A DNA stretch of 60,991 nucleotides from Paenacidovorax caeni (GCA_943370985.1 CALRTF020000001.1:1-60991); one strand, 5' to 3'; shown: positions 1 through 60,991, counted from the first letter of the stretch. Made by a program: numbers and translations. The notes: generated by a model not told the origin, from the sequence alone.

Positions 1-32
1 CAGGCACGCCCACAGGCCTGCGGGGAAGCCAA

Positions 33-2042
33 TTGCTAACCCGCCTCCAATCCTTGCCGCGCGACAGCCGCGACACCCTGTTCCTGCTGGCCGTCATCGC
101 CTGGGTGCTGATGCCGCAGGTCACCCACCTGCCCTGGTGGTGCAGTGCACTCGCGGCAGGCATGTTGCTGTGGCGTGGGACGCTGGCTTTCAGCAACAAA
201 CCGCTGCCGAACAAATGGTGGCTGCTGGTGCTGCTGGCGATTGCGGTCGGCGCGACGCTGCTGACCCACAAGACCCTGCTGGGCCGCGATGCCGGGGTCA
301 CGCTGATCGTGATCCTGCTGGCGCTCAAGACGCTGGAACTGCGCGCCCGGCGCGACGCCTTCGTGGTGTTTTTCCTCGGCTTTTTCACCATGCTGACCAA
401 CTTCTTCTACTCCCAGTCGCTGCTGACGGCCTTCAGCATGCTGCTGGGGCTGCTGGGCCTGCTGACCGCGCTGGTCAATGCCCACATGCCGGTGGGCAAA
501 CCGCCGCTGCTGCTGGCCGCCAGAACCGCCGGCTGGATGGCGCTGCTGGGCGCGCCGGTGATGGTGGTGCTGTTCCTGCTGTTTCCGCGGCTGGCGCCGC
601 TGTGGGGCACACCGACCGACGCCATGACCGGGCGCAGCGGCCTGAGCGCAAGCATGCAGGTCGGCAGCATCGCCAGCCTGGCGCTGGACAGCAGCATCGC
701 CATGCGTATCGCCTTCCAGGGGACGCCGCCACCGCAACGCGAGCTGTACTTCCGCGGCCCGGTGCTGTCGGCCTTTGACGGGCGGCAATGGCTGCCGTCA
801 TCGGAGTCGAGGTTCCCCTCACGTTACAAACTGGACGACAGTCTGGGCGTCGAGGGCACCGCCCTGTCCTACCAGGTTACGCTGGAGCCGACCAACCGTC
901 CCTGGCTGTTTGTGATGGAGGCCGCCGCCGAAAGCCCGGTGGTTCCCGGCTACCGCACGCGCATGAGCAACGAGTTGCAGTGGTTCACCGACCGGCCCAT
1001 CACCGACCTGGTTCGCTACCAGGTCAAAAGCCACCCGGTGTTCCGGCACGGACCGGTCACCGCCGAAGTCGGCCTGCAGGAGTTTGTCGAACTCCCGCCG
1101 GGCTTCAACCCGCGCACGCTGGCGCTGGCGGCAGAGATCCGGCGTGACCCGCGTTACGCGCAGGCCGACAGCCGCACGCTGGTCCAGGTGGCCATGGAGC
1201 GCCTGCGCACCGGCGGCTACGTCTACACGCTCGAGCCCGGGGTGTACGGCGCCAACACCGCCGACGAATTCTGGTTCGACCGCAAGCAGGGTTTTTGCGA
1301 ACACATCGCATCAAGCTTTGTGGTGCTGATGCGGGCCATGGACGTCCCGGCGCGTGTCGTCACCGGCTACCAGGGGGGCGAGATCAACTCTGTCGACGGC
1401 TTCTGGGTCTTGCGCCAGAGCGATGCGCACGCCTGGGCCGAGGTCTGGCAGGCCGGCGAGGGCTGGGTGAGGGTGGACCCGACCTCGGCCGTGTCGCCCG
1501 GACGCACCGGCGCCTTCCAGCGGCTGGCGGCGCCCCAGGGCATCGTCGGCCAGACCCTGGGCAACCTCAACCCCAACCTGTCGGCCCAGTTGCGTGCGGC
1601 CTGGGAAGCCGTCAACAACCGCTGGAACCAGTGGGTGCTCAACTACACCCAGGGCAAGCAGCTGGACCTGCTCAAGAACATCGGCTTCGAATCACCGGGC
1701 TGGGAAGACCTCAGTTATGTGCTGATCGCCATCATCGTCGCGGTGAGCGGCGCCGGGGCTGCCTGGGCCTGGTGGGAGCGGACCCAGCACGACCCGTGGC
1801 TGCGGCTGCTGGACCGGGCGCGCAGGCGGCTGGGCCGCGCCGGGCTGGTCAGCCACGCCGCCAGTTCGCCGCGCCAGCTGGCCCAGCAGGTGCTCGCGCA
1901 GCAAGGGAGCGACGCCCAGGAGATTCATGACTGGCTGATGCAGCTCGAAGCCCAACGGTATGCCGATGCCGGCGGCACAGGCGCCGGCATCACCCTGGCC
2001 AGGCTCAAAAAGCAGTACGCGGGACTGCACTGGCCGGTTTGA
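33..2042 (+). CDS. TgpA-type membrane transglutaminase-like protein (DUF3488 plus transglutaminase core)
   Basis: Multi-TM N-terminus; catalytic motifs GFCEHIA, HAWAEV and WVRVDPT; TTG start is uncertain. Confidence 0.9.
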   Translation: MLTRLQSLPRDSRDTLFLLAVIAWVLMPQVTHLPWWCSALAAGMLLWRGTLAFSNKPLPNKWWLLVLLAIAVGATLLTHKTLLGRDAGVTLIVILLALKTLELRARRDAFVVFFLGFFTMLTNFFYSQSLLTAFSMLLGLLGLLTALVNAHMPVGKPPLLLAARTAGWMALLGAPVMVVLFLLFPRLAPLWGTPTDAMTGRSGLSASMQVGSIASLALDSSIAMRIAFQGTPPPQRELYFRGPVLSAFDGRQWLPSSESRFPSRYKLDDSLGVEGTALSYQVTLEPTNRPWLFVMEAAAESPVVPGYRTRMSNELQWFTDRPITDLVRYQVKSHPVFRHGPVTAEVGLQEFVELPPGFNPRTLALAAEIRRDPRYAQADSRTLVQVAMERLRTGGYVYTLEPGVYGANTADEFWFDRKQGFCEHIASSFVVLMRAMDVPARVVTGYQGGEINSVDGFWVLRQSDAHAWAEVWQAGEGWVRVDPTSAVSPGRTGAFQRLAAPQGIVGQTLGNLNPNLSAQLRAAWEAVNNRWNQWVLNYTQGKQLDLLKNIGFESPGWEDLSYVLIAIIVAVSGAGAAWAWWERTQHDPWLRLLDRARRRLGRAGLVSHAASSPRQLAQQVLAQQGSDAQEIHDWLMQLEAQRYADAGGTGAGITLARLKKQYAGLHWPV

Positions 2043-2124
2043 GCTACCGTCCCACACGCCGGATGCCCTGCCTGCAGCCATACTGTGGCCCTGCTCTTTT
2101 GTATTTCAGGATCGTATTTTCCGC

Positions 2125-3243
2125 ATGACCCCTTCCCCGTTCTCCGCGTTGCTGGCCTCCCGCCGCTTCATCGCTCCTCTTTTGATAGCTGCCTGCGCAG
2201 GCGGGGCGGGGGCTGCAGGCCAAAAAGAGTCCAAACCTCGAAAATCCGCGGCGCGCCCGGCCGTCACGCAGGAGCAGGCGACGCCCTATGCGGGTCGCAC
2301 GGACGCCATGGCCTTTGCCGACGACCTGGCCAGCCGGCGCGACCTCGACCCGCAATGGGTGCGCCAGACCCTGGGCCAGGCGCGGCATCTGCCGACCGTG
2401 GTGCGCCTGATGCAGCCGCCGGCCAGAACTTTTGTCAAGAACTGGCGTGTCTACCGCAGCCGCTTCATCGACCCGGTGCGTATCGCCGCCGGCGTGCGTT
2501 TCTGGCAGGACAACCAGGCCAGCCTGGCGCGCGCCGAAGCCGAGTACGGCGTCCCGGCGGAAATCATCGTCGGCATCATCGGTGTGGAAACCATTTACGG
2601 CCGTGACACCGGCAAGTTCCGGGTGCTGGACGCGCTGGCCACGCTGGCCTTCGACTTTCCGGCCTCGCATCCGCGCGCCCGCGAGCGCAGCGAATTTTTC
2701 AAGGGCGAGATCGAACAGTTCCTGACCCAACAAAGCCGGCTGGGCACTGACCCCTTGGCGCCGCTGGGCAGTTATGCCGGCGCCATGGGCATGCCGCAGT
2801 TCATGCCGTCGAGCCGCAACAAATACGCGGTGGACTTCGACGGCGACGGCCGCATCGACCTGTGGAACAGCCCGGCCGACGTGATCGGCTCGGTCGCCAA
2901 TTACTTCAAGGCCTTCAACTGGCAGCCCGGCATGCCCACCCACTATCCGGTCCGCTTCGACAGCAGCCGCCTCGACATGGACGCGCTGATGGCGCCCGAT
3001 ATCCTGCCGACCTTCAGCGTCGCGAGTTTCACCGCCAAAGGCGCGCTACTCGAGGGCCCGGCGCTGCAGCACACCGGCCCGCTGGCGCTGGTGGAGTTGC
3101 TCAACGGCGGCAGCGCGCCGGAATACGTGGCCGGCACGGAGAACTTCTACGCGATCACACGCTACAACTGGAGCAGTTATTACGCGATGTCGGTGATCGA
3201 GCTGGGGCGCGAAGTGGCGGCCAAGAGGACCAGCGGCAACTGA
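2125..3243 (+). CDS. mltB: Lytic murein transglycosylase B
   Basis: IIGVETIYG, GSYAGAMGMPQFMPSS, EF-hand-like DFDGDG and ITRYNWS motifs; ATG at 2125 followed by a signal-like peptide. Confidence 0.92.
   Translation: MTPSPFSALLASRRFIAPLLIAACAGGAGAAGQKESKPRKSAARPAVTQEQATPYAGRTDAMAFADDLASRRDLDPQWVRQTLGQARHLPTVVRLMQPPARTFVKNWRVYRSRFIDPVRIAAGVRFWQDNQASLARAEAEYGVPAEIIVGIIGVETIYGRDTGKFRVLDALATLAFDFPASHPRARERSEFFKGEIEQFLTQQSRLGTDPLAPLGSYAGAMGMPQFMPSSRNKYAVDFDGDGRIDLWNSPADVIGSVANYFKAFNWQPGMPTHYPVRFDSSRLDMDALMAPDILPTFSVASFTAKGALLEGPALQHTGPLALVELLNGGSAPEYVAGTENFYAITRYNWSSYYAMSVIELGREVAAKRTSGN
2173..2226 (+). repeat. 54-bp fixed-spacing motif, copy A (in the mltB signal-peptide region)
   Basis: GCT-CCTCTTTTG-ATAGCT-N21-GCTGCAGGCC-AAAAA. 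Confidence 0.8.
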
Positions 3244-3274
3244 GACCGGCAGTTGTGCCGTTGGCTCAAGCTGC

Positions 3275-3910
3275 CTAGTTCGACAGAGGGCGAACCGCCG
3301 TTGGCGACCTTCCCACCGAGAACGTCAGATCTGTCATGCAGCTGGTCCCCTGGAGAAAACTGATTCTCAGCTCGTCGTCTTCCCTGCGAAAAATGTATGA
3401 GGGGATGGGACGGCCATGCAAAAAAGGCCCTTGTCGAGGCAGGTTTTTCCAACCCAGTTTGCCAATGCCCTCAAGCGCGGGCTGCACCTCCACGCACAAG
3501 GGAACCACGTAGGGGGAAGGCGGATTCATCATGTCCCACCAGGTGAATCTGAAGAAAGTCCGTTGTGAGCCCACGTGCAAGCGAAGCGTGAAGTACCAGT
3601 CCTTACCGGCGATGGCATTGACGCCATACAACTTCGCCGTCATCTCGCCAGGGCTGTCGTAGTTCTTGAATTGCATGTCAAAAACTTCTTCGACGCGCTC
3701 CTTTGATAATTCCTCAGGCGGGATTTGCAAAACTTTGTGCAACCTTGTCCACATGTCCGCAGCGGTGAATGGATATGGCGGGGAGAACTGATGTGCGGCG
3801 GAAGGCTCCATAACCTTGTCGGCCAGGGTATCTGGAAGGGAATGAGCGCCAAGGTGATTCAGCTGCAATAAAAATGCAAGGCAGCAAGCTACTGCAGTAG
3901 CGCGATTCAT
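3275..3910 (-). CDS. Hypothetical exported protein (orphan, AT-richer than neighbours)
   Basis: ATG at 3910 after AAAGGGGG; hydrophobic N-terminus MNRATAVACCLAFLLQ; atypical codon usage. Confidence 0.65.
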   Translation of the reverse strand: MNRATAVACCLAFLLQLNHLGAHSLPDTLADKVMEPSAAHQFSPPYPFTAADMWTRLHKVLQIPPEELSKERVEEVFDMQFKNYDSPGEMTAKLYGVNAIAGKDWYFTLRLHVGSQRTFFRFTWWDMMNPPSPYVVPLCVEVQPALEGIGKLGWKNLPRQGPFLHGRPIPSYIFRREDDELRISFLQGTSCMTDLTFSVGRSPTAVRPLSN

Positions 3911-4046
3911 TGACTTGCCCCCTTTCAATCCCGGAAAAAGATCATCTTCGGATCGCGTTGGGACCATGACGTCGATCTGCCGTCGTTCATTCACTACCGC
4001 CAGACAGTGGTGCCCATGAAACGCATATTCTTCCCCATGGCCGCAT

Positions 4047-4865
4047 TTACACCGGCTGGATCGTAATGTCCACCGTCATGGTTTCTTCGCCGCCGCCCTG
4101 GCGCACACCCTTGATCGGCGGGCAGGCGTTGTAGTCGGTGCCCATGGCCAGGCGCACATGGCGCTCGTCGATCAGGCAGCTGTGTGTCACGTCGATGCTG
4201 ACCCAGCGCCGCGCCGCCACATCCAGGCAGACATCGACCCAGGCGTGGCTGGCGAGGTCCGGCTCGTTGGCGGCATAAAAATAGCCGCTGACATAACGCG
4301 CCGGAATGCCCAGGCTGCGGCAGATCGCCACCATCACATGGGCCTGGTCCTGGCACACGCCGGCGCCGGCTTCAAACGCCTGCAAGGCCGTGGTCGTCAC
4401 CGTCGTGCTATTTTTTTGATAGCTGACCACGCCCGCCACACCCCGGCTGAGGGCCAAAAGCATGTCCAGATCAGCCCGGCCCGCGACAGCCGGCGCCACA
4501 AAACCCCGGCCAAATTCCGCCAGCCGCTCGTGCGGCGCCGCCAGGTGCGTGGCGCGCAGGAAAAACGCCGGATGCGGCATGCTGGCCACATCGCTGAACT
4601 CGGCGATGCCAAAGGTCTCGACGTCGCCGGCTGCGTTGACCAGGCTCCAGCGCACGTTGTCCGCGACCTGGCCGACGAAGGTGTAGGAGCTGACCTTGTT
4701 GCCGAAGGCATCCGTCTGCTCGAACAGTTTTTCGGGCGCGCCCAGGCTCCAGAAGTGCACGGTCTGCGCCGGGCCGGACTGCGGCGTCAGCCACAGCGTC
4801 TGCAGCGCGTAACGCAGCGGCTCGGTGTAGCGGTAGTCGGTCACGTGCCGGACATGAAGTTTCAT
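4047..4865 (-). CDS. Transglutaminase-like protein (Bact_transglu_N plus core)
   Basis: HVTDYRY N-terminal domain; GVCQDQAH, ARYVSGY, SHAWVDV and WVSIDVT motifs. Confidence 0.92.
   Translation of the reverse strand: MKLHVRHVTDYRYTEPLRYALQTLWLTPQSGPAQTVHFWSLGAPEKLFEQTDAFGNKVSSYTFVGQVADNVRWSLVNAAGDVETFGIAEFSDVASMPHPAFFLRATHLAAPHERLAEFGRGFVAPAVAGRADLDMLLALSRGVAGVVSYQKNSTTVTTTALQAFEAGAGVCQDQAHVMVAICRSLGIPARYVSGYFYAANEPDLASHAWVDVCLDVAARRWVSIDVTHSCLIDERHVRLAMGTDYNACPPIKGVRQGGGEETMTVDITIQPV
4407..4460 (+). repeat. 54-bp motif, copy B (antisense inside the transglutaminase CDS)
   Basis: GCT-ATTTTTTTG-ATAGCT-N21-GCTGAGGGCC-AAAAG. Confidence 0.8.
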
Positions 4866-4905
4866 GGCCGGCACCCTGGGTTCTCAGCGGAAGCGATGAT
4901 GCATC

Positions 4906-5868
4906 TCAACTGGTGGCCGGCACCAGGAAATCGCGGCTGATGTAGGCGCCGAGTTCGTTGACGCGGTCGAGGAACTGCGTCAGGTAGGCGTGCAGGCCGG
5001 TGGCCAGGATTTCGTCGATGCGCGCGTACTGCAGGTCGGCCGACAACTTGCCGGCGCGGCGCACGGTTTCGCAGGTGGTGTCATCGGTCACCAGCTTGAG
5101 GTTGCTCACCACCTCCTGCAGACTGGCGGCCAGCGAACGCGGCATGTCGGTGCGCAGGATCAGCAGCTCGGCCACGCGTTCGGGCTTGATCACGTTGCGG
5201 TAGACGCGGCGGTAGATTTCGAAGGCGCTGACACTGCGCAGGATCGCGCTCCAGTGGTAGAAGTCGTACTCCTGGTCCTTCTCGCTGGCAGCGCCATAGA
5301 AGTCGCTCTGCACCGCGTGGAACTTCACGTCGACCAGGCGCGCCGTGTTGTCGGCGCGTTCGAGGAAAGTGCCCAGGCGCATGAAGTGCAAGGCCTCATC
5401 CTGCAGCATGGTGCCCACGGTCACGCCGCGCGACAGGTGCGAGCGGAACTTGACCCATTCAAAGAACTGGCCAGGGTCGCGCTCGAACTCGCCGTTGCGC
5501 AGCATGCGGAAGATTTCGAGGTAGGTCTGGTTCTGGGTTTCCCAGACCTCGGTGGTCAGCGTGCCGCGCACCGCGCGCGCGTTTTCACGGGCGTTTTTCA
5601 GGCAGGAAATGATGCTCGACGAGTTCTTCTCATCACGCACCATGAAGTCCATCACGTCGCGCGCATTGATCGCGCCGTATTTGCCTTCGTAGGCCGACGA
5701 CAGTTCGCTGATGCTCAGCAGGCCCTGCCAGCCGACTTGGGCCACGGCGGTCGATTGCGGCAGCAGCGAGGTCTGGTAGTTGACGTCCAGCATCCTCGCG
5801 GTATTCTCTGCCCGCTCCGTGTAGCGGGACATCCAGAAAAGGTGATCGGCGGTTCTTGACAGCATCAT
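4906..5868 (-). CDS. Alpha-E domain protein (DUF403)
   Basis: MLSRTADHLFWMSRYTERAENTAR and LGTFLERADNTAR (paired ER motifs); start overlaps the upstream stop (ATGATG). Confidence 0.92.
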   Translation of the reverse strand: MMLSRTADHLFWMSRYTERAENTARMLDVNYQTSLLPQSTAVAQVGWQGLLSISELSSAYEGKYGAINARDVMDFMVRDEKNSSSIISCLKNARENARAVRGTLTTEVWETQNQTYLEIFRMLRNGEFERDPGQFFEWVKFRSHLSRGVTVGTMLQDEALHFMRLGTFLERADNTARLVDVKFHAVQSDFYGAASEKDQEYDFYHWSAILRSVSAFEIYRRVYRNVIKPERVAELLILRTDMPRSLAASLQEVVSNLKLVTDDTTCETVRRAGKLSADLQYARIDEILATGLHAYLTQFLDRVNELGAYISRDFLVPATS

Positions 5869-7406
5869 TTCGCTCCCTGCGTCTGGCTTTGCGACTGGCT
5901 TTGTGATTGCCCCGACTGCGATTGCGTCTGCGACTGCGACTGCCCCGTCGCGTAGTTGTCGTCTTCCAGTACCCAGGTGTCCTTGGTGCCGCCGCCCTGC
6001 GAGGAGTTGACGACCAGCGAGCCGTCCTTGAGCGCCACGCGGGTCAGGCCGCCCGGCACCATCTGCACAGTTTTGCCGCTGAGCACAAAAGGCCGCAGGT
6101 CGATGTGGCGCGGCGCGATGCCGCTTTCGACATAGGTTGGGCAGGTTGACAGGCTCAGCGTCGGCTGGGCGATGTAGCCGGCCGGGTTGGCCATGACCGC
6201 CTTGCGGAAGTCCTCGATCTCGGCCTGCGTCGAGGCCGGGCCGACCAGCATGCCGTAACCGCCGGCGCCATGTACTTCCTTGACCACCAGGTCTTTCATG
6301 TTGGCCAGGGTGTAGGCCAGGTCGTCCGGGTTGCGGCACATATAGGTCGGCACGTTGTTCAGGATCGGCTTTTCACCGAGGTAGAACTCGATCATTTTCG
6401 GCACATAGGGGTAGATCGACTTGTCGTCGGCGACTCCGGTGCCGATGGCATTACACAGCGCGACATTGCCGCTGCGGTAAACGTTGAGCAGGCCGGCGCA
6501 ACCCAGCGTCGAGGTCGGGCGGAAGGCCAGCGGGTCGAGGAAATCGTCATCGACGCGGCGGTAGATCACATCGACACGTTTCGGTCCGCGCGTGGTGCGC
6601 ATGTAGACGAAGTTGTCCTTGACGAACAGGTCCTGGCCCTCGACCAGTTCCACACCCATCTGCTGCGCCAGGAAGGCGTGTTCGAAATAGGCCGAGTTGT
6701 ACATGCCGGGCGTCAGCACCACCACGGTCGGCTCGGCGCGGTGCGCGGGCGAGTTGTCGCGCAGGGTTTCGAGCAACAGGTCGGGATAGTGAGCCACCGG
6801 CGCCACGCGGTTCTCACTGAACAGGTCGGGAAACAGCCGCATCATCATCTTGCGGTCTTCCAGCATGTAGCTCACGCCGCTGGGCACGCGCAGGTTGTCC
6901 TCCAGCACGTAGTACTCGCCTTCGCCCTGGGCGTTGGGGGCGCGCACGATGTCGATGCCGCTGATGTGCGAATAGATGTTGCCGGGCACGTCCACGCCCA
7001 TCATCTCGGGCCGGAACTGCGCGTTCTGGAAAATCTGCTCGGCCGGGATCACGCCGGCCTTGATGATTTCCTGGTCGTGGTAGACGTCGTGGATGAAGCG
7101 GTTCAGGGCCGTGACGCGCTGGACCAGGCCGCGTTCCATGCTGTCCCACTCATGCGCGGGGATGATGCGCGGAATCAGGTCAAAGGGGATCAGCCGCTCG
7201 GTGCCGCCGGTCTCGGAATTGCCGTCGTCCTTGTCGCCGTACACGGCGAAGGTGATGCCGACGCGGCGAAAAATCATCTCGGCTTCCGCGCGCCTGGCCT
7301 GCATGACCGAATCCGGCTGGCGGCCCAGCCAGCGCTGGTAGCTCTGGTAATGCGCCCTCACCGACGCTTCGCCAGCGTTCATCTCATCAAACTTCGGTCC
7401 GCTCAT
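5865..7406 (-). CDS. Circularly permuted type 2 ATP-grasp protein (DUF404) with a QS-rich C-terminal tail
   Basis: VLEDNLRVPSGVSY, NSAYFEH, GGLTRVAL and VVNSSQGGGTKDTW motifs; GGAG at 7415-7418 favours ATG 7406 over 7436. Confidence 0.93.
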   Translation of the reverse strand: MSGPKFDEMNAGEASVRAHYQSYQRWLGRQPDSVMQARRAEAEMIFRRVGITFAVYGDKDDGNSETGGTERLIPFDLIPRIIPAHEWDSMERGLVQRVTALNRFIHDVYHDQEIIKAGVIPAEQIFQNAQFRPEMMGVDVPGNIYSHISGIDIVRAPNAQGEGEYYVLEDNLRVPSGVSYMLEDRKMMMRLFPDLFSENRVAPVAHYPDLLLETLRDNSPAHRAEPTVVVLTPGMYNSAYFEHAFLAQQMGVELVEGQDLFVKDNFVYMRTTRGPKRVDVIYRRVDDDFLDPLAFRPTSTLGCAGLLNVYRSGNVALCNAIGTGVADDKSIYPYVPKMIEFYLGEKPILNNVPTYMCRNPDDLAYTLANMKDLVVKEVHGAGGYGMLVGPASTQAEIEDFRKAVMANPAGYIAQPTLSLSTCPTYVESGIAPRHIDLRPFVLSGKTVQMVPGGLTRVALKDGSLVVNSSQGGGTKDTWVLEDDNYATGQSQSQTQSQSGQSQSQSQSQTQGAK

Positions 7407-7451
7407 CAGCTTATCTCCGTCAGGTTTCTTCTGCATTGCTGCCTGTAGCTT

Positions 7452-7467
7452 AGCAAGTAATGCGCCA
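7452..7467 (-). promoter_or_regulatory. Sigma-54 (-24/-12) promoter for the ATP-grasp/alpha-E/transglutaminase operon
   Basis: Minus strand TGGCGCATTACTTGCT is GG-N10-GC and close to TGGCAC-N5-TTGCW, about 45 bp before the start. Confidence 0.75.
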
Positions 7468-7499
7468 ATCGCCTGTAGGTGGCAAACCTTTTTGTGCGG

Positions 7500-10193
7500 T
7501 CAAGCGGGAGCCGGCCTGTGGTGCCAGTAGCGCAAGCCGGTCTGGCGCTGGCAACTCACGCTGTCCGGCTGCGCACTGGACCAGTTGGCTGCGCCGCAGG
7601 CCGGCGAGGTCCAGACCCGGATGCCGCGTTCGCGGTAACGCGCCAGCACCGGCGGCGCCGGGTGGCCGAAGCGGTTGCGGTATCCCGCCTGCGCCAGTGC
7701 CAGGCGGGGTTGCACGGCGTCGAGGAATGCCGGACTCGACGAGGTTTTGCTGCCGTGGTGCGGCACCAGCAGCAGGTCCGCCCGCAGGTCCAGCCCGGCC
7801 GCCACCAGCCGCTGCTCCTGCGCGAGTTCGATGTCGCCGGCCAGCAGGGCGGCGCGGCTGCCATGGGAGATGCGCAACACGCAGCTCATGGCATTCGGTT
7901 TCTGCGTCCTGGCGTAATCACCCGCCGGCGGGTGTAGCACCTCGAAATCGACACCGTCCCAATGCCAGCGCTGGCCGGCCACGCAGCGTTGCGAGGGGCG
8001 CAGGGCCTGCAGCGGATGGTTGGCCTCGATGGAGCTGATCAACACCGCCTGCGGCTGCATGGCCAGCACCGCCGGCGCGCCGCCGATATGGTCGCTGTCG
8101 CGGTGGCTCAGCATCAGCACGTCGACGCGCTCGCCGAAAGCGCGCAGCAGCGGCACCAGCACCCGGTGGCCCGCGTCACTCTCGCGCGAAAAACGCGGGC
8201 CGCTGTCATAGACCAGGGTGTGGCCCGCGGTGCGCACGACCAGCGCATTGCCCTGCCCCACATCGGCTGCGATCAGCTCGAAAGCCCCGGGCGCCGGCCG
8301 CAACGGTTGCCACAGCAGCACCGGCAGCATCAGCGGCACACCGAGCACACGCCAGTGCCAGGGCAGCCGCATGGCCAGCAGCAGGCCGCCGGCCACACCG
8401 GCCACCGCACACCACAGCGGCGCGGCCGCCACGCTGATGCTGGCCAGCGGCCAGCGTGCCAGCCATTGCAGAAACACCATCAGGCCGGCGACTGCCGCGC
8501 CTGCCAGGTCCCAGAGCGGCGCCCAGAACACACCCCCCATGGTCAGCGGCGTGACGACAAGCGTGACCCAGGGAATCGCCAGCCCGTTGGCCACCAGGCC
8601 CACCAGCGACACCTGGTTGAACAGCAGCAGGGACAAGGGCGCCAGCGCCAGGGTGACGAGCCATTGTTCGCGGGCGGCGCGGTACACCGCGCCTGCTGCC
8701 AGCCGCAGACCCTGCGGCAAGCGCCCTCCCCCAGCTCGAAACACAAAGCCTTTTTGGCCTCCAGCCCCCGTCATTCCGTCATCTTTAGCTCCTGATTCGA
8801 TAACATTCCGGTCGCCGCCGCCCGGACTGTCCCCCGCAGCAAACAGAACGCCCACAGCCACAAACGACAACCAGAAGCCGGCCTGCAGCAAGGCCCAGGG
8901 ATCGAGCGCGACCACCACCACCATGGCCAGCAGCCAGACCTGGGGCCAGGGCCAGCGCTTGCCGCTCTGCCGCAGCAGCACCACGGCCGCCAGCATCCAG
9001 ACCGTGCGTTGTGCCGGCACGCCCCAGCCCGAGAGCAGGGCATAGGCGGCCGCCAGCAGCAGGCCGCCCCAGGCGCCCGCGCGAGCGGCCGGCAGCGCCA
9101 GGCACAGGGCGGGCGTCCAGCGCGTGGAACGCCGCCAGATCCAGGCCACCGCCTGTGCCGCGAGCCAGGCGAACATGGTGATGTGCAGGCCCGAGATCGA
9201 CATCAGGTGCGCCACGCCGGTGGCGCGGAACACATCCCAGTCGGCGCGTTCGATGGCGTTCTGGTCGCCGACCAGCAGGGCCGCCACCACACCGGCGAGC
9301 TGCGCATCACTGACCCGTGCGTAAACCGCATCGCGCAGCGCCTGTCGCGCGCGCTCGACCGGATGGCGCCAGCTGTCGGTGAGCAGCCGGGGAACCGGAT
9401 CGCGCAGCCCCGTACGTACGTAGCCCGTGGCTTGCAGGCCCTGTTCCCAGAGCCAGAGTTCGTAGTCAAAGCCATGCGGGTTGCTGTTGCCGTGCGGCGC
9501 CTTCAGGCGCACCGTCATCTGCCAGCGTTCGCCGGCGCGCAGGGTCGGCGGCTGGCGCTGCAGGGCCAGGGTGGCGGCGGGGCCCAGGCCAGCATCCGGG
9601 TTGTCGGGCCCGCCCACGTCCGCCGGTTCCCGGGAACCAAACCCGGCGTACCAGCCGAGGTAAATCCGTGACGGCAGGTGCACAGGCGCGCCGTCGAGCC
9701 GGGCCGATTCGACGGCAAAACGAAAACGCAGGCCGTCGTCGTTGCGCTGCGGCATGGCCAGCACCCGGCCGGTGACCTCGATGTCGCGGCCTTCCAGCGC
9801 CGGCGCCAAGGCACCGGCCTGAAAGATCGAGGCGCGCAGCCCGGTCAGCGCGAAGCCGAGTCCCAGCGCCAGCACCCCCGCAGCAGCCGCACGCAGGGCC
9901 CACGCGCCCGGCGGCATTCGGACCCCCAGCAGCGCAGCGCCCAGGCAAGCAGCGAGCCAGGCGGCATACACACCCGGCGGCTGCAACACCGCCTGCTGCA
10001 ATTGCAGGGCCGCGCCCGCGACAAACCCGCAAAAAACCGGAGCCGACACCCGGCCCGGTGATGTGGCTGATGACACGGGTCGCACAGACCTCCCTGTTCG
10101 CGTGTTTTCCTGTGTGCTGCGGCGACACCCTTCAACGGCCGGTCTCGCGCATCCGCTGACAACCCGCCCTGTCAGCCCCTTGCTGACAGACAT
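7500..10193 (-). CDS. comEC: DNA internalization competence protein ComEC/Rec2
   Basis: NPHGFDYE (OB domain), HLMSISGLH (competence domain), DVGQG, SHRDSDHIGG and PHHGS (metallo-beta-lactamase domain); true start may be downstream, near 10049. Confidence 0.93.
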   Translation of the reverse strand: MSVSKGLTGRVVSGCARPAVEGCRRSTQENTRTGRSVRPVSSATSPGRVSAPVFCGFVAGAALQLQQAVLQPPGVYAAWLAACLGAALLGVRMPPGAWALRAAAAGVLALGLGFALTGLRASIFQAGALAPALEGRDIEVTGRVLAMPQRNDDGLRFRFAVESARLDGAPVHLPSRIYLGWYAGFGSREPADVGGPDNPDAGLGPAATLALQRQPPTLRAGERWQMTVRLKAPHGNSNPHGFDYELWLWEQGLQATGYVRTGLRDPVPRLLTDSWRHPVERARQALRDAVYARVSDAQLAGVVAALLVGDQNAIERADWDVFRATGVAHLMSISGLHITMFAWLAAQAVAWIWRRSTRWTPALCLALPAARAGAWGGLLLAAAYALLSGWGVPAQRTVWMLAAVVLLRQSGKRWPWPQVWLLAMVVVVALDPWALLQAGFWLSFVAVGVLFAAGDSPGGGDRNVIESGAKDDGMTGAGGQKGFVFRAGGGRLPQGLRLAAGAVYRAAREQWLVTLALAPLSLLLFNQVSLVGLVANGLAIPWVTLVVTPLTMGGVFWAPLWDLAGAAVAGLMVFLQWLARWPLASISVAAAPLWCAVAGVAGGLLLAMRLPWHWRVLGVPLMLPVLLWQPLRPAPGAFELIAADVGQGNALVVRTAGHTLVYDSGPRFSRESDAGHRVLVPLLRAFGERVDVLMLSHRDSDHIGGAPAVLAMQPQAVLISSIEANHPLQALRPSQRCVAGQRWHWDGVDFEVLHPPAGDYARTQKPNAMSCVLRISHGSRAALLAGDIELAQEQRLVAAGLDLRADLLLVPHHGSKTSSSPAFLDAVQPRLALAQAGYRNRFGHPAPPVLARYRERGIRVWTSPACGAANWSSAQPDSVSCQRQTGLRYWHHRPAPA
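8751..8804 (-). repeat. 54-bp motif, copy C (in frame in a comEC loop)
   Basis: Minus strand GTT-ATCGAATCA-GGAGCT-N21-GCTGGAGGCC-AAAAA. Confidence 0.75.
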
Positions 10194-10202
10194 TCAGGCC
10201 TT

Positions 10203-10218
10203 TGGCGCAGCTCTTGCT
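10203..10218 (+). promoter_or_regulatory. Sigma-54 (-24/-12) promoter for the transglutaminase-DUF2126 arm
   Basis: TGGCGCAGCTCTTGCT is GG-N10-GC, about 110 bp upstream of TTG 10328. Confidence 0.72.
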
Positions 10219-10327
10219 TATATTGGCGGCATTAAAACCGTGGAATACGGCCCGGGACGCGGCCATGACGCCGTTTCTGCGGCATAGTTGCCACAACGCA
10301 CCGATATTTCTGAAAAGCGAGACCGAC

Positions 10328-13300
10328 TTGTCCATCCACGTTGCCCTGAGCCACATCACCCACTACAAATACGACCGGCTGGTCCGCCTCGGCCCCCAGG
10401 TCGTCCGCCTGCGCCCTGCCCCGCACAGCCGTACCAAGGTCCTGTCCTATTCGCTGAAGGTCGAGCCCCAGGGCCATTTCATCAACTGGCAGCAGGACCC
10501 GTTTGCCAACTACCAGGCCCGGCTGGTGTTTCCCGAGCCGACCCGCGAGTTCAAGGTCACGGTGGACCTGGTCGTCGAGATGGCGGTGTTCAACCCCTTC
10601 GACTTTTTTCTCGAACCGGAAGCCGAGGAGTTCCCTTTCAAGTACAGCAAGGAGCAGGCGCGCGAACTCGCGCCCTACCTCGCCACCGAGCCGGTCACGC
10701 CGCTGCTCAAGGCCTACCTCGACAGCGTGGACCGCACGCCCAAACGCACCATCGACTTCCTGGTCGGCCTGAACCAGAAGCTGCAGGGCGACATCAAGTA
10801 CGCGATCCGCATGGAGCCCGGCGTGCAGACGCCCGAGGAGACCCTGAAGCTGGCCATCGGCTCCTGCCGCGACACCGGCTGGCTCATGGTCCAGCTGTTC
10901 CGCCACCTGGGCCTGGCCGCGCGTTTTGTCTCGGGTTACCTGATCCAGCTCAAGGCCGATGTCAAGTCGCTGGACGGCCCCAGCGGCGCCGAGAGCGATT
11001 TCACCGATCTGCACGCCTGGTGCGAGGTTTTCCTGCCCGGCGCCGGCTGGGTCGGGCTGGACCCGACGTCCGGGCTGATGGCCGGCGAAGGCCACATTCC
11101 GCTGGCCTGCACGCCCGAGCCCTCGAGCGCCGCGCCGATCGAGGGCGGCGTCGATAAAAGCGAAGTCGATTTTGCCCACCACATGGGGGTGCAACGCATC
11201 TACGAATCGCCGCGCGTGACCCAGCCCTACACCGACGCCCTCTGGGCCGATGTGCTCAAGCTCGGCCACCAGGTGGACCAGGACCTGCTCGCCGGTGATG
11301 TGCGCCTGACCATGGGCGGCGAGCCGACCTTTGTCGCCACCCAGGACCGCGACGCCGCCGAGTGGAACATCGACGCACTGGGCCCGACCAAACGCGGTTA
11401 CGCGACCGAGCTGGTGCAGAAGCTTCGCGCCGAATACGGCGAAGGCGGCTTCCTGCACTTCGGCCAGGGCAAGTGGTACCCGGGCGAACAGCTGCCGCGC
11501 TGGGCGCTGAGCATTTTCTGGCGCAAGGACGGCCAGCCGGTCTGGAAAAACCCGGCGCTGTTCACCGACGAACGTCAGCCCTGCAACTACACCAGCGCCG
11601 ACGCCAAACGTTTCGCCGACATGCTGGCCGGCAAGCTCGGCCTGTCGACGAAACACATCACGCCGGGTTATGAAGACACCTGGTACTACCTCTGGCGCGA
11701 ACGCCGCCTGCCGGTCAATGTGGACCCCTTCGACACCAAACTCGACGACGCGATGGAACGCGCCCGCCTGCGCCGCGTGTTCTCGCAGGGGCTGGACGCG
11801 GTGGTCGGTTATGTGCTGCCGCTCAAGGTCAGGGAAGAAAAGGCCCAGGGACAAGGCCCGCAATGGTCCACCGGCCCCTGGTTCTTCCGCGACGAACGCA
11901 TGTACCTGATGCCGGGCGACTCGCCCATGGGTTACCGCCTGCCGCTGGACTCGGTGCCCTGGGTGTCCAAGACCGACTATCCCTACATGACCGAGGCCGA
12001 TCCGTTTGCGCCGCGCGAGGAATTGCCGCCCGCCGATGTTTTTGCCGAGCGTTACAACGCGGCCCGCAGCCAGCCTGTTCCTGCAGCGCCTGCGCCGGCC
12101 GCGCCGGCCGGCACCCGGCACAACAGCGCCAGCATGCTGGCCCAGTACATGGCACGCTACATGACGGGCAGCGGCTCGCGCAACGAAGCGAATCGCCTGA
12201 TGCAGTTCCGGACCACCACCTCCAGCGTGGATGTGCGTTTCGACCAGGGCCCCAAAACCGGCGTCGCTCCCGCCGCCGCGACGCCCGCGCCGGCGCCGGC
12301 TGATGCCTCGGCGCGTATGCCCAAACCCGGCGAGTCCGCCGCCTGGCTGACCCGCACCGCGCTGTGTGTGGAGGTGCGCGACCCGAACCGCGCCAACGGC
12401 CCCCAGGACAAACCCAGGGCCGCGCCCAAAGAAAAAGGCGCAAAGGCCGAGACCGGCGCACTCTACATCTTCATGCCGCCGCTGGAGCGCCTCGAAGACT
12501 ACCTGGACCTGCTGGCCGCGGTCGAGGCCAGCGCGCAGGCGCTGGGCCTGCAGATCGTGCTCGAAGGCTACCCGCCGCCGCGCGATCCGCGCCTGAAGAT
12601 GCTGCAGGTCACGCCCGATCCCGGCGTCATCGAGGTCAACATCCATCCGGCCTACAACTGGAACGAACTGGTCGAACACACCGAGTTCCTCTACAAAATT
12701 GCGCATGAAACGCGCCTGTCGGCCGAGAAGTTCATGACCGACGGCCGCCACACCGGCACCGGCGGCGGCAATCACTTTGTGCTCGGCGGCGCCACGCCGC
12801 CGGACAGCCCGTTTTTGCGCAAGCCGGAAATGCTGGGCAGCCTGATCGCCTACTGGCACAACCACCCGTCGCTGAGCTATTTGTTCTCGGGCATGTTCAT
12901 CGGCCCGACCAGCCAGGCGCCGCGCGTCGACGAGGCGCGCAACGACCAGTTGTACGAGCTCGAAATCGCGCTGCGCGAAATCGCCGTCAACCGCGAAAAA
13001 TACGGCCAGGACATGCCGCCCTGGATCGTGGACCGCACCCTGCGCAACATCCTGGTCGACGTGACCGGCAACACGCACCGCAGCGAGTTCTGCATCGACA
13101 AGATGTACTCGCCCGACTCGGCCACCGGCCGGCTCGGCCTGCTGGAGTTGCGCGCGTTTGAAATGCCGCCGCATGCGCGCATGAGCATCGTGCAGCAGTT
13201 GCTGCTGCGCGCGCTGGTCGCGCGTTTCTGGAACAAGCCTTACCACGGCCGCATGACGCGCTGGGGCACCGAGCTGCACGACCGTTTCCTGCTGCCCGGT

Positions 13301-13930
13301 TTTGTGCGCATGGATTTCGCCGACGTGCTGACCGAACTCAAGGAAGCCGGCTACCCCTTCGAGATGGCCTGGTTCGAGCCGCATTTCGAGTTCCGCTTCC
13401 CGATGATCGGCCAGGTCAAAGCCAGCAGCATCGAGCTGACCCTGCGCAGCGCGCTGGAGCCCTGGCATGTGATGGGCGAGGAAGGTTCGTCCGGCGGCAC
13501 GGTGCGTTATGTGGACTCTTCGCTGGAACGTGTTGAAGTGCATGTGACCGGCCTCAACGACAACCGTTATGTGATCACCGCCAACGGCCGCGCGCTGCCG
13601 CTGCAGAGCACAGGGACGGTCGGTGAATACGTGGCCGGCGTGCGTTACAAGGCCTGGAACCCGCCTTCGGCCCTGCACCCGTCGATCGGCGTGCACGCGC
13701 CGCTGACCTTCGACATCGTCGACACCTGGATGGAACGTTCGCTGGGCGGCTGCCAGTACCACGTGGCGCATCCGGGCGGCCTCAGTTACGACACGCTGCC
13801 GGTCAATTCCTATGAGGCCGAAAGCCGGCGCCTGAACCGCTTTTTCCAGATGGGCCACACGCCGGGCAGGATGCAGGTCAAGCCGGCGCAGCCGAGCCGC
13901 GAGTTCCCGTTCACGCTGGATCTGCGCTAG
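10328..13930 (+). CDS. Transglutaminase plus DUF2126 putative amidoligase fusion
   Basis: GSCRD, DLHAWCEV and GLDPT triad motifs, then LTMGGEPTF, VTPDPGVIEVN, GTGGGNH and GNTHRSEFCIDK; MSIHVAL start at TTG 10328. Confidence 0.92.
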   Translation: MSIHVALSHITHYKYDRLVRLGPQVVRLRPAPHSRTKVLSYSLKVEPQGHFINWQQDPFANYQARLVFPEPTREFKVTVDLVVEMAVFNPFDFFLEPEAEEFPFKYSKEQARELAPYLATEPVTPLLKAYLDSVDRTPKRTIDFLVGLNQKLQGDIKYAIRMEPGVQTPEETLKLAIGSCRDTGWLMVQLFRHLGLAARFVSGYLIQLKADVKSLDGPSGAESDFTDLHAWCEVFLPGAGWVGLDPTSGLMAGEGHIPLACTPEPSSAAPIEGGVDKSEVDFAHHMGVQRIYESPRVTQPYTDALWADVLKLGHQVDQDLLAGDVRLTMGGEPTFVATQDRDAAEWNIDALGPTKRGYATELVQKLRAEYGEGGFLHFGQGKWYPGEQLPRWALSIFWRKDGQPVWKNPALFTDERQPCNYTSADAKRFADMLAGKLGLSTKHITPGYEDTWYYLWRERRLPVNVDPFDTKLDDAMERARLRRVFSQGLDAVVGYVLPLKVREEKAQGQGPQWSTGPWFFRDERMYLMPGDSPMGYRLPLDSVPWVSKTDYPYMTEADPFAPREELPPADVFAERYNAARSQPVPAAPAPAAPAGTRHNSASMLAQYMARYMTGSGSRNEANRLMQFRTTTSSVDVRFDQGPKTGVAPAAATPAPAPADASARMPKPGESAAWLTRTALCVEVRDPNRANGPQDKPRAAPKEKGAKAETGALYIFMPPLERLEDYLDLLAAVEASAQALGLQIVLEGYPPPRDPRLKMLQVTPDPGVIEVNIHPAYNWNELVEHTEFLYKIAHETRLSAEKFMTDGRHTGTGGGNHFVLGGATPPDSPFLRKPEMLGSLIAYWHNHPSLSYLFSGMFIGPTSQAPRVDEARNDQLYELEIALREIAVNREKYGQDMPPWIVDRTLRNILVDVTGNTHRSEFCIDKMYSPDSATGRLGLLELRAFEMPPHARMSIVQQLLLRALVARFWNKPYHGRMTRWGTELHDRFLLPGFVRMDFADVLTELKEAGYPFEMAWFEPHFEFRFPMIGQVKASSIELTLRSALEPWHVMGEEGSSGGTVRYVDSSLERVEVHVTGLNDNRYVITANGRALPLQSTGTVGEYVAGVRYKAWNPPSALHPSIGVHAPLTFDIVDTWMERSLGGCQYHVAHPGGLSYDTLPVNSYEAESRRLNRFFQMGHTPGRMQVKPAQPSREFPFTLDLR

Positions 13931-14901
13931 ATCGTTTTTGCGCTGCGCAACTCCGTGCGCAGTGCATCGTAGGCTGCGCTGATGGTCACGTCGTTGGTGT
14001 AACGCACAAGCTGGGCATTGCCGCTCAGCACCTTGAACGAACCGTACTCAGCCAGATCGTCGAACCCCTGGCCGCTCAGCGCTGCCATCAGCAGGCGTTG
14101 CCTGTGGGTGACTGGGTCGCCCATCTCGCAGATCGGCATCACATGCCAGCGCTGCACGAACTGCCGGCGCGCAGCGGTGTAGTAATACATGTCATACCAG
14201 TTCAATGGATTGCGCAGAGCCAGGGGACGACCGATCCATCCGGCCACATTGCGCGCAATGCGTGCATCGCTGTCCCGGCACAACGCCAACGCGTGCACTT
14301 CGATATCAGCCTCGCCCAGGTCGGTTGTGAAGTATTCCTGCAACTGCTCCTGCGCCGCCAGCAGCGACTGCGCGGATTGCGTGTAGTCGATCAGCAAAAT
14401 GCGCGGCCGCGCCGGCCGCACTGGAAAGTAGCGTCTGAAATGATGGAACAGCAAGGCCCGCTGTGCCGCCGTGATCCGCGGGCCCCCGCGCAACATGTCA
14501 TCCGTGATGGACCACTGCAGGCTGCGCGGGCGAAAATCCGACAGGGGAATCGACAGGGTGCGCAGGTTTTCATTCTGGAAATGCGCAATCAGCGGCGCCG
14601 GGCTGCGCCCTACCCCCACATACAGATAGGCCCGGGGTGAGTACGCCGCGACGATGCGCTCGCACATGTCGCCCACGCCGTTGAACAATTCCACCTGGTC
14701 CACATACATGGCCAGATGGCGCAGGAACTCGGCTTGCTGCAAGAAGCCGTAGGTCTTGTTCCATTGCGCCAGAAACGTGGCCAGGATTCTCTGGGTAGCG
14801 GCATCGTCCGGAATAGCCACACCCGCCGTCTTGATCCACGCCTTGGCCTCATCAACGCTCAGCGTTCTGGGACCAAAAAAGCTGGTGATCCGAATCGGCA
14901 T
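13927..14901 (-). CDS. Hypothetical protein, possible degenerate phosphoribosyltransferase-like fold
   Basis: 324-aa ORF from ATG 14901 after AAGGAA; YLYVGVGRSP and ILLIDYTQSAQSL resemble PRTase loops. Confidence 0.6.
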   Translation of the reverse strand: MPIRITSFFGPRTLSVDEAKAWIKTAGVAIPDDAATQRILATFLAQWNKTYGFLQQAEFLRHLAMYVDQVELFNGVGDMCERIVAAYSPRAYLYVGVGRSPAPLIAHFQNENLRTLSIPLSDFRPRSLQWSITDDMLRGGPRITAAQRALLFHHFRRYFPVRPARPRILLIDYTQSAQSLLAAQEQLQEYFTTDLGEADIEVHALALCRDSDARIARNVAGWIGRPLALRNPLNWYDMYYYTAARRQFVQRWHVMPICEMGDPVTHRQRLLMAALSGQGFDDLAEYGSFKVLSGNAQLVRYTNDVTISAAYDALRTELRSAKTI

Positions 14902-15154
14902 GGTGTTTCCTTGTCTACCCGCGGTGATGCTATAGATGAAGGGCTCACCTGTCCTGTGAGAAAGTGCCGGCCCGTGACGAGCGCCGCTGCGAGCCTGCGT
15001 CGCCGACTGACGCTGATCCTCGCCCAAGAAGTGAGCCTTTTGTCTTATAGCCGCAACAACCGGTCGTCCTGGGCCGTGTTTGATTGCCCGAACAGACGGC
15101 CATAACCGTCCACGCCGCTTGGGGCGGCAGGCATGAAGGCATACTTGGACCAGC

Positions 15155-17926
15155 GTGGAAAACAACCCCTCTCTTTTTGCAGCCGCGGCGCTGGAGTCCC
15201 CTGTCGATCTGGCTGCGGCCCTGGCACTGCCGGCCACATCCGGCCACTTTGACGAGTTGCACGGCCGCACCCTGGACAAGCCTGCGCCGCTGGCGATCCA
15301 GAGCCAGCAGCAGAGCCAGTCCTCGCTGCATCTGGCAGGCACCGCGCCGGCCACAGCCGCGCCTGACGCCACGTCCTCGCCCGAGCTGCAGGCCCGGCTG
15401 GCGCCCGACTGGCACCGCTTTTTCAACTTCCTGGGTGGTGAAGGCTTCGAGGACCTGGACCACCGCGCCGCCAACCTGCGCCGGCAAATCCGCGACAACG
15501 GCGTCACCTACAACGTGTATGCCGATGCCGACGGCCCGCAACGCCCCTGGTCGCTGGATTTGTTCCCGCTGGTGCTGTCGGCCAGTGACTGGGCGCAGAT
15601 TTCCGTCGGCGTGAGCCAGCGCGCGCGCCTGCTGGACCGCATCATGGCCGACGTCTACGGCCCGCAGCAGCTGCTCTCGCTGGGCCTGCTGCCGACGGCA
15701 CTGGTGCAGGGCCATCCCGGCTACCTTCGCGCCATGCACGGCGTGTTGCCGGCCGGCGGCACCTTTTTGCACATTGCCGCCTTCGACCTGGCGCGCGGCC
15801 CCGACGGGCGCTGGTGGGTGGTGTCGCAACGCACGCAGGCGCCGTCGGGCCTGGGCTATCTGCTGGAGAACCGGCTGGCGATCTCGCGCCTGTTCCCGCA
15901 GGCCTTCCGCGAGATGAAGGTCCAGGGCCTGGCCGCCTCCTACAAGGCGCTGATCGACGGCATGAAGGCGCACAGCCCGGCCGGCACCGGCGCCACCGAC
16001 AAACGCATCGTGCTGCTGACACCCGGGCCTTACAACGAAACCTATTTCGAACACGCCTACCTGGCGCGTTACCTCGGCCTGACCCTGGTCGAGGGCAGCG
16101 ACCTGCTGGTGCGCGACAACCGGCTTTACCTCAAGACCCTGCAGGGCCTGGAGCCGGTGCACGGGCTGCTCAAACGGCTGGACGACGAGTTTCTCGACCC
16201 GCTGGAGCTGCGTTCCGACTCCACACTGGGCGTGCCCGGCCTGTTGCAGGCGATACGCGCCGGCAATGTGCTGGTGGCCAACGCGCCGGGCTCGGCCTTC
16301 CTCGAATCGAGTGCGCTGCTCGGCTTCCTGCCGGCCCTGTCGCGGCATTTGCTGGACGAGCCGCTGGCCCTGCCCTCGCTGGCCACCTGGTGGTGCGGCG
16401 AGCAGGCTGCGCTGCAGGAAGTACTGCCGCTGCTGAAAGATTGCGTCATCAAGGGCACTTACCCCGGCTCCGGCATTGACTCGGTGATTGCGCAGACCCT
16501 GTCGCGCCGCCAGCTCGACGAATGGGCGGGACGGCTGCTGCGGCGCAGCGACGACTACACGGTGCAGGCCTATCTGCCGCTGTCACAGACACCCACCTGG
16601 CACGGCAACCGGCTGGCGCCGCGTTCGGCCATGCTGCGTGTCTTCGCGGTGGCCGACGGCAACGGGTCCTGGCAGGTGCTGCCCGGCGGGCTGGCGCGGC
16701 TGGCCGGCCCCAACGACAAGATCGCCTCCATGCAGCAGGGCGGCAGCAGCGCCGACGTCTGGGCCCTGGGCGCGCCCGAGGCCGGCCATGCACCGCCTGC
16801 GGCAGATGTTTCCGGCAAACGCGGCGCCGCGCACGACAGCGCTGCCGAACCGGGAGCACCGGCCCGCGCCGCCAGCCTGAGCCGCCACAAGCCGCCGGTG
16901 ACCAGCCGGGCTGCGGAAAACCTGTTCTGGCTGGGCCGCTATACCGAACGCACCGAAAACGCGATCCGGCTGGCGCAGCTCACGCTGCAATCCCTGAGCG
17001 GCGAAGACCAGTCGTCCCGGCCGCTGCTGGCCTGGCTGTCGGAAATGACCGTCAAGAACGGGCTGGTGCTGGACTCCGTGCCGCCGGCCACGCAGGCGCG
17101 CCGTGTGTTCGAGCGCTCGCTGATCGCCAGCCTGGCCGATACCGGGCAGGCCGCCAGCGTGGGCTACAACCTGCGCGCGCTCAAGGGCGCGGCCTCGGCG
17201 GTGCGCGAGCGCCTGTCGCAGGAACAGTGGCATGTGATCGTGCGCGCCGAGGAAGATTTTTTCCGCCGCTGCGAGGCCTTCAGCGGTCCCGACCACCCGG
17301 CCGCACAGGCGCTGGAATATTCATCGGTCGAGGCGCTGCATGCGCTGGAATCGGCCAGCAGCTTCCTGGCTGCCATGACCGGCGCGCAAACCGACCGCAT
17401 GACACGTGACGACGGCTGGCGCCTGCTCAGCACCGGCCGCCACATCGAACGCCTGAACACGCTGGCCGCCGCACTGGTGCTCGGTTTTGAAACCGGCGCG
17501 GTGCACGACGAAGCCGGCTTCGGCGCCATCGTCGCGCTGTTCGACAGCACCATCACCTTCCACGCCCAGTACCAGCAGCAGCGCGACGTGCCGGCGCTGC
17601 TGGACCTGCTGGTGTTCGACCGCGACAACCCGCGCTCGCTCGGCTGGGTGGTGCAAACCCTGAGCGGCCGGCTCGCGCGCCTGGCCGAAAACACGGTGGG
17701 CGCGCCGCAGCCGGTGCCCGACCTGACGCCCGGCCTGCCGGACCCCGGCGCCTGGCAGATGGAGGAGCTGTACACGCCCGACCCGCGCCTGCCGGAAGAC
17801 CAGCGTTATGAGGGCCTGCTGCTGCGGCTGGAACAATGCTGCAACGCCGCCTTCGGGCTGTCGGACACGCTGAGCCGGCGTTACTTCAGCCATGTGTCGG
17901 CCGACGAACACAGCCTGGGCGCCTGA
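15155..17926 (+). CDS. Circularly permuted ATP-grasp plus alpha-E fusion protein
   Basis: RTQAPSGLGY, PGPYNETYFEH and SMQQGGSSAD, then ENLFWLGRYTERTE and GRHIER. Confidence 0.92.
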   Translation: MENNPSLFAAAALESPVDLAAALALPATSGHFDELHGRTLDKPAPLAIQSQQQSQSSLHLAGTAPATAAPDATSSPELQARLAPDWHRFFNFLGGEGFEDLDHRAANLRRQIRDNGVTYNVYADADGPQRPWSLDLFPLVLSASDWAQISVGVSQRARLLDRIMADVYGPQQLLSLGLLPTALVQGHPGYLRAMHGVLPAGGTFLHIAAFDLARGPDGRWWVVSQRTQAPSGLGYLLENRLAISRLFPQAFREMKVQGLAASYKALIDGMKAHSPAGTGATDKRIVLLTPGPYNETYFEHAYLARYLGLTLVEGSDLLVRDNRLYLKTLQGLEPVHGLLKRLDDEFLDPLELRSDSTLGVPGLLQAIRAGNVLVANAPGSAFLESSALLGFLPALSRHLLDEPLALPSLATWWCGEQAALQEVLPLLKDCVIKGTYPGSGIDSVIAQTLSRRQLDEWAGRLLRRSDDYTVQAYLPLSQTPTWHGNRLAPRSAMLRVFAVADGNGSWQVLPGGLARLAGPNDKIASMQQGGSSADVWALGAPEAGHAPPAADVSGKRGAAHDSAAEPGAPARAASLSRHKPPVTSRAAENLFWLGRYTERTENAIRLAQLTLQSLSGEDQSSRPLLAWLSEMTVKNGLVLDSVPPATQARRVFERSLIASLADTGQAASVGYNLRALKGAASAVRERLSQEQWHVIVRAEEDFFRRCEAFSGPDHPAAQALEYSSVEALHALESASSFLAAMTGAQTDRMTRDDGWRLLSTGRHIERLNTLAAALVLGFETGAVHDEAGFGAIVALFDSTITFHAQYQQQRDVPALLDLLVFDRDNPRSLGWVVQTLSGRLARLAENTVGAPQPVPDLTPGLPDPGAWQMEELYTPDPRLPEDQRYEGLLLRLEQCCNAAFGLSDTLSRRYFSHVSADEHSLGA

Positions 17927-17974
17927 GACGGCCTGCGCAAGCGCCCTGCCCCGCTTTTTTTTGCCCTGACGCCC

Positions 17975-18904
17975 ATGCTGCTCCACCTGGTCCACGAAAC
18001 ACGTTACGCCTACAGCCCGACGGTGGAAAGCGCCCACCATGTGCTGCACCTGCGCCCGGCCAGCCATGCCGGCCAGGAGTTGCTCAGCCATTCGCTGACC
18101 ATCCACCCGCTGCCGGCGCAAATCCACGACCTGCCTGACGTCTACGGCAACACACGGACCTTTTTTTCGCTGCACACGCCGCACGAGCAGTTGACGGTGA
18201 CCGCGGAAAGCATGGTCTCCACGCTGGCGATCCCCGAGGTCGCGCAGCGGGGCGCCGGCCTGCCCTGGGAGCAGGTGCGCGAGCAGTTCCGCTACCAGGC
18301 CGGCGCTGCCTACGACAGCGCCTGCGAATTTGTCTTCGCCTCGCCTTATGTGCCGCGTGACGAGGCTTTTGCCGAATTCGCCCGGCCCAGCTTTGCGCCG
18401 GGACGGCCCCTGCCGGAAGCCGCGCAGCACCTGATGGAGCGCATCCACAGCGAGATGACTTACGAAAGCGACAGCACCGAGGTCGGCACACCGGCGCTGG
18501 AAGCGCTGCAGCTACGCAAGGGCGTGTGCCAGGACTTTGCCCACATCATGGTCGCCTGCTGCCGCTCCATGGGTGTGCCGGCGCGTTACGTCAGCGGCTA
18601 CCTGCTGACCAACCCGCCGCCTGGCCAACCGCGCCTGATCGGCAGCGACGCCTCGCATGCCTGGGCCTCGGTCTACTGTCCCATGGCCAGCGATGCCGGC
18701 GGCATGCGGCTGGCCGACGGGCAGAACCCCGGCGTCTGGCTGGACTTCGACCCGACCAACAAGCGCGCGCCCGGCGAAGACTATGTGACCCTGGCCACCG
18801 GCCGCGACTTCCTCGACGTCTCGCCGATGCGCGGCGTGATCCGCGGCGGCGCCCGCCATGTGCTGGACGTTGCCGTGACGGTGACGCCGGTCGAGTCCGA
18901 ATAA
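17975..18904 (+). CDS. Transglutaminase-like protein
   Basis: HETRYAY; GVCQDFAH, ARYVSGY, SHAWASV and WLDFDPT motifs. Confidence 0.93.
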   Translation: MLLHLVHETRYAYSPTVESAHHVLHLRPASHAGQELLSHSLTIHPLPAQIHDLPDVYGNTRTFFSLHTPHEQLTVTAESMVSTLAIPEVAQRGAGLPWEQVREQFRYQAGAAYDSACEFVFASPYVPRDEAFAEFARPSFAPGRPLPEAAQHLMERIHSEMTYESDSTEVGTPALEALQLRKGVCQDFAHIMVACCRSMGVPARYVSGYLLTNPPPGQPRLIGSDASHAWASVYCPMASDAGGMRLADGQNPGVWLDFDPTNKRAPGEDYVTLATGRDFLDVSPMRGVIRGGARHVLDVAVTVTPVESE

Positions 18905-18940
18905 GCGGCTTTAGAATCGGCGCTGGGCGGCCCTGCAGGC

Positions 18941-18994
18941 GCTCCTGTTTTTATAGCTGCCTGGGCCCGCCAGCCGGGAGCTGGAGACCTTTTT
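18941..18994 (+). repeat. 54-bp motif, copy D (intergenic)
   Basis: GCT-CCTGTTTTT-ATAGCT-N21-GCTGGAGACC-TTTTT. Confidence 0.8.
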
Positions 18995-19020
18995 CATCAT
19001 CAACCCGCAGCCATTTGCCG

Positions 19021-19040
19021 TTTCAGGAGAACCCCATGAG
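19021..19040 (+). repeat. 20-bp exact direct repeat covering RBS and start, copy 1
   Basis: TTTCAGGAGAACCCCATGAG, identical to 19831-19850. Confidence 0.85.
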
Positions 19041-19500
19041 CACGAGCCCGATTTACGACAAACTCAAGGCGCTGGACATCACCCTGCCGCCCGTCGCCAC
19101 GCCTGCGGCCGCCTACCTGCCCTTTGTGCAGACCGGGCAACTGGTGTTCCTCAGCGGGCACATCGCCAAAAAAGACGGCAAGGCCTGGGTCGGCCAGCTC
19201 GGCAAAACCATGACGACCGATGAAGGCAAAGCGGCGGCGCGCGCGATCGCCATCGACCTGATGGGCACGCTGCACGCAGCGGTCGGCGACCTCGGCAAGG
19301 TCAAACGCATCGTCAAGCTGATGAGCCTGGTCAACTCGACCGGCGACTTCACCGAGCAGCACCTGGTCACCAACGGCGCCAGCGAACTGTTGGCCGAGGT
19401 GTTCGGCCCGGCCGGCACCCATGCCCGCAGCGCTTTCGGTGTGGCGCAAATCCCCATGGGCGCCTGCGTCGAGATCGAGCTGATTGCCGAACTGGCCTGA
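19036..19500 (+). CDS. RidA/YjgF family protein
   Basis: PAAAYLP, FLSGH, HARSAFG and ACVEIELI motifs; AGGAG RBS. Confidence 0.9.
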   Translation: MSTSPIYDKLKALDITLPPVATPAAAYLPFVQTGQLVFLSGHIAKKDGKAWVGQLGKTMTTDEGKAAARAIAIDLMGTLHAAVGDLGKVKRIVKLMSLVNSTGDFTEQHLVTNGASELLAEVFGPAGTHARSAFGVAQIPMGACVEIELIAELA

Positions 19501-19590
19501 CCACGGTCCGCGCTTCGCAGGCGGTCAAGCCGGCGACAACCAGCGCCTTTACAGGCTTTAAAATCCATTCGTCCCCGAAGCAATTCGGGG

Positions 19591-19743
19591 CAGCGTTCTC
19601 AGGGCGGGGCGAAATTCCCCACCGGCGGTGTTTGCGTGAAAACGCATCAGCCCGCGAGCGCCCGGCTTCTTTCTGGAAGCCGGGGTCAGCAGATTCGGTT
19701 CAACTCCGAAGCCGACGGTCACAGTCCGGATGAAAGAGAGCGC
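19591..19743 (+). ncRNA. FMN riboswitch (RFN element)
   Basis: TCAGGGCGGGGCGAAATTCCCCACCGGCGGT, AGCCCGCGAGCG, GTCAGCAGAT and GCCGACGGTCACAGTCCGGATGAAAGAG blocks upstream of lumazine synthase. Confidence 0.95.
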
Positions 19744-19830
19744 GAGGTCCATGGCTGCGCCGTGGGCCGGTGCCTGCGCGCCGGCCTGGCGTGGCCACCG
19801 GCTCGTGCGCCCTGATTTCCGGTCACCCGT

Positions 19831-19850
19831 TTTCAGGAGAACCCCATGAG
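19831..19850 (+). repeat. 20-bp exact direct repeat covering RBS and start, copy 2
   Basis: TTTCAGGAGAACCCCATGAG. Confidence 0.85.
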
Positions 19851-20346
19851 TCAGAGAGATCCCCAGGCGACCACCTTGCCGCAGCAACATCCCCCACGCT
19901 TTTGCTTCATCCAGGCCGGCTGGCACGCCGACATCGTCAACCAGGGCCGCGATGCCTTTCTGGCCGAGATGACGCGGCTGGGCGTGCCTCAGCAGGACAT
20001 CGACCTGCTGGAGGTGCCTGGCGCCTTCGAGATCCCGCTGCACGCGCAACAGCTGGCGCGGTCCGGGCGCTACGCCGGCATCGTGGCCTGCGGCCTGGTG
20101 GTGGACGGCGGCATCTATCGCCATGAGTTCGTGGCCGACGCCGTGATCAGCGGCCTGATGCGCGTGCAGCTCGATACCGGCGTGCCGGTTTTTTCGGCGG
20201 TGCTGACGCCCCATCATTTCCACGAGCACGAAGAACATCGCCGCTTCTTCAGCGCGCACTTTGTGCTCAAGGGCACCGAGGTCGCGCAGGCCTGCGTCAA
20301 AACCGTCACGGCCCTGCGGCAACTGGCCGGGCTGGCAGCGGCCTGA
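19846..20346 (+). CDS. ribH: 6,7-dimethyl-8-ribityllumazine synthase, type II (RibH2-like)
   Basis: WHADIV, VPGAFEIP, VVDGGIYRHEFV and VLTPHHF motifs. Confidence 0.92.
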   Translation: MSQRDPQATTLPQQHPPRFCFIQAGWHADIVNQGRDAFLAEMTRLGVPQQDIDLLEVPGAFEIPLHAQQLARSGRYAGIVACGLVVDGGIYRHEFVADAVISGLMRVQLDTGVPVFSAVLTPHHFHEHEEHRRFFSAHFVLKGTEVAQACVKTVTALRQLAGLAAA

Positions 20347-20389
20347 GCCCGGCCTGCGAACTCGCGCGAAGCACTTCTGCGCAGGGAAG

Positions 20390-20417
20390 GCCCTTCGACA
20401 AGCTCAGGGCGAACGGT
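20390..20417. repeat. REP-like element, single arm
   Basis: CCCTTCGACAAGCTCAGGGCGAACGG between convergent genes; related to the inverted pair at 60621-60691. Confidence 0.7.
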
Positions 20418-20464
20418 CAAGTGGACGGTTGCCTCCCAGGCGCGTTCGCCCCGCGCCTGAGACC

Positions 20465-23089
20465 TCAGGCGCGTTCCGTCACCCAGGCCTGAACCGAAGC
20501 CAGCGCCGCCGGCAATTTCGAAGCATCGGTGCCGCCGGCCATGGCCATGTCGGCCTTGCCGCCGCCCTTGCCGCCGACCTGCTGGGCCACGAAGTTGACG
20601 AGTTCACCGGCTTTCACCTTGCCGACACTGTCGGCGGTCACGCCGGCGGCGATCTGCACCTTGTCGCCATCCACGGCGGCCAGCACGATGACCGCGGTCT
20701 TGAGCTTGTCCTTGAGCTTGTCCATGGTGTCGCGCAACGTCTTCGCGTCGGCGCCTTCGAGCTTCGCGGCCAGCACCTTGAGGCCCTTGATGTCCACCGC
20801 CTGGCTCATCAACTCGTCGCCCTGTGACGAAGCCAGCTTGCCCTTGAGCGCGGCGATTTCCTTTTCCAGCGTGCGGACCTGGTCCAGCACCTGGCCGATG
20901 CGGTGCTGCAGTTCGGTCGGGCTGGACTTGAGCGAAGCCGCCGCCGCCTGCATGCTGGATTCGAGCTCCTGCAGGTAAGCCAGCGCGTTCGCGCCGGTCA
21001 CCGCCTCGATACGCCGCACACCCGAAGCCACGCCAGCCTCGGCCACGATCTTGAACAGGCCGATGTCGCCGGTGCGGCCCACATGGGTACCGCCGCACAG
21101 CTCCTTGCTCGAGCCAATGCTGAGCACGCGCACCTCGTCGCCGTATTTCTCGCCGAACAGCATCATGGCGCCGGTCTTCTGCGCGGCCTCCATGTCCATC
21201 ACGCTGGCGTCGGTCGGCTCGTTGGCCAGGATCTCGGTATTGACACGCGCCTCAATCTCGCGGATCTGCTCGTCGGTCACCGGCGCGTTGTGGGCAAAGT
21301 CGAAACGTGTGCGTTCGGCGTTGACCAGGCTGCCCTTTTGCTGCACATGTTCGCCCAGCACTTCGCGCAAGGCCTTGTGCATCAAATGGGTGGCGCTGTG
21401 GTTGCGCACGGTGGCGGCGCGGCGCGCGGTGTCCACGCGGGCCAGCACCGTGTCGCCGACTTTCAGTGTGCCTTCGCTTTGCATCCCGTGGTGACCGAAC
21501 ACACCGGCCTTGATCTTTTGCGTGTCCTCGACGCCGAACAACACACCTTCGGCGCTCAGCGTGCCCTGGTCGCCGACCTGGCCGCCGCTTTCGGCGTAAA
21601 ACGGCGTGCTGCCCAGCACCACCACACCCGCCTGGCCTGCACTGAGCGCCGGCACGGCCACGCCGTCGGCATACAGCGCCACCACTTTGGCAGGTTCCTC
21701 GAGGATCTCGTAACCGGTGAAGCCATTGATCTCGCCGCTGTAATCGAGCGCGCGGTCCATCCTGAACTTGCCGGCGGCGCGCGCCTGGTTCTTCTGCCGG
21801 TCCATGGCGGCGGTGAAGCCGGCCTCATCGACCTCGACGCCACGTTCGCGGCAGACGTCGGCCGACAGGTCCAGCGGAAAGCCGTAGGTGTCGTGCAACT
21901 TGAAGGCGACGTCGCCGGGCAGCACTTTCGCGCCACCAGCCAGCGCCGTGTCAAGAATCGTCATGCCAATTTCAAGGGTTTCGAAGAAGCGTTCTTCCTC
22001 GGCCTTGAGCACGGCCGTGATGCGCGCCTCGTCGGTCTTGAGCCTCGGATAGGCGTCCCCCATCAACCTGGCCAGATCGGCCACCAGCTTGTGGAAAAAC
22101 GGTGTCTTTTTGCCGAGCTTGTAGCCATGGCGGATCGCGCGGCGGATGATGCGGCGCTGCACATAACCGCGGCCTTCGTTGGACGGATTGACGCCGTCGC
22201 TGACCAGGAAGGCGGTGGCGCGGATGTGGTCGGCAATCACCCGCAGGGACTTGTTGTCCAGGTCTTTCTCGCCGGTCTCGCGCGCCGCGGCCTTGATCAG
22301 CGCATCGAAAATGTCGATTTCATAATTGCTGTGCACATGCTGCAGGATGGCGGCCAGGCGCTCCAGGCCCATGCCGGTGTCCACGCAGGGGGCGGGCAGT
22401 TTGGTGACGCTGCCGTCGGCCGCCATGTCGAACTGCATGAACACGTTGTTCCAGATCTCGATGAAACGGTCGCCGTCTTCGTCCGGACTGCCGGGCGGGC
22501 CGCCCGGGATGTGCGCGCCGTGGTCGTAGAAGATTTCGCTGCAGGGACCGCAGGGGCCGGTGTCGGCCATCATCCAGAAGTTGTCGGACTTGTAGCGCCC
22601 GCCCTTGTTGTCGCCGATGCGGATCACGCGCTCGGGTGGCAGGCCGATCTCTTTGGTCCAGATGTCGTAGGCCTCGTCGTCCTCTTCATACACGGTGGCC
22701 AGCAGGCGCTCGGGCGGCAGCTTGTAGACCTCGGTCAGCAGTTCCCAGGCCCACTTCAGCGATTCGCGCTTGAAGTAGTCGCCAAAGCTCCAGTTGCCCA
22801 GCATCTCGAAAAAGGTGTGGTGGCGCGCGGTGTAACCGACGTTTTCCAGGTCGTTGTGTTTGCCGCCGGCACGCAGGCAGGCCTGCACCGAGGCCGCACG
22901 CACATAAGGGCGTTTGTCGGAGCCGAGGAACACGTCCTTGAACTGAACCATGCCCGAGTTGGTGAACATCAGGGTCGGGTCGTTGCCCGGTACCAGTGAA
23001 CTCGAGGCCACCACGGTATGCCCCTTGGACGCGAAAAAGTCCAGAAAGCTCTTGCGGATATCGGCGACGGTGAAAGTGGGTGTGCTCAT
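20465..23089 (-). CDS. alaS: Alanine--tRNA ligase
   Basis: [26 protein letters not shown] and ELCGGTH editing motifs, C-terminal GGKGGG. Confidence 0.98.
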
Positions 23090-23308
23090 GGTGTGTGGGT
23101 TGCTGGTGGGGCCGGCGCCGGCGGGCCTGCAGCCCGAAGCGGCCGACCGCACCGTGGATGCTCGATTTGCCTAGCCTTCGATTATAAGTTTGCGCCTGCC
23201 CTCAGGCCGGACCGCTGCGCAAACCCGTCACAGGCGCTATGCTTGCAGGCTGTGCCCACCGGCCGCCTGGCATCCCGTTCGCAGGCGGCGCATCTGAAAG
23301 ACACCCTC

Positions 23309-24781
23309 ATGGACATGAAAACCTCCCCACTCGCATTGCTCAAAGACCCGACCTTGCTCAAGACCGACGCCCTGATCAACGGCCAGTGGCTCAAGGGCAG
23401 CTCGCGTTTCGACGTCAACGATCCCTCGACCGGCATAAAAATCGCCGATGTGGCCAACCTGGGCGCCAAAGACGCTGAAGACGCGATTTCCGCCGCCAAC
23501 GCCGCCTGGCCGGCCTGGCGCAGCAAAACCGGCAAGGAGCGCCACGCCATCCTGCTCAAGTGGTACCAGCTGCTGATGGCCAATGTCGAGGACCTGGGCC
23601 GCATCATGACCGCCGAACAGGGCAAACCGTTTGCCGAGGCGAAAGGCGAAGTCACCTACGGCGCCAGTTTTGTCGAGTGGTATGCCGAGGAAGCCAAACG
23701 GGTCAACGGCGAAACCCTGCCCCAGTTCGACAACAACCGCCGCCTGATGGTCCTGAAGCAGCCGATCGGCGTCTGCGCCGCCATCACGCCCTGGAACTTC
23801 CCGCTGGCCATGATCACCCGCAAGGTCGCGCCGGCACTGGCCGCCGGCTGCCCGGTGGTCATCAAACCGGCCGAACTCACGCCGCTGACCGCGCTGGCCG
23901 CGGCCGAGCTGGCCATGCGCGCCGGCATTCCGCCGGGGGTGCTCAATGTGCTGACCACCGACGAAAGCGCGGCTGTCGGCAAGGTCTTCTGCGCCAGCGA
24001 CACGGTGCGCCACATCAGTTTCACCGGCTCGACCGAAGTCGGCCGCATCCTGATGGCGCAAAGCGCGCCCTCGATCAAGAAGCTGGCCCTCGAATTGGGC
24101 GGCAACGCGCCCTTCATCGTGTTCGACGACGCCGACATCGACTCGGCCGTTGAAGGTGCCATGGCCAGCAAGTACCGCAATGCCGGCCAGACCTGCGTCT
24201 GCGCCAACCGCATTTATGTGCAGGACGGCGTGTACGACCAGTTTGTCGAGAAGTTCGCGGCCAAGGTCAAGGGACTCAAGGTCGGCAACGGCTTCGAGGA
24301 CGGCGTGGTGCAGGGCCCCCTGATCGAGGACTCGGCTGTCGACAAGGTCCAGCGCCATGTGGACGACGCGATCGCCAAGGGCGGCAAGCTGCTGGCCGGC
24401 GGCCACCGCATGAAAGGCCAGTTCTTCGAGCCGACCGTGATTTCCGAAGCCACCGGCGACATGTTGTGCGCCCGTGAAGAAACCTTCGGTCCGTTTGCGC
24501 CGGTGTTCCGCTTCAAACACGAGCAGGAAGCGATTGATGCGGCCAACAACACCGAATTCGGTCTCGCCAGCTACTTCTACAGCCGCGACATCGGCCGCAT
24601 CTACCGCGTGGCCGAGGCACTCGAATACGGCATGGTTGGCATCAACGCCGGCGTGATCGCCACCGAACATGTGCCTTTTGGCGGCGTCAAGCAGTCGGGC
24701 CTGGGCCGCGAAGGCTCCAGCCACGGCATGGACGACTACCTCGAAATGAAATACCTGTGCCTCGGAGATATCCAGAAATGA
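23309..24781 (+). CDS. gabD: NAD(P)-dependent succinate-semialdehyde dehydrogenase
   Basis: ITPWNFP, FTGSTEVG, LELGGNAP, AGQTCVC and EETFGP motifs. Confidence 0.9.
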   Translation: MDMKTSPLALLKDPTLLKTDALINGQWLKGSSRFDVNDPSTGIKIADVANLGAKDAEDAISAANAAWPAWRSKTGKERHAILLKWYQLLMANVEDLGRIMTAEQGKPFAEAKGEVTYGASFVEWYAEEAKRVNGETLPQFDNNRRLMVLKQPIGVCAAITPWNFPLAMITRKVAPALAAGCPVVIKPAELTPLTALAAAELAMRAGIPPGVLNVLTTDESAAVGKVFCASDTVRHISFTGSTEVGRILMAQSAPSIKKLALELGGNAPFIVFDDADIDSAVEGAMASKYRNAGQTCVCANRIYVQDGVYDQFVEKFAAKVKGLKVGNGFEDGVVQGPLIEDSAVDKVQRHVDDAIAKGGKLLAGGHRMKGQFFEPTVISEATGDMLCAREETFGPFAPVFRFKHEQEAIDAANNTEFGLASYFYSRDIGRIYRVAEALEYGMVGINAGVIATEHVPFGGVKQSGLGREGSSHGMDDYLEMKYLCLGDIQK

Positions 24782-25230
24782 TGAACCGCAGACTGCTTCT
24801 CCAGGCCGGCCTGGCCGGCGCCGCCGCCTTGTCCGCTCCGTTTTTGATAGCTAGCCACGCTCAGGGGACGGGGGCTGGAGGCCAAAAACGCCACAAAATT
24901 GTGATCCAGATCAGCGACAACGACCCGGCCAAGTGGAATTTGGCGCTCAACAACGCCAAAAACCTGCAGGACGACGTGGGGGCCACCAATGTGGACATCG
25001 CCATCGTCGCCTACGGGCCCGGCATCGGCATGCTCAAGCTCGAGTCGCCGACCGGCTCGCGTGTTGCGGAGGCCATGAAAGCCAATGTGCGCGTGGTGGC
25101 CTGCGAAAACACCATGCGCGGCCAGAAGCTGGGCAAGGACGACATGTTGCCCGCGATCGCCTATGTGCCGGCCGGCGTGACGGAAATCATGAAAAAGCAG
25201 CAGGACGGCTGGGCCTACCTCCGGCCCTGA
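24778..25230 (+). CDS. DsrE-family protein with a twin-arginine signal peptide
   Basis: NRRLLL signal; VAYGPG, ACENT and GWAYLRP motifs; ATGA overlap with the gabD stop. Confidence 0.85.
   Translation: MMNRRLLLQAGLAGAAALSAPFLIASHAQGTGAGGQKRHKIVIQISDNDPAKWNLALNNAKNLQDDVGATNVDIAIVAYGPGIGMLKLESPTGSRVAEAMKANVRVVACENTMRGQKLGKDDMLPAIAYVPAGVTEIMKKQQDGWAYLRP
24835..24888 (+). repeat. 54-bp motif, copy E (in the DsrE signal-peptide region)
   Basis: GCT-CCGTTTTTG-ATAGCT-N21-GCTGGAGGCC-AAAAA. Confidence 0.82.
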
Positions 25231-25279
25231 GCGATTTTCCGGCGAACCGCCCGTGAGGTGGTTCTACAATCAAGGCCAT

Positions 25280-25353
25280 GCGGGTGTAGTTCAATGGCAG
25301 AACGGCAGCTTCCCAAGCTTCATACGAGGGTTCGATTCCCTTCACCCGCTCCA
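25280..25353 (+). tRNA. tRNA-Gly (anticodon CCC)
   Basis: 74 nt; GCGGGTG/CACCCGC acceptor stem, TTCCCAA anticodon loop, GGTTCGATTCC T-arm, encoded CCA. Confidence 0.96.
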
Positions 25354-25369
25354 CAAGAAACACTCGAAC

Positions 25370-25402
25370 AAAAAAACCGGGCATAAAGCCCGGTTTTTTT
25401 TT
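25370..25402. terminator. Bidirectional intrinsic terminator
   Basis: A-run, CCGGGC-ATAAA-GCCCGG hairpin, T-run, between the tRNA and the convergent pilin gene. Confidence 0.88.
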
Positions 25403-25415
25403 GGATCTGACCGCC

Positions 25416-26093
25416 TTAGATCTGGCGGCAAAGCGTCACTGGGACCGCATTGGCCGCAGCATCTTCAGAATACTGAGTGGCTACGGCAGGCGCTGCCGCC
25501 ACTGGATTGCCTGGCAGCGCAATGCGTTGGGCCCGGATCTCACCTGTAGATGGATTACCGTCGTCAAAACGGCGATCCAGCGCGCCGGCAGCCTTGCCGT
25601 TCAGACCGTTCAGGCAAACGACATTCCGCCCCACAAAGCCGAAGGCACCGCTGGTCACTGCAATCGCGCCATCGGCCGCATGCAGAGGACGAATGGTTGC
25701 AGCGGGAAGGGCAGCGCGCGGGTTGCCATTGATGAAGCCTGCGAACATCAAGGACACCATGGCCATGGTGTTTTCGTTGGCGCCTACGGTAAAGGTTGTG
25801 CCGACGGCGCCAATCTGTCCGTTATTGCCGCCAACGAAGAATGCATTGTTACCCCAACCATTGTCCGTATGAGTGGTCGCGGTGGCGGAGTCTCCCGGGA
25901 GACCGCGGTAACGTTCGCGGTAGCTCGCCACAGCAGCCGTCATGGCGTCCATGTCTTTCGCAATGCTGGAAATACGGCTGTTCTCGATCAATTCCTGGCC
26001 CTTGAGCACACCAGCCAGCAGCAGGCCCACGATAACCAGAACGATGGCAATTTCAACCAGCGTGAAACCGGCTTGTTTCTTGAATGACTTCAT
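25416..26093 (-). CDS. Type IV prepilin-like protein (probable major pilin)
   Basis: Class III signal KKQAG/FTLVEIAIVLVIVG; GGAG RBS; two cysteines in the C-terminal half. Confidence 0.88.
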   Translation of the reverse strand: MKSFKKQAGFTLVEIAIVLVIVGLLLAGVLKGQELIENSRISSIAKDMDAMTAAVASYRERYRGLPGDSATATTHTDNGWGNNAFFVGGNNGQIGAVGTTFTVGANENTMAMVSLMFAGFINGNPRAALPAATIRPLHAADGAIAVTSGAFGFVGRNVVCLNGLNGKAAGALDRRFDDGNPSTGEIRAQRIALPGNPVAAAPAVATQYSEDAAANAVPVTLCRQI

Positions 26094-26165
26094 TCATGAC
26101 TCCAAAATTAGACGGCACGAACTGCGCCGGTAAGAAAATGTATCTTTTGTTTGAAAGATCTGGGA

Positions 26166-26181
26166 GTCAGGATTTTTTACA
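26166..26181 (-). promoter_or_regulatory. Candidate response-regulator box upstream of the pilin
   Basis: TGTAAAAAATCCTGAC, 37 bp upstream of a weak GG-N10-GC at 26128-26115. Confidence 0.3.
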
Positions 26182-27328
26182 GGGGGATGGCCAGCACCAC
26201 CCGGATGCCCTCGCCGAGCGGTTCAGCGAAGAGCTCCCCGCCGGCCGTCTGCGCCTGTTTGCGGGCCTGGTACATGCCCAGGCCCTTGTTGACAGAGCCC
26301 GAACTGGACCAGGGTTCAAACAGCTTTTCCAGGGGAATGTCCAGTCGCAACTGCCGGGTTTCCATACCGACTAGCGTGTTTTGGGCGTCCTGTTTGATCA
26401 CGATGCGGCAACGGGCGGGAACCATACGCTCGCGTGACAGGCTGGACACATTGCCCAGCACATTGTCCAGAACGGCCGCCAGCGCGTGGCTGTCCCAGTC
26501 CACCTGCGCGGCTCCCAGCAGATCAACCTCCACCTGATGCAGTTCGGCGGCCTGCCGGATGTGTTCACCCAGATCGAGCAATTCGAATGCCGGCGCGTCA
26601 TGCGTCTCCAGGGGCGCCGAAGCCGAGGCCTGCCAGGTCGGGTTCAGCAAGGCCTGACTCATGCGTTCCGCCCGCTGGGTGGCATGGGCCGCGTTTTTCT
26701 TCAGGCGTTTTGCGCGTGCCAGCAGTTCGGCATCGCTTTCCGCCGATCCAAAATCTTCGGCGACGAGTTGCACCCATTGCGCCAGATTGCGCATGTCGTG
26801 CTGCAAAAACACGCCCACCCTGGCGCGCTGGCTGGAGGCAGCCACCAGCGCAAGTTGCCGGGCGGCCAGGGCGCCCTGGATCATGGCAAACAGCACTTCG
26901 GCGGCCTGGACCGCAAACAGGTGCCGTTCGCCGCGCAGGCCCTTGAGGCCAATGCGGAATTCCAGCGAAATGTCATCGTAGTCAAAACGCTGATGCAGGA
27001 CGCGGTCGCTGATTCGTTCCCCCTGGAGTGAAAGAACGGGGCCACCTGCATGCAGATTGAGCGGAATCTTCGCCCCCAGGCGGGTGAACACCGGTGATCC
27101 GTACCAGCTGCCGCGCCAGTCGAGGCTGCGCAAACCCAGATCGGCCAGTGTTTTCTGGTGCAACACCAGCGTGCCCAGCAGGTCCTCATGCAGGGCTTCA
27201 CGCAAGGCCAGCAACTGGTCCATGCGCCGCCTGTGCTGGCGGCTCAGGAAGCGCAGCCAAAACATGGTCAGGCCCACGCTCAGGCCGGCCACCACCAGGG
27301 CGACGGCGGCGTCGTAGAGGTTGATCAA
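26177..27328 (-). CDS. Sensor histidine kinase-like protein (short, PrsK-like)
   Basis: Single TM; H-box FLQHDMRNL; N-box VLDNVLGN; KLFEPW and KGLGMYQ; no DxGxG G1 box. Confidence 0.8.
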   Translation of the reverse strand: MINLYDAAVALVVAGLSVGLTMFWLRFLSRQHRRRMDQLLALREALHEDLLGTLVLHQKTLADLGLRSLDWRGSWYGSPVFTRLGAKIPLNLHAGGPVLSLQGERISDRVLHQRFDYDDISLEFRIGLKGLRGERHLFAVQAAEVLFAMIQGALAARQLALVAASSQRARVGVFLQHDMRNLAQWVQLVAEDFGSAESDAELLARAKRLKKNAAHATQRAERMSQALLNPTWQASASAPLETHDAPAFELLDLGEHIRQAAELHQVEVDLLGAAQVDWDSHALAAVLDNVLGNVSSLSRERMVPARCRIVIKQDAQNTLVGMETRQLRLDIPLEKLFEPWSSSGSVNKGLGMYQARKQAQTAGGELFAEPLGEGIRVVLAIPL

Positions 27329-27942
27329 GGGGCCGCTCTTTCGATGCCGAACTTCTTCATGAAGTAATACAGGTGTTCGCGGGTCAGGCCCAGCTTGCGG
27401 GCTGCCTGGGCGACATTGAACTGGCTCTCCGCCAGCACCGATCGCACCAGGCGCTCCTGCGCCGCCTCGCCGAATTCGCGCACACCTTCACTGATCGGCG
27501 CGGTCAGCGTCATGCGCGCCTGCCCGTCCGTGCTGAGCTGCTTTTCGGCCTGCAAAAACAACACCGCGCGCGCCAGCGCTTCGCGCACACGCTGGCTGCT
27601 CGCCGGCTTGTTCAGAAAATCGAAAGCACCGAGGCCAATGGCCTTCAACGCGACCGACGGTTCGTCCTGCCCGGTCAGGACGATGACCTTGAGGGACGGC
27701 CGCTCAAGAATCAGCAAGCGTAACAATTCCAGTCCAGCGGTGGGTTCGTTGGGATGCGGCGGAAGACCTAGGTCGATGACGGCCAGTTCAAACGGGCTCT
27801 GCAGTTGCCGGGTTATGGCCAACGCCTCAACCGGCGAACCGGCGGAGAGAACGCTGTAACCCATGTCTTCCAGCGAGCCGCACCACCAGTCGCGCAGGGA
27901 CGCATCGTCTTCAACGACCAGGACAGTGCGCGTGGAGGACAT
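27325..27942 (-). CDS. Response regulator, receiver plus Fis-type HTH, no AAA+ domain (PrsR-like)
   Basis: VVEDD, VIDLGLPP, VLTG and FLNKP receiver motifs; NVAQAARKLGLTREHLYY HTH. Confidence 0.88.
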   Translation of the reverse strand: MSSTRTVLVVEDDASLRDWWCGSLEDMGYSVLSAGSPVEALAITRQLQSPFELAVIDLGLPPHPNEPTAGLELLRLLILERPSLKVIVLTGQDEPSVALKAIGLGAFDFLNKPASSQRVREALARAVLFLQAEKQLSTDGQARMTLTAPISEGVREFGEAAQERLVRSVLAESQFNVAQAARKLGLTREHLYYFMKKFGIERAAP

Positions 27943-27945
27943 GGC

Positions 27946-28893
27946 TTATTGAAGAACCCCGCCCGCACTCATCTTGCTGATAACCCCATTGATGCCCTGC
28001 CACAGCAAAAGATCATCGAAGGGGCCAAGGGGAGGCAGGGTTGAATCCTCAGCACGTGGATGGAACACATAAACCACATCATTGTTGAGATTGGCAGCCT
28101 CGTCGGTACCGGCGCCAGCTGGCAGTTGCGCCCCATTTCGCCCGGTGCTCCAAACCAAAAAAGCGGCATTGGCCAGCAGGTTAGCAGGCGGTCCGCAGGT
28201 CGTGGCCGTAATTCCGGTGGCGGAGTTGCACACCCTCAAGGCCTCGAGGGAGGCGAGAGTGATAGGCGTTCCCCCCGTTGTGGGACTGACCTGCGTTCGC
28301 GGTGTAGACACATCGTTGTAAAAAGCATTTCTGATCCCGTTGACTTGCGTGAGGGGAAAGCACGGCGCAGCAACCGAACACGTCAGGCTGTCATAGTTGG
28401 CCGTCCCGTCGTAGGTGGCTTGGGAGACGGCATAACGCAAGCCAAAGCCCCAGGAATCCTGCGTCAGTCCATTAACACCCCGCGCGCCCAGCCCCAGCGT
28501 GCCGGCGGGCACGAAACCGTTGTTCGAGTTGGCACAACGGCCATGGGCCGGCGCCACTGCCGGCGCGGTAATAATCGCCCCGCACGCGGCGCCTAAGGCG
28601 TTGGTGCACCATTGCTCCTGCCCTCCGCTGGCCGCGGCCGCCGGGCAAGGCAGCCGGCGATTGACCATGGCAAATGCCATGATGGCCTCAGAAGCCTCCT
28701 TGATACTTTCCTGCGTATCCCTCACGTTTTTATTGTCAAGCTGAGGGCCAAGGGCAGCGGCGATACCGCCGAGAGCAATCCCCACAATCACGAGAACAAG
28801 CGCAATTTCGATCAGGCTGAAACCGCGCTGTCGCGGCTTGACAGGCGCCCTCAAAAAATTCCCTAACAAAGCGGCCTTGTTCATTTTTCTCAC
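27946..28893 (-). CDS. Type IV prepilin-like protein (minor pilin, Cys-rich)
   Basis: RQRG/FSLIEIALVLVIVG; RLPCPA, DSWG and FDDLL motifs. Confidence 0.85.
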   Translation of the reverse strand: MRKMNKAALLGNFLRAPVKPRQRGFSLIEIALVLVIVGIALGGIAAALGPQLDNKNVRDTQESIKEASEAIMAFAMVNRRLPCPAAAASGGQEQWCTNALGAACGAIITAPAVAPAHGRCANSNNGFVPAGTLGLGARGVNGLTQDSWGFGLRYAVSQATYDGTANYDSLTCSVAAPCFPLTQVNGIRNAFYNDVSTPRTQVSPTTGGTPITLASLEALRVCNSATGITATTCGPPANLLANAAFLVWSTGRNGAQLPAGAGTDEAANLNNDVVYVFHPRAEDSTLPPLGPFDDLLLWQGINGVISKMSAGGVLQ

Positions 28894-29513
28894 TCCTTGT
28901 TGCTGGAAGTCTGCCCAGTCTTTGGCGGAATAATCCGTATGGCCCCCGGCGGCAGCAAATCGACCGCTTGCCCGGAAGGAACATCGATCACTTGCCCTGG
29001 TCTGGCCTTGATTCTCATATCTGCGCCTCCCGGTTGCAGCGCACCCGCCTGCCCGGCAAGGGTTCGCAACGGCGTGATGGAAGCCTGTCCATACAGCGCT
29101 TGCTCATTGATCCACACGGTGCTGCGGTTGCCGGAACGCGTGACGAAACCACTGACAACCAAGGTATCGGGCAAGCCCGAGGCAGCATCCGGATTTCTAT
29201 CTCCCGGCAACACCTGGGGCGCGCCGTCGGGACTGGCTTCCAGCTTGCGGGCGGCTTCAAGGTTGCGTCGCTGTGCAGGCGACAGAATCAGGGGGCCGAG
29301 ATCGGCGTGCTGCGCACCCGCACCTGGAACGGCCAACGACGCCCCGGGGACTTGCGCCATGGCAGCGCTGGCAAAAGCAGCCAAACCTGCAGCCATGAAA
29401 TGGCCGACGTGCGGCCTGTAGATTGACATACGAAAGACGAGTTTCATGGCATTCATCACGGTGTTTTTGGAACGCTGGAAGCAGGTAGCACGTAGAGCCA
29501 GGACAAATTGCAC
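28890..29513 (-). CDS. Hypothetical exported pilus-cluster protein
   Basis: Signal-like segment; LGPLILSPAQRRNL and GFVTRSG-TVWIN; coupled to the downstream pilin; start uncertain. Confidence 0.65.
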   Translation of the reverse strand: MQFVLALRATCFQRSKNTVMNAMKLVFRMSIYRPHVGHFMAAGLAAFASAAMAQVPGASLAVPGAGAQHADLGPLILSPAQRRNLEAARKLEASPDGAPQVLPGDRNPDAASGLPDTLVVSGFVTRSGNRSTVWINEQALYGQASITPLRTLAGQAGALQPGGADMRIKARPGQVIDVPSGQAVDLLPPGAIRIIPPKTGQTSSNKE

Positions 29514-30109
29514 TGCACATCGACCGCCGATATTTTGCTGTTACCGCTCACAAAAGGCTTGCGTTCGTAGATGCAGTTGTCGGCAACGAAGTAGCCTGCA
29601 TTGCTGCCCTGCAGGCGTGAAAGCAAACGCAACCACTCTTCCTCATGGATGGTGCTTGCCCGGAGCTTCATCGGCACCCTGGCGAGCTGGGCAACTGCCT
29701 CGCCCGTCTTGTCATCATTGAGAGGTCTGAGGGTTTCCTGTATGCCCAGTTCCCACACCAAAGCGCTCTTCTGAAGATCCCTGGCTGCGCTTTCCAATGC
29801 CTCCAGGATGGCGAGCCGATCCGGCGGATGCGCAAAACGCGACTGTTTGAGCTTTCCGAACAGCTGCAGATTTTCTTCCAGCCGTGCCCGATCCAGCTGT
29901 GTATTCTCGAGTGACAAATTGGCCGCTTCCAGTGCCGCCTGAGCCTTTCCCTGTTCCAGAGCAATCCTCTGAGCCAGCCAGTTGGCGCCGCTTGCAATAG
30001 CCAAAGCAGCCACACACATGGCCGCGCCGGCCATGAGCGGCCTGGCCGCCATTTGCCAGATGCTGCGCGCGGGCTGGGCTTCACTCATGTCGCGGCCTTT
30101 TGCAGACAC
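29456..30109 (-). CDS. Pilus alignment-subcomplex-like protein (PilO/MshJ position)
   Basis: One TM followed by a coiled coil; position in operon. Confidence 0.6.
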   Translation of the reverse strand: MSAKGRDMSEAQPARSIWQMAARPLMAGAAMCVAALAIASGANWLAQRIALEQGKAQAALEAANLSLENTQLDRARLEENLQLFGKLKQSRFAHPPDRLAILEALESAARDLQKSALVWELGIQETLRPLNDDKTGEAVAQLARVPMKLRASTIHEEEWLRLLSRLQGSNAGYFVADNCIYERKPFVSGNSKISAVDVQCNLSWLYVLPASSVPKTP

Positions 30110-31659
30110 AATTCAATCGTCCGCGCGCCGACTTCACCGAGCTTTCCGCTTTGTACCTGCTCCGGGTCCAGCGTGACCGTGGACTTGAGCAGCGACCCCG
30201 ACCAGGTGCCCGAATTCAGGCTGGTCAGTAGGGTATCCTGCAATGCCAGTGCCTGCCTTTGCGTCAGCGACAGTGGGAGTTCTGCAAAGACATTCAAAAG
30301 TGCAACCGACGGCTTCGCCGGCTCCGCTGCTGCCGCTGGTGGGGCAGCCATGGTGGCGTCCGCAACCAGGGGACATGCAAATGGCTGCGCTGGCGCAGGC
30401 GGAGCACCGGCAGCCTGAGCTTGCAGGCGCGGCAGTTCCCAACTGATCTTTTGCACCTCCACACCAGGTGAATTCTTCAGCGCAGCCGCCAGGTGCTGCA
30501 GGCCAGCGAGCTGGTCGGGCTGCGCTGCGATGGTTTGCTTCCATGCCTGCACCGTCGCCACGGCGAGACCTGCCTCGGTCAGATCACCTTTGGCGCGCAG
30601 CACTTCCTGGCTGGCCTGCTGATTGATGACTGCTGCACTGAGCACCTGTTCCTGGGCCAGCTTGCGTTTGCCCCATGACAACCACATCAGGTCGGCAGAC
30701 CAGAGCAGAGACACCACCAGCGCCGTGACGCCGGTGATTTTTGCCGTTCGGGCGACCTGAGCGGCGCGCCACTGGGTGCGCGACTCGTCGGGCAGAAACT
30801 GGAGTTGCGCCGGCGCGGATTTGAGCCGGGGCAGCAAGTAGGCATAAGCATCGGGCACCGGTGCTATAAATTGCAGGTCCAGCGCCGGATCGCTGCCAAC
30901 CGCTTCAAGCGCCTCCTCGTCCTCCGATGGCAGCCACATTTGGGTGGCCACCGGCTGCTCGGCACTGCTGATCCATTCCTGCGATATCAGGTACTGAATG
31001 GTCCGCCGGGCTTCGGCCAGCACAAAATCGGCCGACAGGCTGCCCTCCCCCACGCTGAGTGCCAGTCGGGAGAACATCGGCGTTTTGCCGCGCACCAGCA
31101 CCTGGCGCAAACCGGCCTGGGTGGCCACCAATGCAAGCACAGGCCGGGAAACGGCGGCCTGTGGCTTGCTCCCGGTGTCGGGAGCAGCCGCCGGCGCACG
31201 GCGCGGCGCCTTGTGGTTCACCGACAGCGCAATCAGCGCCGACAAGGGCCACAAACCCTTGACGTGAATGTGATGCCCCGTCAGCGCCCCCAGCCATTGG
31301 GCTATGCGCTCGCTCTGGCCCATGCCGACCAGGCTCACGCGGACAGGTGGCCGCCATGAACCCGATGGCTCCAGCACCGCGGCGCGGTAGGGGTTGTCAC
31401 GCAACTGCTGCGTCAGCCGGCGCTGCAGCAGTTGCTGCCGGGTGCCCGACACCCAGATGGGCGGCAGCACGTTGCGGATGTAGGCCTCGTCCATGATGTC
31501 ACTGACCAGCGAACACTCCGCGCGCGTCGGCAGATGGCTGGCCACCCACGCCGCCGGGTCGTCATGCGCGTGTGCTATCGCGACCGGCTCTGCCCCGGCG
31601 CGGTCCATCCGGTACAGGTGCACCGATTGCTGCGCAATAACGAGGGCAAAGGCGGTCAT
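30085..31659 (-). CDS. Pilus assembly protein, PilM/PilN (MshI)-like fusion
   Basis: Large N-terminal cytoplasmic domain, one TM, periplasmic domain; directly follows the platform gene. Confidence 0.6.
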   Translation of the reverse strand: MTAFALVIAQQSVHLYRMDRAGAEPVAIAHAHDDPAAWVASHLPTRAECSLVSDIMDEAYIRNVLPPIWVSGTRQQLLQRRLTQQLRDNPYRAAVLEPSGSWRPPVRVSLVGMGQSERIAQWLGALTGHHIHVKGLWPLSALIALSVNHKAPRRAPAAAPDTGSKPQAAVSRPVLALVATQAGLRQVLVRGKTPMFSRLALSVGEGSLSADFVLAEARRTIQYLISQEWISSAEQPVATQMWLPSEDEEALEAVGSDPALDLQFIAPVPDAYAYLLPRLKSAPAQLQFLPDESRTQWRAAQVARTAKITGVTALVVSLLWSADLMWLSWGKRKLAQEQVLSAAVINQQASQEVLRAKGDLTEAGLAVATVQAWKQTIAAQPDQLAGLQHLAAALKNSPGVEVQKISWELPRLQAQAAGAPPAPAQPFACPLVADATMAAPPAAAAEPAKPSVALLNVFAELPLSLTQRQALALQDTLLTSLNSGTWSGSLLKSTVTLDPEQVQSGKLGEVGARTIELCLQKAAT

Positions 31660-31660
31660 C

Positions 31661-32863
31661 CTAGAATTTCACTTTGGAGATCAGGTCGTAGATCGGCAAC
31701 ATCACCGACGACATGATCCAGGCGATCATGCCGCCGAGGAACACGGTCAGCACAGGCTGGATCAGGCCTTGCAGCTTCTCGATCGCGTCGTTGACTTCAC
31801 GCGTGTAGAAATAACTGACGTTGTCCAGGGCCTTGTCCAGGCCGCCGGTGGTTTCGCCGACACGAATCATGCGCACGACCAGCGCCGGGAACAGCGTGGT
31901 CGCCGCAAATGCATCCGACACTTTCTGTCCCTGGGAAATGCTCCTGGCGGCGCTGGCTATGGCCTTGCGGAAGGCGGCGTTGGTCGACAAGCTTTCACAA
32001 AACCCCATGGCATCGAGCACCGACACGCCGCTGCGGTACATCAGGCCGAAAGACTTGGCAAAACGCGCCATGATGATCTTTTTGAGGATAGGTCCGAACA
32101 GCGGGAACCTCAGTTTCCAGCCATCGATCCACAACCTGGCCTCGGGCGACATGCGCACCGCAGTGAGCCAGGTAATCGCTACAAGTGCAATGGCCGCCGG
32201 TATGGTGTACCAATAATTCTGCAGAAACCCGGAGAAGGCAACCAGTGCACGCGTCTGGATTGGTATGGTTCCACCCAGGTTCTTGATGAACGGGATCAAC
32301 TGCGGCACCAAGTAAACCATCAGGAAACCTACTGCGCCCAGCACGATGGTGCCCGCGAACACCGGGTACATCAGCAGCTTTTTGGTCTGGGCGGCAATTT
32401 CATCGGACCACTTCAGGCTTTCCACCAGTTCGGCCAGCACTTCGGGCAGCTTGCCGGTGGCCTCACCAGTGCGGATCAGGCTGATGTTGACCTTGTCGAT
32501 GCCGGCCGGCGACTGCTCCAGCGCGTCGGACAGGCTGGCGCCACCTTCGATGCGGTCCACGAGATCCGAGATGAAGCGCCGCACACTGGGCGTATCCGCC
32601 GAATCCCGCAAATCAATCAGCGACTCGAACAGCGGCACACCCGCCTGGCTCAAGGTCTGCATGTGGATGAAGATGTTGATCAGTTCCCTGCTCTCCAGCT
32701 TTTTGCGCGCGAACATCGTGGCGGCGCGCACCGGCTTGGCCTGCAGCAACTCCAGCTGCATGCGCCCGAGCCGTGCCTCCAGGTCGGATTCACTGGTCGC
32801 CGACTGCCGGCCGGAAATCGTCCGGCCTTCAGCGGTGACGGCGCGGTAGCTGAACTCGAGCAT
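31661..32863 (-). CDS. Type II secretion F family platform protein (PilC/MshG-like)
   Basis: AGVPL, GEATGKL, LMYP and GETTGGLD motifs; three TMs. Confidence 0.95.
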   Translation of the reverse strand: MLEFSYRAVTAEGRTISGRQSATSESDLEARLGRMQLELLQAKPVRAATMFARKKLESRELINIFIHMQTLSQAGVPLFESLIDLRDSADTPSVRRFISDLVDRIEGGASLSDALEQSPAGIDKVNISLIRTGEATGKLPEVLAELVESLKWSDEIAAQTKKLLMYPVFAGTIVLGAVGFLMVYLVPQLIPFIKNLGGTIPIQTRALVAFSGFLQNYWYTIPAAIALVAITWLTAVRMSPEARLWIDGWKLRFPLFGPILKKIIMARFAKSFGLMYRSGVSVLDAMGFCESLSTNAAFRKAIASAARSISQGQKVSDAFAATTLFPALVVRMIRVGETTGGLDKALDNVSYFYTREVNDAIEKLQGLIQPVLTVFLGGMIAWIMSSVMLPIYDLISKVKF

Positions 32864-34578
32864 CAGGTCCCCACGCGGGTCAGGTCAACCACGCGGGCGA
32901 CCTCTTCGAGCGATGTGGTGCCCGCCTTCACCCGGGACAGGCCATCCTCGGCCATGGTGGTGAAGCCGTTGCTGCGCGCGTAGGCCGATATTTCCGGCGT
33001 GCGGGCATTGCGCGAGAGCAGGTCGTCCAGCCCCATGTCGAAACGCAGCAGTTCCATGATGCTGGTTCGGCCCTTGTAGCCCTGCCCCTTGCATTGCGGG
33101 CAGCCCACGGCGCGATACAGCGTCAGCGGCAGCTTGACCGGTGCGTCAAGCAGGGTTTTTTCGACCTCACCTGCCTCATAGGGCTCCTTGCACTTCGGGC
33201 ACAGCAGGCGCACCAGGCGCTGGGCCACGATGCCGATCAGGTTGCCGGTCATCACGCTGGCGGGAATGCCCAGATCGAGCAAACGTGCAATGGCCAGCAC
33301 CGCCGAGTTCGCATGCAGGGTCGAGAACACCTGGTGGCCGGTCATGGCAGCGCGGAAAGCCATCTCGGCGGTCTCGTGGTCGCGGATCTCGCCGACCAGG
33401 ATGATGTCCGGATCCTGCCGCATCATGGAACGGATGCCGTTGGCGAAATCCATCTTCGGGTTGTCGGCGGCGGACGCCTGCCGGATACGCGCCATCGGGT
33501 ACTCCACCGGGTCTTCCAGCGTCATGATGTTGACGCTTTCGGTGTTCATCTCGTTGAGGATGGAATAGAGCGTCGTGGTCTTGCCGCTACCGGTCGGACC
33601 GGTCACCAGGATGATGCCGTAGGGCCGCGCCAGCATCATGCGCAGGGTGTTCATGCGCGCCTCGGGCAGACCCATCTTGTCCATGGGAACAATCGATTTG
33701 CGCCGGTCCAGCACACGCAGCACAAAATTTTCACCATGAATCGTCGGCTGCGCAGCGGCCCGGAAATCCACGTCATGGCCGCGGATCACCATGGAAATAC
33801 GGCCGTCCTGCGGTGCGCGAGTTTCGGCGATGTCCATGCCCGACAGCACCTTGAGCCGGACCGACAGCGCGGGCCAGTACTGCTTGTGCAGCACGCGCAC
33901 CTGCCGCAACACGCCGTCGATGCGGTAACGGATACGCAGAAACCCCTCTTCCGGCTCGAAGTGAAGGTCGGACGCGCCCTCATGCACGGCATCGGCGAGC
34001 AGCGCGTCGATCAGGCGCACGATCGGATGGGCGAAGGCCTCGATGCCGCGCATCGACAGCGCGTCGTCGTCCATCTTGCCGGTGCGCAAACCCTTGAGGA
34101 TGTCGTCGATCGACAGCGCATAACCGTAGAAGCGGTCAATCGCCGCCTTGATGTCGGCTTTGGAAGCCAGCCGCCAAGCCAGCGAAATGTCCACCGGCAC
34201 CACGGACCGGCACTGGTCCATGGCCACCACGTCGTTGGTATCGGTGATGGCCACCGTGAGCTTGTGGCTGTCGGCATCGAAGCCGACCGGGAAAACGTCG
34301 TAACTCTGCGCCAGCGTCTTGGGAATCAGCTTGATGGCCGCGTCGTCGGGCACCATGTCGCTGAGCTTGATGGCCTCGGTCGCGCTGGCCGCAGCCATGA
34401 TGGCCGTCAGGTCGTCGATGGACAACATGCCCAGGCTGACCAGGATGTCGCCGAAAGAACCACCGCGCTTTTCGCGCTCGGTCCAGGCAATTTCCGCCTG
34501 GTCCTGTGTGATCAGGCCGCTGCGCTCGAGTTCGAGGTAGAACGTCGTGGGGTTGTAGATGTCCACCTTGGTACTCAC
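32863..34578 (-). CDS. GspE/PilB/MshE-family assembly ATPase
   Basis: ASDLHFEP, GPTGSGKT, TLEDPVE, RQDPDIILVGEIRD, and CPKC/CPQC zinc site. Confidence 0.96.
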   Translation of the reverse strand: MSTKVDIYNPTTFYLELERSGLITQDQAEIAWTEREKRGGSFGDILVSLGMLSIDDLTAIMAAASATEAIKLSDMVPDDAAIKLIPKTLAQSYDVFPVGFDADSHKLTVAITDTNDVVAMDQCRSVVPVDISLAWRLASKADIKAAIDRFYGYALSIDDILKGLRTGKMDDDALSMRGIEAFAHPIVRLIDALLADAVHEGASDLHFEPEEGFLRIRYRIDGVLRQVRVLHKQYWPALSVRLKVLSGMDIAETRAPQDGRISMVIRGHDVDFRAAAQPTIHGENFVLRVLDRRKSIVPMDKMGLPEARMNTLRMMLARPYGIILVTGPTGSGKTTTLYSILNEMNTESVNIMTLEDPVEYPMARIRQASAADNPKMDFANGIRSMMRQDPDIILVGEIRDHETAEMAFRAAMTGHQVFSTLHANSAVLAIARLLDLGIPASVMTGNLIGIVAQRLVRLLCPKCKEPYEAGEVEKTLLDAPVKLPLTLYRAVGCPQCKGQGYKGRTSIMELLRFDMGLDDLLSRNARTPEISAYARSNGFTTMAEDGLSRVKAGTTSLEEVARVVDLTRVGT

Positions 34579-36284
34579 CGGGCGGCCCTCAGCGCGGCCA
34601 GCCGGCTGCGCGCGTTGGCTTCGTCAAAACCTGCAGCCTTTCCCTGCGCCAGCCCCAGGGCGGTTTCGTAATACTGGGCTGCGAGGCCGGACTTGCGCAT
34701 GTGATCAAGCGCCACCGCCAGGTTGTAGGCAAACTGCGGCTCCTTCGGTGCCAGGGAATGCGCCTTGAAAAACAGCGGCTGCGCTTCCGACCAGCGCTGC
34801 TCGCCGGACAGCACCAGTGCCAGCGCGTGGTTGAGGTCGGCCTCCTGCGGCGAACGGGCCAGCAATTCGCGCAGGCGCGACTCCTGCTGCGGCTCACCGG
34901 CGGCCCGGCTCAAGCTGCTGACGCCGGCCAATGCCGTGGCGTTTTGCGGCTCCAGGCGCAGCACCCGCCGATAGGCATCCATCGCCGGTTCCAGCTGGTT
35001 GTTCGCGTGGGCGATGACCGCCAGGCCCAGCCAGGCATCGCGCTGGGTGGCGTCGGCCTTGAGCACCTCGCGGTACAGGCGCGCCGCCTCGACGCTGTTG
35101 CCGGACTGGTAGGCCGCATAGGCCGAGTCCATCAGCGATGCGGGCCGGTTGGCGCCGGGAACCGCTGTTGGAGGCGCAGCACTGGCAGCCATGGGCGCCG
35201 CGGCGCGCACCGGCGCGCTGCGCGGTGCCTGGGTGCGAGCGGGCGCTGCCGCCCGTGCGGACACGTTGGCGGTCATCGCGCGTGGCGCCACAGCCTGCGC
35301 GGGCGGCGAAGCCGGTACAGCGGCCGGCGGGGCCGGCACTGCCGTCGCGACAGGCTCAGGCGGTGAAGCTGTCGGCAAGGCCGTCGTCACCGTGGCAGGC
35401 TCGGGCTCTGCCGGCGCTGCGCTGGCAACAACCGGCGCGGGCAAAGCCGGCTTGGCGACGCCCAGGCCGCTTGAAGAACCGAACAGCGCATCGCCGAAAA
35501 GCAGAAAGGCCACCAGCGGCAAGGCGACCAGCAGCGCCACGGCGGCCAGCACCATCTGGCGGCGCCTGTCCCCGGCCCGGGGCATGGCGGTTTTTTTCCG
35601 GCCGGCCATCACGCCTGCGGCTGACAGGGCCTGACGCGGCGTGGCGGCAAGGGCCGGGCTGGGCGGAGCCGGCTCGGGCTGTTTTGACGCAGGCTTCAGG
35701 CTGTCACCCTCTGCCGGGCGGGCATACACGTGGCGCTCAGCCGCGGGCTCTGGTGCCCTGCGCGCTGCCGGTTTGATGGGCACAGGGCCACTGATCCTTG
35801 CCTCGTCGGACACCGGCCGTTTGGATGCGACCGGATTGGCGATCAGCGCACCCCAGTTGGAACTGGAATCCTCCCAGGCGGGGCGGTCATAACGGCCGTA
35901 GGGATTCGCAGCCTTGCGGGGCGCCAGGGACGCCGGCACCACGGCCTCGGGCAGGGCCACGTCCTCCGCCGGCAGTTCGAAGTCAAGAAAACTCGCATCG
36001 GGTGCAGGCTCTGCGCCACCGAAGCCGGAATGGATTTTCGCGGCCGCCATCGCCTGCGGTGCAGGTTCTGGCTCCGGCTCCAGCCTCAGTTCGGGCACGG
36101 GTTCAGGCGTGTGTACAGGGGATTGGGCTTCCAGCGAGAGCTCCGGCGGCGCGGCCTGGTCTTGGGCAGCGACCGGCTTGCCGGGCATGAGGTCCGGTGC
36201 CGCAGCAGGCGTTTCGGCGTCCGCCAGCTTGCGCTTTTTGGAATCCTGCTCGGCCCGCCGCAACGCATCCAGCAACAAGCTCAT
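34575..36284 (-). CDS. TPR-containing membrane protein (MshN-like)
   Basis: MSLLLDALRRAE N-terminus, Pro/Ala-rich linkers, one TM, C-terminal TPRs. Confidence 0.82.
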   Translation of the reverse strand: MSLLLDALRRAEQDSKKRKLADAETPAAAPDLMPGKPVAAQDQAAPPELSLEAQSPVHTPEPVPELRLEPEPEPAPQAMAAAKIHSGFGGAEPAPDASFLDFELPAEDVALPEAVVPASLAPRKAANPYGRYDRPAWEDSSSNWGALIANPVASKRPVSDEARISGPVPIKPAARRAPEPAAERHVYARPAEGDSLKPASKQPEPAPPSPALAATPRQALSAAGVMAGRKKTAMPRAGDRRRQMVLAAVALLVALPLVAFLLFGDALFGSSSGLGVAKPALPAPVVASAAPAEPEPATVTTALPTASPPEPVATAVPAPPAAVPASPPAQAVAPRAMTANVSARAAAPARTQAPRSAPVRAAAPMAASAAPPTAVPGANRPASLMDSAYAAYQSGNSVEAARLYREVLKADATQRDAWLGLAVIAHANNQLEPAMDAYRRVLRLEPQNATALAGVSSLSRAAGEPQQESRLRELLARSPQEADLNHALALVLSGEQRWSEAQPLFFKAHSLAPKEPQFAYNLAVALDHMRKSGLAAQYYETALGLAQGKAAGFDEANARSRLAALRAAR

Positions 36285-38068
36285 TGGCGCCGCCCCACAG
36301 GCACCGGTGTGCCGATTGATAACTGGCTGCGGATGAAGGACGCATCACCATCGATGCTGGAATCGCGCAGGATGGTGGGTCTCAGGAAAATCACCAGTTC
36401 ACTCTTGTTGGACTGGTTGCTGCGCAGCTTGAACAGTTCGCCGACCACAGGAACGTCACCCACACCGGGAATCTGGTCGGTGACGTTGCTGCGGTCGTCC
36501 TGCATCAACCCGCCCAGCACGGCTGTCTCCCCGTCCCGCACCTTCATGATGGACTCGAATTCGCGGGTCTGTATTTCCGGAATGCGGTTGGTGATGCCGG
36601 CGATCGCCAGGGCCGGGCTGGGGTCGTTGGCATAACTGGTGATGCGCGACACCGAGGGCCGCAGGTTCAGGGTGATCTCGTTGTCATCCCCGACCTGCGC
36701 GGTCACATTCATCAGGAAGCCCACCGGCACTGTGTTGATGGTGGTGGTGTACACCGCTGCGGTGGCAGGCACGCCCAGCGACGCCGGTGTGCCGGGCGTC
36801 ACCGAAATCGTGAAGTAGACCTTGTTGTCGACCACCTTGAGCAGCGCCGCCTGATTGTTCATGACGCTGACCTTGGGGCTGGACAAAACGCGCGTACGGC
36901 CAAAGGATTCGAGCAGCCGCACCGCCGCACCGATGTCCGTGTTGCCATAGGAACGGCGTGCGGTGAACGTGCCCAGAAACGGCGGGTTCACGCCGGTAGA
37001 CAACGCTGTACCGCCACCCGCCGCCATCACCAGGCTCAGCGGCGTGTTCACCGCCGTACGGACCGCAGACCAGTTGATGCCCTGCTGGTAGTCGTTGGTC
37101 AGCGCGACCTCCACAATCGTGGCTTCGATCAGGACCTGCCGCCGTGCGTTGCCCACGACCTGATCCAGGAACTCGCGCACACGCGCATGTTGCTTGCCGG
37201 TTGCGCGCACGCTGATCACGCCGGTTTCGGGATTGGCAATCACCGATGCAGCTTCACGGTAAAGCGGCTGGGGGGCCACCACCGGGGCCGTCGCAGAGGC
37301 ATTGCCAGTCAGGGTTCGGGCAGCAGCACCGGCCGCTCCCGGCGCGGAAGAAACCGCAGCGGCGGGCGCAGGCGCAACGGGCGCAGCCACCGGCGCAGTG
37401 ACGGCCGCGGGATCGATCACCTTGTCGGTTTCACGCAGCAGGTCGCGGATGTTGTCGGTCAGTGTGGGCCAGAAACGGTTGTTCGAGACGTTGCGAATCG
37501 AGGCTGAAGAAGAATTGCCGGTACCCGTTGCTGTCCCCTGCCCGGTGGTGGCGACCTGCGACTCGGAACCCGTGCTGCTGGCCGATTCACGCGTGATGTT
37601 GGGATAGTCGACCTTGTACAGCCGCAAAAAAGGCGCATCGGGCAAGACGAACAGGTTTTTTCCTTCCAGTTCGTAACGCATGTCGATCTGGCGTGCCACA
37701 CGGTCCAGCAGTTCATGGATGGTCTGGTCCAGCGCATTGAGGGTGACCGTGCCCGTGATGCCGGGGTGGATGTCGAGATTAAGTTTGGCATCGCGCGCCA
37801 GCGCAAACAGCAGGGTTTGCGCATTGACGTTGCTGACCACCACGCTATAGGTTTCCTGCGGCACCACCGCCCGTGGCGCAGGCAGGCGCGGTGCGCCGGA
37901 GGACAGCGCGGGAATACCGCTTGCTTCGCTGGCCGAGGGCGCGATCGGAGGAATCTGGCCGGGGTCCTGCGCGAGGTGACCCGGCAACAGCGGCGGCGGC
38001 GGCGTGGCGCATCCGGCCAGCAGGATGCTGAGAAGTGCCAGGCGCCAGAAAGGACGGGGGGTATTCAA
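36281..38068 (-). CDS. Lipidated secretin (MshL-like)
   Basis: Lipobox LLAGC; QVLIEATIVEV, VLSSPKV, VLGGLM and KSELVIFLRP secretin motifs. Confidence 0.93.
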   Translation of the reverse strand: MNTPRPFWRLALLSILLAGCATPPPPLLPGHLAQDPGQIPPIAPSASEASGIPALSSGAPRLPAPRAVVPQETYSVVVSNVNAQTLLFALARDAKLNLDIHPGITGTVTLNALDQTIHELLDRVARQIDMRYELEGKNLFVLPDAPFLRLYKVDYPNITRESASSTGSESQVATTGQGTATGTGNSSSASIRNVSNNRFWPTLTDNIRDLLRETDKVIDPAAVTAPVAAPVAPAPAAAVSSAPGAAGAAARTLTGNASATAPVVAPQPLYREAASVIANPETGVISVRATGKQHARVREFLDQVVGNARRQVLIEATIVEVALTNDYQQGINWSAVRTAVNTPLSLVMAAGGGTALSTGVNPPFLGTFTARRSYGNTDIGAAVRLLESFGRTRVLSSPKVSVMNNQAALLKVVDNKVYFTISVTPGTPASLGVPATAAVYTTTINTVPVGFLMNVTAQVGDDNEITLNLRPSVSRITSYANDPSPALAIAGITNRIPEIQTREFESIMKVRDGETAVLGGLMQDDRSNVTDQIPGVGDVPVVGELFKLRSNQSNKSELVIFLRPTILRDSSIDGDASFIRSQLSIGTPVPVGRRQ

Positions 38069-39594
38069 GGGGCGGGTTCCTTCCGGATGGCGTCCAGGCT
38101 GCGTACGACCGGTTTGTAATGTTTCAGGGCCGGCGGCGAAGCGTCAATGAATTGCAGGGCCGCCGGCCGGCTGTCGAAGTGTCCCACGTACATCGCATGA
38201 AAAACCTGCCCCTGATAGAGCCGGTCGTGCACCAGCACCGGCACCACCGACGGTTCGCCGGTTTTGGCCGAGGCCTGGTCGAGCACCCGCTGGATTTCCT
38301 GGGCCATGATCATCACCTCGGCCTGGCGCGGGGCTTTCTGGGACAGGACCTGGACCGTGAAGCCACGCGTGGACGGCTCGCCGATGAACTGGTTGGTGGC
38401 CTGCATGCGGGTGGCCAGCGACTCCGAGCGCAAGGCGTCCGGCGGCGCCTTGACGGCCATGGCCACCACGTCCGAAGAAAGCGGCTTTTCAGGCAGCGCC
38501 GTGCTCAGATTCGCCACCGGCGCCACCTGGGTGAGAGGCACAGGCACCGGCACCGTCACCGGCACAGGCGCGGCCTGCGCCTCGACGACACCCGAAGCCA
38601 TCTGATGTGGCGCCACAGCGGCACGCGGTCGGGTCTCGGTTTGCGTTCGTGAGCCATAACCCAGTCCATACCCCAGCACCAGCACGGCCAGCGCACCGGC
38701 GCCCAGGGGAATCCAGCGCTTCCAGAGTGCAGCCGGGCGCAGGGACCGGCTGCCGGCGCCCAGAAGGCTGCGGCCTGCCTTGGGCAGACTGTCGCCGACC
38801 GCACGGCTGACCTGCTCCGCACCCACCCGCGACACCCCCTCGGCATAGGCCGCCAGCAGGGACTTGTCGGCCAGCATGTTCAGGCGCCGGGTGCGCCCGC
38901 CCGAGGCCTGGACCAGCAGCTTGAGCGCCTCGGCATCGAACAATTCGCCGCCCTGCCAGCCGGCCTTGTGCAGGCGGAAGCGCAGATAGGCCGAGGCCTC
39001 GTCGGCGTTGAGCGGCTGCAATTCAAAGCGGTGGCTGATGCGGTCCTTGACCTGGCGAAGCTGGGGCGCATCGAGCAGCTCGTCGAGCTCGGGCTGGCCA
39101 AACAGAACAATTTTCAGCAGCTTGTTCTGGGTGGTTTCCAGATTGGACAGGAGCCGGATTTCCTCCAGCGTGGTCGCCGGCATGCTGTGCGCCTCGTCGA
39201 TCACCACCACCACGCGCCGGCCCTGGGAGTAACGCTCGATCAGCACCGCCTCCAGCGCAGCCAGCATGTGCGCGCGGTTGCCCTGCGGCGGCTCGGTCAT
39301 CAGGTCGTGGGCGATGGCGCCGAGAATCTCGTCGCGGTCGAACACCGGGTTGGCCAGGTAAACGGTGTCGCAGGGCAGCGGGCGCAAGCGCTCCAGCAGC
39401 ATGCGGCTGAGCATGGTCTTGCCCATGCCGATTTCACCGACGACGCTGACGATGCCTTCGTCGTGCATGGCCGCCACGATCAGGCCTTCCAGAATATCCC
39501 CACGCTGCCCCCCGGTGAAAAAAAACTCCGTGTCAGGCGTGATGCGAAAGGGATCTGCCGTGAGGCTGAAATGGTCTAGATAAAGGACGCTCAT
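38065..39594 (-). CDS. ExeA/MshM-family AAA ATPase with a C-terminal SPOR-like segment
   Basis: YLDHFSL-PFRITPD, GEIGMGKT, VVIDEAH and LFGQPEL motifs. Confidence 0.92.
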   Translation of the reverse strand: MSVLYLDHFSLTADPFRITPDTEFFFTGGQRGDILEGLIVAAMHDEGIVSVVGEIGMGKTMLSRMLLERLRPLPCDTVYLANPVFDRDEILGAIAHDLMTEPPQGNRAHMLAALEAVLIERYSQGRRVVVVIDEAHSMPATTLEEIRLLSNLETTQNKLLKIVLFGQPELDELLDAPQLRQVKDRISHRFELQPLNADEASAYLRFRLHKAGWQGGELFDAEALKLLVQASGGRTRRLNMLADKSLLAAYAEGVSRVGAEQVSRAVGDSLPKAGRSLLGAGSRSLRPAALWKRWIPLGAGALAVLVLGYGLGYGSRTQTETRPRAAVAPHQMASGVVEAQAAPVPVTVPVPVPLTQVAPVANLSTALPEKPLSSDVVAMAVKAPPDALRSESLATRMQATNQFIGEPSTRGFTVQVLSQKAPRQAEVMIMAQEIQRVLDQASAKTGEPSVVPVLVHDRLYQGQVFHAMYVGHFDSRPAALQFIDASPPALKHYKPVVRSLDAIRKEPAP

Positions 39595-39718
39595 GTTGGT
39601 GCTACTTTTGGATTTATGCAGCTACCTGGCGATTATGTAATTGAAACAAGAAGTTACAGCAACTTGTTGTATTTAAACATATTTTCTACACGCAAGAAAT
39701 CACATATTGCGCATGAAG

Positions 39719-39979
39719 TCAGCAATCGGCGATGAGCGGCAGCCAGGCCGGATTCTGGTTGTCAGCACGCCACAAACAGGGCGGCGTGTGCCCGCGTCGG
39801 CGCACCACCCGGTGTGGGCGGCGGCGTGATCTTTTGTTGTTGTCGAACAGCGGATTCGGGGCCGCGACCAGCCCCCGGCGCGACGGGGACCGACGCCGGG
39901 CGGGAGCAGCCCTCGGCAACGAGGCTATGGAAGCGAGCTGCCGCCGGGTCGATCTGGCAGGCAGCGTCCCGGCGGCCAC
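39719..39979 (-). pseudogene. Possible decayed fragment resembling a LysR C-terminus
   Basis: Ends LWRADNQNPAWLPLI, similar to LysR substrate-domain C-termini; the rest is unrecognisable. Confidence 0.25.
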
Positions 39980-40013
39980 CGGCAGCGTCTGCCGGCTGGC
40001 GCTCAGCGCGCCG

Positions 40014-40652
40014 TCAGTGCAGCTTGCAGCCGGTCTTGGCCTGCAAGGCCTCCATGGTCACGCCGGGTGCCAGCTCGATCACCTTGAGGCCCTGGGGCGT
40101 GATGTCCATCACGGCGAGGTCGGTGATGATGCGGTCGATCACCGCCTTGCCGGTAAGGGGCAGCGTGCATTCAGGCAGGATTTTGAAGTCTTCCGTGCCA
40201 TCCTTTTTCTTCGCGACGTGCTCCATGAGCACGATGCAGCGCTTGACGCCGGCCACCAGGTCCATCGCGCCGCCCATGCCCTTGACCATCTTGCCGGGGA
40301 TCATCCAGTTGGCCAGGTCGCCCTTCTCGCTGACCTGCATCGCGCCAAGAATGCTCAGGTTGATCTTGCCGCCGCGAATCATCGCGAAGCTGTCATGGCT
40401 GCCGAAAATCGACGAACCCTTGATCGTGGTGACAGTCTGCTTGCCGGCGTTGATCAGGTCGGCGTCGACCTCGTCTTCGGTCGGGAAGGCGCCAATGCCC
40501 AGCATGCCGTTTTCCGACTGCAGCCAGACTTCCTTGTCGGCCGGCACGAAGTTGGCCACCAGCGTCGGGATGCCGATGCCGAGGTTCACGTAGAACCCGT
40601 CTTCGAGTTCCTGGGCGGCACGCGCCGCCATTTGGTCTTGGGTCCAGGGCAT
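40014..40652 (-). CDS. scoB: 3-oxoacid CoA-transferase subunit B
   Basis: [14 protein letters not shown] (catalytic Glu) and GMGGAMDL motifs. Confidence 0.88.
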
Positions 40653-40653
40653 A

Positions 40654-41355
40654 TCAGGCTTTCTCGGTAAGGGTGCGTTTTTCGATGCGTTTTTCCGGAG
40701 TGGCATTGAGCACGATGCGGTGCACATAAATGCCGGGCAGGTGGATGTCGTCCGGCGCCAGTTCGCCGACCTCGACGATTTTCTCGACCTCGACGATGCA
40801 GACCTTGCCGGCCATCGCAGCAGCGGGATTGAAGTTGCGGGCCGTGAGGTTGAAGCGCAGGTTGCCGGATTTGTCGGCCACGGCAGCCTTGACCAGCGCC
40901 ACGTCGGGCACCAGCGAGCGTTCCATCACATAGGTCTCGCCATCGAATTCACGCAATTCCTTGCCTTCGGCCACCTGGGTGCCGACACCGGTCTTGGTGA
41001 AAAAGGCCGGGATGCCGGCGCCGCCGGCACGCAGCTTTTCGGCCAGCGTGCCTTGCGGCGTGAACTCCAGCGCCAGTTCACCGGCCAGGTACTGGCGCTC
41101 GAACTCCTTGTTCTCACCGACGTAGCTGGAAATCATCTTGCTGATCTGGCGTGTCTCGAGCAACTTGCCCAGGCCGAAGCCGTCCACCCCGGCGTTGTTG
41201 GAGATCACGGTGAGGTCCTTGGTGCCGCTGTCGCGCAGGGCCTGGATCAGGGCCTCGGGAATGCCGCAGAGACCGAAACCGCCAACAGCCATCAGCTGGC
41301 CGTCCTTGACGACGCCCTTGAGGGCCTCGGCAGCGGAGGGAAAAAGTTTATTCAC
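40654..41355 (-). CDS. scoA: 3-oxoacid CoA-transferase subunit A
   Basis: [15 protein letters not shown] and PQGTLAE motifs. Confidence 0.88.
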
Positions 41356-41446
41356 AAAAATCTCCTGGAGAACTTCAACAGATACTTCAAAAGCCGTACG
41401 ATACTACCTATCCTGATACGTAGTTACCCCTAAAGCCTAACCCTCG

Positions 41447-42019
41447 GTGATTCTCACAGACTCCATGGACATCGACTACCGCCTGGCCTTCAACATGGCA
41501 CCAGTCGGGCTGGTGCTGTCGCGCAACCGCGGCATCGTCGACTGCAACCAGCATGTGTGCGAAATGTTCGGCGCCACGCGCGAGCAACTGATCGGCCAGT
41601 CTTTCCAGATTCTCTACCCCAGCGCCGACGAGTACGAGCGCATAGGCGCGCGCATGTTGCCCATCCTCAATGCCAAGGGCCACTACGCCGACGACCGCAT
41701 CATGAAACGTGTGGACGGACGGCTCAAGGGCGAAACCTTCTGGTGCCATGTGACCGGCCGCGCGCTCAACCGTGCCGCGCCGCACGAGTCCGGCATCTGG
41801 ACCTTCGAGGACCTCAGTTCACGCCGGCCGGTCAAGGCCGAACTGACCGCGCGCGAACGCGAAGTCGCCGCGCACCTGATGGATGGCATGACCTCCAAGG
41901 AAATCGGCCGCGCCCTGGTGATCAGCCACCGCACCGTGGAAATTTACCGCGCCCGCCTGATGCGCAAGTACAAGGCCTCGACCACCGCCGACCTGGTGCA
42001 CAAGCTGATGGAAGGCTGA
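41447..42019 (+). CDS. PAS plus LuxR-type HTH transcriptional regulator
   Basis: N-terminal PAS-like domain; LTAREREV, SKEIG and ISHRTVEIYRARL; start 41447 or 41465. Confidence 0.9.
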   Translation: MILTDSMDIDYRLAFNMAPVGLVLSRNRGIVDCNQHVCEMFGATREQLIGQSFQILYPSADEYERIGARMLPILNAKGHYADDRIMKRVDGRLKGETFWCHVTGRALNRAAPHESGIWTFEDLSSRRPVKAELTAREREVAAHLMDGMTSKEIGRALVISHRTVEIYRARLMRKYKASTTADLVHKLMEG

Positions 42020-42107
42020 AGTCGCTGAGCGGCACGAGGCCGGCCCCAGCAGGGTTTCCCGGGACGGAACACAATGCGCTGCCGTTCCACTCTGCTGAAA
42101 GCTCTCC

Positions 42108-42632
42108 ATGCCGCTGACCCTCTACCAGGCTTCCGTCCCGGCCTTCGTGCGCGGACTCACCGTCCTTTCCGGCCTGCTGGCCAAGGCCAGGGCCCATGCC
42201 GAAGCGCAGGGCCTGGACCTGTCCACCCTCGTCAACGCCCGCCTCGCCGCCGACATGTACCCGCTGGCCGGGCAAATCCAGAGCGCCAGCGACGCCGCCA
42301 AGGCAGGCACGGCGCGCCTGGCCAAACTGGTGCCGCCAAGTTTCCCGGACACCGAAACCACCTTCGATGAGCTCGAGGCGCGGATTGCCAAAACCCTGGA
42401 CTTCATCGCAACCGTGAGCGAGGCCCAGATCAACAGCAACGAAGGCGGCAGCGTCGTCATGAAGGCCGGCGGCAAGGAACTGGCCTTCGCCAGCGAACCC
42501 TACTTGCTGGGATTTGTGCTGCCCAACTTCTATTTCCACATCACCACGGCCTACGACATCCTGCGCAGCCAGGGCGTGCCGCTGGTCAAAATGGACTATC
42601 TGGGCAGTTTCGACAGCCTCCAGAAGGTTTGA
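42108..42632 (+). CDS. DUF1993 family protein
   Basis: ARLAADMYPL, LPNFYFHITTAYDILR and KMDYLG motifs. Confidence 0.9.
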   Translation: MPLTLYQASVPAFVRGLTVLSGLLAKARAHAEAQGLDLSTLVNARLAADMYPLAGQIQSASDAAKAGTARLAKLVPPSFPDTETTFDELEARIAKTLDFIATVSEAQINSNEGGSVVMKAGGKELAFASEPYLLGFVLPNFYFHITTAYDILRSQGVPLVKMDYLGSFDSLQKV

Positions 42633-42635
42633 TAC

Positions 42636-42689
42636 GCTACAGTTTTTATAGCTGACAATCACCAGCCGGCGGGGGCTGATGGCAAAAAA
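42636..42689 (+). repeat. 54-bp motif, copy F (intergenic, between convergent genes)
   Basis: GCT-ACAGTTTTT-ATAGCT-N21-GCTGATGGCA-AAAAA. Confidence 0.8.
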
Positions 42690-42725
42690 TGCCCTGGGGC
42701 TTTCCGCAAAAGCGGCAGAGAGCCC

Positions 42726-43115
42726 TCAGGCCTTCCTCGGACCGTCGACCACCTCGGCCGCGGTCCTGAAAGCATCAACGGCCGTTGGCACGCCGCAGTA
42801 GACGGCCGCATGTAGCAACACCTCCTGCAGCTCCGCCGGCGTGGCGCCGTTGTTCAATGCGCCGCGCACATGGCCCCTGAGCTCATGCTGCTTGCCCAGC
42901 GCCGTCAGCATCGCGACGGTGATCAGGCTGCGCGTCTTGAGGTCCAGGCCGGGCCGCTGCCAGACATCGCCCCAGGCCCGGGCCGTGATGTGTTCCTGGA
43001 TGGGCCGCGTGAACTCGGTGGCATTGCCCAGCGCCTGGGCCACAAAGTCTTCGCCCATCACCTGCTTGCGCGTGGCGAGTCCCTTGTCAAAAGCTGTGTC
43101 CGAAGAAATGGTCAT
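42726..43115 (-). CDS. Carboxymuconolactone decarboxylase family protein
   Basis: AWGDVWQRPGL, HVRGALNNG and AVYCGVP motifs. Confidence 0.9.
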   Translation of the reverse strand: MTISSDTAFDKGLATRKQVMGEDFVAQALGNATEFTRPIQEHITARAWGDVWQRPGLDLKTRSLITVAMLTALGKQHELRGHVRGALNNGATPAELQEVLLHAAVYCGVPTAVDAFRTAAEVVDGPRKA

Positions 43116-43191
43116 GAGGCGCTCCGCAAAAAAGGTCGAGCATAGTGGAGACCAGACATCAGCATCGCCGGCACCCGCACCTGCTCCCATC

Positions 43192-43226
43192 AAAAAAGCC
43201 CGCCCCGGTTGTCGCCGGGACGGGCT
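43192..43226 (-). terminator. Intrinsic terminator after katG
   Basis: Minus strand AGCCCGTCCCGG-loop-CCGGGGCGGGCT followed by a T-run. Confidence 0.8.
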
Positions 43227-43248
43227 CATGTGCCTGCAGGCCGGGTGT

Positions 43249-45579
<2,331 letters not shown>

Positions 45580-45742
45580 CTAGGTTTCCCCGCAAAATAT
45601 TCAAAGTCAATTAAAGATATTTATTCGATAGCTTTTTTAAATATCCATGGTCGAGCCCTTTTGGCGGCTCATCCGGGGGCGCGGGCCATGCCGTAGTAGG
45701 CTTGCGCACAGACATTGACAAAAACTACTGAAAGAGACGCTG

Positions 45743-46354
45743 ATGAATCCCTCCGCCACACCAACTGCCACACCCCGCTATCCCGCGCCCGAGCTGAAAG
45801 ACCTGCCGGAAGACATCCGGGCCAAAATTCTTGAAGTGCAGGAAAAAGCCGGCTTTGTGCCGAATGTGTTCCTCGCGCTGGCACGGCGTCCGGCCGAGTG
45901 GCGGGCCTTTTTTGCTTACCACGACGCCCTGATGCTGCGGGAAGAATCGGGCCTCACCAAGGGTGATCGCGAGATGATTGTCACCACCACCAGCGCCGCC
46001 AACCAGTGCCTGTACTGCGTGGTGGCGCACGGCGCCTTGCTGCGGATTTACGAGAAGAAGCCGCTGGTGGCCGATCAGGTGGCGGTGAACTACCGCAAGG
46101 CCGACATCACGCCGCGCCAGCGCGCCATGCTGGATTTTGCGATGAAGGTGTGCGAGCGTTCGCACGAGGTGGAAGAGGCCGACTTTGCCGCACTGCAGGC
46201 GCACGGCTTTAGCGACGAGGACATCTGGGACATCGCGGCCATCACCGCGTTTTTCGGCCTGTCCAACCGCATCGCCAGCTTCTCGAACATGATGCCCAAT
46301 CCCGAGTTCTACCTGATGGGCCGCGTACCCAAGCCCAAGCCGGCCGCCGGATAG
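45743..46354 (+). CDS. Peroxidase-related enzyme (AhpD/CMD-like)
   Basis: GFVPNVF and NQCLYCVVAHG (CxxC-H) motifs. Confidence 0.9.
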   Translation: MNPSATPTATPRYPAPELKDLPEDIRAKILEVQEKAGFVPNVFLALARRPAEWRAFFAYHDALMLREESGLTKGDREMIVTTTSAANQCLYCVVAHGALLRIYEKKPLVADQVAVNYRKADITPRQRAMLDFAMKVCERSHEVEEADFAALQAHGFSDEDIWDIAAITAFFGLSNRIASFSNMMPNPEFYLMGRVPKPKPAAG

Positions 46355-46371
46355 CTTTGTTTTTGATAGCT
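46354..46371 (+). repeat. 54-bp motif, copy G (left half only)
   Basis: GCT-TTGTTTTTG-ATAGCT; the distal GCTG block and A/T tract are absent. Confidence 0.6.
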
Positions 46372-46435
46372 GCCATCGCCCGTGGTCGGGCCCCGCAGGG
46401 AACGTCCTCGTGCGACAGGCCGGCGGCCGGAAAAC

Positions 46436-47143
46436 TCATGAATCCAGCCCCGCCTTGAGTCGGCCCGCAACACGTGCAGAGACCATGCGTCGATGTTCCA
46501 GCATGCCCGCCGCCGATGCCCTGACCTGGTCCACCAGCTGCTCCGATGCGACGCGTGGGTGGCCGCTGTCGAAAGGCGGCGCTGGATCATATTCAAGCAG
46601 GAGTTGGAGCGCCCTGGCGGCATCGTCGCCGCGCAGCGTCGCAAGGACCGTGAACGCAAAGTCGAGGCCGGACGTGACGCCTGCGCCGGTGATCCGGTCC
46701 CGGTCCACCACCACACGCTGGTGGACAGGCTGAACGCCGAACTGACCGAGCTGGTCCAGTGACAACCAGTGGCACGTGGCCCGGTAGCCGCTCAACAGGC
46801 CGGCGGCCGCCAGGAGGAGCGAGCCTGTACATACGGAAGTGACAAGACCGGCACCCGCTGCCTGCTTGCGCAAAAAGCCAAGCACCTCCTCGTCTTCCAT
46901 CAGATCGGCCTGGCCTGGCCCTCCAGGAACGACGATGACGTCGAACTGCGGCGCGCCCGAGAAATCGATGTCGGGCAGGATGCGCAAGCCCGTGTCTCCG
47001 GAGATTGGCCGCATGTCTTTAGCCACCAGCTGCGCAATGCAGTCAGGTGCGCGTGCCAGAACCTCAAAAGGCCCCAGGATGTCCAGGGAAGTCATTTTCG
47101 GGAATGCGAGCATTCCAATGCGGGTTGTTTTTTGCAAGGTCAT
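46436..47143 (-). CDS. DJ-1/PfpI family protein, isonitrile hydratase-like
   Basis: LDILGP (Asp), VPGG, SVCTG, AGVTSGLD and LEYDPAPPFDSG motifs. Confidence 0.88.
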   Translation of the reverse strand: MTLQKTTRIGMLAFPKMTSLDILGPFEVLARAPDCIAQLVAKDMRPISGDTGLRILPDIDFSGAPQFDVIVVPGGPGQADLMEDEEVLGFLRKQAAGAGLVTSVCTGSLLLAAAGLLSGYRATCHWLSLDQLGQFGVQPVHQRVVVDRDRITGAGVTSGLDFAFTVLATLRGDDAARALQLLLEYDPAPPFDSGHPRVASEQLVDQVRASAAGMLEHRRMVSARVAGRLKAGLDS

Positions 47144-48147
47144 GGTTGTTGGGCCTGTCGAATGTGCGGGGTCAGGTGTTCGCGGAATTCATGGGGCGTC
47201 GTTCCCAAGGCTTTCTCGAACACGCGCGTGAGCTGCTGGCGTCCGGAGAAACCACAGCGCAACGCGATTTTTTCCAGAGGCTGGTCGGTGGCGCAAAGCA
47301 GTGCACGCGCCAGATCGACCTGGGCTGCGGCGATGTACCGGGACGGAGATACCCCCATCTCGTCTTTGAACTTGCGAGTCAGCTGACGCGAACTCAAGCA
47401 GACGTGGGCGGCGACCTGCTCCAGCGTGACGCCCGATTCAAGGTGGCGAAGGATGAACTCCGTCGCCTTCTGCACACGGCCACACTCGCTGCCATAGGAA
47501 GTGAGCGCAGTGCTGTATTGGCTCTGGCCGGCAGATCGCACGCGAAAAACCACCAGCTCTCTTGCAATCGCAAGCGCCAGATCCCTGCCGAAATCCTCAT
47601 CCACGAGACTCAGCGCCAGATCAATGCCCGCCGTGGCGCCCGCCGAAGAGAACAGCTTTCCTTCACGCACATACATCGCATCGATGTTCAGCAATACGTC
47701 CGGATAACGCTGTGCAAACTCGGTGGCGTGATTCCAATGCGTGGTCGCGGGCTTGCCGGACAACATGCCGGCCTCGGCCACGATGTAGGCGCCGGTACAC
47801 ACCGAGCCAAGCCGGTTGACGCGCGGCTGCACGGCGCGCAGCCAGTTGTGCAATTGCAGATCGTGTCGCGCCTTCAGCACACCGGGCCCGCCTGCAACCA
47901 GCACGGTGTCGAATGCGCAGATTTCTGGCGCAGGCAGCGCCGCAGTTTGCAAGCGCAGGCCGGAAGAGGCATGTATCTCGCCGCCGAAGGTCGACAAGGC
48001 CGTCACCCGGTAACGCTCAGGCTCCCCTGCTTTCTGCAGAAGAAAGTTGGCCCTGCCAAACACGTCGCCTGGTCCAGCAAGGTCGAGCAGGAGGACATCG
48101 TCAAAAACAACGATGGCGATCTCGCGCGTGGGTGGACCTGGGCTCAT
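47140..48147 (-). CDS. GlxA-family AraC regulator (DJ-1-like plus HTH)
   Basis: LDLAGP, SVCTGA, ATTHW and SAGATAGID motifs; C-terminal AraC HTH. Confidence 0.92.
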   Translation of the reverse strand: MSPGPPTREIAIVVFDDVLLLDLAGPGDVFGRANFLLQKAGEPERYRVTALSTFGGEIHASSGLRLQTAALPAPEICAFDTVLVAGGPGVLKARHDLQLHNWLRAVQPRVNRLGSVCTGAYIVAEAGMLSGKPATTHWNHATEFAQRYPDVLLNIDAMYVREGKLFSSAGATAGIDLALSLVDEDFGRDLALAIARELVVFRVRSAGQSQYSTALTSYGSECGRVQKATEFILRHLESGVTLEQVAAHVCLSSRQLTRKFKDEMGVSPSRYIAAAQVDLARALLCATDQPLEKIALRCGFSGRQQLTRVFEKALGTTPHEFREHLTPHIRQAQQP

Positions 48148-48163
48148 GGATCTTCTGATGGAC

Positions 48164-49141
48164 TCAGTCCGCAACAAAACCGATCTCTTTGACGATTTTT
48201 TGCCATTGCCCGTATTCCTTCTGCATGGTTGCGGCCAGGAAGGACGACTCACCTTCCGCCATTTCGAGCCCGGCGCCCATCAGCTTTTTCCTCACATCCT
48301 CGGAGGTGACCGCATGCCGCACCGCCATGCGGTATTTCGACACCGTCTCACTGGGAGTGTTCGCCGCCAGAAAATACGAGAACCACTCGCGATTGACGAG
48401 ATTGGCGTAGCCCAGTTCGGGAAAGGTCGGAACCTCCGGCAGCTGCGACGTCCGGGACGTGCCCGTGACGGCAAGAATCTGGAGTTTGCCAGCGCGATAG
48501 TGTTCCAGGATGTCGCTCTGAGCCATGAACCCGAAAGGCACTTGGCCAGACAGGACATCCTGAAGCAAGGGTGCGGAGCCCTTGTAGGCCACATGTTCAA
48601 ACCCCGCTTGAAGAGCCCGCTGCAACAGCACGCCCGAGAAGTGGAACACGCTGCCGGAAGCGGGTGTGCCGTAAAAGCCATATCTCTGATCGCGCTTGAG
48701 GAGCGCCACAAGTTCGGCAAACGCCTTGACCGGCGTCGTTGTGGCGGCGACCAGGACGATAGGAACGGTGGCGACTGTCCCGATGGGAATGAAATCTTCA
48801 AACGGTCGGTAGCGAAGCGCCTTGTAGGTATGGGGATAGATGACCATGGATGAGCCGATGGTCTGCAGCAGCAGCGTTCCATCTGCAGGTGCGTTTTTGA
48901 CCATCTCGATCGCAAGCTGCCCTCCCGCTCCCGCCTTGTTTTCCACAATCACCGAAGTGCCAAGGCTTGACGCCAGCGCCGGAACCACGGCGCGGGCGAT
49001 CCGGTCGCCGGTTGCGCCGGGAGGGAATCCGACCAGCAGACGGGCAGCCGCTTCGGAGCGCGCGCTCAAAGAAAATCCGCCGAATGATGCGCCTAGCGCC
49101 AGCCCACCCAGGTCCGAGACAAAACGACGACGAGTTTTCAT
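48164..49141 (-). CDS. Bug/TctC tripartite tricarboxylate transporter substrate-binding protein
   Basis: TRRRF signal; VGFPPG, VENKAGAGG, YKGSAP and LPEVPTF motifs. Confidence 0.92.
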   Translation of the reverse strand: MKTRRRFVSDLGGLALGASFGGFSLSARSEAAARLLVGFPPGATGDRIARAVVPALASSLGTSVIVENKAGAGGQLAIEMVKNAPADGTLLLQTIGSSMVIYPHTYKALRYRPFEDFIPIGTVATVPIVLVAATTTPVKAFAELVALLKRDQRYGFYGTPASGSVFHFSGVLLQRALQAGFEHVAYKGSAPLLQDVLSGQVPFGFMAQSDILEHYRAGKLQILAVTGTSRTSQLPEVPTFPELGYANLVNREWFSYFLAANTPSETVSKYRMAVRHAVTSEDVRKKLMGAGLEMAEGESSFLAATMQKEYGQWQKIVKEIGFVAD

Positions 49142-49419
49142 GGGGTCTTCCTCGAGATTGCCGAAGGGCCATCCTGGATCCAGTGTGATTCCGGCGGGCT
49201 GCCGTTGTCGGACATAAGCGGTCGATTTATGGACGTTCTGGAAGGTGTCACCGCTTTGCATCGCGCTGGAGCCGGAAACCCTTCCCGATGCCAGGACGCT
49301 CTACTCCCCTGACGGGATCACTGGCATGAGTCACTGGCATTCTGCAATGCCCGCACAGTGGCGCGAACGGCTGGCCCTGCAGCACGGGGCGTGCTCGCAC
49401 AACAGGGCGGCAGGATAGA

Positions 49420-49599
49420 GGCCATGCCGGATGCGCAGCATGCGCTCCAGCCGGATGGGCTCGCGACCGTGGCCGGTCCTGGGGAGATGAGCGGCAGAAG
49501 GTCGCGCAGCGCCTTCCAGGGAAGGATTGCTTCCATCACCCTCAAATTTGTCGCGCCATCAGGGCTTGCAGCCCTCGGTCCTGTGATCTTCTGCTTCAT
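49420..49599 (-). mobile_element. IS5-family transposase N-terminal remnant (frameshifted)
   Basis: MKQ...MEAILPWKALRDLL, then in a shifted frame PRTGHGREPIRLERMLRI, matching the IS5 N-terminal pattern (VVPW...GRPP...LERMLRI). Confidence 0.75.
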
Positions 49600-49670
49600 T
49601 CTGCGTGCTCCACGATCCCTGCCTTGACGCATGCAAGTCCCGGGCCAACAGAACCCGTCTTGACCTGCCC

Positions 49671-50090
49671 TCAGGTGACGAGGTCCCGCATCCAGTCGGG
49701 CAAGGTGGCCGCCTTCTGGCTCGGGAAGTCCACCCAGATGGTGGTGGCACCGCCGGCCGCGTAAATCACGCCAGGCTGGTCGACACGCTCCATGGTGCCC
49801 CAGGTCTCGAAGGTCGTGCGGCCCGGGTCGCTGGCGTACATGCGCACCAGGATGTCGCCCGGGTATTCGAGCTGCTTGTAGAAGTTGCAGAAGGCATTGA
49901 CGATGACCGGGCCTTCGCCTTTCGGGTCCGGGATACAGCCGATGGAATACATCCAGTCGATGCGCACCGTCTCCAGGTAGCGGAAGTAGCTGGCATTGTT
50001 GACGTGGCCCATGGCGTCCATGTCGCCCCAGCGGATAGTCATGGACTTCTCGAAGACCAGTTTCTCTTTTTCGGGAATCTCGATTTTCAT
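49671..50090 (-). CDS. Acyl-CoA thioesterase (4HBT-like)
   Basis: RWGDMDAMGHVNNASY motif. Confidence 0.92.
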   Translation of the reverse strand: MKIEIPEKEKLVFEKSMTIRWGDMDAMGHVNNASYFRYLETVRIDWMYSIGCIPDPKGEGPVIVNAFCNFYKQLEYPGDILVRMYASDPGRTTFETWGTMERVDQPGVIYAAGGATTIWVDFPSQKAATLPDWMRDLVT

Positions 50091-50120
50091 TGTCAGGGCA
50101 TGTTGGGTAGGACAAGGCGC

Positions 50121-51023
50121 TCAGCGGTGCGCGCGAATGGAAGCCAGGATGCCCAGCGTGAACAGCACGCAGGCAGCGAGTTGCATGGTGGTGGGCCAAT
50201 GCCCGTCCCACATGAAAGAATACAACAGCGCAAAAATGGTTTCGCTGACGATGAGCTGCCCGCACAGGCTGGCGCTGAGCTGCTGGCTGGCCATGTTCCA
50301 CAAAATCGTGGCCAGCCAGGTCGAGCCTGCACCGGCAGCGACGCACAGAAGAACAAACATCCCCCGGTCTTCGCGCGCAGCCAGCACCGACCAGTCCTTA
50401 CCACCCGCCAGCCACATCAGCGGGGCGCCCAGACCGGTGGCCACGCCCAGCCAGTTGGCCCAATCGGTGGCGTTCACCTCGGGGTGGCGTTTGAGCCAGG
50501 CCGAGTTAACAACCGCAAATACCGTCCAGCACACCAGCGACGCGAGCGCAAAGCCCGTGCCGCGCCAGAAGTGGGCAGCTTCACTCTGCCCAGCGCCGTC
50601 CGTGCTGCCCATCATCAGCGCCAACCCGGCCAGCGTGAGAGCCAGGCCCGGCAGCAGTGAGGCCCAGCGCAATCCCTGCGGTTTGCCCAGCAGCATGACC
50701 CAGATGGGAATGGTGCCGATCAGCAGCGACGGAACCTCGGTGCCCGCATCGCGGATGGCCAGCACCAGCAACAGGTAATAGCCGCTGAAACCCAGCACAC
50801 TCATGACCAGCGCGGCGCCCGCCTGTCGCAGGGTTGGCAAGCGGCGGCTGCGCCAGCCTGCCAGCATCACCGCTGCGGCCAGCATCCCGTATACGGCAAA
50901 ACGTCCGGCCGTGAGGTCTATCGACGAATACCCGCCCGGCCCTGTCTCCAGCATGCGCGGCGCAACAAACACCAGACCCCACAAGGCGCCGGCCGCCAGC
51001 CCGGCCAGGATGCCCGTCAGCAT
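50121..51023 (-). CDS. DMT/EamA family transporter
   Basis: About 10 TMs; ALWGLVF, GRFAVYG and GQLIVSETIF motifs. Confidence 0.88.
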   Translation of the reverse strand: MLTGILAGLAAGALWGLVFVAPRMLETGPGGYSSIDLTAGRFAVYGMLAAAVMLAGWRSRRLPTLRQAGAALVMSVLGFSGYYLLLVLAIRDAGTEVPSLLIGTIPIWVMLLGKPQGLRWASLLPGLALTLAGLALMMGSTDGAGQSEAAHFWRGTGFALASLVCWTVFAVVNSAWLKRHPEVNATDWANWLGVATGLGAPLMWLAGGKDWSVLAAREDRGMFVLLCVAAGAGSTWLATILWNMASQQLSASLCGQLIVSETIFALLYSFMWDGHWPTTMQLAACVLFTLGILASIRAHR

Positions 51024-51064
51024 GGGCGGCCAACGGGGGGAAACAGCAACCCCCTCACCCCGGT

Positions 51065-51847
51065 TCAGGCGCCGAAGCCATCGTCGGCGGCAATCACCGC
51101 GCCATTGATGAAATGGCTCTGGCCGCTGGCCAGCATCACCAGCAACGCGTCCAGGTCCTCGGGTGTGCCTATGCGTTTGCGCGGCAGCATCTGCACCAGC
51201 TTCTTGCCCTGCTCGGTTTCCCAGTGGTGGTGGTTGATCTCGGTATCGATGTAGCCCGGGCAGATGGCGTTGACGTTGATGCCGAACTTGCCCCATTCCA
51301 GCGCCATGGCCCGGGTCATCTGCACCACGGCGGCCTTGCTCATGCAGTACACGCCGATCTGCGGCAACACGCGCAGGCCGGCCATCGAGGCGATGTTGAT
51401 GATGCGACCGCCGGAAAATGCGCCCGGCGCCATGCCACGTGCGCGCGCCAGCATGCGTTTGCCGACCTCCTGGCCGACAAAAAAAGCGCCCTTGACGTTG
51501 GTGTTGAAAATGAAGTCGTAGTCGTCCTCACCCACATCCTGCAGGCGCTGCGTGGTGCTGACGCCGGAGTTGTTGACCAGGATGTCGATGGGCCCGACCT
51601 CGGTCTCGGCATGCGCCACGGCAGACTTGATGCTGGCCGTGTCCGTCACATCGAGCATCACCACATGTGCGTCGCCGCCCTCGGCCTCGATCTGCGCGCG
51701 CAGGTCCTTGAGCTTGTCCATGCGCCGGCTCGCGAGCACCACCGCAGCACCCGCGCGGCTCAGGGTTTTGGCAAACTGCGCGCCCAGGCCGCCCGAAGCC
51801 CCTGTCACCAGCGCAACCCTTCCCGACAAATCCATGCTGTAAGCCAT
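51065..51847 (-). CDS. SDR family oxidoreductase
   Basis: TGASGGLG, NNSG, YCMSK and PGYIDT motifs. Confidence 0.95.
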   Translation of the reverse strand: MAYSMDLSGRVALVTGASGGLGAQFAKTLSRAGAAVVLASRRMDKLKDLRAQIEAEGGDAHVVMLDVTDTASIKSAVAHAETEVGPIDILVNNSGVSTTQRLQDVGEDDYDFIFNTNVKGAFFVGQEVGKRMLARARGMAPGAFSGGRIINIASMAGLRVLPQIGVYCMSKAAVVQMTRAMALEWGKFGINVNAICPGYIDTEINHHHWETEQGKKLVQMLPRKRIGTPEDLDALLVMLASGQSHFINGAVIAADDGFGA

Positions 51848-51971
51848 GGCAAACTCCTTTCATCATTAGAGACGGGTGTCTGACCTGCGGCCGGCCCGGG
51901 CAGAATAAAATCAGCCTCTGCACCGGCGGACACAGCCGACACCTTACGCAAATCATTATCAGCGAGCCCCC

Positions 51972-53657
51972 ATGAACAACCAAGACATCCTCGCCCAGTT
52001 CGGCCCCCGTGAAGCCATGGAATACGACGTGGTCGTGGTCGGCGGCGGCCCTGGCGGGCTGGCCACCGCGATCCGCCTGAAGCAGCTGGCTGCAGAAAAA
52101 GGCACGGAGCTGTCGGTGGTGGTGCTCGAAAAAGGCTCCGAGCCAGGCGCCCACATCCTCAGTGGCGCGGTGATGGACCCCAAGGCCCTGACCGAGCTGA
52201 TCCCCAACTGGAAGGAACTGGGCGCTCCGCTGAACCAGGCCGTCACCGCCGATGAGGTGCTGTTCCTCAGCGAGACCGGCGCCACCAAAACCCCCGGCTT
52301 TCTGGTGCCCGAGTGTTTCCACAACGAAGGCAATTACGTCATCAGCCTCGGCAATGTGGTGCGCTGGCTGGCGCAGCAGGCCGAAAACCTCGGCGTTGAA
52401 ATTTTCCCCGGCTTCGCCGCCGCTGAAGTGCTTTACAACGACGATGGTTCGGTCAAGGGCGTCGCCACCGGCAACCTCGGCGTCGGCAAGGATGGCCAGC
52501 CCAGCGACCACTTCCAGCTCGGCATGGAGCTGCACGGCAAGTACACCATCTTCGCCGAAGGCGCGCGCGGCCACCTGGGCCGCCAGCTGATGGCGCAGTT
52601 CAAGCTCAATGAGGGCAAGGACCCGCAGGCCTATGCGCTGGGCGTGAAGGAACTCTGGGAAATCGATCCGGCCAAACACAAGCCCGGCCTGGTCGTGCAC
52701 ACCGCCGGCTGGCCCATGGACAGCAAGACCTACGGCGGCGGCTTCATGTACCACCTCGAGGACAACAAGGTCACGCTGGGCCTGGTGGTCGGTCTCGACT
52801 ACACCAACCCTTACCTCAGCCCCTTCGAGGAAATGCAGCGCTGGAAGACCCACCCCAGCATCAAGGCCTACCTCGAGGGCGGCAAACGCATCAGCTACGG
52901 CGCGCGCGCCATCACGGCCGGCGGACTGGTCAGCCTGCCCAAAACCGTGTTCCCCGGCGGCGCCCTGATCGGCTGCGAAGCCGGTTACCTCAATGCCGCG
53001 CGCATCAAGGGCAGCCACGCGGCGATCAAGACCGGCATGCTGGCCGCCGAAGCCGCTTATGACGCCGTCACCGCAGGCCGCCAGCACGACGAACTCACGG
53101 CCTACCCCGAAGCTTTCGAAAAGAGCTGGCTGTTTGCCGAGCTCCAGCAGTCGCGCAACTTCAAGCAGTGGTTCAAGAAAGGCGTTTACCTCGGTTCCTT
53201 CATGACCGGCATCGAGCAGTGGCTGCTGCCCAAGCTGGGCATACGCAACCCGCCCTGGAGCCTGCGCCGCACCACGGCCGACCACGCCATGCTCAAGCCG
53301 GCCGCCGAGTGCCAGCCCATCGTCTACCCCAAGCCCGACAACAAGATCACCTTCGACCGCCTGAGTTCGGTGTTTGTCTCCAACACCAACCATGAAGAGC
53401 AGCAACCGGCGCATCTGACACTGAAAGATGCCAGCGTGCCGGTCAACATCAACCTGGCCACCTACGCCGGGCCGGAGGCGCGTTATTGCCCGGCCGGTGT
53501 TTACGAGTTCGTGAAGAACCCCGACAACAGCGACCGCCTGCAGATCAACGCGCAGAACTGCGTGCACTGCAAGACCTGCGACATCAAGGACCCGACGCAG
53601 AACATCGTCTGGGTCACGCCCGAAGGCGGCGGCGGGCCCAACTACAGCGGCATGTAA
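51972..53657 (+). CDS. Electron transfer flavoprotein-ubiquinone oxidoreductase
   Basis: VGGGPGG, HILSGA, RIKGSH, CPAGVY and NCVHCKTCD 4Fe-4S motifs. Confidence 0.96.
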   Translation: MNNQDILAQFGPREAMEYDVVVVGGGPGGLATAIRLKQLAAEKGTELSVVVLEKGSEPGAHILSGAVMDPKALTELIPNWKELGAPLNQAVTADEVLFLSETGATKTPGFLVPECFHNEGNYVISLGNVVRWLAQQAENLGVEIFPGFAAAEVLYNDDGSVKGVATGNLGVGKDGQPSDHFQLGMELHGKYTIFAEGARGHLGRQLMAQFKLNEGKDPQAYALGVKELWEIDPAKHKPGLVVHTAGWPMDSKTYGGGFMYHLEDNKVTLGLVVGLDYTNPYLSPFEEMQRWKTHPSIKAYLEGGKRISYGARAITAGGLVSLPKTVFPGGALIGCEAGYLNAARIKGSHAAIKTGMLAAEAAYDAVTAGRQHDELTAYPEAFEKSWLFAELQQSRNFKQWFKKGVYLGSFMTGIEQWLLPKLGIRNPPWSLRRTTADHAMLKPAAECQPIVYPKPDNKITFDRLSSVFVSNTNHEEQQPAHLTLKDASVPVNINLATYAGPEARYCPAGVYEFVKNPDNSDRLQINAQNCVHCKTCDIKDPTQNIVWVTPEGGGGPNYSGM

Positions 53658-53773
53658 GCGCCGGCGGCGGCGCCTGGCCAGCGCCTGCAGCGGCCTGCAT
53701 CAGGGCGCGCTAGACTCGGTGCCTTCCGCCCGGTTCCTGTCCGGAACCAACGCACCGTGAAAGCTTCAGACCC

Positions 53774-54772
53774 ATGAACATCGTCATCACCGGCGGCGCC
53801 GGATTTCTGGGCGTCCGCCTGGCCCGTGAACTGCTCAAACAGGAATCGCTGTCGCTGGCAGGCGCACCGGCGCAGGCCATCAGCCGCATCACCCTGGTGG
53901 ACCGCGCCGCCCCGCCCGCAGACCTGATGGCCGACGTCCGCGTGCGGGCCATCGAGGGCGACCTCAATACACTGCTCGAGCCTGGCCAGGCCTCGTCACC
54001 GGTGATTGCCGAGGGCAGCTCGCTGGTTTTTCATCTGGCCGCTGCGGTCAGCGGCGAATGTGAGGCCGACTTCGACCTCGGCATGCGCAGCAACCTCGAC
54101 GCCACGCGTGCGCTGCTGCAGGCCTGCCGCGCGCTGAAGGCCAGGCCGACCCTGGTATTTGCCAGTTCGCTGGCGGTGTTCGGCAACTCGCCCGAACAGC
54201 CGCTGCCCGAGGTGATCACCGACACCACCCTGCCCACGCCGCAAAACAGCTACGGCATCCAGAAGTTCATCGGTGAACAACTGGTGGCCGACTATGCGCG
54301 CAAGGGATTCATTCGCGGCCGCAACGTGCGCCTGATGACGGTCAGCGTGCGTCCCGGCAAACCGAATGGCGCGGCCTCGAGTTTTCTCAGCGGCATGATC
54401 CGCGAGCCGCTGGCCGGGGTGCGGGCGGTCTGCCCGGTGCCCCGCGAAACACCGGTGGCCCTGTCCTCGCCAGGCCACACCATCGCCGGCCTGATCCGCG
54501 CGGCCGAGGCCAGCGATGCCGACTGGGGTGCACGCACGGCGATCAACCTGCCGGCACTCAAGACCACCGTCGGCGACATGGCCGCGGCCCTGGCCCGCGT
54601 CGCCGGCGAGGACGTCGCCGCGCTGATCGACTGGCAAGCCGACCCGGCGATCGCCCGCATCGTCACCAGCTGGCCGGCCCACATCCAGGCCAGCCGGGCC
54701 GCCGGGCTCGGCCTGCTGCCGGAAGAAAATTTCGACGACATCATTCGCGCCTACCTCAGCGAAAACCCCTAG
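53774..54772 (+). CDS. denD: D-erythronate dehydrogenase-like extended SDR
   Basis: TGGAGFLG, HLAAAVSGECEADFDLG, SYGIQK and RPGKPNGAASSF motifs. Confidence 0.75.
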   Translation: MNIVITGGAGFLGVRLARELLKQESLSLAGAPAQAISRITLVDRAAPPADLMADVRVRAIEGDLNTLLEPGQASSPVIAEGSSLVFHLAAAVSGECEADFDLGMRSNLDATRALLQACRALKARPTLVFASSLAVFGNSPEQPLPEVITDTTLPTPQNSYGIQKFIGEQLVADYARKGFIRGRNVRLMTVSVRPGKPNGAASSFLSGMIREPLAGVRAVCPVPRETPVALSSPGHTIAGLIRAAEASDADWGARTAINLPALKTTVGDMAAALARVAGEDVAALIDWQADPAIARIVTSWPAHIQASRAAGLGLLPEENFDDIIRAYLSENP

Positions 54773-54854
54773 GCAGTGCGCCCGCCTGCGGGGTGAAAAT
54801 CAGAAGTTGTATGACAACTTTCAGACCCTTCCCTTTTTATCCGAGGAGACATCC

Positions 54855-55841
54855 ATGACATTTTTCAAACCTGCGCTTTCCAGGCTGGCCCTGGGCATGA
54901 CGCTGGCGCTCGGCCTCGTCGCCGGCGCCGCCGCCCAGACCACCATGAAGATCAGCATCTCGACGGCGCAGAATTCGCACCAGGGCGTCGCCATCGACAC
55001 CTTCGCGCGGGAAGTTGAAAAACGCACCGGCGGCCGCTACAAGGTCCAGACCTTTTACAACGGCGCACTTGGTGGCGAACGCGAGTCCATCGAAGCGGTG
55101 CAGCTGGGCACGCAGGAGCTGGCCTTCTCGTCGACTGGCCCGGTGCCCAACTTCGTGCCGGAAACCAAGATCCTCGACGTGCCCTTCCTGTTCCGTGACA
55201 AGGCCCACGCCCGCGCGGTGCTGGACGGCCCCATCGGCCAGGATCTGCTGACCAAGTTCGACAGCAAGGGGTTCAAGGCCCTGGCCTGGGCCGAAAACGG
55301 TTTCCGCCACATGACCAACAGCAAGCGTGACGTCAAGGGACCGGAAGACCTCAAGGGCCTGAAGATGCGCACCATGGAAAACCCCGTGCACATCGCCGCC
55401 TACAAGGGCTTCGGCATCGTGACCACACCCATGGCCTTCCCGGAAGTGTTCACCGCGCTGCAGCAGGGCACGGTCGACGGCCAGGAAAATCCGCTGTCGG
55501 TGATCATCTCCGCCAAGTTCGACCAGGTGCAGAAACACCTGACGCTGACCGGCCACGTTTATTCGCCGTGCATCTTCGTCATGAACAAGGCCTCCTTCGA
55601 CAAGCTGTCGGCGGCTGACAAGCAGGCCTTCCTCGACGCCGCGAAAGAAGGCACCAAGGCCAACCGCGCCCGTGTCGACGAGGACGATGCCAAGGGTGTG
55701 GCCGACCTGCGCGCCAAGGGCATGACCGTGATCGACAACGTCGACAAGGCCAGGTTTGTGGCTGCGCTGGCACCGGTGAACGCCGAGTTCGAGAAGCAGT
55801 TCGGCAAACCCAACATCGACAAGATCCGCGCCGTCAAATAA
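54855..55841 (+). CDS. dctP: TRAP transporter substrate-binding protein
   Basis: Signal peptide; ENGFRH, GLKMRT and ALQQGTVDGQENP motifs. Confidence 0.93.
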   Translation: MTFFKPALSRLALGMTLALGLVAGAAAQTTMKISISTAQNSHQGVAIDTFAREVEKRTGGRYKVQTFYNGALGGERESIEAVQLGTQELAFSSTGPVPNFVPETKILDVPFLFRDKAHARAVLDGPIGQDLLTKFDSKGFKALAWAENGFRHMTNSKRDVKGPEDLKGLKMRTMENPVHIAAYKGFGIVTTPMAFPEVFTALQQGTVDGQENPLSVIISAKFDQVQKHLTLTGHVYSPCIFVMNKASFDKLSAADKQAFLDAAKEGTKANRARVDEDDAKGVADLRAKGMTVIDNVDKARFVAALAPVNAEFEKQFGKPNIDKIRAVK

Positions 55842-55852
55842 GCACTTCGTTC

Positions 55853-55906
55853 GCTATACTTTCAGTAGCTGGACACGCCCGCAGCCATTCGGCTGGCGGG
55901 CGTTTT
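55853..55906 (+). repeat. 54-bp motif, copy H (dctP-dctQ spacer)
   Basis: GCT-ATACTTTCA-GTAGCT-N21-GCTGGCGGGC-GTTTT. Confidence 0.75.
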
Positions 55907-55926
55907 CCTTGTCAAACCGGTAGCCC

Positions 55927-56421
55927 ATGAAACACGCCTTCCTCACCCTCGAACGCTGGACCACGGGCTTTGCCACGCTGGTGGCCTGCGTGATGCTGGC
56001 CATCGCCTCGGCGCTGGGCATGTTCCAGATCATCACCCGCTTCGTGCTCGAGCAACCGGCCGAATGGACCGAGATCCTGATCCGCCTGTCGCTGATCTGG
56101 ATGGTGTTCATGGGCATCCCGGCCGCTTTCCGGCAAGGCGCCATGGTCAGCGTCGATGTGCTGTACCGCTGGAGCCCGATCAAGCTCAAACGCGTGCTGG
56201 ACTGGGTGGTTTGCCTGGCCGCGCTGCTGCTGATCGCCATCATCATCTGGTGGGGCTGGGACTACGCGCTGCGCGGCCGCGTGCAGTCCATGGCCGGGCT
56301 GGAATCGATTTCGATGTTCTGGGGTTATGTGGCGATGCCCATAGGCGCGATGTTCTGCGTGATTGGCATCATCGGCAACCTGATCGACCCGCAGCGCCAT
56401 GAACTGGAGACCGCGCAATGA
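55927..56421 (+). CDS. dctQ: TRAP transporter small permease
   Basis: Four TMs; WTEILIR motif; located between dctP and dctM. Confidence 0.9.
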   Translation: MKHAFLTLERWTTGFATLVACVMLAIASALGMFQIITRFVLEQPAEWTEILIRLSLIWMVFMGIPAAFRQGAMVSVDVLYRWSPIKLKRVLDWVVCLAALLLIAIIIWWGWDYALRGRVQSMAGLESISMFWGYVAMPIGAMFCVIGIIGNLIDPQRHELETAQ

Positions 56422-57695
56422 CCGCCGTGATGTTGACGACCATGATCGTCTGTTTTGCGCTGACGATTTCTGTCGCGGTGTCCATCGGTCTCGCGGCCGT
56501 GTTCGGCATCCAGGCCAGCAACGCCCACATGCTGATCTCCGTCAAGGAGATGTTCAACGCCATCAACAAGTTTCCACTGGCCGCGATCCCGTTTTTTATC
56601 CTCGCCGGCAACCTGATGGAAACCGGCGGCATCTCGCGCCGGCTGGTCGAGTTCGCCAAAAGCATCGTCGGCGGCGTGCAGGGCGGCCTGCCCATGACCT
56701 GCGTGCTGACCTGCATGATTTTTGCGGCGGTCTCGGGGTCTTCGGTGGCCACCACCTTCGCCGTCGGCGCCATCCTGATTCCCGCGCTGGTCAAACACGG
56801 TTATCCGAAAAGTTATGCGGCCGCCCTGCAGGCGACCAGCGCCGAGCTGGGTGTGATCATTCCGCCCTCGATTCCGCTGATCCTCTACGGCGTGAGCGCC
56901 GAAGTCTCGATCGGCGAGCTGTTCATCGCCGGCATCGGTCCCGGCATCCTGATCAGTGCGGCGCTGATGGTGTTTGTCTACATCTACTGCCGCATCAAGG
57001 GCTGGGGCAAAAACGACGGCGATGGCCGGCTGGGTTTCTTCAAGGCCACCTGGCAGGCCGGCTGGGCGCTGCTGATGCCGGTCATCATCCTGGGCGGCAT
57101 TTACGGCGGCATCTTCACGCCGACCGAAGCCGCGGCTGTTGCCGTGTTTTACGCATTGATCGTCGGTGTGGTGATCTACCGCGAGATCAGCATCCCCAGC
57201 CTGATCGTGGTGCTGCGCAAATCGGTGATCTCCAGCGCGGTGATCATGTTCATCATCGCCAACGCCGGCCTGTTCGCCTTCCTGATCACCCGCGCCGGCG
57301 TACCCGATGCGATCGGGCGTTACCTCGAAGCCGTACTGCAGTCACCTGCCCTGTTCCTGCTGGGCGTCAATGCGGCGCTGTTCCTGATCGGCATGTTCAT
57401 CGAAACCAGTGCCGCCATCATTGTGCTGGCGCCGATTCTGGCGCCCGTGGCCATGCATTTCGGCATCGACCCGGTGCATTTCGGCATGGTCATGGTGGTG
57501 AATCTGGCGCTGGGCATGATCACACCGCCCTTCGGCGTGAACCTGTTTGCTGCGTGCACGGTGGCGCGAATATCACTGGACCAGATCATCCGGCACCTGA
57601 TCCCCTTCGTGCTGGTGATCATCGCCTGCCTGATGCTGATCACCTACCTGCCGGCGATCTCGCTGACCTTGCGCGATATCGTTTACGCGCGCTAG
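56418..57695 (+). CDS. dctM: TRAP transporter large permease
   Basis: AIPFFILAGNLM, SGSSVA, IIPPSI, FTPTEA and ITPPFG motifs. Confidence 0.95.
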   Translation: MTAVMLTTMIVCFALTISVAVSIGLAAVFGIQASNAHMLISVKEMFNAINKFPLAAIPFFILAGNLMETGGISRRLVEFAKSIVGGVQGGLPMTCVLTCMIFAAVSGSSVATTFAVGAILIPALVKHGYPKSYAAALQATSAELGVIIPPSIPLILYGVSAEVSIGELFIAGIGPGILISAALMVFVYIYCRIKGWGKNDGDGRLGFFKATWQAGWALLMPVIILGGIYGGIFTPTEAAAVAVFYALIVGVVIYREISIPSLIVVLRKSVISSAVIMFIIANAGLFAFLITRAGVPDAIGRYLEAVLQSPALFLLGVNAALFLIGMFIETSAAIIVLAPILAPVAMHFGIDPVHFGMVMVVNLALGMITPPFGVNLFAACTVARISLDQIIRHLIPFVLVIIACLMLITYLPAISLTLRDIVYAR

Positions 57696-57730
57696 CGGAC
57701 TTTTCTCCGGCGGCAAGTTATCGCCACTTT

Positions 57731-57757
57731 GTCATCCCGGACTGGATCCGGGATCCA
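57731..57757. repeat. REP-like palindrome
   Basis: GTCATCCCGGACTGGATCCGGGATCCA hairpin. Confidence 0.6.
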
Positions 57758-57802
57758 CGTCCAAACCCCTCCGTCCGGGCTGCGCTTGGCGAAGACGTCT
57801 TT

Positions 57803-58058
57803 TTCTCAACCTCTTTGGTGCGCCCATGCCCGTTGGCCGGGGGTTGCCCGGCCGCAAGTAACTTTCGTTTGCTTCGCCAAAAGAAAGTCACCAAAGAAAA
57901 GGCGACCCTGCTGCCTGCGGCCCTTCGCTCGCGCTCCGGGCAACCTGCGGTGCCCGGTCCAGCCGGGGCCGGGCTCGAACTCGCCTTCGGCTCAGACAAT
58001 CGCCCGTCCTGATCCGTCTGGCCCTGCGCTCCTCGGCGCATACAGAAGGGTGGGGAGA
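57803..58058. mobile_element. Non-coding MITE-like structured repeat
   Basis: Core ACTTTCGTTTGCTTCGCCAAAAGAAAGTCACCAAAGAAAAGGCGACCC, several hairpins, imperfect inverted ends; resembles a dispersed proteobacterial repeat recalled from memory. Confidence 0.55.
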
Positions 58059-58202
58059 GAAGGCAAACATCCCATACAAATCCGGGACTTCGTTCGGAGT
58101 TCAACGAACGGTCAGGCATACGCGGGCGGCCGGGCGGGCCAGGCTTCATAACTGTGTCATATTGTGTCTGCATGATGAGGGCTTTACCGTTCAGGACGCC
58201 CC

Positions 58203-58781
58203 ATGCAGCTCCACAAGACAGACCGCGCCCGGGCCGAACTCAAAGCGGGAACCCGCACGCTGGGCCAGCGCGAGCGCACCCTGCTGTTGCTGGCCGATGG
58301 CAGCAAGTCGGTGCAGGACTTCCGCCCGCTGTTCAACGGTGACGGCGAGGAAATCGCGCTGAAGCTGCTGCGCGACGGTTTTCTGCAGACCCAGCCTGGC
58401 AAGGTAACGCAAGCCATCCGTCCCCCGGTGGTCGCGGCGGAACAAGCCCGGCCCGCCCCGCCTGAAAAGCAGCCCCTCGCGCAGAACCAGTCCGCCCCGC
58501 AAGCGCCCGCCCGGGTGTCCGCCGACCAGTTTGAAGGCAAGAGGTCGCTGGCCACCACACGCATGTTTCTCTTCGACATCTGTGAACGCATGTTTTCCCG
58601 GAAAAATCCCGAACTGGCCGCGGTGTTCCGCGAGGCCTTGCGCGACGCCAGGGATCGCGAGGCCATGCTGGCAGCGTCCCGCCGCATGATCGAGGAAATC
58701 GAGAAGGTCACGGGGTCCGAGCGGGCGGACTCCATCAGCGAACGCATCGCCATGCTGCTGCCCGCCGAGCAGGAAGCCTGA
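58203..58781 (+). CDS. Conserved hypothetical protein
   Basis: AGGA RBS; host-like codon usage; RERTLLLLADG and RSLATTRMFLFD segments. Confidence 0.75.
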   Translation: MQLHKTDRARAELKAGTRTLGQRERTLLLLADGSKSVQDFRPLFNGDGEEIALKLLRDGFLQTQPGKVTQAIRPPVVAAEQARPAPPEKQPLAQNQSAPQAPARVSADQFEGKRSLATTRMFLFDICERMFSRKNPELAAVFREALRDARDREAMLAASRRMIEEIEKVTGSERADSISERIAMLLPAEQEA

Positions 58782-58800
58782 GGCGGGCTTCAGCTACACT

Positions 58801-59023
58801 TGCCGCGTCAGGAGAGAGTTTTCCCCCGCGAAAACCGCCGAAGGCGCATGAGTCACCCCCAATGGTGCTCTGAACGCTCAGGCAAAAGGACTGGCAACCG
58901 CCCCCCTGGCACCCGTGCCGGTGGGCGTTCCCTACTGGAGAGAGGCGGCCTCGCGGGCCGTCCACCGAAGGAGCAAGCCCGCATCGCCGGGTGAATCTCT
59001 CAGGTAAGCCGGACAGCAGGGGC
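58801..59023 (+). ncRNA. Tandem glycine riboswitch
   Basis: Two aptamers: GGAGAG...CCGAAGGCGCA...CTCAGGCAAAAGGAC and GGAGAG...CACCGAAGGAGCAA...AATCTCTCAGGT; upstream of gcvT. Confidence 0.93.
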
Positions 59024-59070
59024 AAGCCATGGTTTGATGCCATGTTGTCTATTTGCCCCGGAGAACGCCC

Positions 59071-60201
59071 GTGTCCACCACAGCCGCCGAACTGTTCACC
59101 ACACCGCTGCATGCGCTGCACCTGGAACTGGGCGCCCGCATGGTCCCGTTTGCGGGTTATTCGATGCCGGTCCAGTACCCCTCGGGCCTGATGGCCGAAC
59201 ACCTGCATACCCGCCGCGCCGCCGGCCTGTTCGACGTGTCCCACATGGGCCAGCTGCGCCTGGTCGGACCCGACGCTGCGGCCGCGCTGGAAACCCTGAT
59301 CCCGGTCGACGTGATCGGCCTGGCGCCTGGCAAACAGCGCTACGCCCTGCTGCTCAATGAGGACGGCGGCATCATCGACGACCTGATGTTCTTCAACCGC
59401 GGCGAAGACATTTTCATCATCGTCAACGGCGCCTGCAAGGTCGGCGACATCGCGCATATCCAGCAAAACATCGGCAGCCGCTGCGAAGTCATCCCCATGC
59501 CCGAAATGGCGCTGCTGGCCTTGCAGGGCCCGCAGGCCGTAACCGCACTGGCGCGGCTGGCGCCCGGCGTCGAGCAACTGGTGTTCATGACCGGCGGGCG
59601 CTTCAGCGTTGCCGGCTGCGACTGCTTTCTCACGCGCAGCGGCTATACCGGCGAAGACGGTTTCGAAATCTCCGTGCCGGCCACGCAGGCCGACACGCTG
59701 GCGCGCGCCCTGCTGGCGCAGCCTGAAGTCCTTCCCATCGGCCTGGGCGCGCGCAACTCGCTGCGGCTGGAAGCCGGGCTCTGCCTCTACGGAAACGACC
59801 TCGACAACACCACCACACCGGTCGAGGCCAGCCTGAACTGGGCGATCCAGAAGGTGCGGCGCACGGGCGGCGAGCGGGCCGGCGGTTTTCCGGGCGCCGA
59901 CAAGGTGCTGGCGCAGCTGGACGCGCCCGCGAGCCTGGCCCGCAAGCGTGTCGGCCTGATCGCGCTCGAACGGGTGCCGGTGCGTGAACACACTGAACTG
60001 CACAATCATGAAGGCCGGCGCATCGGCGAAGTCACCAGCGGCCTGCTGGGACCGACGATAGACAGGCCGGTGGCCATGGCCTATCTCGAACCCGCCTTTG
60101 CCGCCATCGGCACCCGGGTGACCGCCATGGTGCGCGGCAAGGCCGTGCCCATGGAAGTTTGCGCCATGCCGTTTGTGCCCGCCCGTTATTTCCGCGGCTG
60201 A
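59071..60201 (+). CDS. gcvT: Glycine cleavage aminomethyltransferase
   Basis: [19 protein letters not shown] and [11 protein letters not shown] motifs; GTG after GGAG. Confidence 0.96.
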
Positions 60202-60238
60202 ATTTTTTATCTCTCAACTTTATTCAACGGAGAAGACC

Positions 60239-60607
60239 ATGCTCAAGTACACCGAAGACCACGAATGGATCAAGCTCGACGGCGACGTCGCCACCGTCGG
60301 CATCACCACCCACGCCCAGGATGCGCTCGGTGATGTGGTGTTTGTGGACCTGCCGTCCGTGGGCAGCAGCCTCGCGCAGAAGGAGGTGGCCGGTGTGGTC
60401 GAGTCAGTCAAGGCCGCCGCCGACGTCTACATGCCGATCAGCGGCGAAGTCACCGAGGTCAACGAAGCCCTGCGCGACGATCCGTCCCTCGCCAACAGCG
60501 ACCCGCTGGGCGCCGGCTGGTTCTTCAAGGTCAGGCTGTCGGACAAGTCGCAGCTCGATGCGCTGCTCGATGAAGCCGCCTACACGACCTTTGCCGCCAA
60601 CGCCTGA
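60239..60607 (+). CDS. gcvH: Glycine cleavage H protein
   Basis: [15 protein letters not shown] and lipoyl site VESVKAA. Confidence 0.97.
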
Positions 60608-60620
60608 ACCGTCTCTTCAC

Positions 60621-60691
60621 CCCGTTCGGGCTGAGCCTGTCGAAGCCATGCCTCACTTTACTGCTGCCCTTAGCCAAGCTCAGGGCGAACG
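60621..60691. repeat. REP-like inverted pair
   Basis: CCGTTCGGGCTGAGCCTGTCGAAG ... CCTTAGCCAAGCTCAGGGCGAACG. Confidence 0.72.
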
Positions 60692-60709
60692 AACTCTGGA
60701 ATCGCCTTC

Positions 60710-60991
60710 ATGTTGATGCCCTCCGCCAAGCCGCTCGGTGAACTGGAAAACCCCGCTGAATTCATCGCCCGCCACATCGGCGTCGATGCCACCGACGAAA
60801 CCCACATGCTGGGCGTGGTGGGCGCCAGCTCGCGCCGCGCGCTGATAGACGGCATTGTTCCGCGCTCCATCGCGCGCAGCAGCGCGATGGCGATTCCGCC
60901 ACCGGTCAGCGAAGCCGCCGCGCTCAAGCAGCTCAAGGCCATGGCGGCCAAGAACCAGGTGTTCAAGAGTTTTATCGGCCAGGGCTATTAC
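60710..60991 (+). CDS. gcvP: Glycine dehydrogenase (decarboxylating), 5' part, runs off the window
   Basis: Manual translation MLMPSAKPLGELENPAEFIARHIG...KSFIGQGY; absent from the ORF track because it is incomplete. Confidence 0.95.
   Translation, partial: MLMPSAKPLGELENPAEFIARHIGVDATDETHMLGVVGASSRRALIDGIVPRSIARSSAMAIPPPVSEAAALKQLKAMAAKNQVFKSFIGQGYY

What the first reader, a model, noticed from the sequence alone, without database searches (positions are those of the whole stretch)
2173..55906. Dispersed 54-bp DNA motif with invariant geometry but variable spacers
Seen: seven full copies (2173, 4407, 8804 on minus, 18941, 24835, 42636, 55853) and one half copy (46354) of G(C/T)T-N9-RKAGCT-N21-GCTG-N6-A/T tract. 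Both spacer lengths are exact in all seven although spacer sequences differ widely. The left block is an interrupted palindrome (ideal GCTAT-N7-ATAGC) with T-N11-A kept in all eight. Four copies lie inside CDSs, and seven of eight are on the + strand. Inference: spacing conserved without sequence identity looks like a protein-binding or recombination site under selection, not a recently copied MITE. At about one per 8 kb it would number in the hundreds genome-wide, suggesting a chromosome-scale system (nucleoid organiser, LysR-like tetramer footprint or replichore-polarised signal). I cannot name a described element with this structure.
Basis: partly seen in the sequence, partly recalled or inferred. 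Interest (0 to 1): 0.88.

Follow-up and report, generated by a model that had tools for sequence, protein, structure and literature searches.

The report
Genome-wide landmark for a repurposed regulator
A fixed-geometry DNA motif (64-base core, weaker tail to about 100 bases) occurs about 570 times in this Polaromonas-like genome, often written over the codons of core genes, and its left palindrome also sits in the promoter of one small conserved DNA-binding protein, so it is likely an undescribed chromosome-wide protein landing site and not a jumping repeat.

Summary
The motif is real: 7 full copies and a half copy as stated; 574 in the genome, 0 in two controls. It has a 17-bp palindrome (L), a lineage-specific middle part (R) at fixed distance, and a one-sided A/T tail with ~10-bp period. 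There is no hairpin covariation and no strong replichore bias. Sites are more even than chance, kept at orthologous places, often written over codons, and nearly absent from three large plasmids. This scan found the motif before on other Comamonadaceae DNA, and Tong 2017 listed fragments without a function. Added here: (1) a candidate reader. A single-copy HxlR-type winged-helix gene has L in its own promoter in 58 of 60 orthologs, including 9 of 11 motif-poor genomes. It is found in 79 of 80 motif-rich but 4 of 140 motif-free family genomes, and distant paralogs carry tandem L boxes. (2) Tail-to-tail pairs are spaced in ~10-bp steps. (3) Phage genes carry copies. I favour a DNA-bending chromosome landmark (0.45) over drive by biased DNA transfer (0.3).

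The parts
2173..2236 (+). full copy, 64-bp core (L 2173-2189); intergenic between a TgpA-like gene and an SLT transglycosylase gene
   Evidence: 59.5 bits; kept at the orthologous place and orientation in G141
4407..4470 (+). full copy inside a transglutaminase-like gene (4047-4844, minus strand), antisense to it
   Evidence: 43.0 bits; Pfam; kept in G141, net length -1 residue
8741..8804 (-). full copy inside comEC, sense, in a variable loop
   Evidence: 38.1 bits; same site in 27 of 29 related comEC loci
18941..19004 (+). full copy, intergenic, 36 bases after a stop codon
   Evidence: 52.6 bits; kept in G141
24835..24898 (+). full copy between an aldehyde dehydrogenase gene and a DsrE-like gene
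   Evidence: 53.6 bits
42636..42699 (+). full copy between convergent genes (DUF1993, CMD family)
   Evidence: 37.2 bits
55853..55916 (+). full copy between dctP and dctQ
   Evidence: 34.8 bits; kept in G141
46354..46370 (+). L palindrome alone (the half copy), starting on the last base of the stop codon of a CMD-family gene; no R arm
   Evidence: L 16.5 bits, best R arm -35.8 bits
45616..45632 (.).
   Evidence: L 16.7 bits, no R arm

Best explanation
The motif is a host-kept double-stranded DNA site whose left palindrome (L) is likely bound by a dimer of a small HxlR-type winged-helix protein, and whose middle part and 10-bp-phased A/T tail would be gripped and bent by a second, unidentified partner, so that about 570 evenly spread complexes would shape chromosome structure or supercoiling, mostly at gene ends. 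Shown: the anatomy, the distribution, the L box in the gene's promoter and the co-occurrence. Inferred: that HxlR binds L (about 0.8), that L began as its autoregulatory operator and was recruited genome-wide, that a partner wraps the tail, and the structural role. Sites would build up base by base wherever sequence allows, also over codons, and decay in lineages that lose the system.
For: No Watson-Crick covariation in either dyad among 574 copies, so it is read as duplex. L-to-R distance fixed: 518 at offset 0, 3 at the twelve other offsets. L box 76-137 bases upstream of the HxlR ortholog in 58 of 60 loci, 9 of 11 in genomes with <=8 strict L boxes, and in 80 of 80 named orthologs against 229 of 3605 own genes and 0 and 8 of 1980 windows in two motif-poor genomes. 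It lies just upstream of a conserved -10-like hexamer (read by eye). Paralogs at 34-46% identity have tandem L boxes 31-33 bases apart in 6 of 6 loci of two cassette types, and a variant box in 4 of 4 loci of a third. Gene found in 79 of 80 family genomes with >=50 L boxes but 4 of 140 with none; within the genus 91 of 94 against 1 of 14. Its putative recognition helix is nearly invariant across genera, as L is, while R changes by lineage. Pfam HxlR 29.3 bits, cut-off 20.8; model pLDDT 89.6, nearest solved folds YodB and other HxlR-family proteins. Self-pairing scores 0.77, best control 0.01, contacts agree >=75%, pLDDT >=82; the mark was reached by 20 of 30 solved pairs and 1 of 23 single chains; the confident interface is the two-chain one, and solved family dimers exist, so this may be likeness. 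A/T tail peaks near 52, 62, 73, 82, 92, 103, period ~10. Tail-to-tail pairs spaced in ~10-bp steps. Sites avoid each other below 1 kb. They occupy 128 of 279 convergent, 208 of 1397 tandem and 28 of 484 divergent gaps.
Against: No binding or function was measured. The gene is not sufficient: 34 of 205 family genomes with <=11 L boxes keep it. Co-occurrence across kin overstates, and the losses in the genus may be few clades. No reader of R or the tail was found; the MarR neighbour is not conserved. The four-copy model names confident contacts only within one pair of chains. Copies are not enriched after genes with the strongest codon bias (6.7% against 10-13%), which a supercoil-relief role would lead one to expect. 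The preference for gene ends may be plain avoidance of promoters. Many lineages lost the system. A small gain per site is a weak reason to change amino acids; transfer drive explains that more easily.
Confidence: 0.45

Rival explanations
1. Molecular drive by biased DNA transfer: DNA that carries the site (or the site with its bound protein) is taken up, packaged, protected or recombined more often, so sites build up in shared core DNA as uptake sequences do in Neisseria and Haemophilus. HxlR may still read L.
For: Shares the genomic marks given for uptake sequences in passages of PMC2817400: both orientations, even spacing, frame bias in genes (75 of 98 antisense and 50 of 72 sense copies in one frame), origin without length change, dialects, scarcity in low-GC contigs (3 in 186 kb below 60% GC) and in three plasmids (0, 0, 2 L boxes in 971 kb). 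Present in phage genes, absent from one lytic phage.
Against: The candidate L reader looks like a cytoplasmic regulator, not a pilin. comEC is found in 127 of 130 genus genomes (G046 left out), motif-free ones included. The site is far longer than the 9-10-base uptake cores. A search for uptake preference in this family found nothing relevant among 8 listed papers.
Confidence: 0.3
2. Domesticated repeat: an old REP/MITE-like element spread the copies by insertion, and they were later kept because they carry an HxlR operator.
For: Some in-gene copies sit in length-gaining loops: trmJ-like about +14, rlmJ-like about +28 residues against solved homologs, +20 in a metH-like gene against G126, and the comEC loop. 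Strong preference for gene ends. One own-only site goes with a 69-base longer gap.
Against: All 574 copies differ, mean identity 58%, nearest neighbour 78% against 74% after column shuffling. No hairpin covariation. Six of eight genes tested against outgroups show no gain. Paired arms are not more alike in L (0.69 against 0.70) and the spacer is not symmetric. The one Y1 transposase gene has no flanking copy.
Confidence: 0.12
3. Self-marker for a defence system: bound sites protect host DNA, and phages mimic them.
For: 86 of 121 viral loci from a pattern scan hold a full copy (>=20 bits, 77 distinct), none with a host-like flanking gene at >=60% identity; copies lie in or beside terminase, primase and methylase genes.
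Against: Large resident plasmids nearly lack it; a 42.8-kb host contig has none; lytic phage P26218 has none; phage density is low, 77 strict matches in 40 contigs that were picked for having one.
Confidence: 0.08
4. An ordinary, very large regulon of an HxlR repressor.
For: L overlaps the regulator's own promoter, and L-only boxes stand before a few genes such as rpsA.
Against: Sites avoid divergent promoters (28 of 484) and favour convergent gene ends (128 of 279); 170 of 574 lie inside genes; orientation is independent of transcription (78 sense, 77 antisense in tandem gaps).
Confidence: 0.05

Closest known systems
Unexplained spaced motifs of Polaromonas naphthalenivorans CJ2 and Acidovorax ebreus TPSY (Tong et al. 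2017, PMC5217627; section 13 and rows of supplement 2 seen)
   Same: Fragments of this motif: L-box pairs, and a TAGCT/ATTTG pair at distance 32 that fits positions 14-18 and 51-55 exactly. Also mostly intergenic and often between convergent genes.
   Different: In the parts I read they are separate pentamer pairs with no whole anatomy, no tail, no reader and no function.
DNA uptake sequences DUS/USS (passages of PMC2817400 and bioRxiv 10.1101/2025.10.24.684340)
   Same: Hundreds of copies, both orientations, even spacing, frame bias, origin in place, dialects, scarce in foreign DNA.
   Different: 64-100 bases with a palindromic head against 9-10-base non-palindromic cores; candidate reader is a winged-helix regulator, not the pilin ComP or ComN; inverted pairs are ~170-bp phased pairs, not hairpin terminators.
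HxlR/DUF24 regulators and their operators (HypR, PMC3351151 passages; YodB, QsrR, HxlR structures)
   Same: Fold and Pfam family; AT-centred palindromic operator (HypR box 7-2-7, also in its own promoter); paralogs sit beside CMD-family genes with tandem operators.
   Different: The own protein has no cysteine, so no thiol switch; L is odd-centred (5-7-5); hundreds of sites with a fixed extension, mostly away from promoters.
Sequence-specific chromosome organisers SlmA-SBS, MatP-matS, Noc-NBS (recalled, no call)
   Same: A regulator-like dimer bound at many dispersed palindromes for a structural role.
   Different: Those sites are short, number tens and are confined to or excluded from the terminus; this one numbers hundreds, looks uniform and overwrites codons.
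E. coli gyrase motif and BIME-2 strong sites (PMC6379681 passages)
   Same: Long site with a helically periodic A/T flank; found downstream of genes.
   Different: Gyrase motif is symmetric, degenerate, 10.75-bp period, centred between bases; here the tail is one-sided, ~10.0 bp, both dyads centre on a base, and L is nearly invariant.
REP/REPIN/MITE repeats and the Betaproteobacterial repeat BRE (PMC3733652 passages; PMC3110155 passages and supplement 1 parts 2 and 4)
   Same: Dispersed, mostly at gene ends, sometimes in genes; BRE-like inserts even share the comEC loop in relatives.
   Different: No covarying stem, no young near-identical family, no flanking transposase; BRE has another sequence.

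Membership tests
DUS/USS uptake sequences | strong over-representation, both orientations, more even than random | tested here: met
   574 vs 0; 284/290; chi-square 259 vs 351+-28, 0 of 1000 simulations as low
DUS/USS uptake sequences | arise in place in coding DNA, with frame bias | tested here: met
   6 of 8 genes show no length gain against outgroups; frame bias; 2 of 8 do gain length
DUS/USS uptake sequences | short (9-10 base) non-palindromic core | tested here: not met
   64-base core with palindromic head and a tail to ~100
DUS/USS uptake sequences | read by a surface pilin (ComP, ComN) | tested here: inconclusive
   candidate L reader is an HxlR-type regulator; reader of R unknown; no pilin was tested for co-occurrence; comEC does not discriminate
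DUS/USS uptake sequences | preferential uptake of site-bearing DNA | not testable with these tools
   needs a transformation assay
REP/REPIN/MITE | stem-loop with compensatory changes | tested here: not met
   observed pairing equals or is below expectation at nearly all dyad pairs, largest excess 0.04
REP/REPIN/MITE | families of near-identical recent copies | tested here: not met
   574 distinct, mean 58%, nearest neighbour median 78% vs 74% shuffled, maximum 94%
REP/REPIN/MITE | cognate Y1/RAYT transposase flanked by copies | tested here: not met
   one PF01797 gene; nearest copy 3.8 kb away; genome is 88% complete
REP/REPIN/MITE | target-site duplication, empty/filled site pairs | tested here: inconclusive
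   1 of 16 own intergenic sites missing in G141 with a 69-base shorter gap; duplications not looked for
BRE (PMC3110155) | ~90-base BRE consensus | tested here: not met
   List S1 sequences compared by eye: no L box, other sequence
Replichore-polarised signals (KOPS, Chi; recalled) | strong leading-strand bias | tested here: not met
   46 of 100 listed sites leading in G079; 255 of 573 by contig skew
matS / SBS / NBS (recalled) | confined to or excluded from the terminus domain | tested here: inconclusive
   G079: 12-18 strict sites per 0.5 Mb over the first 3 Mb, largest gap 162 kb; the 1.1 Mb that holds the expected terminus has 35 unlisted sites, the same density, but their places were not seen
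Gyrase motif | symmetric flanks of 10.75-bp period around a between-base dyad | tested here: not met
   one-sided tail, best period 9.9-10.0 over positions 48-100 (10.4 for A/T in in-gene copies), dyads centred on bases 9 and 32
HxlR/DUF24 regulator-operator | HxlR winged-helix dimer | tested here: met
   Pfam over cut-off, fold, predicted self-pair 0.77 vs control 0.01
HxlR/DUF24 regulator-operator | palindromic operator at its own promoter | tested here: met
   58 of 60 and 80 of 80 ortholog loci, overlapping sets; by sequence only
HxlR/DUF24 regulator-operator | conserved N-terminal redox cysteine | tested here: not met
   own protein has no Cys; some other genera have one near residue 18
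HxlR/DUF24 regulator-operator | binding shown in vitro or in vivo | not testable with these tools
   needs EMSA or ChIP
LysR tetramer site | T-N11-A box read by a LysR protein | not tested
   T3 and A15 are 98% kept, but no LysR candidate was tested; R is not T-N11-A

The most novel reading that the evidence does not exclude
A redox-regulator family member lost its sensor cysteine and, with a lineage-specific partner, became a sequence-positioned chromatin particle: hundreds of ~100-bp wrapped sites, pairing face to face in whole helical turns, that are selected or driven strongly enough to rewrite protein sequences, give each lineage its own DNA dialect, and mark phage genes and integron cassettes that passed through the family.
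Probability: 0.35. Interest if true: 0.93.

Novelty: categorically new. Interest (0 to 1): 0.84.

Why it matters
It would be a family-wide DNA-level system, found at 12 or more strict L boxes in 96 of 301 sampled family genomes, that covers about 1% of the chromosome and alters core proteins. A 108-residue candidate reader makes it directly testable by EMSA, ChIP-seq and one deletion. If structural, it is a new way to position nucleoprotein particles on a bacterial chromosome and a clear case of a regulator's operator turned into a genome-wide landmark. If it is transfer drive, it is a third self-DNA preference system, read from inside the cell. Either way the motif is a provenance tag: a common class 1 integron cassette on an enterobacterial plasmid carries a full copy.

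Tried and rejected
Rfam on the window: FMN and two glycine riboswitch aptamers and a tRNA, none on a copy. Hairpin or RNA role rejected: no covariation, no sense preference. Fold-back origin of the pairs rejected. BRE identity rejected. comEC as a marker of motif presence failed. MarR neighbour as second reader: present in only 10 of 60 ortholog loci, in motif-poor and motif-rich genomes alike. A fixed attachment or packaging place in phages was not seen. BLAST of single copies against annotated phages gave only chance hits; a phage terminase search found no named Comamonadaceae phage among the 25 rows shown. Solved-structure searches for the murI-like and hscA-like genes returned nothing at my cut-offs; hscA was then tested against two other-family genomes. 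The single-sequence PDB and NCBIfam searches with the HxlR protein found nothing. The four-copy model gave no named dimer-dimer interface; this says nothing against a higher complex on DNA. The idea that paired tails simply continue in phase did not hold by hand arithmetic: at a 10.0-bp period the common gaps put the two tails about half a turn apart; unexplained. Residual L boxes in five motif-poor genomes were no more numerous than the reversed control (7-14 vs 6-13) and gave no clear regulon beyond the gene's own promoter and an rpsA promoter box.
Full report
Observation. In the 4.1-Mb, 365-contig genome the strict pattern matches 282 times at spacers 9/21 and 0-9 times at the other second spacers; two other first spacers gave 34 and 36, unresolved. 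An iterated matrix finds 574 copies at >=16 bits, 284 + and 290 -, and none at >=5 bits in two controls. The nearest named orthologs of a core protein are from Polaromonas. Gene positions come from my own simple gene caller (3926 genes), which misses low-GC genes.

Anatomy. Positions 1-17 form palindrome L (GCTAY-N7-RTAGC, A/T tract in the centre, dyad on base 9). Positions 23-41 form a weaker dyad R centred on base 32. A/T tracts follow at 51-54 and 62-63. Beyond the core, A/T content keeps oscillating with peaks near 73, 82, 92 and 103; over positions 66-110 the amplitude exceeded all 200 shuffles in 556 unpaired own copies and in 70 copies from G141, and upstream it was weak or absent (p 0.03-0.67). 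An R arm of >=8 bits follows a strong L at offset 0 in 518 cases and at the twelve other offsets in 3. Dyad partners do not covary; in the centre of L pairing is below expectation, as for an A-tract. All copies differ, mean identity 58%. It behaves as a duplex protein site, not a hairpin or a young repeat.

Placement. Of 574 copies, 170 lie inside genes, 265 between genes, 124 overlap gene ends and 15 are at contig edges. Occupancy is 128 of 279 convergent, 208 of 1397 tandem and 28 of 484 divergent gaps of >=40 bases. Contigs under 60% GC hold 3 copies in 186 kb. Sites are more even than a null that keeps their class: 25 gaps of 250-1000 bases against 48+-6, 0 of 1000 simulations. There is no strong replichore bias: 46 of the 100 listed strict sites (135 in all) in complete genome G079 are on the leading strand; contig skew gives 255 of 573, p=0.01, a slight lagging tilt. 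Copies are not enriched after the most codon-biased genes.

Inverted pairs. Six own pairs stand tail to tail with gaps of 31, 39, 41, 41, 41 and 41 bases and unrelated spacers. A variable-gap search of 131 genus genomes gave 72 loci in 32 genomes with lengths 134-140 (14), 144-149 (49) and 153-159 (9), none at 141-143 or 150-152. These were not collapsed for orthology, at least two are one site by eye, and three of the 30 fetched loci were not confirmed by the matrix. G109 alone has 15 loci, five at 134-137 and ten at 145-147 (0 of 100000 uniform draws as periodic). The arms are no more alike in L than arms of other pairs and the spacer is not symmetric. I infer that two complexes interact only at whole-turn steps.

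History of sites. In 400 kb of motif-rich G141 (median 88% protein identity), 15 of 16 own intergenic sites are kept, all in the same orientation, and 13 of 14 in-gene sites. The comEC copy is at the same place in 27 of 29 relatives with free turnover of variable bases; it lies in a loop that also takes BRE-like inserts. Against motif-poor G113 and G126, 10 of 19 in-gene sites show no length change and 15 of 19 are within 3 residues. Other motif-poor genomes hold relics at places orthologous to own copies (found by searching for L, so biased to L), so such genomes probably lost the motif and are weak outgroups. Against solved homologs or other families, six of eight genes show no gain (purK 0, gcvP +1, Nif3 -1, hscB -2 to -4, mutS -1 in four of five genomes and -5 in one, hscA -1) and two gain about 14 and 28 residues. 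Both routes occur; building in place over helices cannot be simple insertion.

Range. Sixteen genomes of other families in the order are at control level. In the family, 96 of 301 genomes have >=12 strict L boxes, about 50 of 150 genera by hand count. In the genus, 94 of 130 have >=50, 8 have 12-49 and 28 have <=11 (G046 left out). L is the same across genera; R differs, and in G261 and G481 both halves change symmetrically, whereas G334 shows no clear dyad (7-24 sites per genome). Three plasmids of 257-360 kb from named Comamonadaceae have 0, 0 and 2 L boxes; I did not count their chromosomes, but the supplement of PMC5217627 lists fitting motif pairs for two of the hosts. Lytic Rhodoferax phage P26218 has none.

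Candidate reader. Two motif-poor genomes of another genus show tandem L boxes 31 bases apart before a CMD-family gene and a weaker one before the adjacent HxlR gene. The own genome's best match is one 108-residue HxlR-type gene before grpE-dnaK-dnaJ, with a motif copy in its promoter and another after it. An L box of >=14 bits lies 76-137 bases upstream in 58 of 60 orthologs; the two without are the most diverged in the genus and come from genomes with 1-2 L boxes. It is there in 9 of 11 genomes with <=8 L boxes, where 200-base windows rarely hold one (0 and 8 of 1980 in two such genomes). Family genomes with the gene: 4 of 140 (no L), 8 of 37 (1-2), 22 of 28 (3-11), 15 of 16 (12-49), 79 of 80 (>=50). 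Genus: 1 of 14, 2 of 3, 10 of 11, 8 of 8, 91 of 94. Of the five motif-rich misses, G199 has the gene broken at two homopolymer runs, G100 has it cut by a contig end, and in three fragmented assemblies (G087, G139, G212) it was not found. Kin are not independent, so these counts overstate. Paralogs carry their own L-type boxes. Fold and predicted dimer match the HxlR/YodB/QsrR family. HypR of that family binds an AT-centred palindrome that also lies at its own gene (passages of PMC3351151). The own protein has no cysteine. The gene looks necessary, not sufficient, and its invariant helix cannot explain the R dialects, so a second reader is inferred and was not found.

Mechanism. Shown: anatomy, distribution, conservation, operator position, co-occurrence. 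Inferred: HxlR binds L (about 0.8); a partner contacts R and bends the tail; the complexes serve chromosome structure or topology (0.45). The main rival is drive by biased transfer (0.3), which fits the writing over codons better but sits badly with a cytoplasmic reader. Domesticated repeat 0.12, defence self-marker 0.08, plain regulon 0.05.

Print and earlier notes. Seen: PMC5217627 (passages, section 13, supplement rows), PMC3110155 (abstract, passages, supplement 1 parts 2 and 4), and passages of PMC2817400, bioRxiv 10.1101/2025.10.24.684340, PMC3351151, PMC6379681 and PMC3733652 (the last has none of five family, order or genus names in its main text, supplements not searched; bioRxiv supplements are closed). 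Searches showed no paper describing the whole motif or its reader; the library lacks most subscription papers. SlmA, MatP, Noc, KOPS and Chi are recalled. Six earlier scan notes describe this motif in other genomes; three word look-ups found none naming a reader, though only short summaries are visible.

Verdict. Real, old, host-kept, not a member of any tested family; fragments in print, whole system undescribed as far as I could search; now testable through one small protein. Interest 0.84.

Noticed in passing
L245:552-842 (pCTX-M3, NC_004464.2): The DUF1010 cassette gene between dfrA12 and aadA2 carries a full 55-bit copy of the motif; 1792 plasmid records matched a window copy at a loose cut-off, the 40 rows shown all at this kind of match. 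It points to an origin of this cassette in the motif-bearing family (inference).
   Followed up: partly
window 45616-45632: A lone L-like box in the divergent promoter of a katG-like peroxidase gene and a CMD-family gene; HxlR paralogs elsewhere sit beside CMD genes, so it may be a true operator (an OxyR site is another possibility, recalled).
   Followed up: partly
window 25416-39594: A type IV/MSHA-like pilus cluster (secretin, T2SSE, T2SSF, prepilin motifs) of 14 kb has no copy of the motif.
   Followed up: no
window 7500-10193; L008, L010, L014, L021, L023, L029, L030: The comEC loop that holds the motif also takes in-frame BRE-like inserts in several relatives, so two unrelated repeats use one tolerant loop.
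   Followed up: partly
G175:C1:7831-7893; G169:C1:32853-32915: Two phage contigs have one L box with an R-like arm on each side; no such two-sided site was found in the host genome.
   Followed up: no
G000:C128:9717 and L420: An L-only box before rpsA has the same sequence in four of five motif-poor genomes and in the own genome; candidate ordinary target of the HxlR protein. Only the G137 locus was checked for gene context.
   Followed up: partly
L034, L037: Two viral-collection loci matched the pattern inside an apparent short direct repeat and score below zero on the matrix; unrelated to the motif, not examined.
   Followed up: no
window 19591-19745, 25280-25350, 58799-59026: FMN riboswitch before a lumazine synthase gene, a tRNA, and tandem glycine riboswitch aptamers before gcvT-gcvH; ordinary.
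   Followed up: no
window 4047-18904: Two transglutaminase / alpha-E / circularly permuted ATP-grasp gene sets flank comEC.
   Followed up: no
G000:C202:5956-6654: A single Y1 (RAYT-like) transposase gene before gltB with no motif copy beside it.
   Followed up: partly
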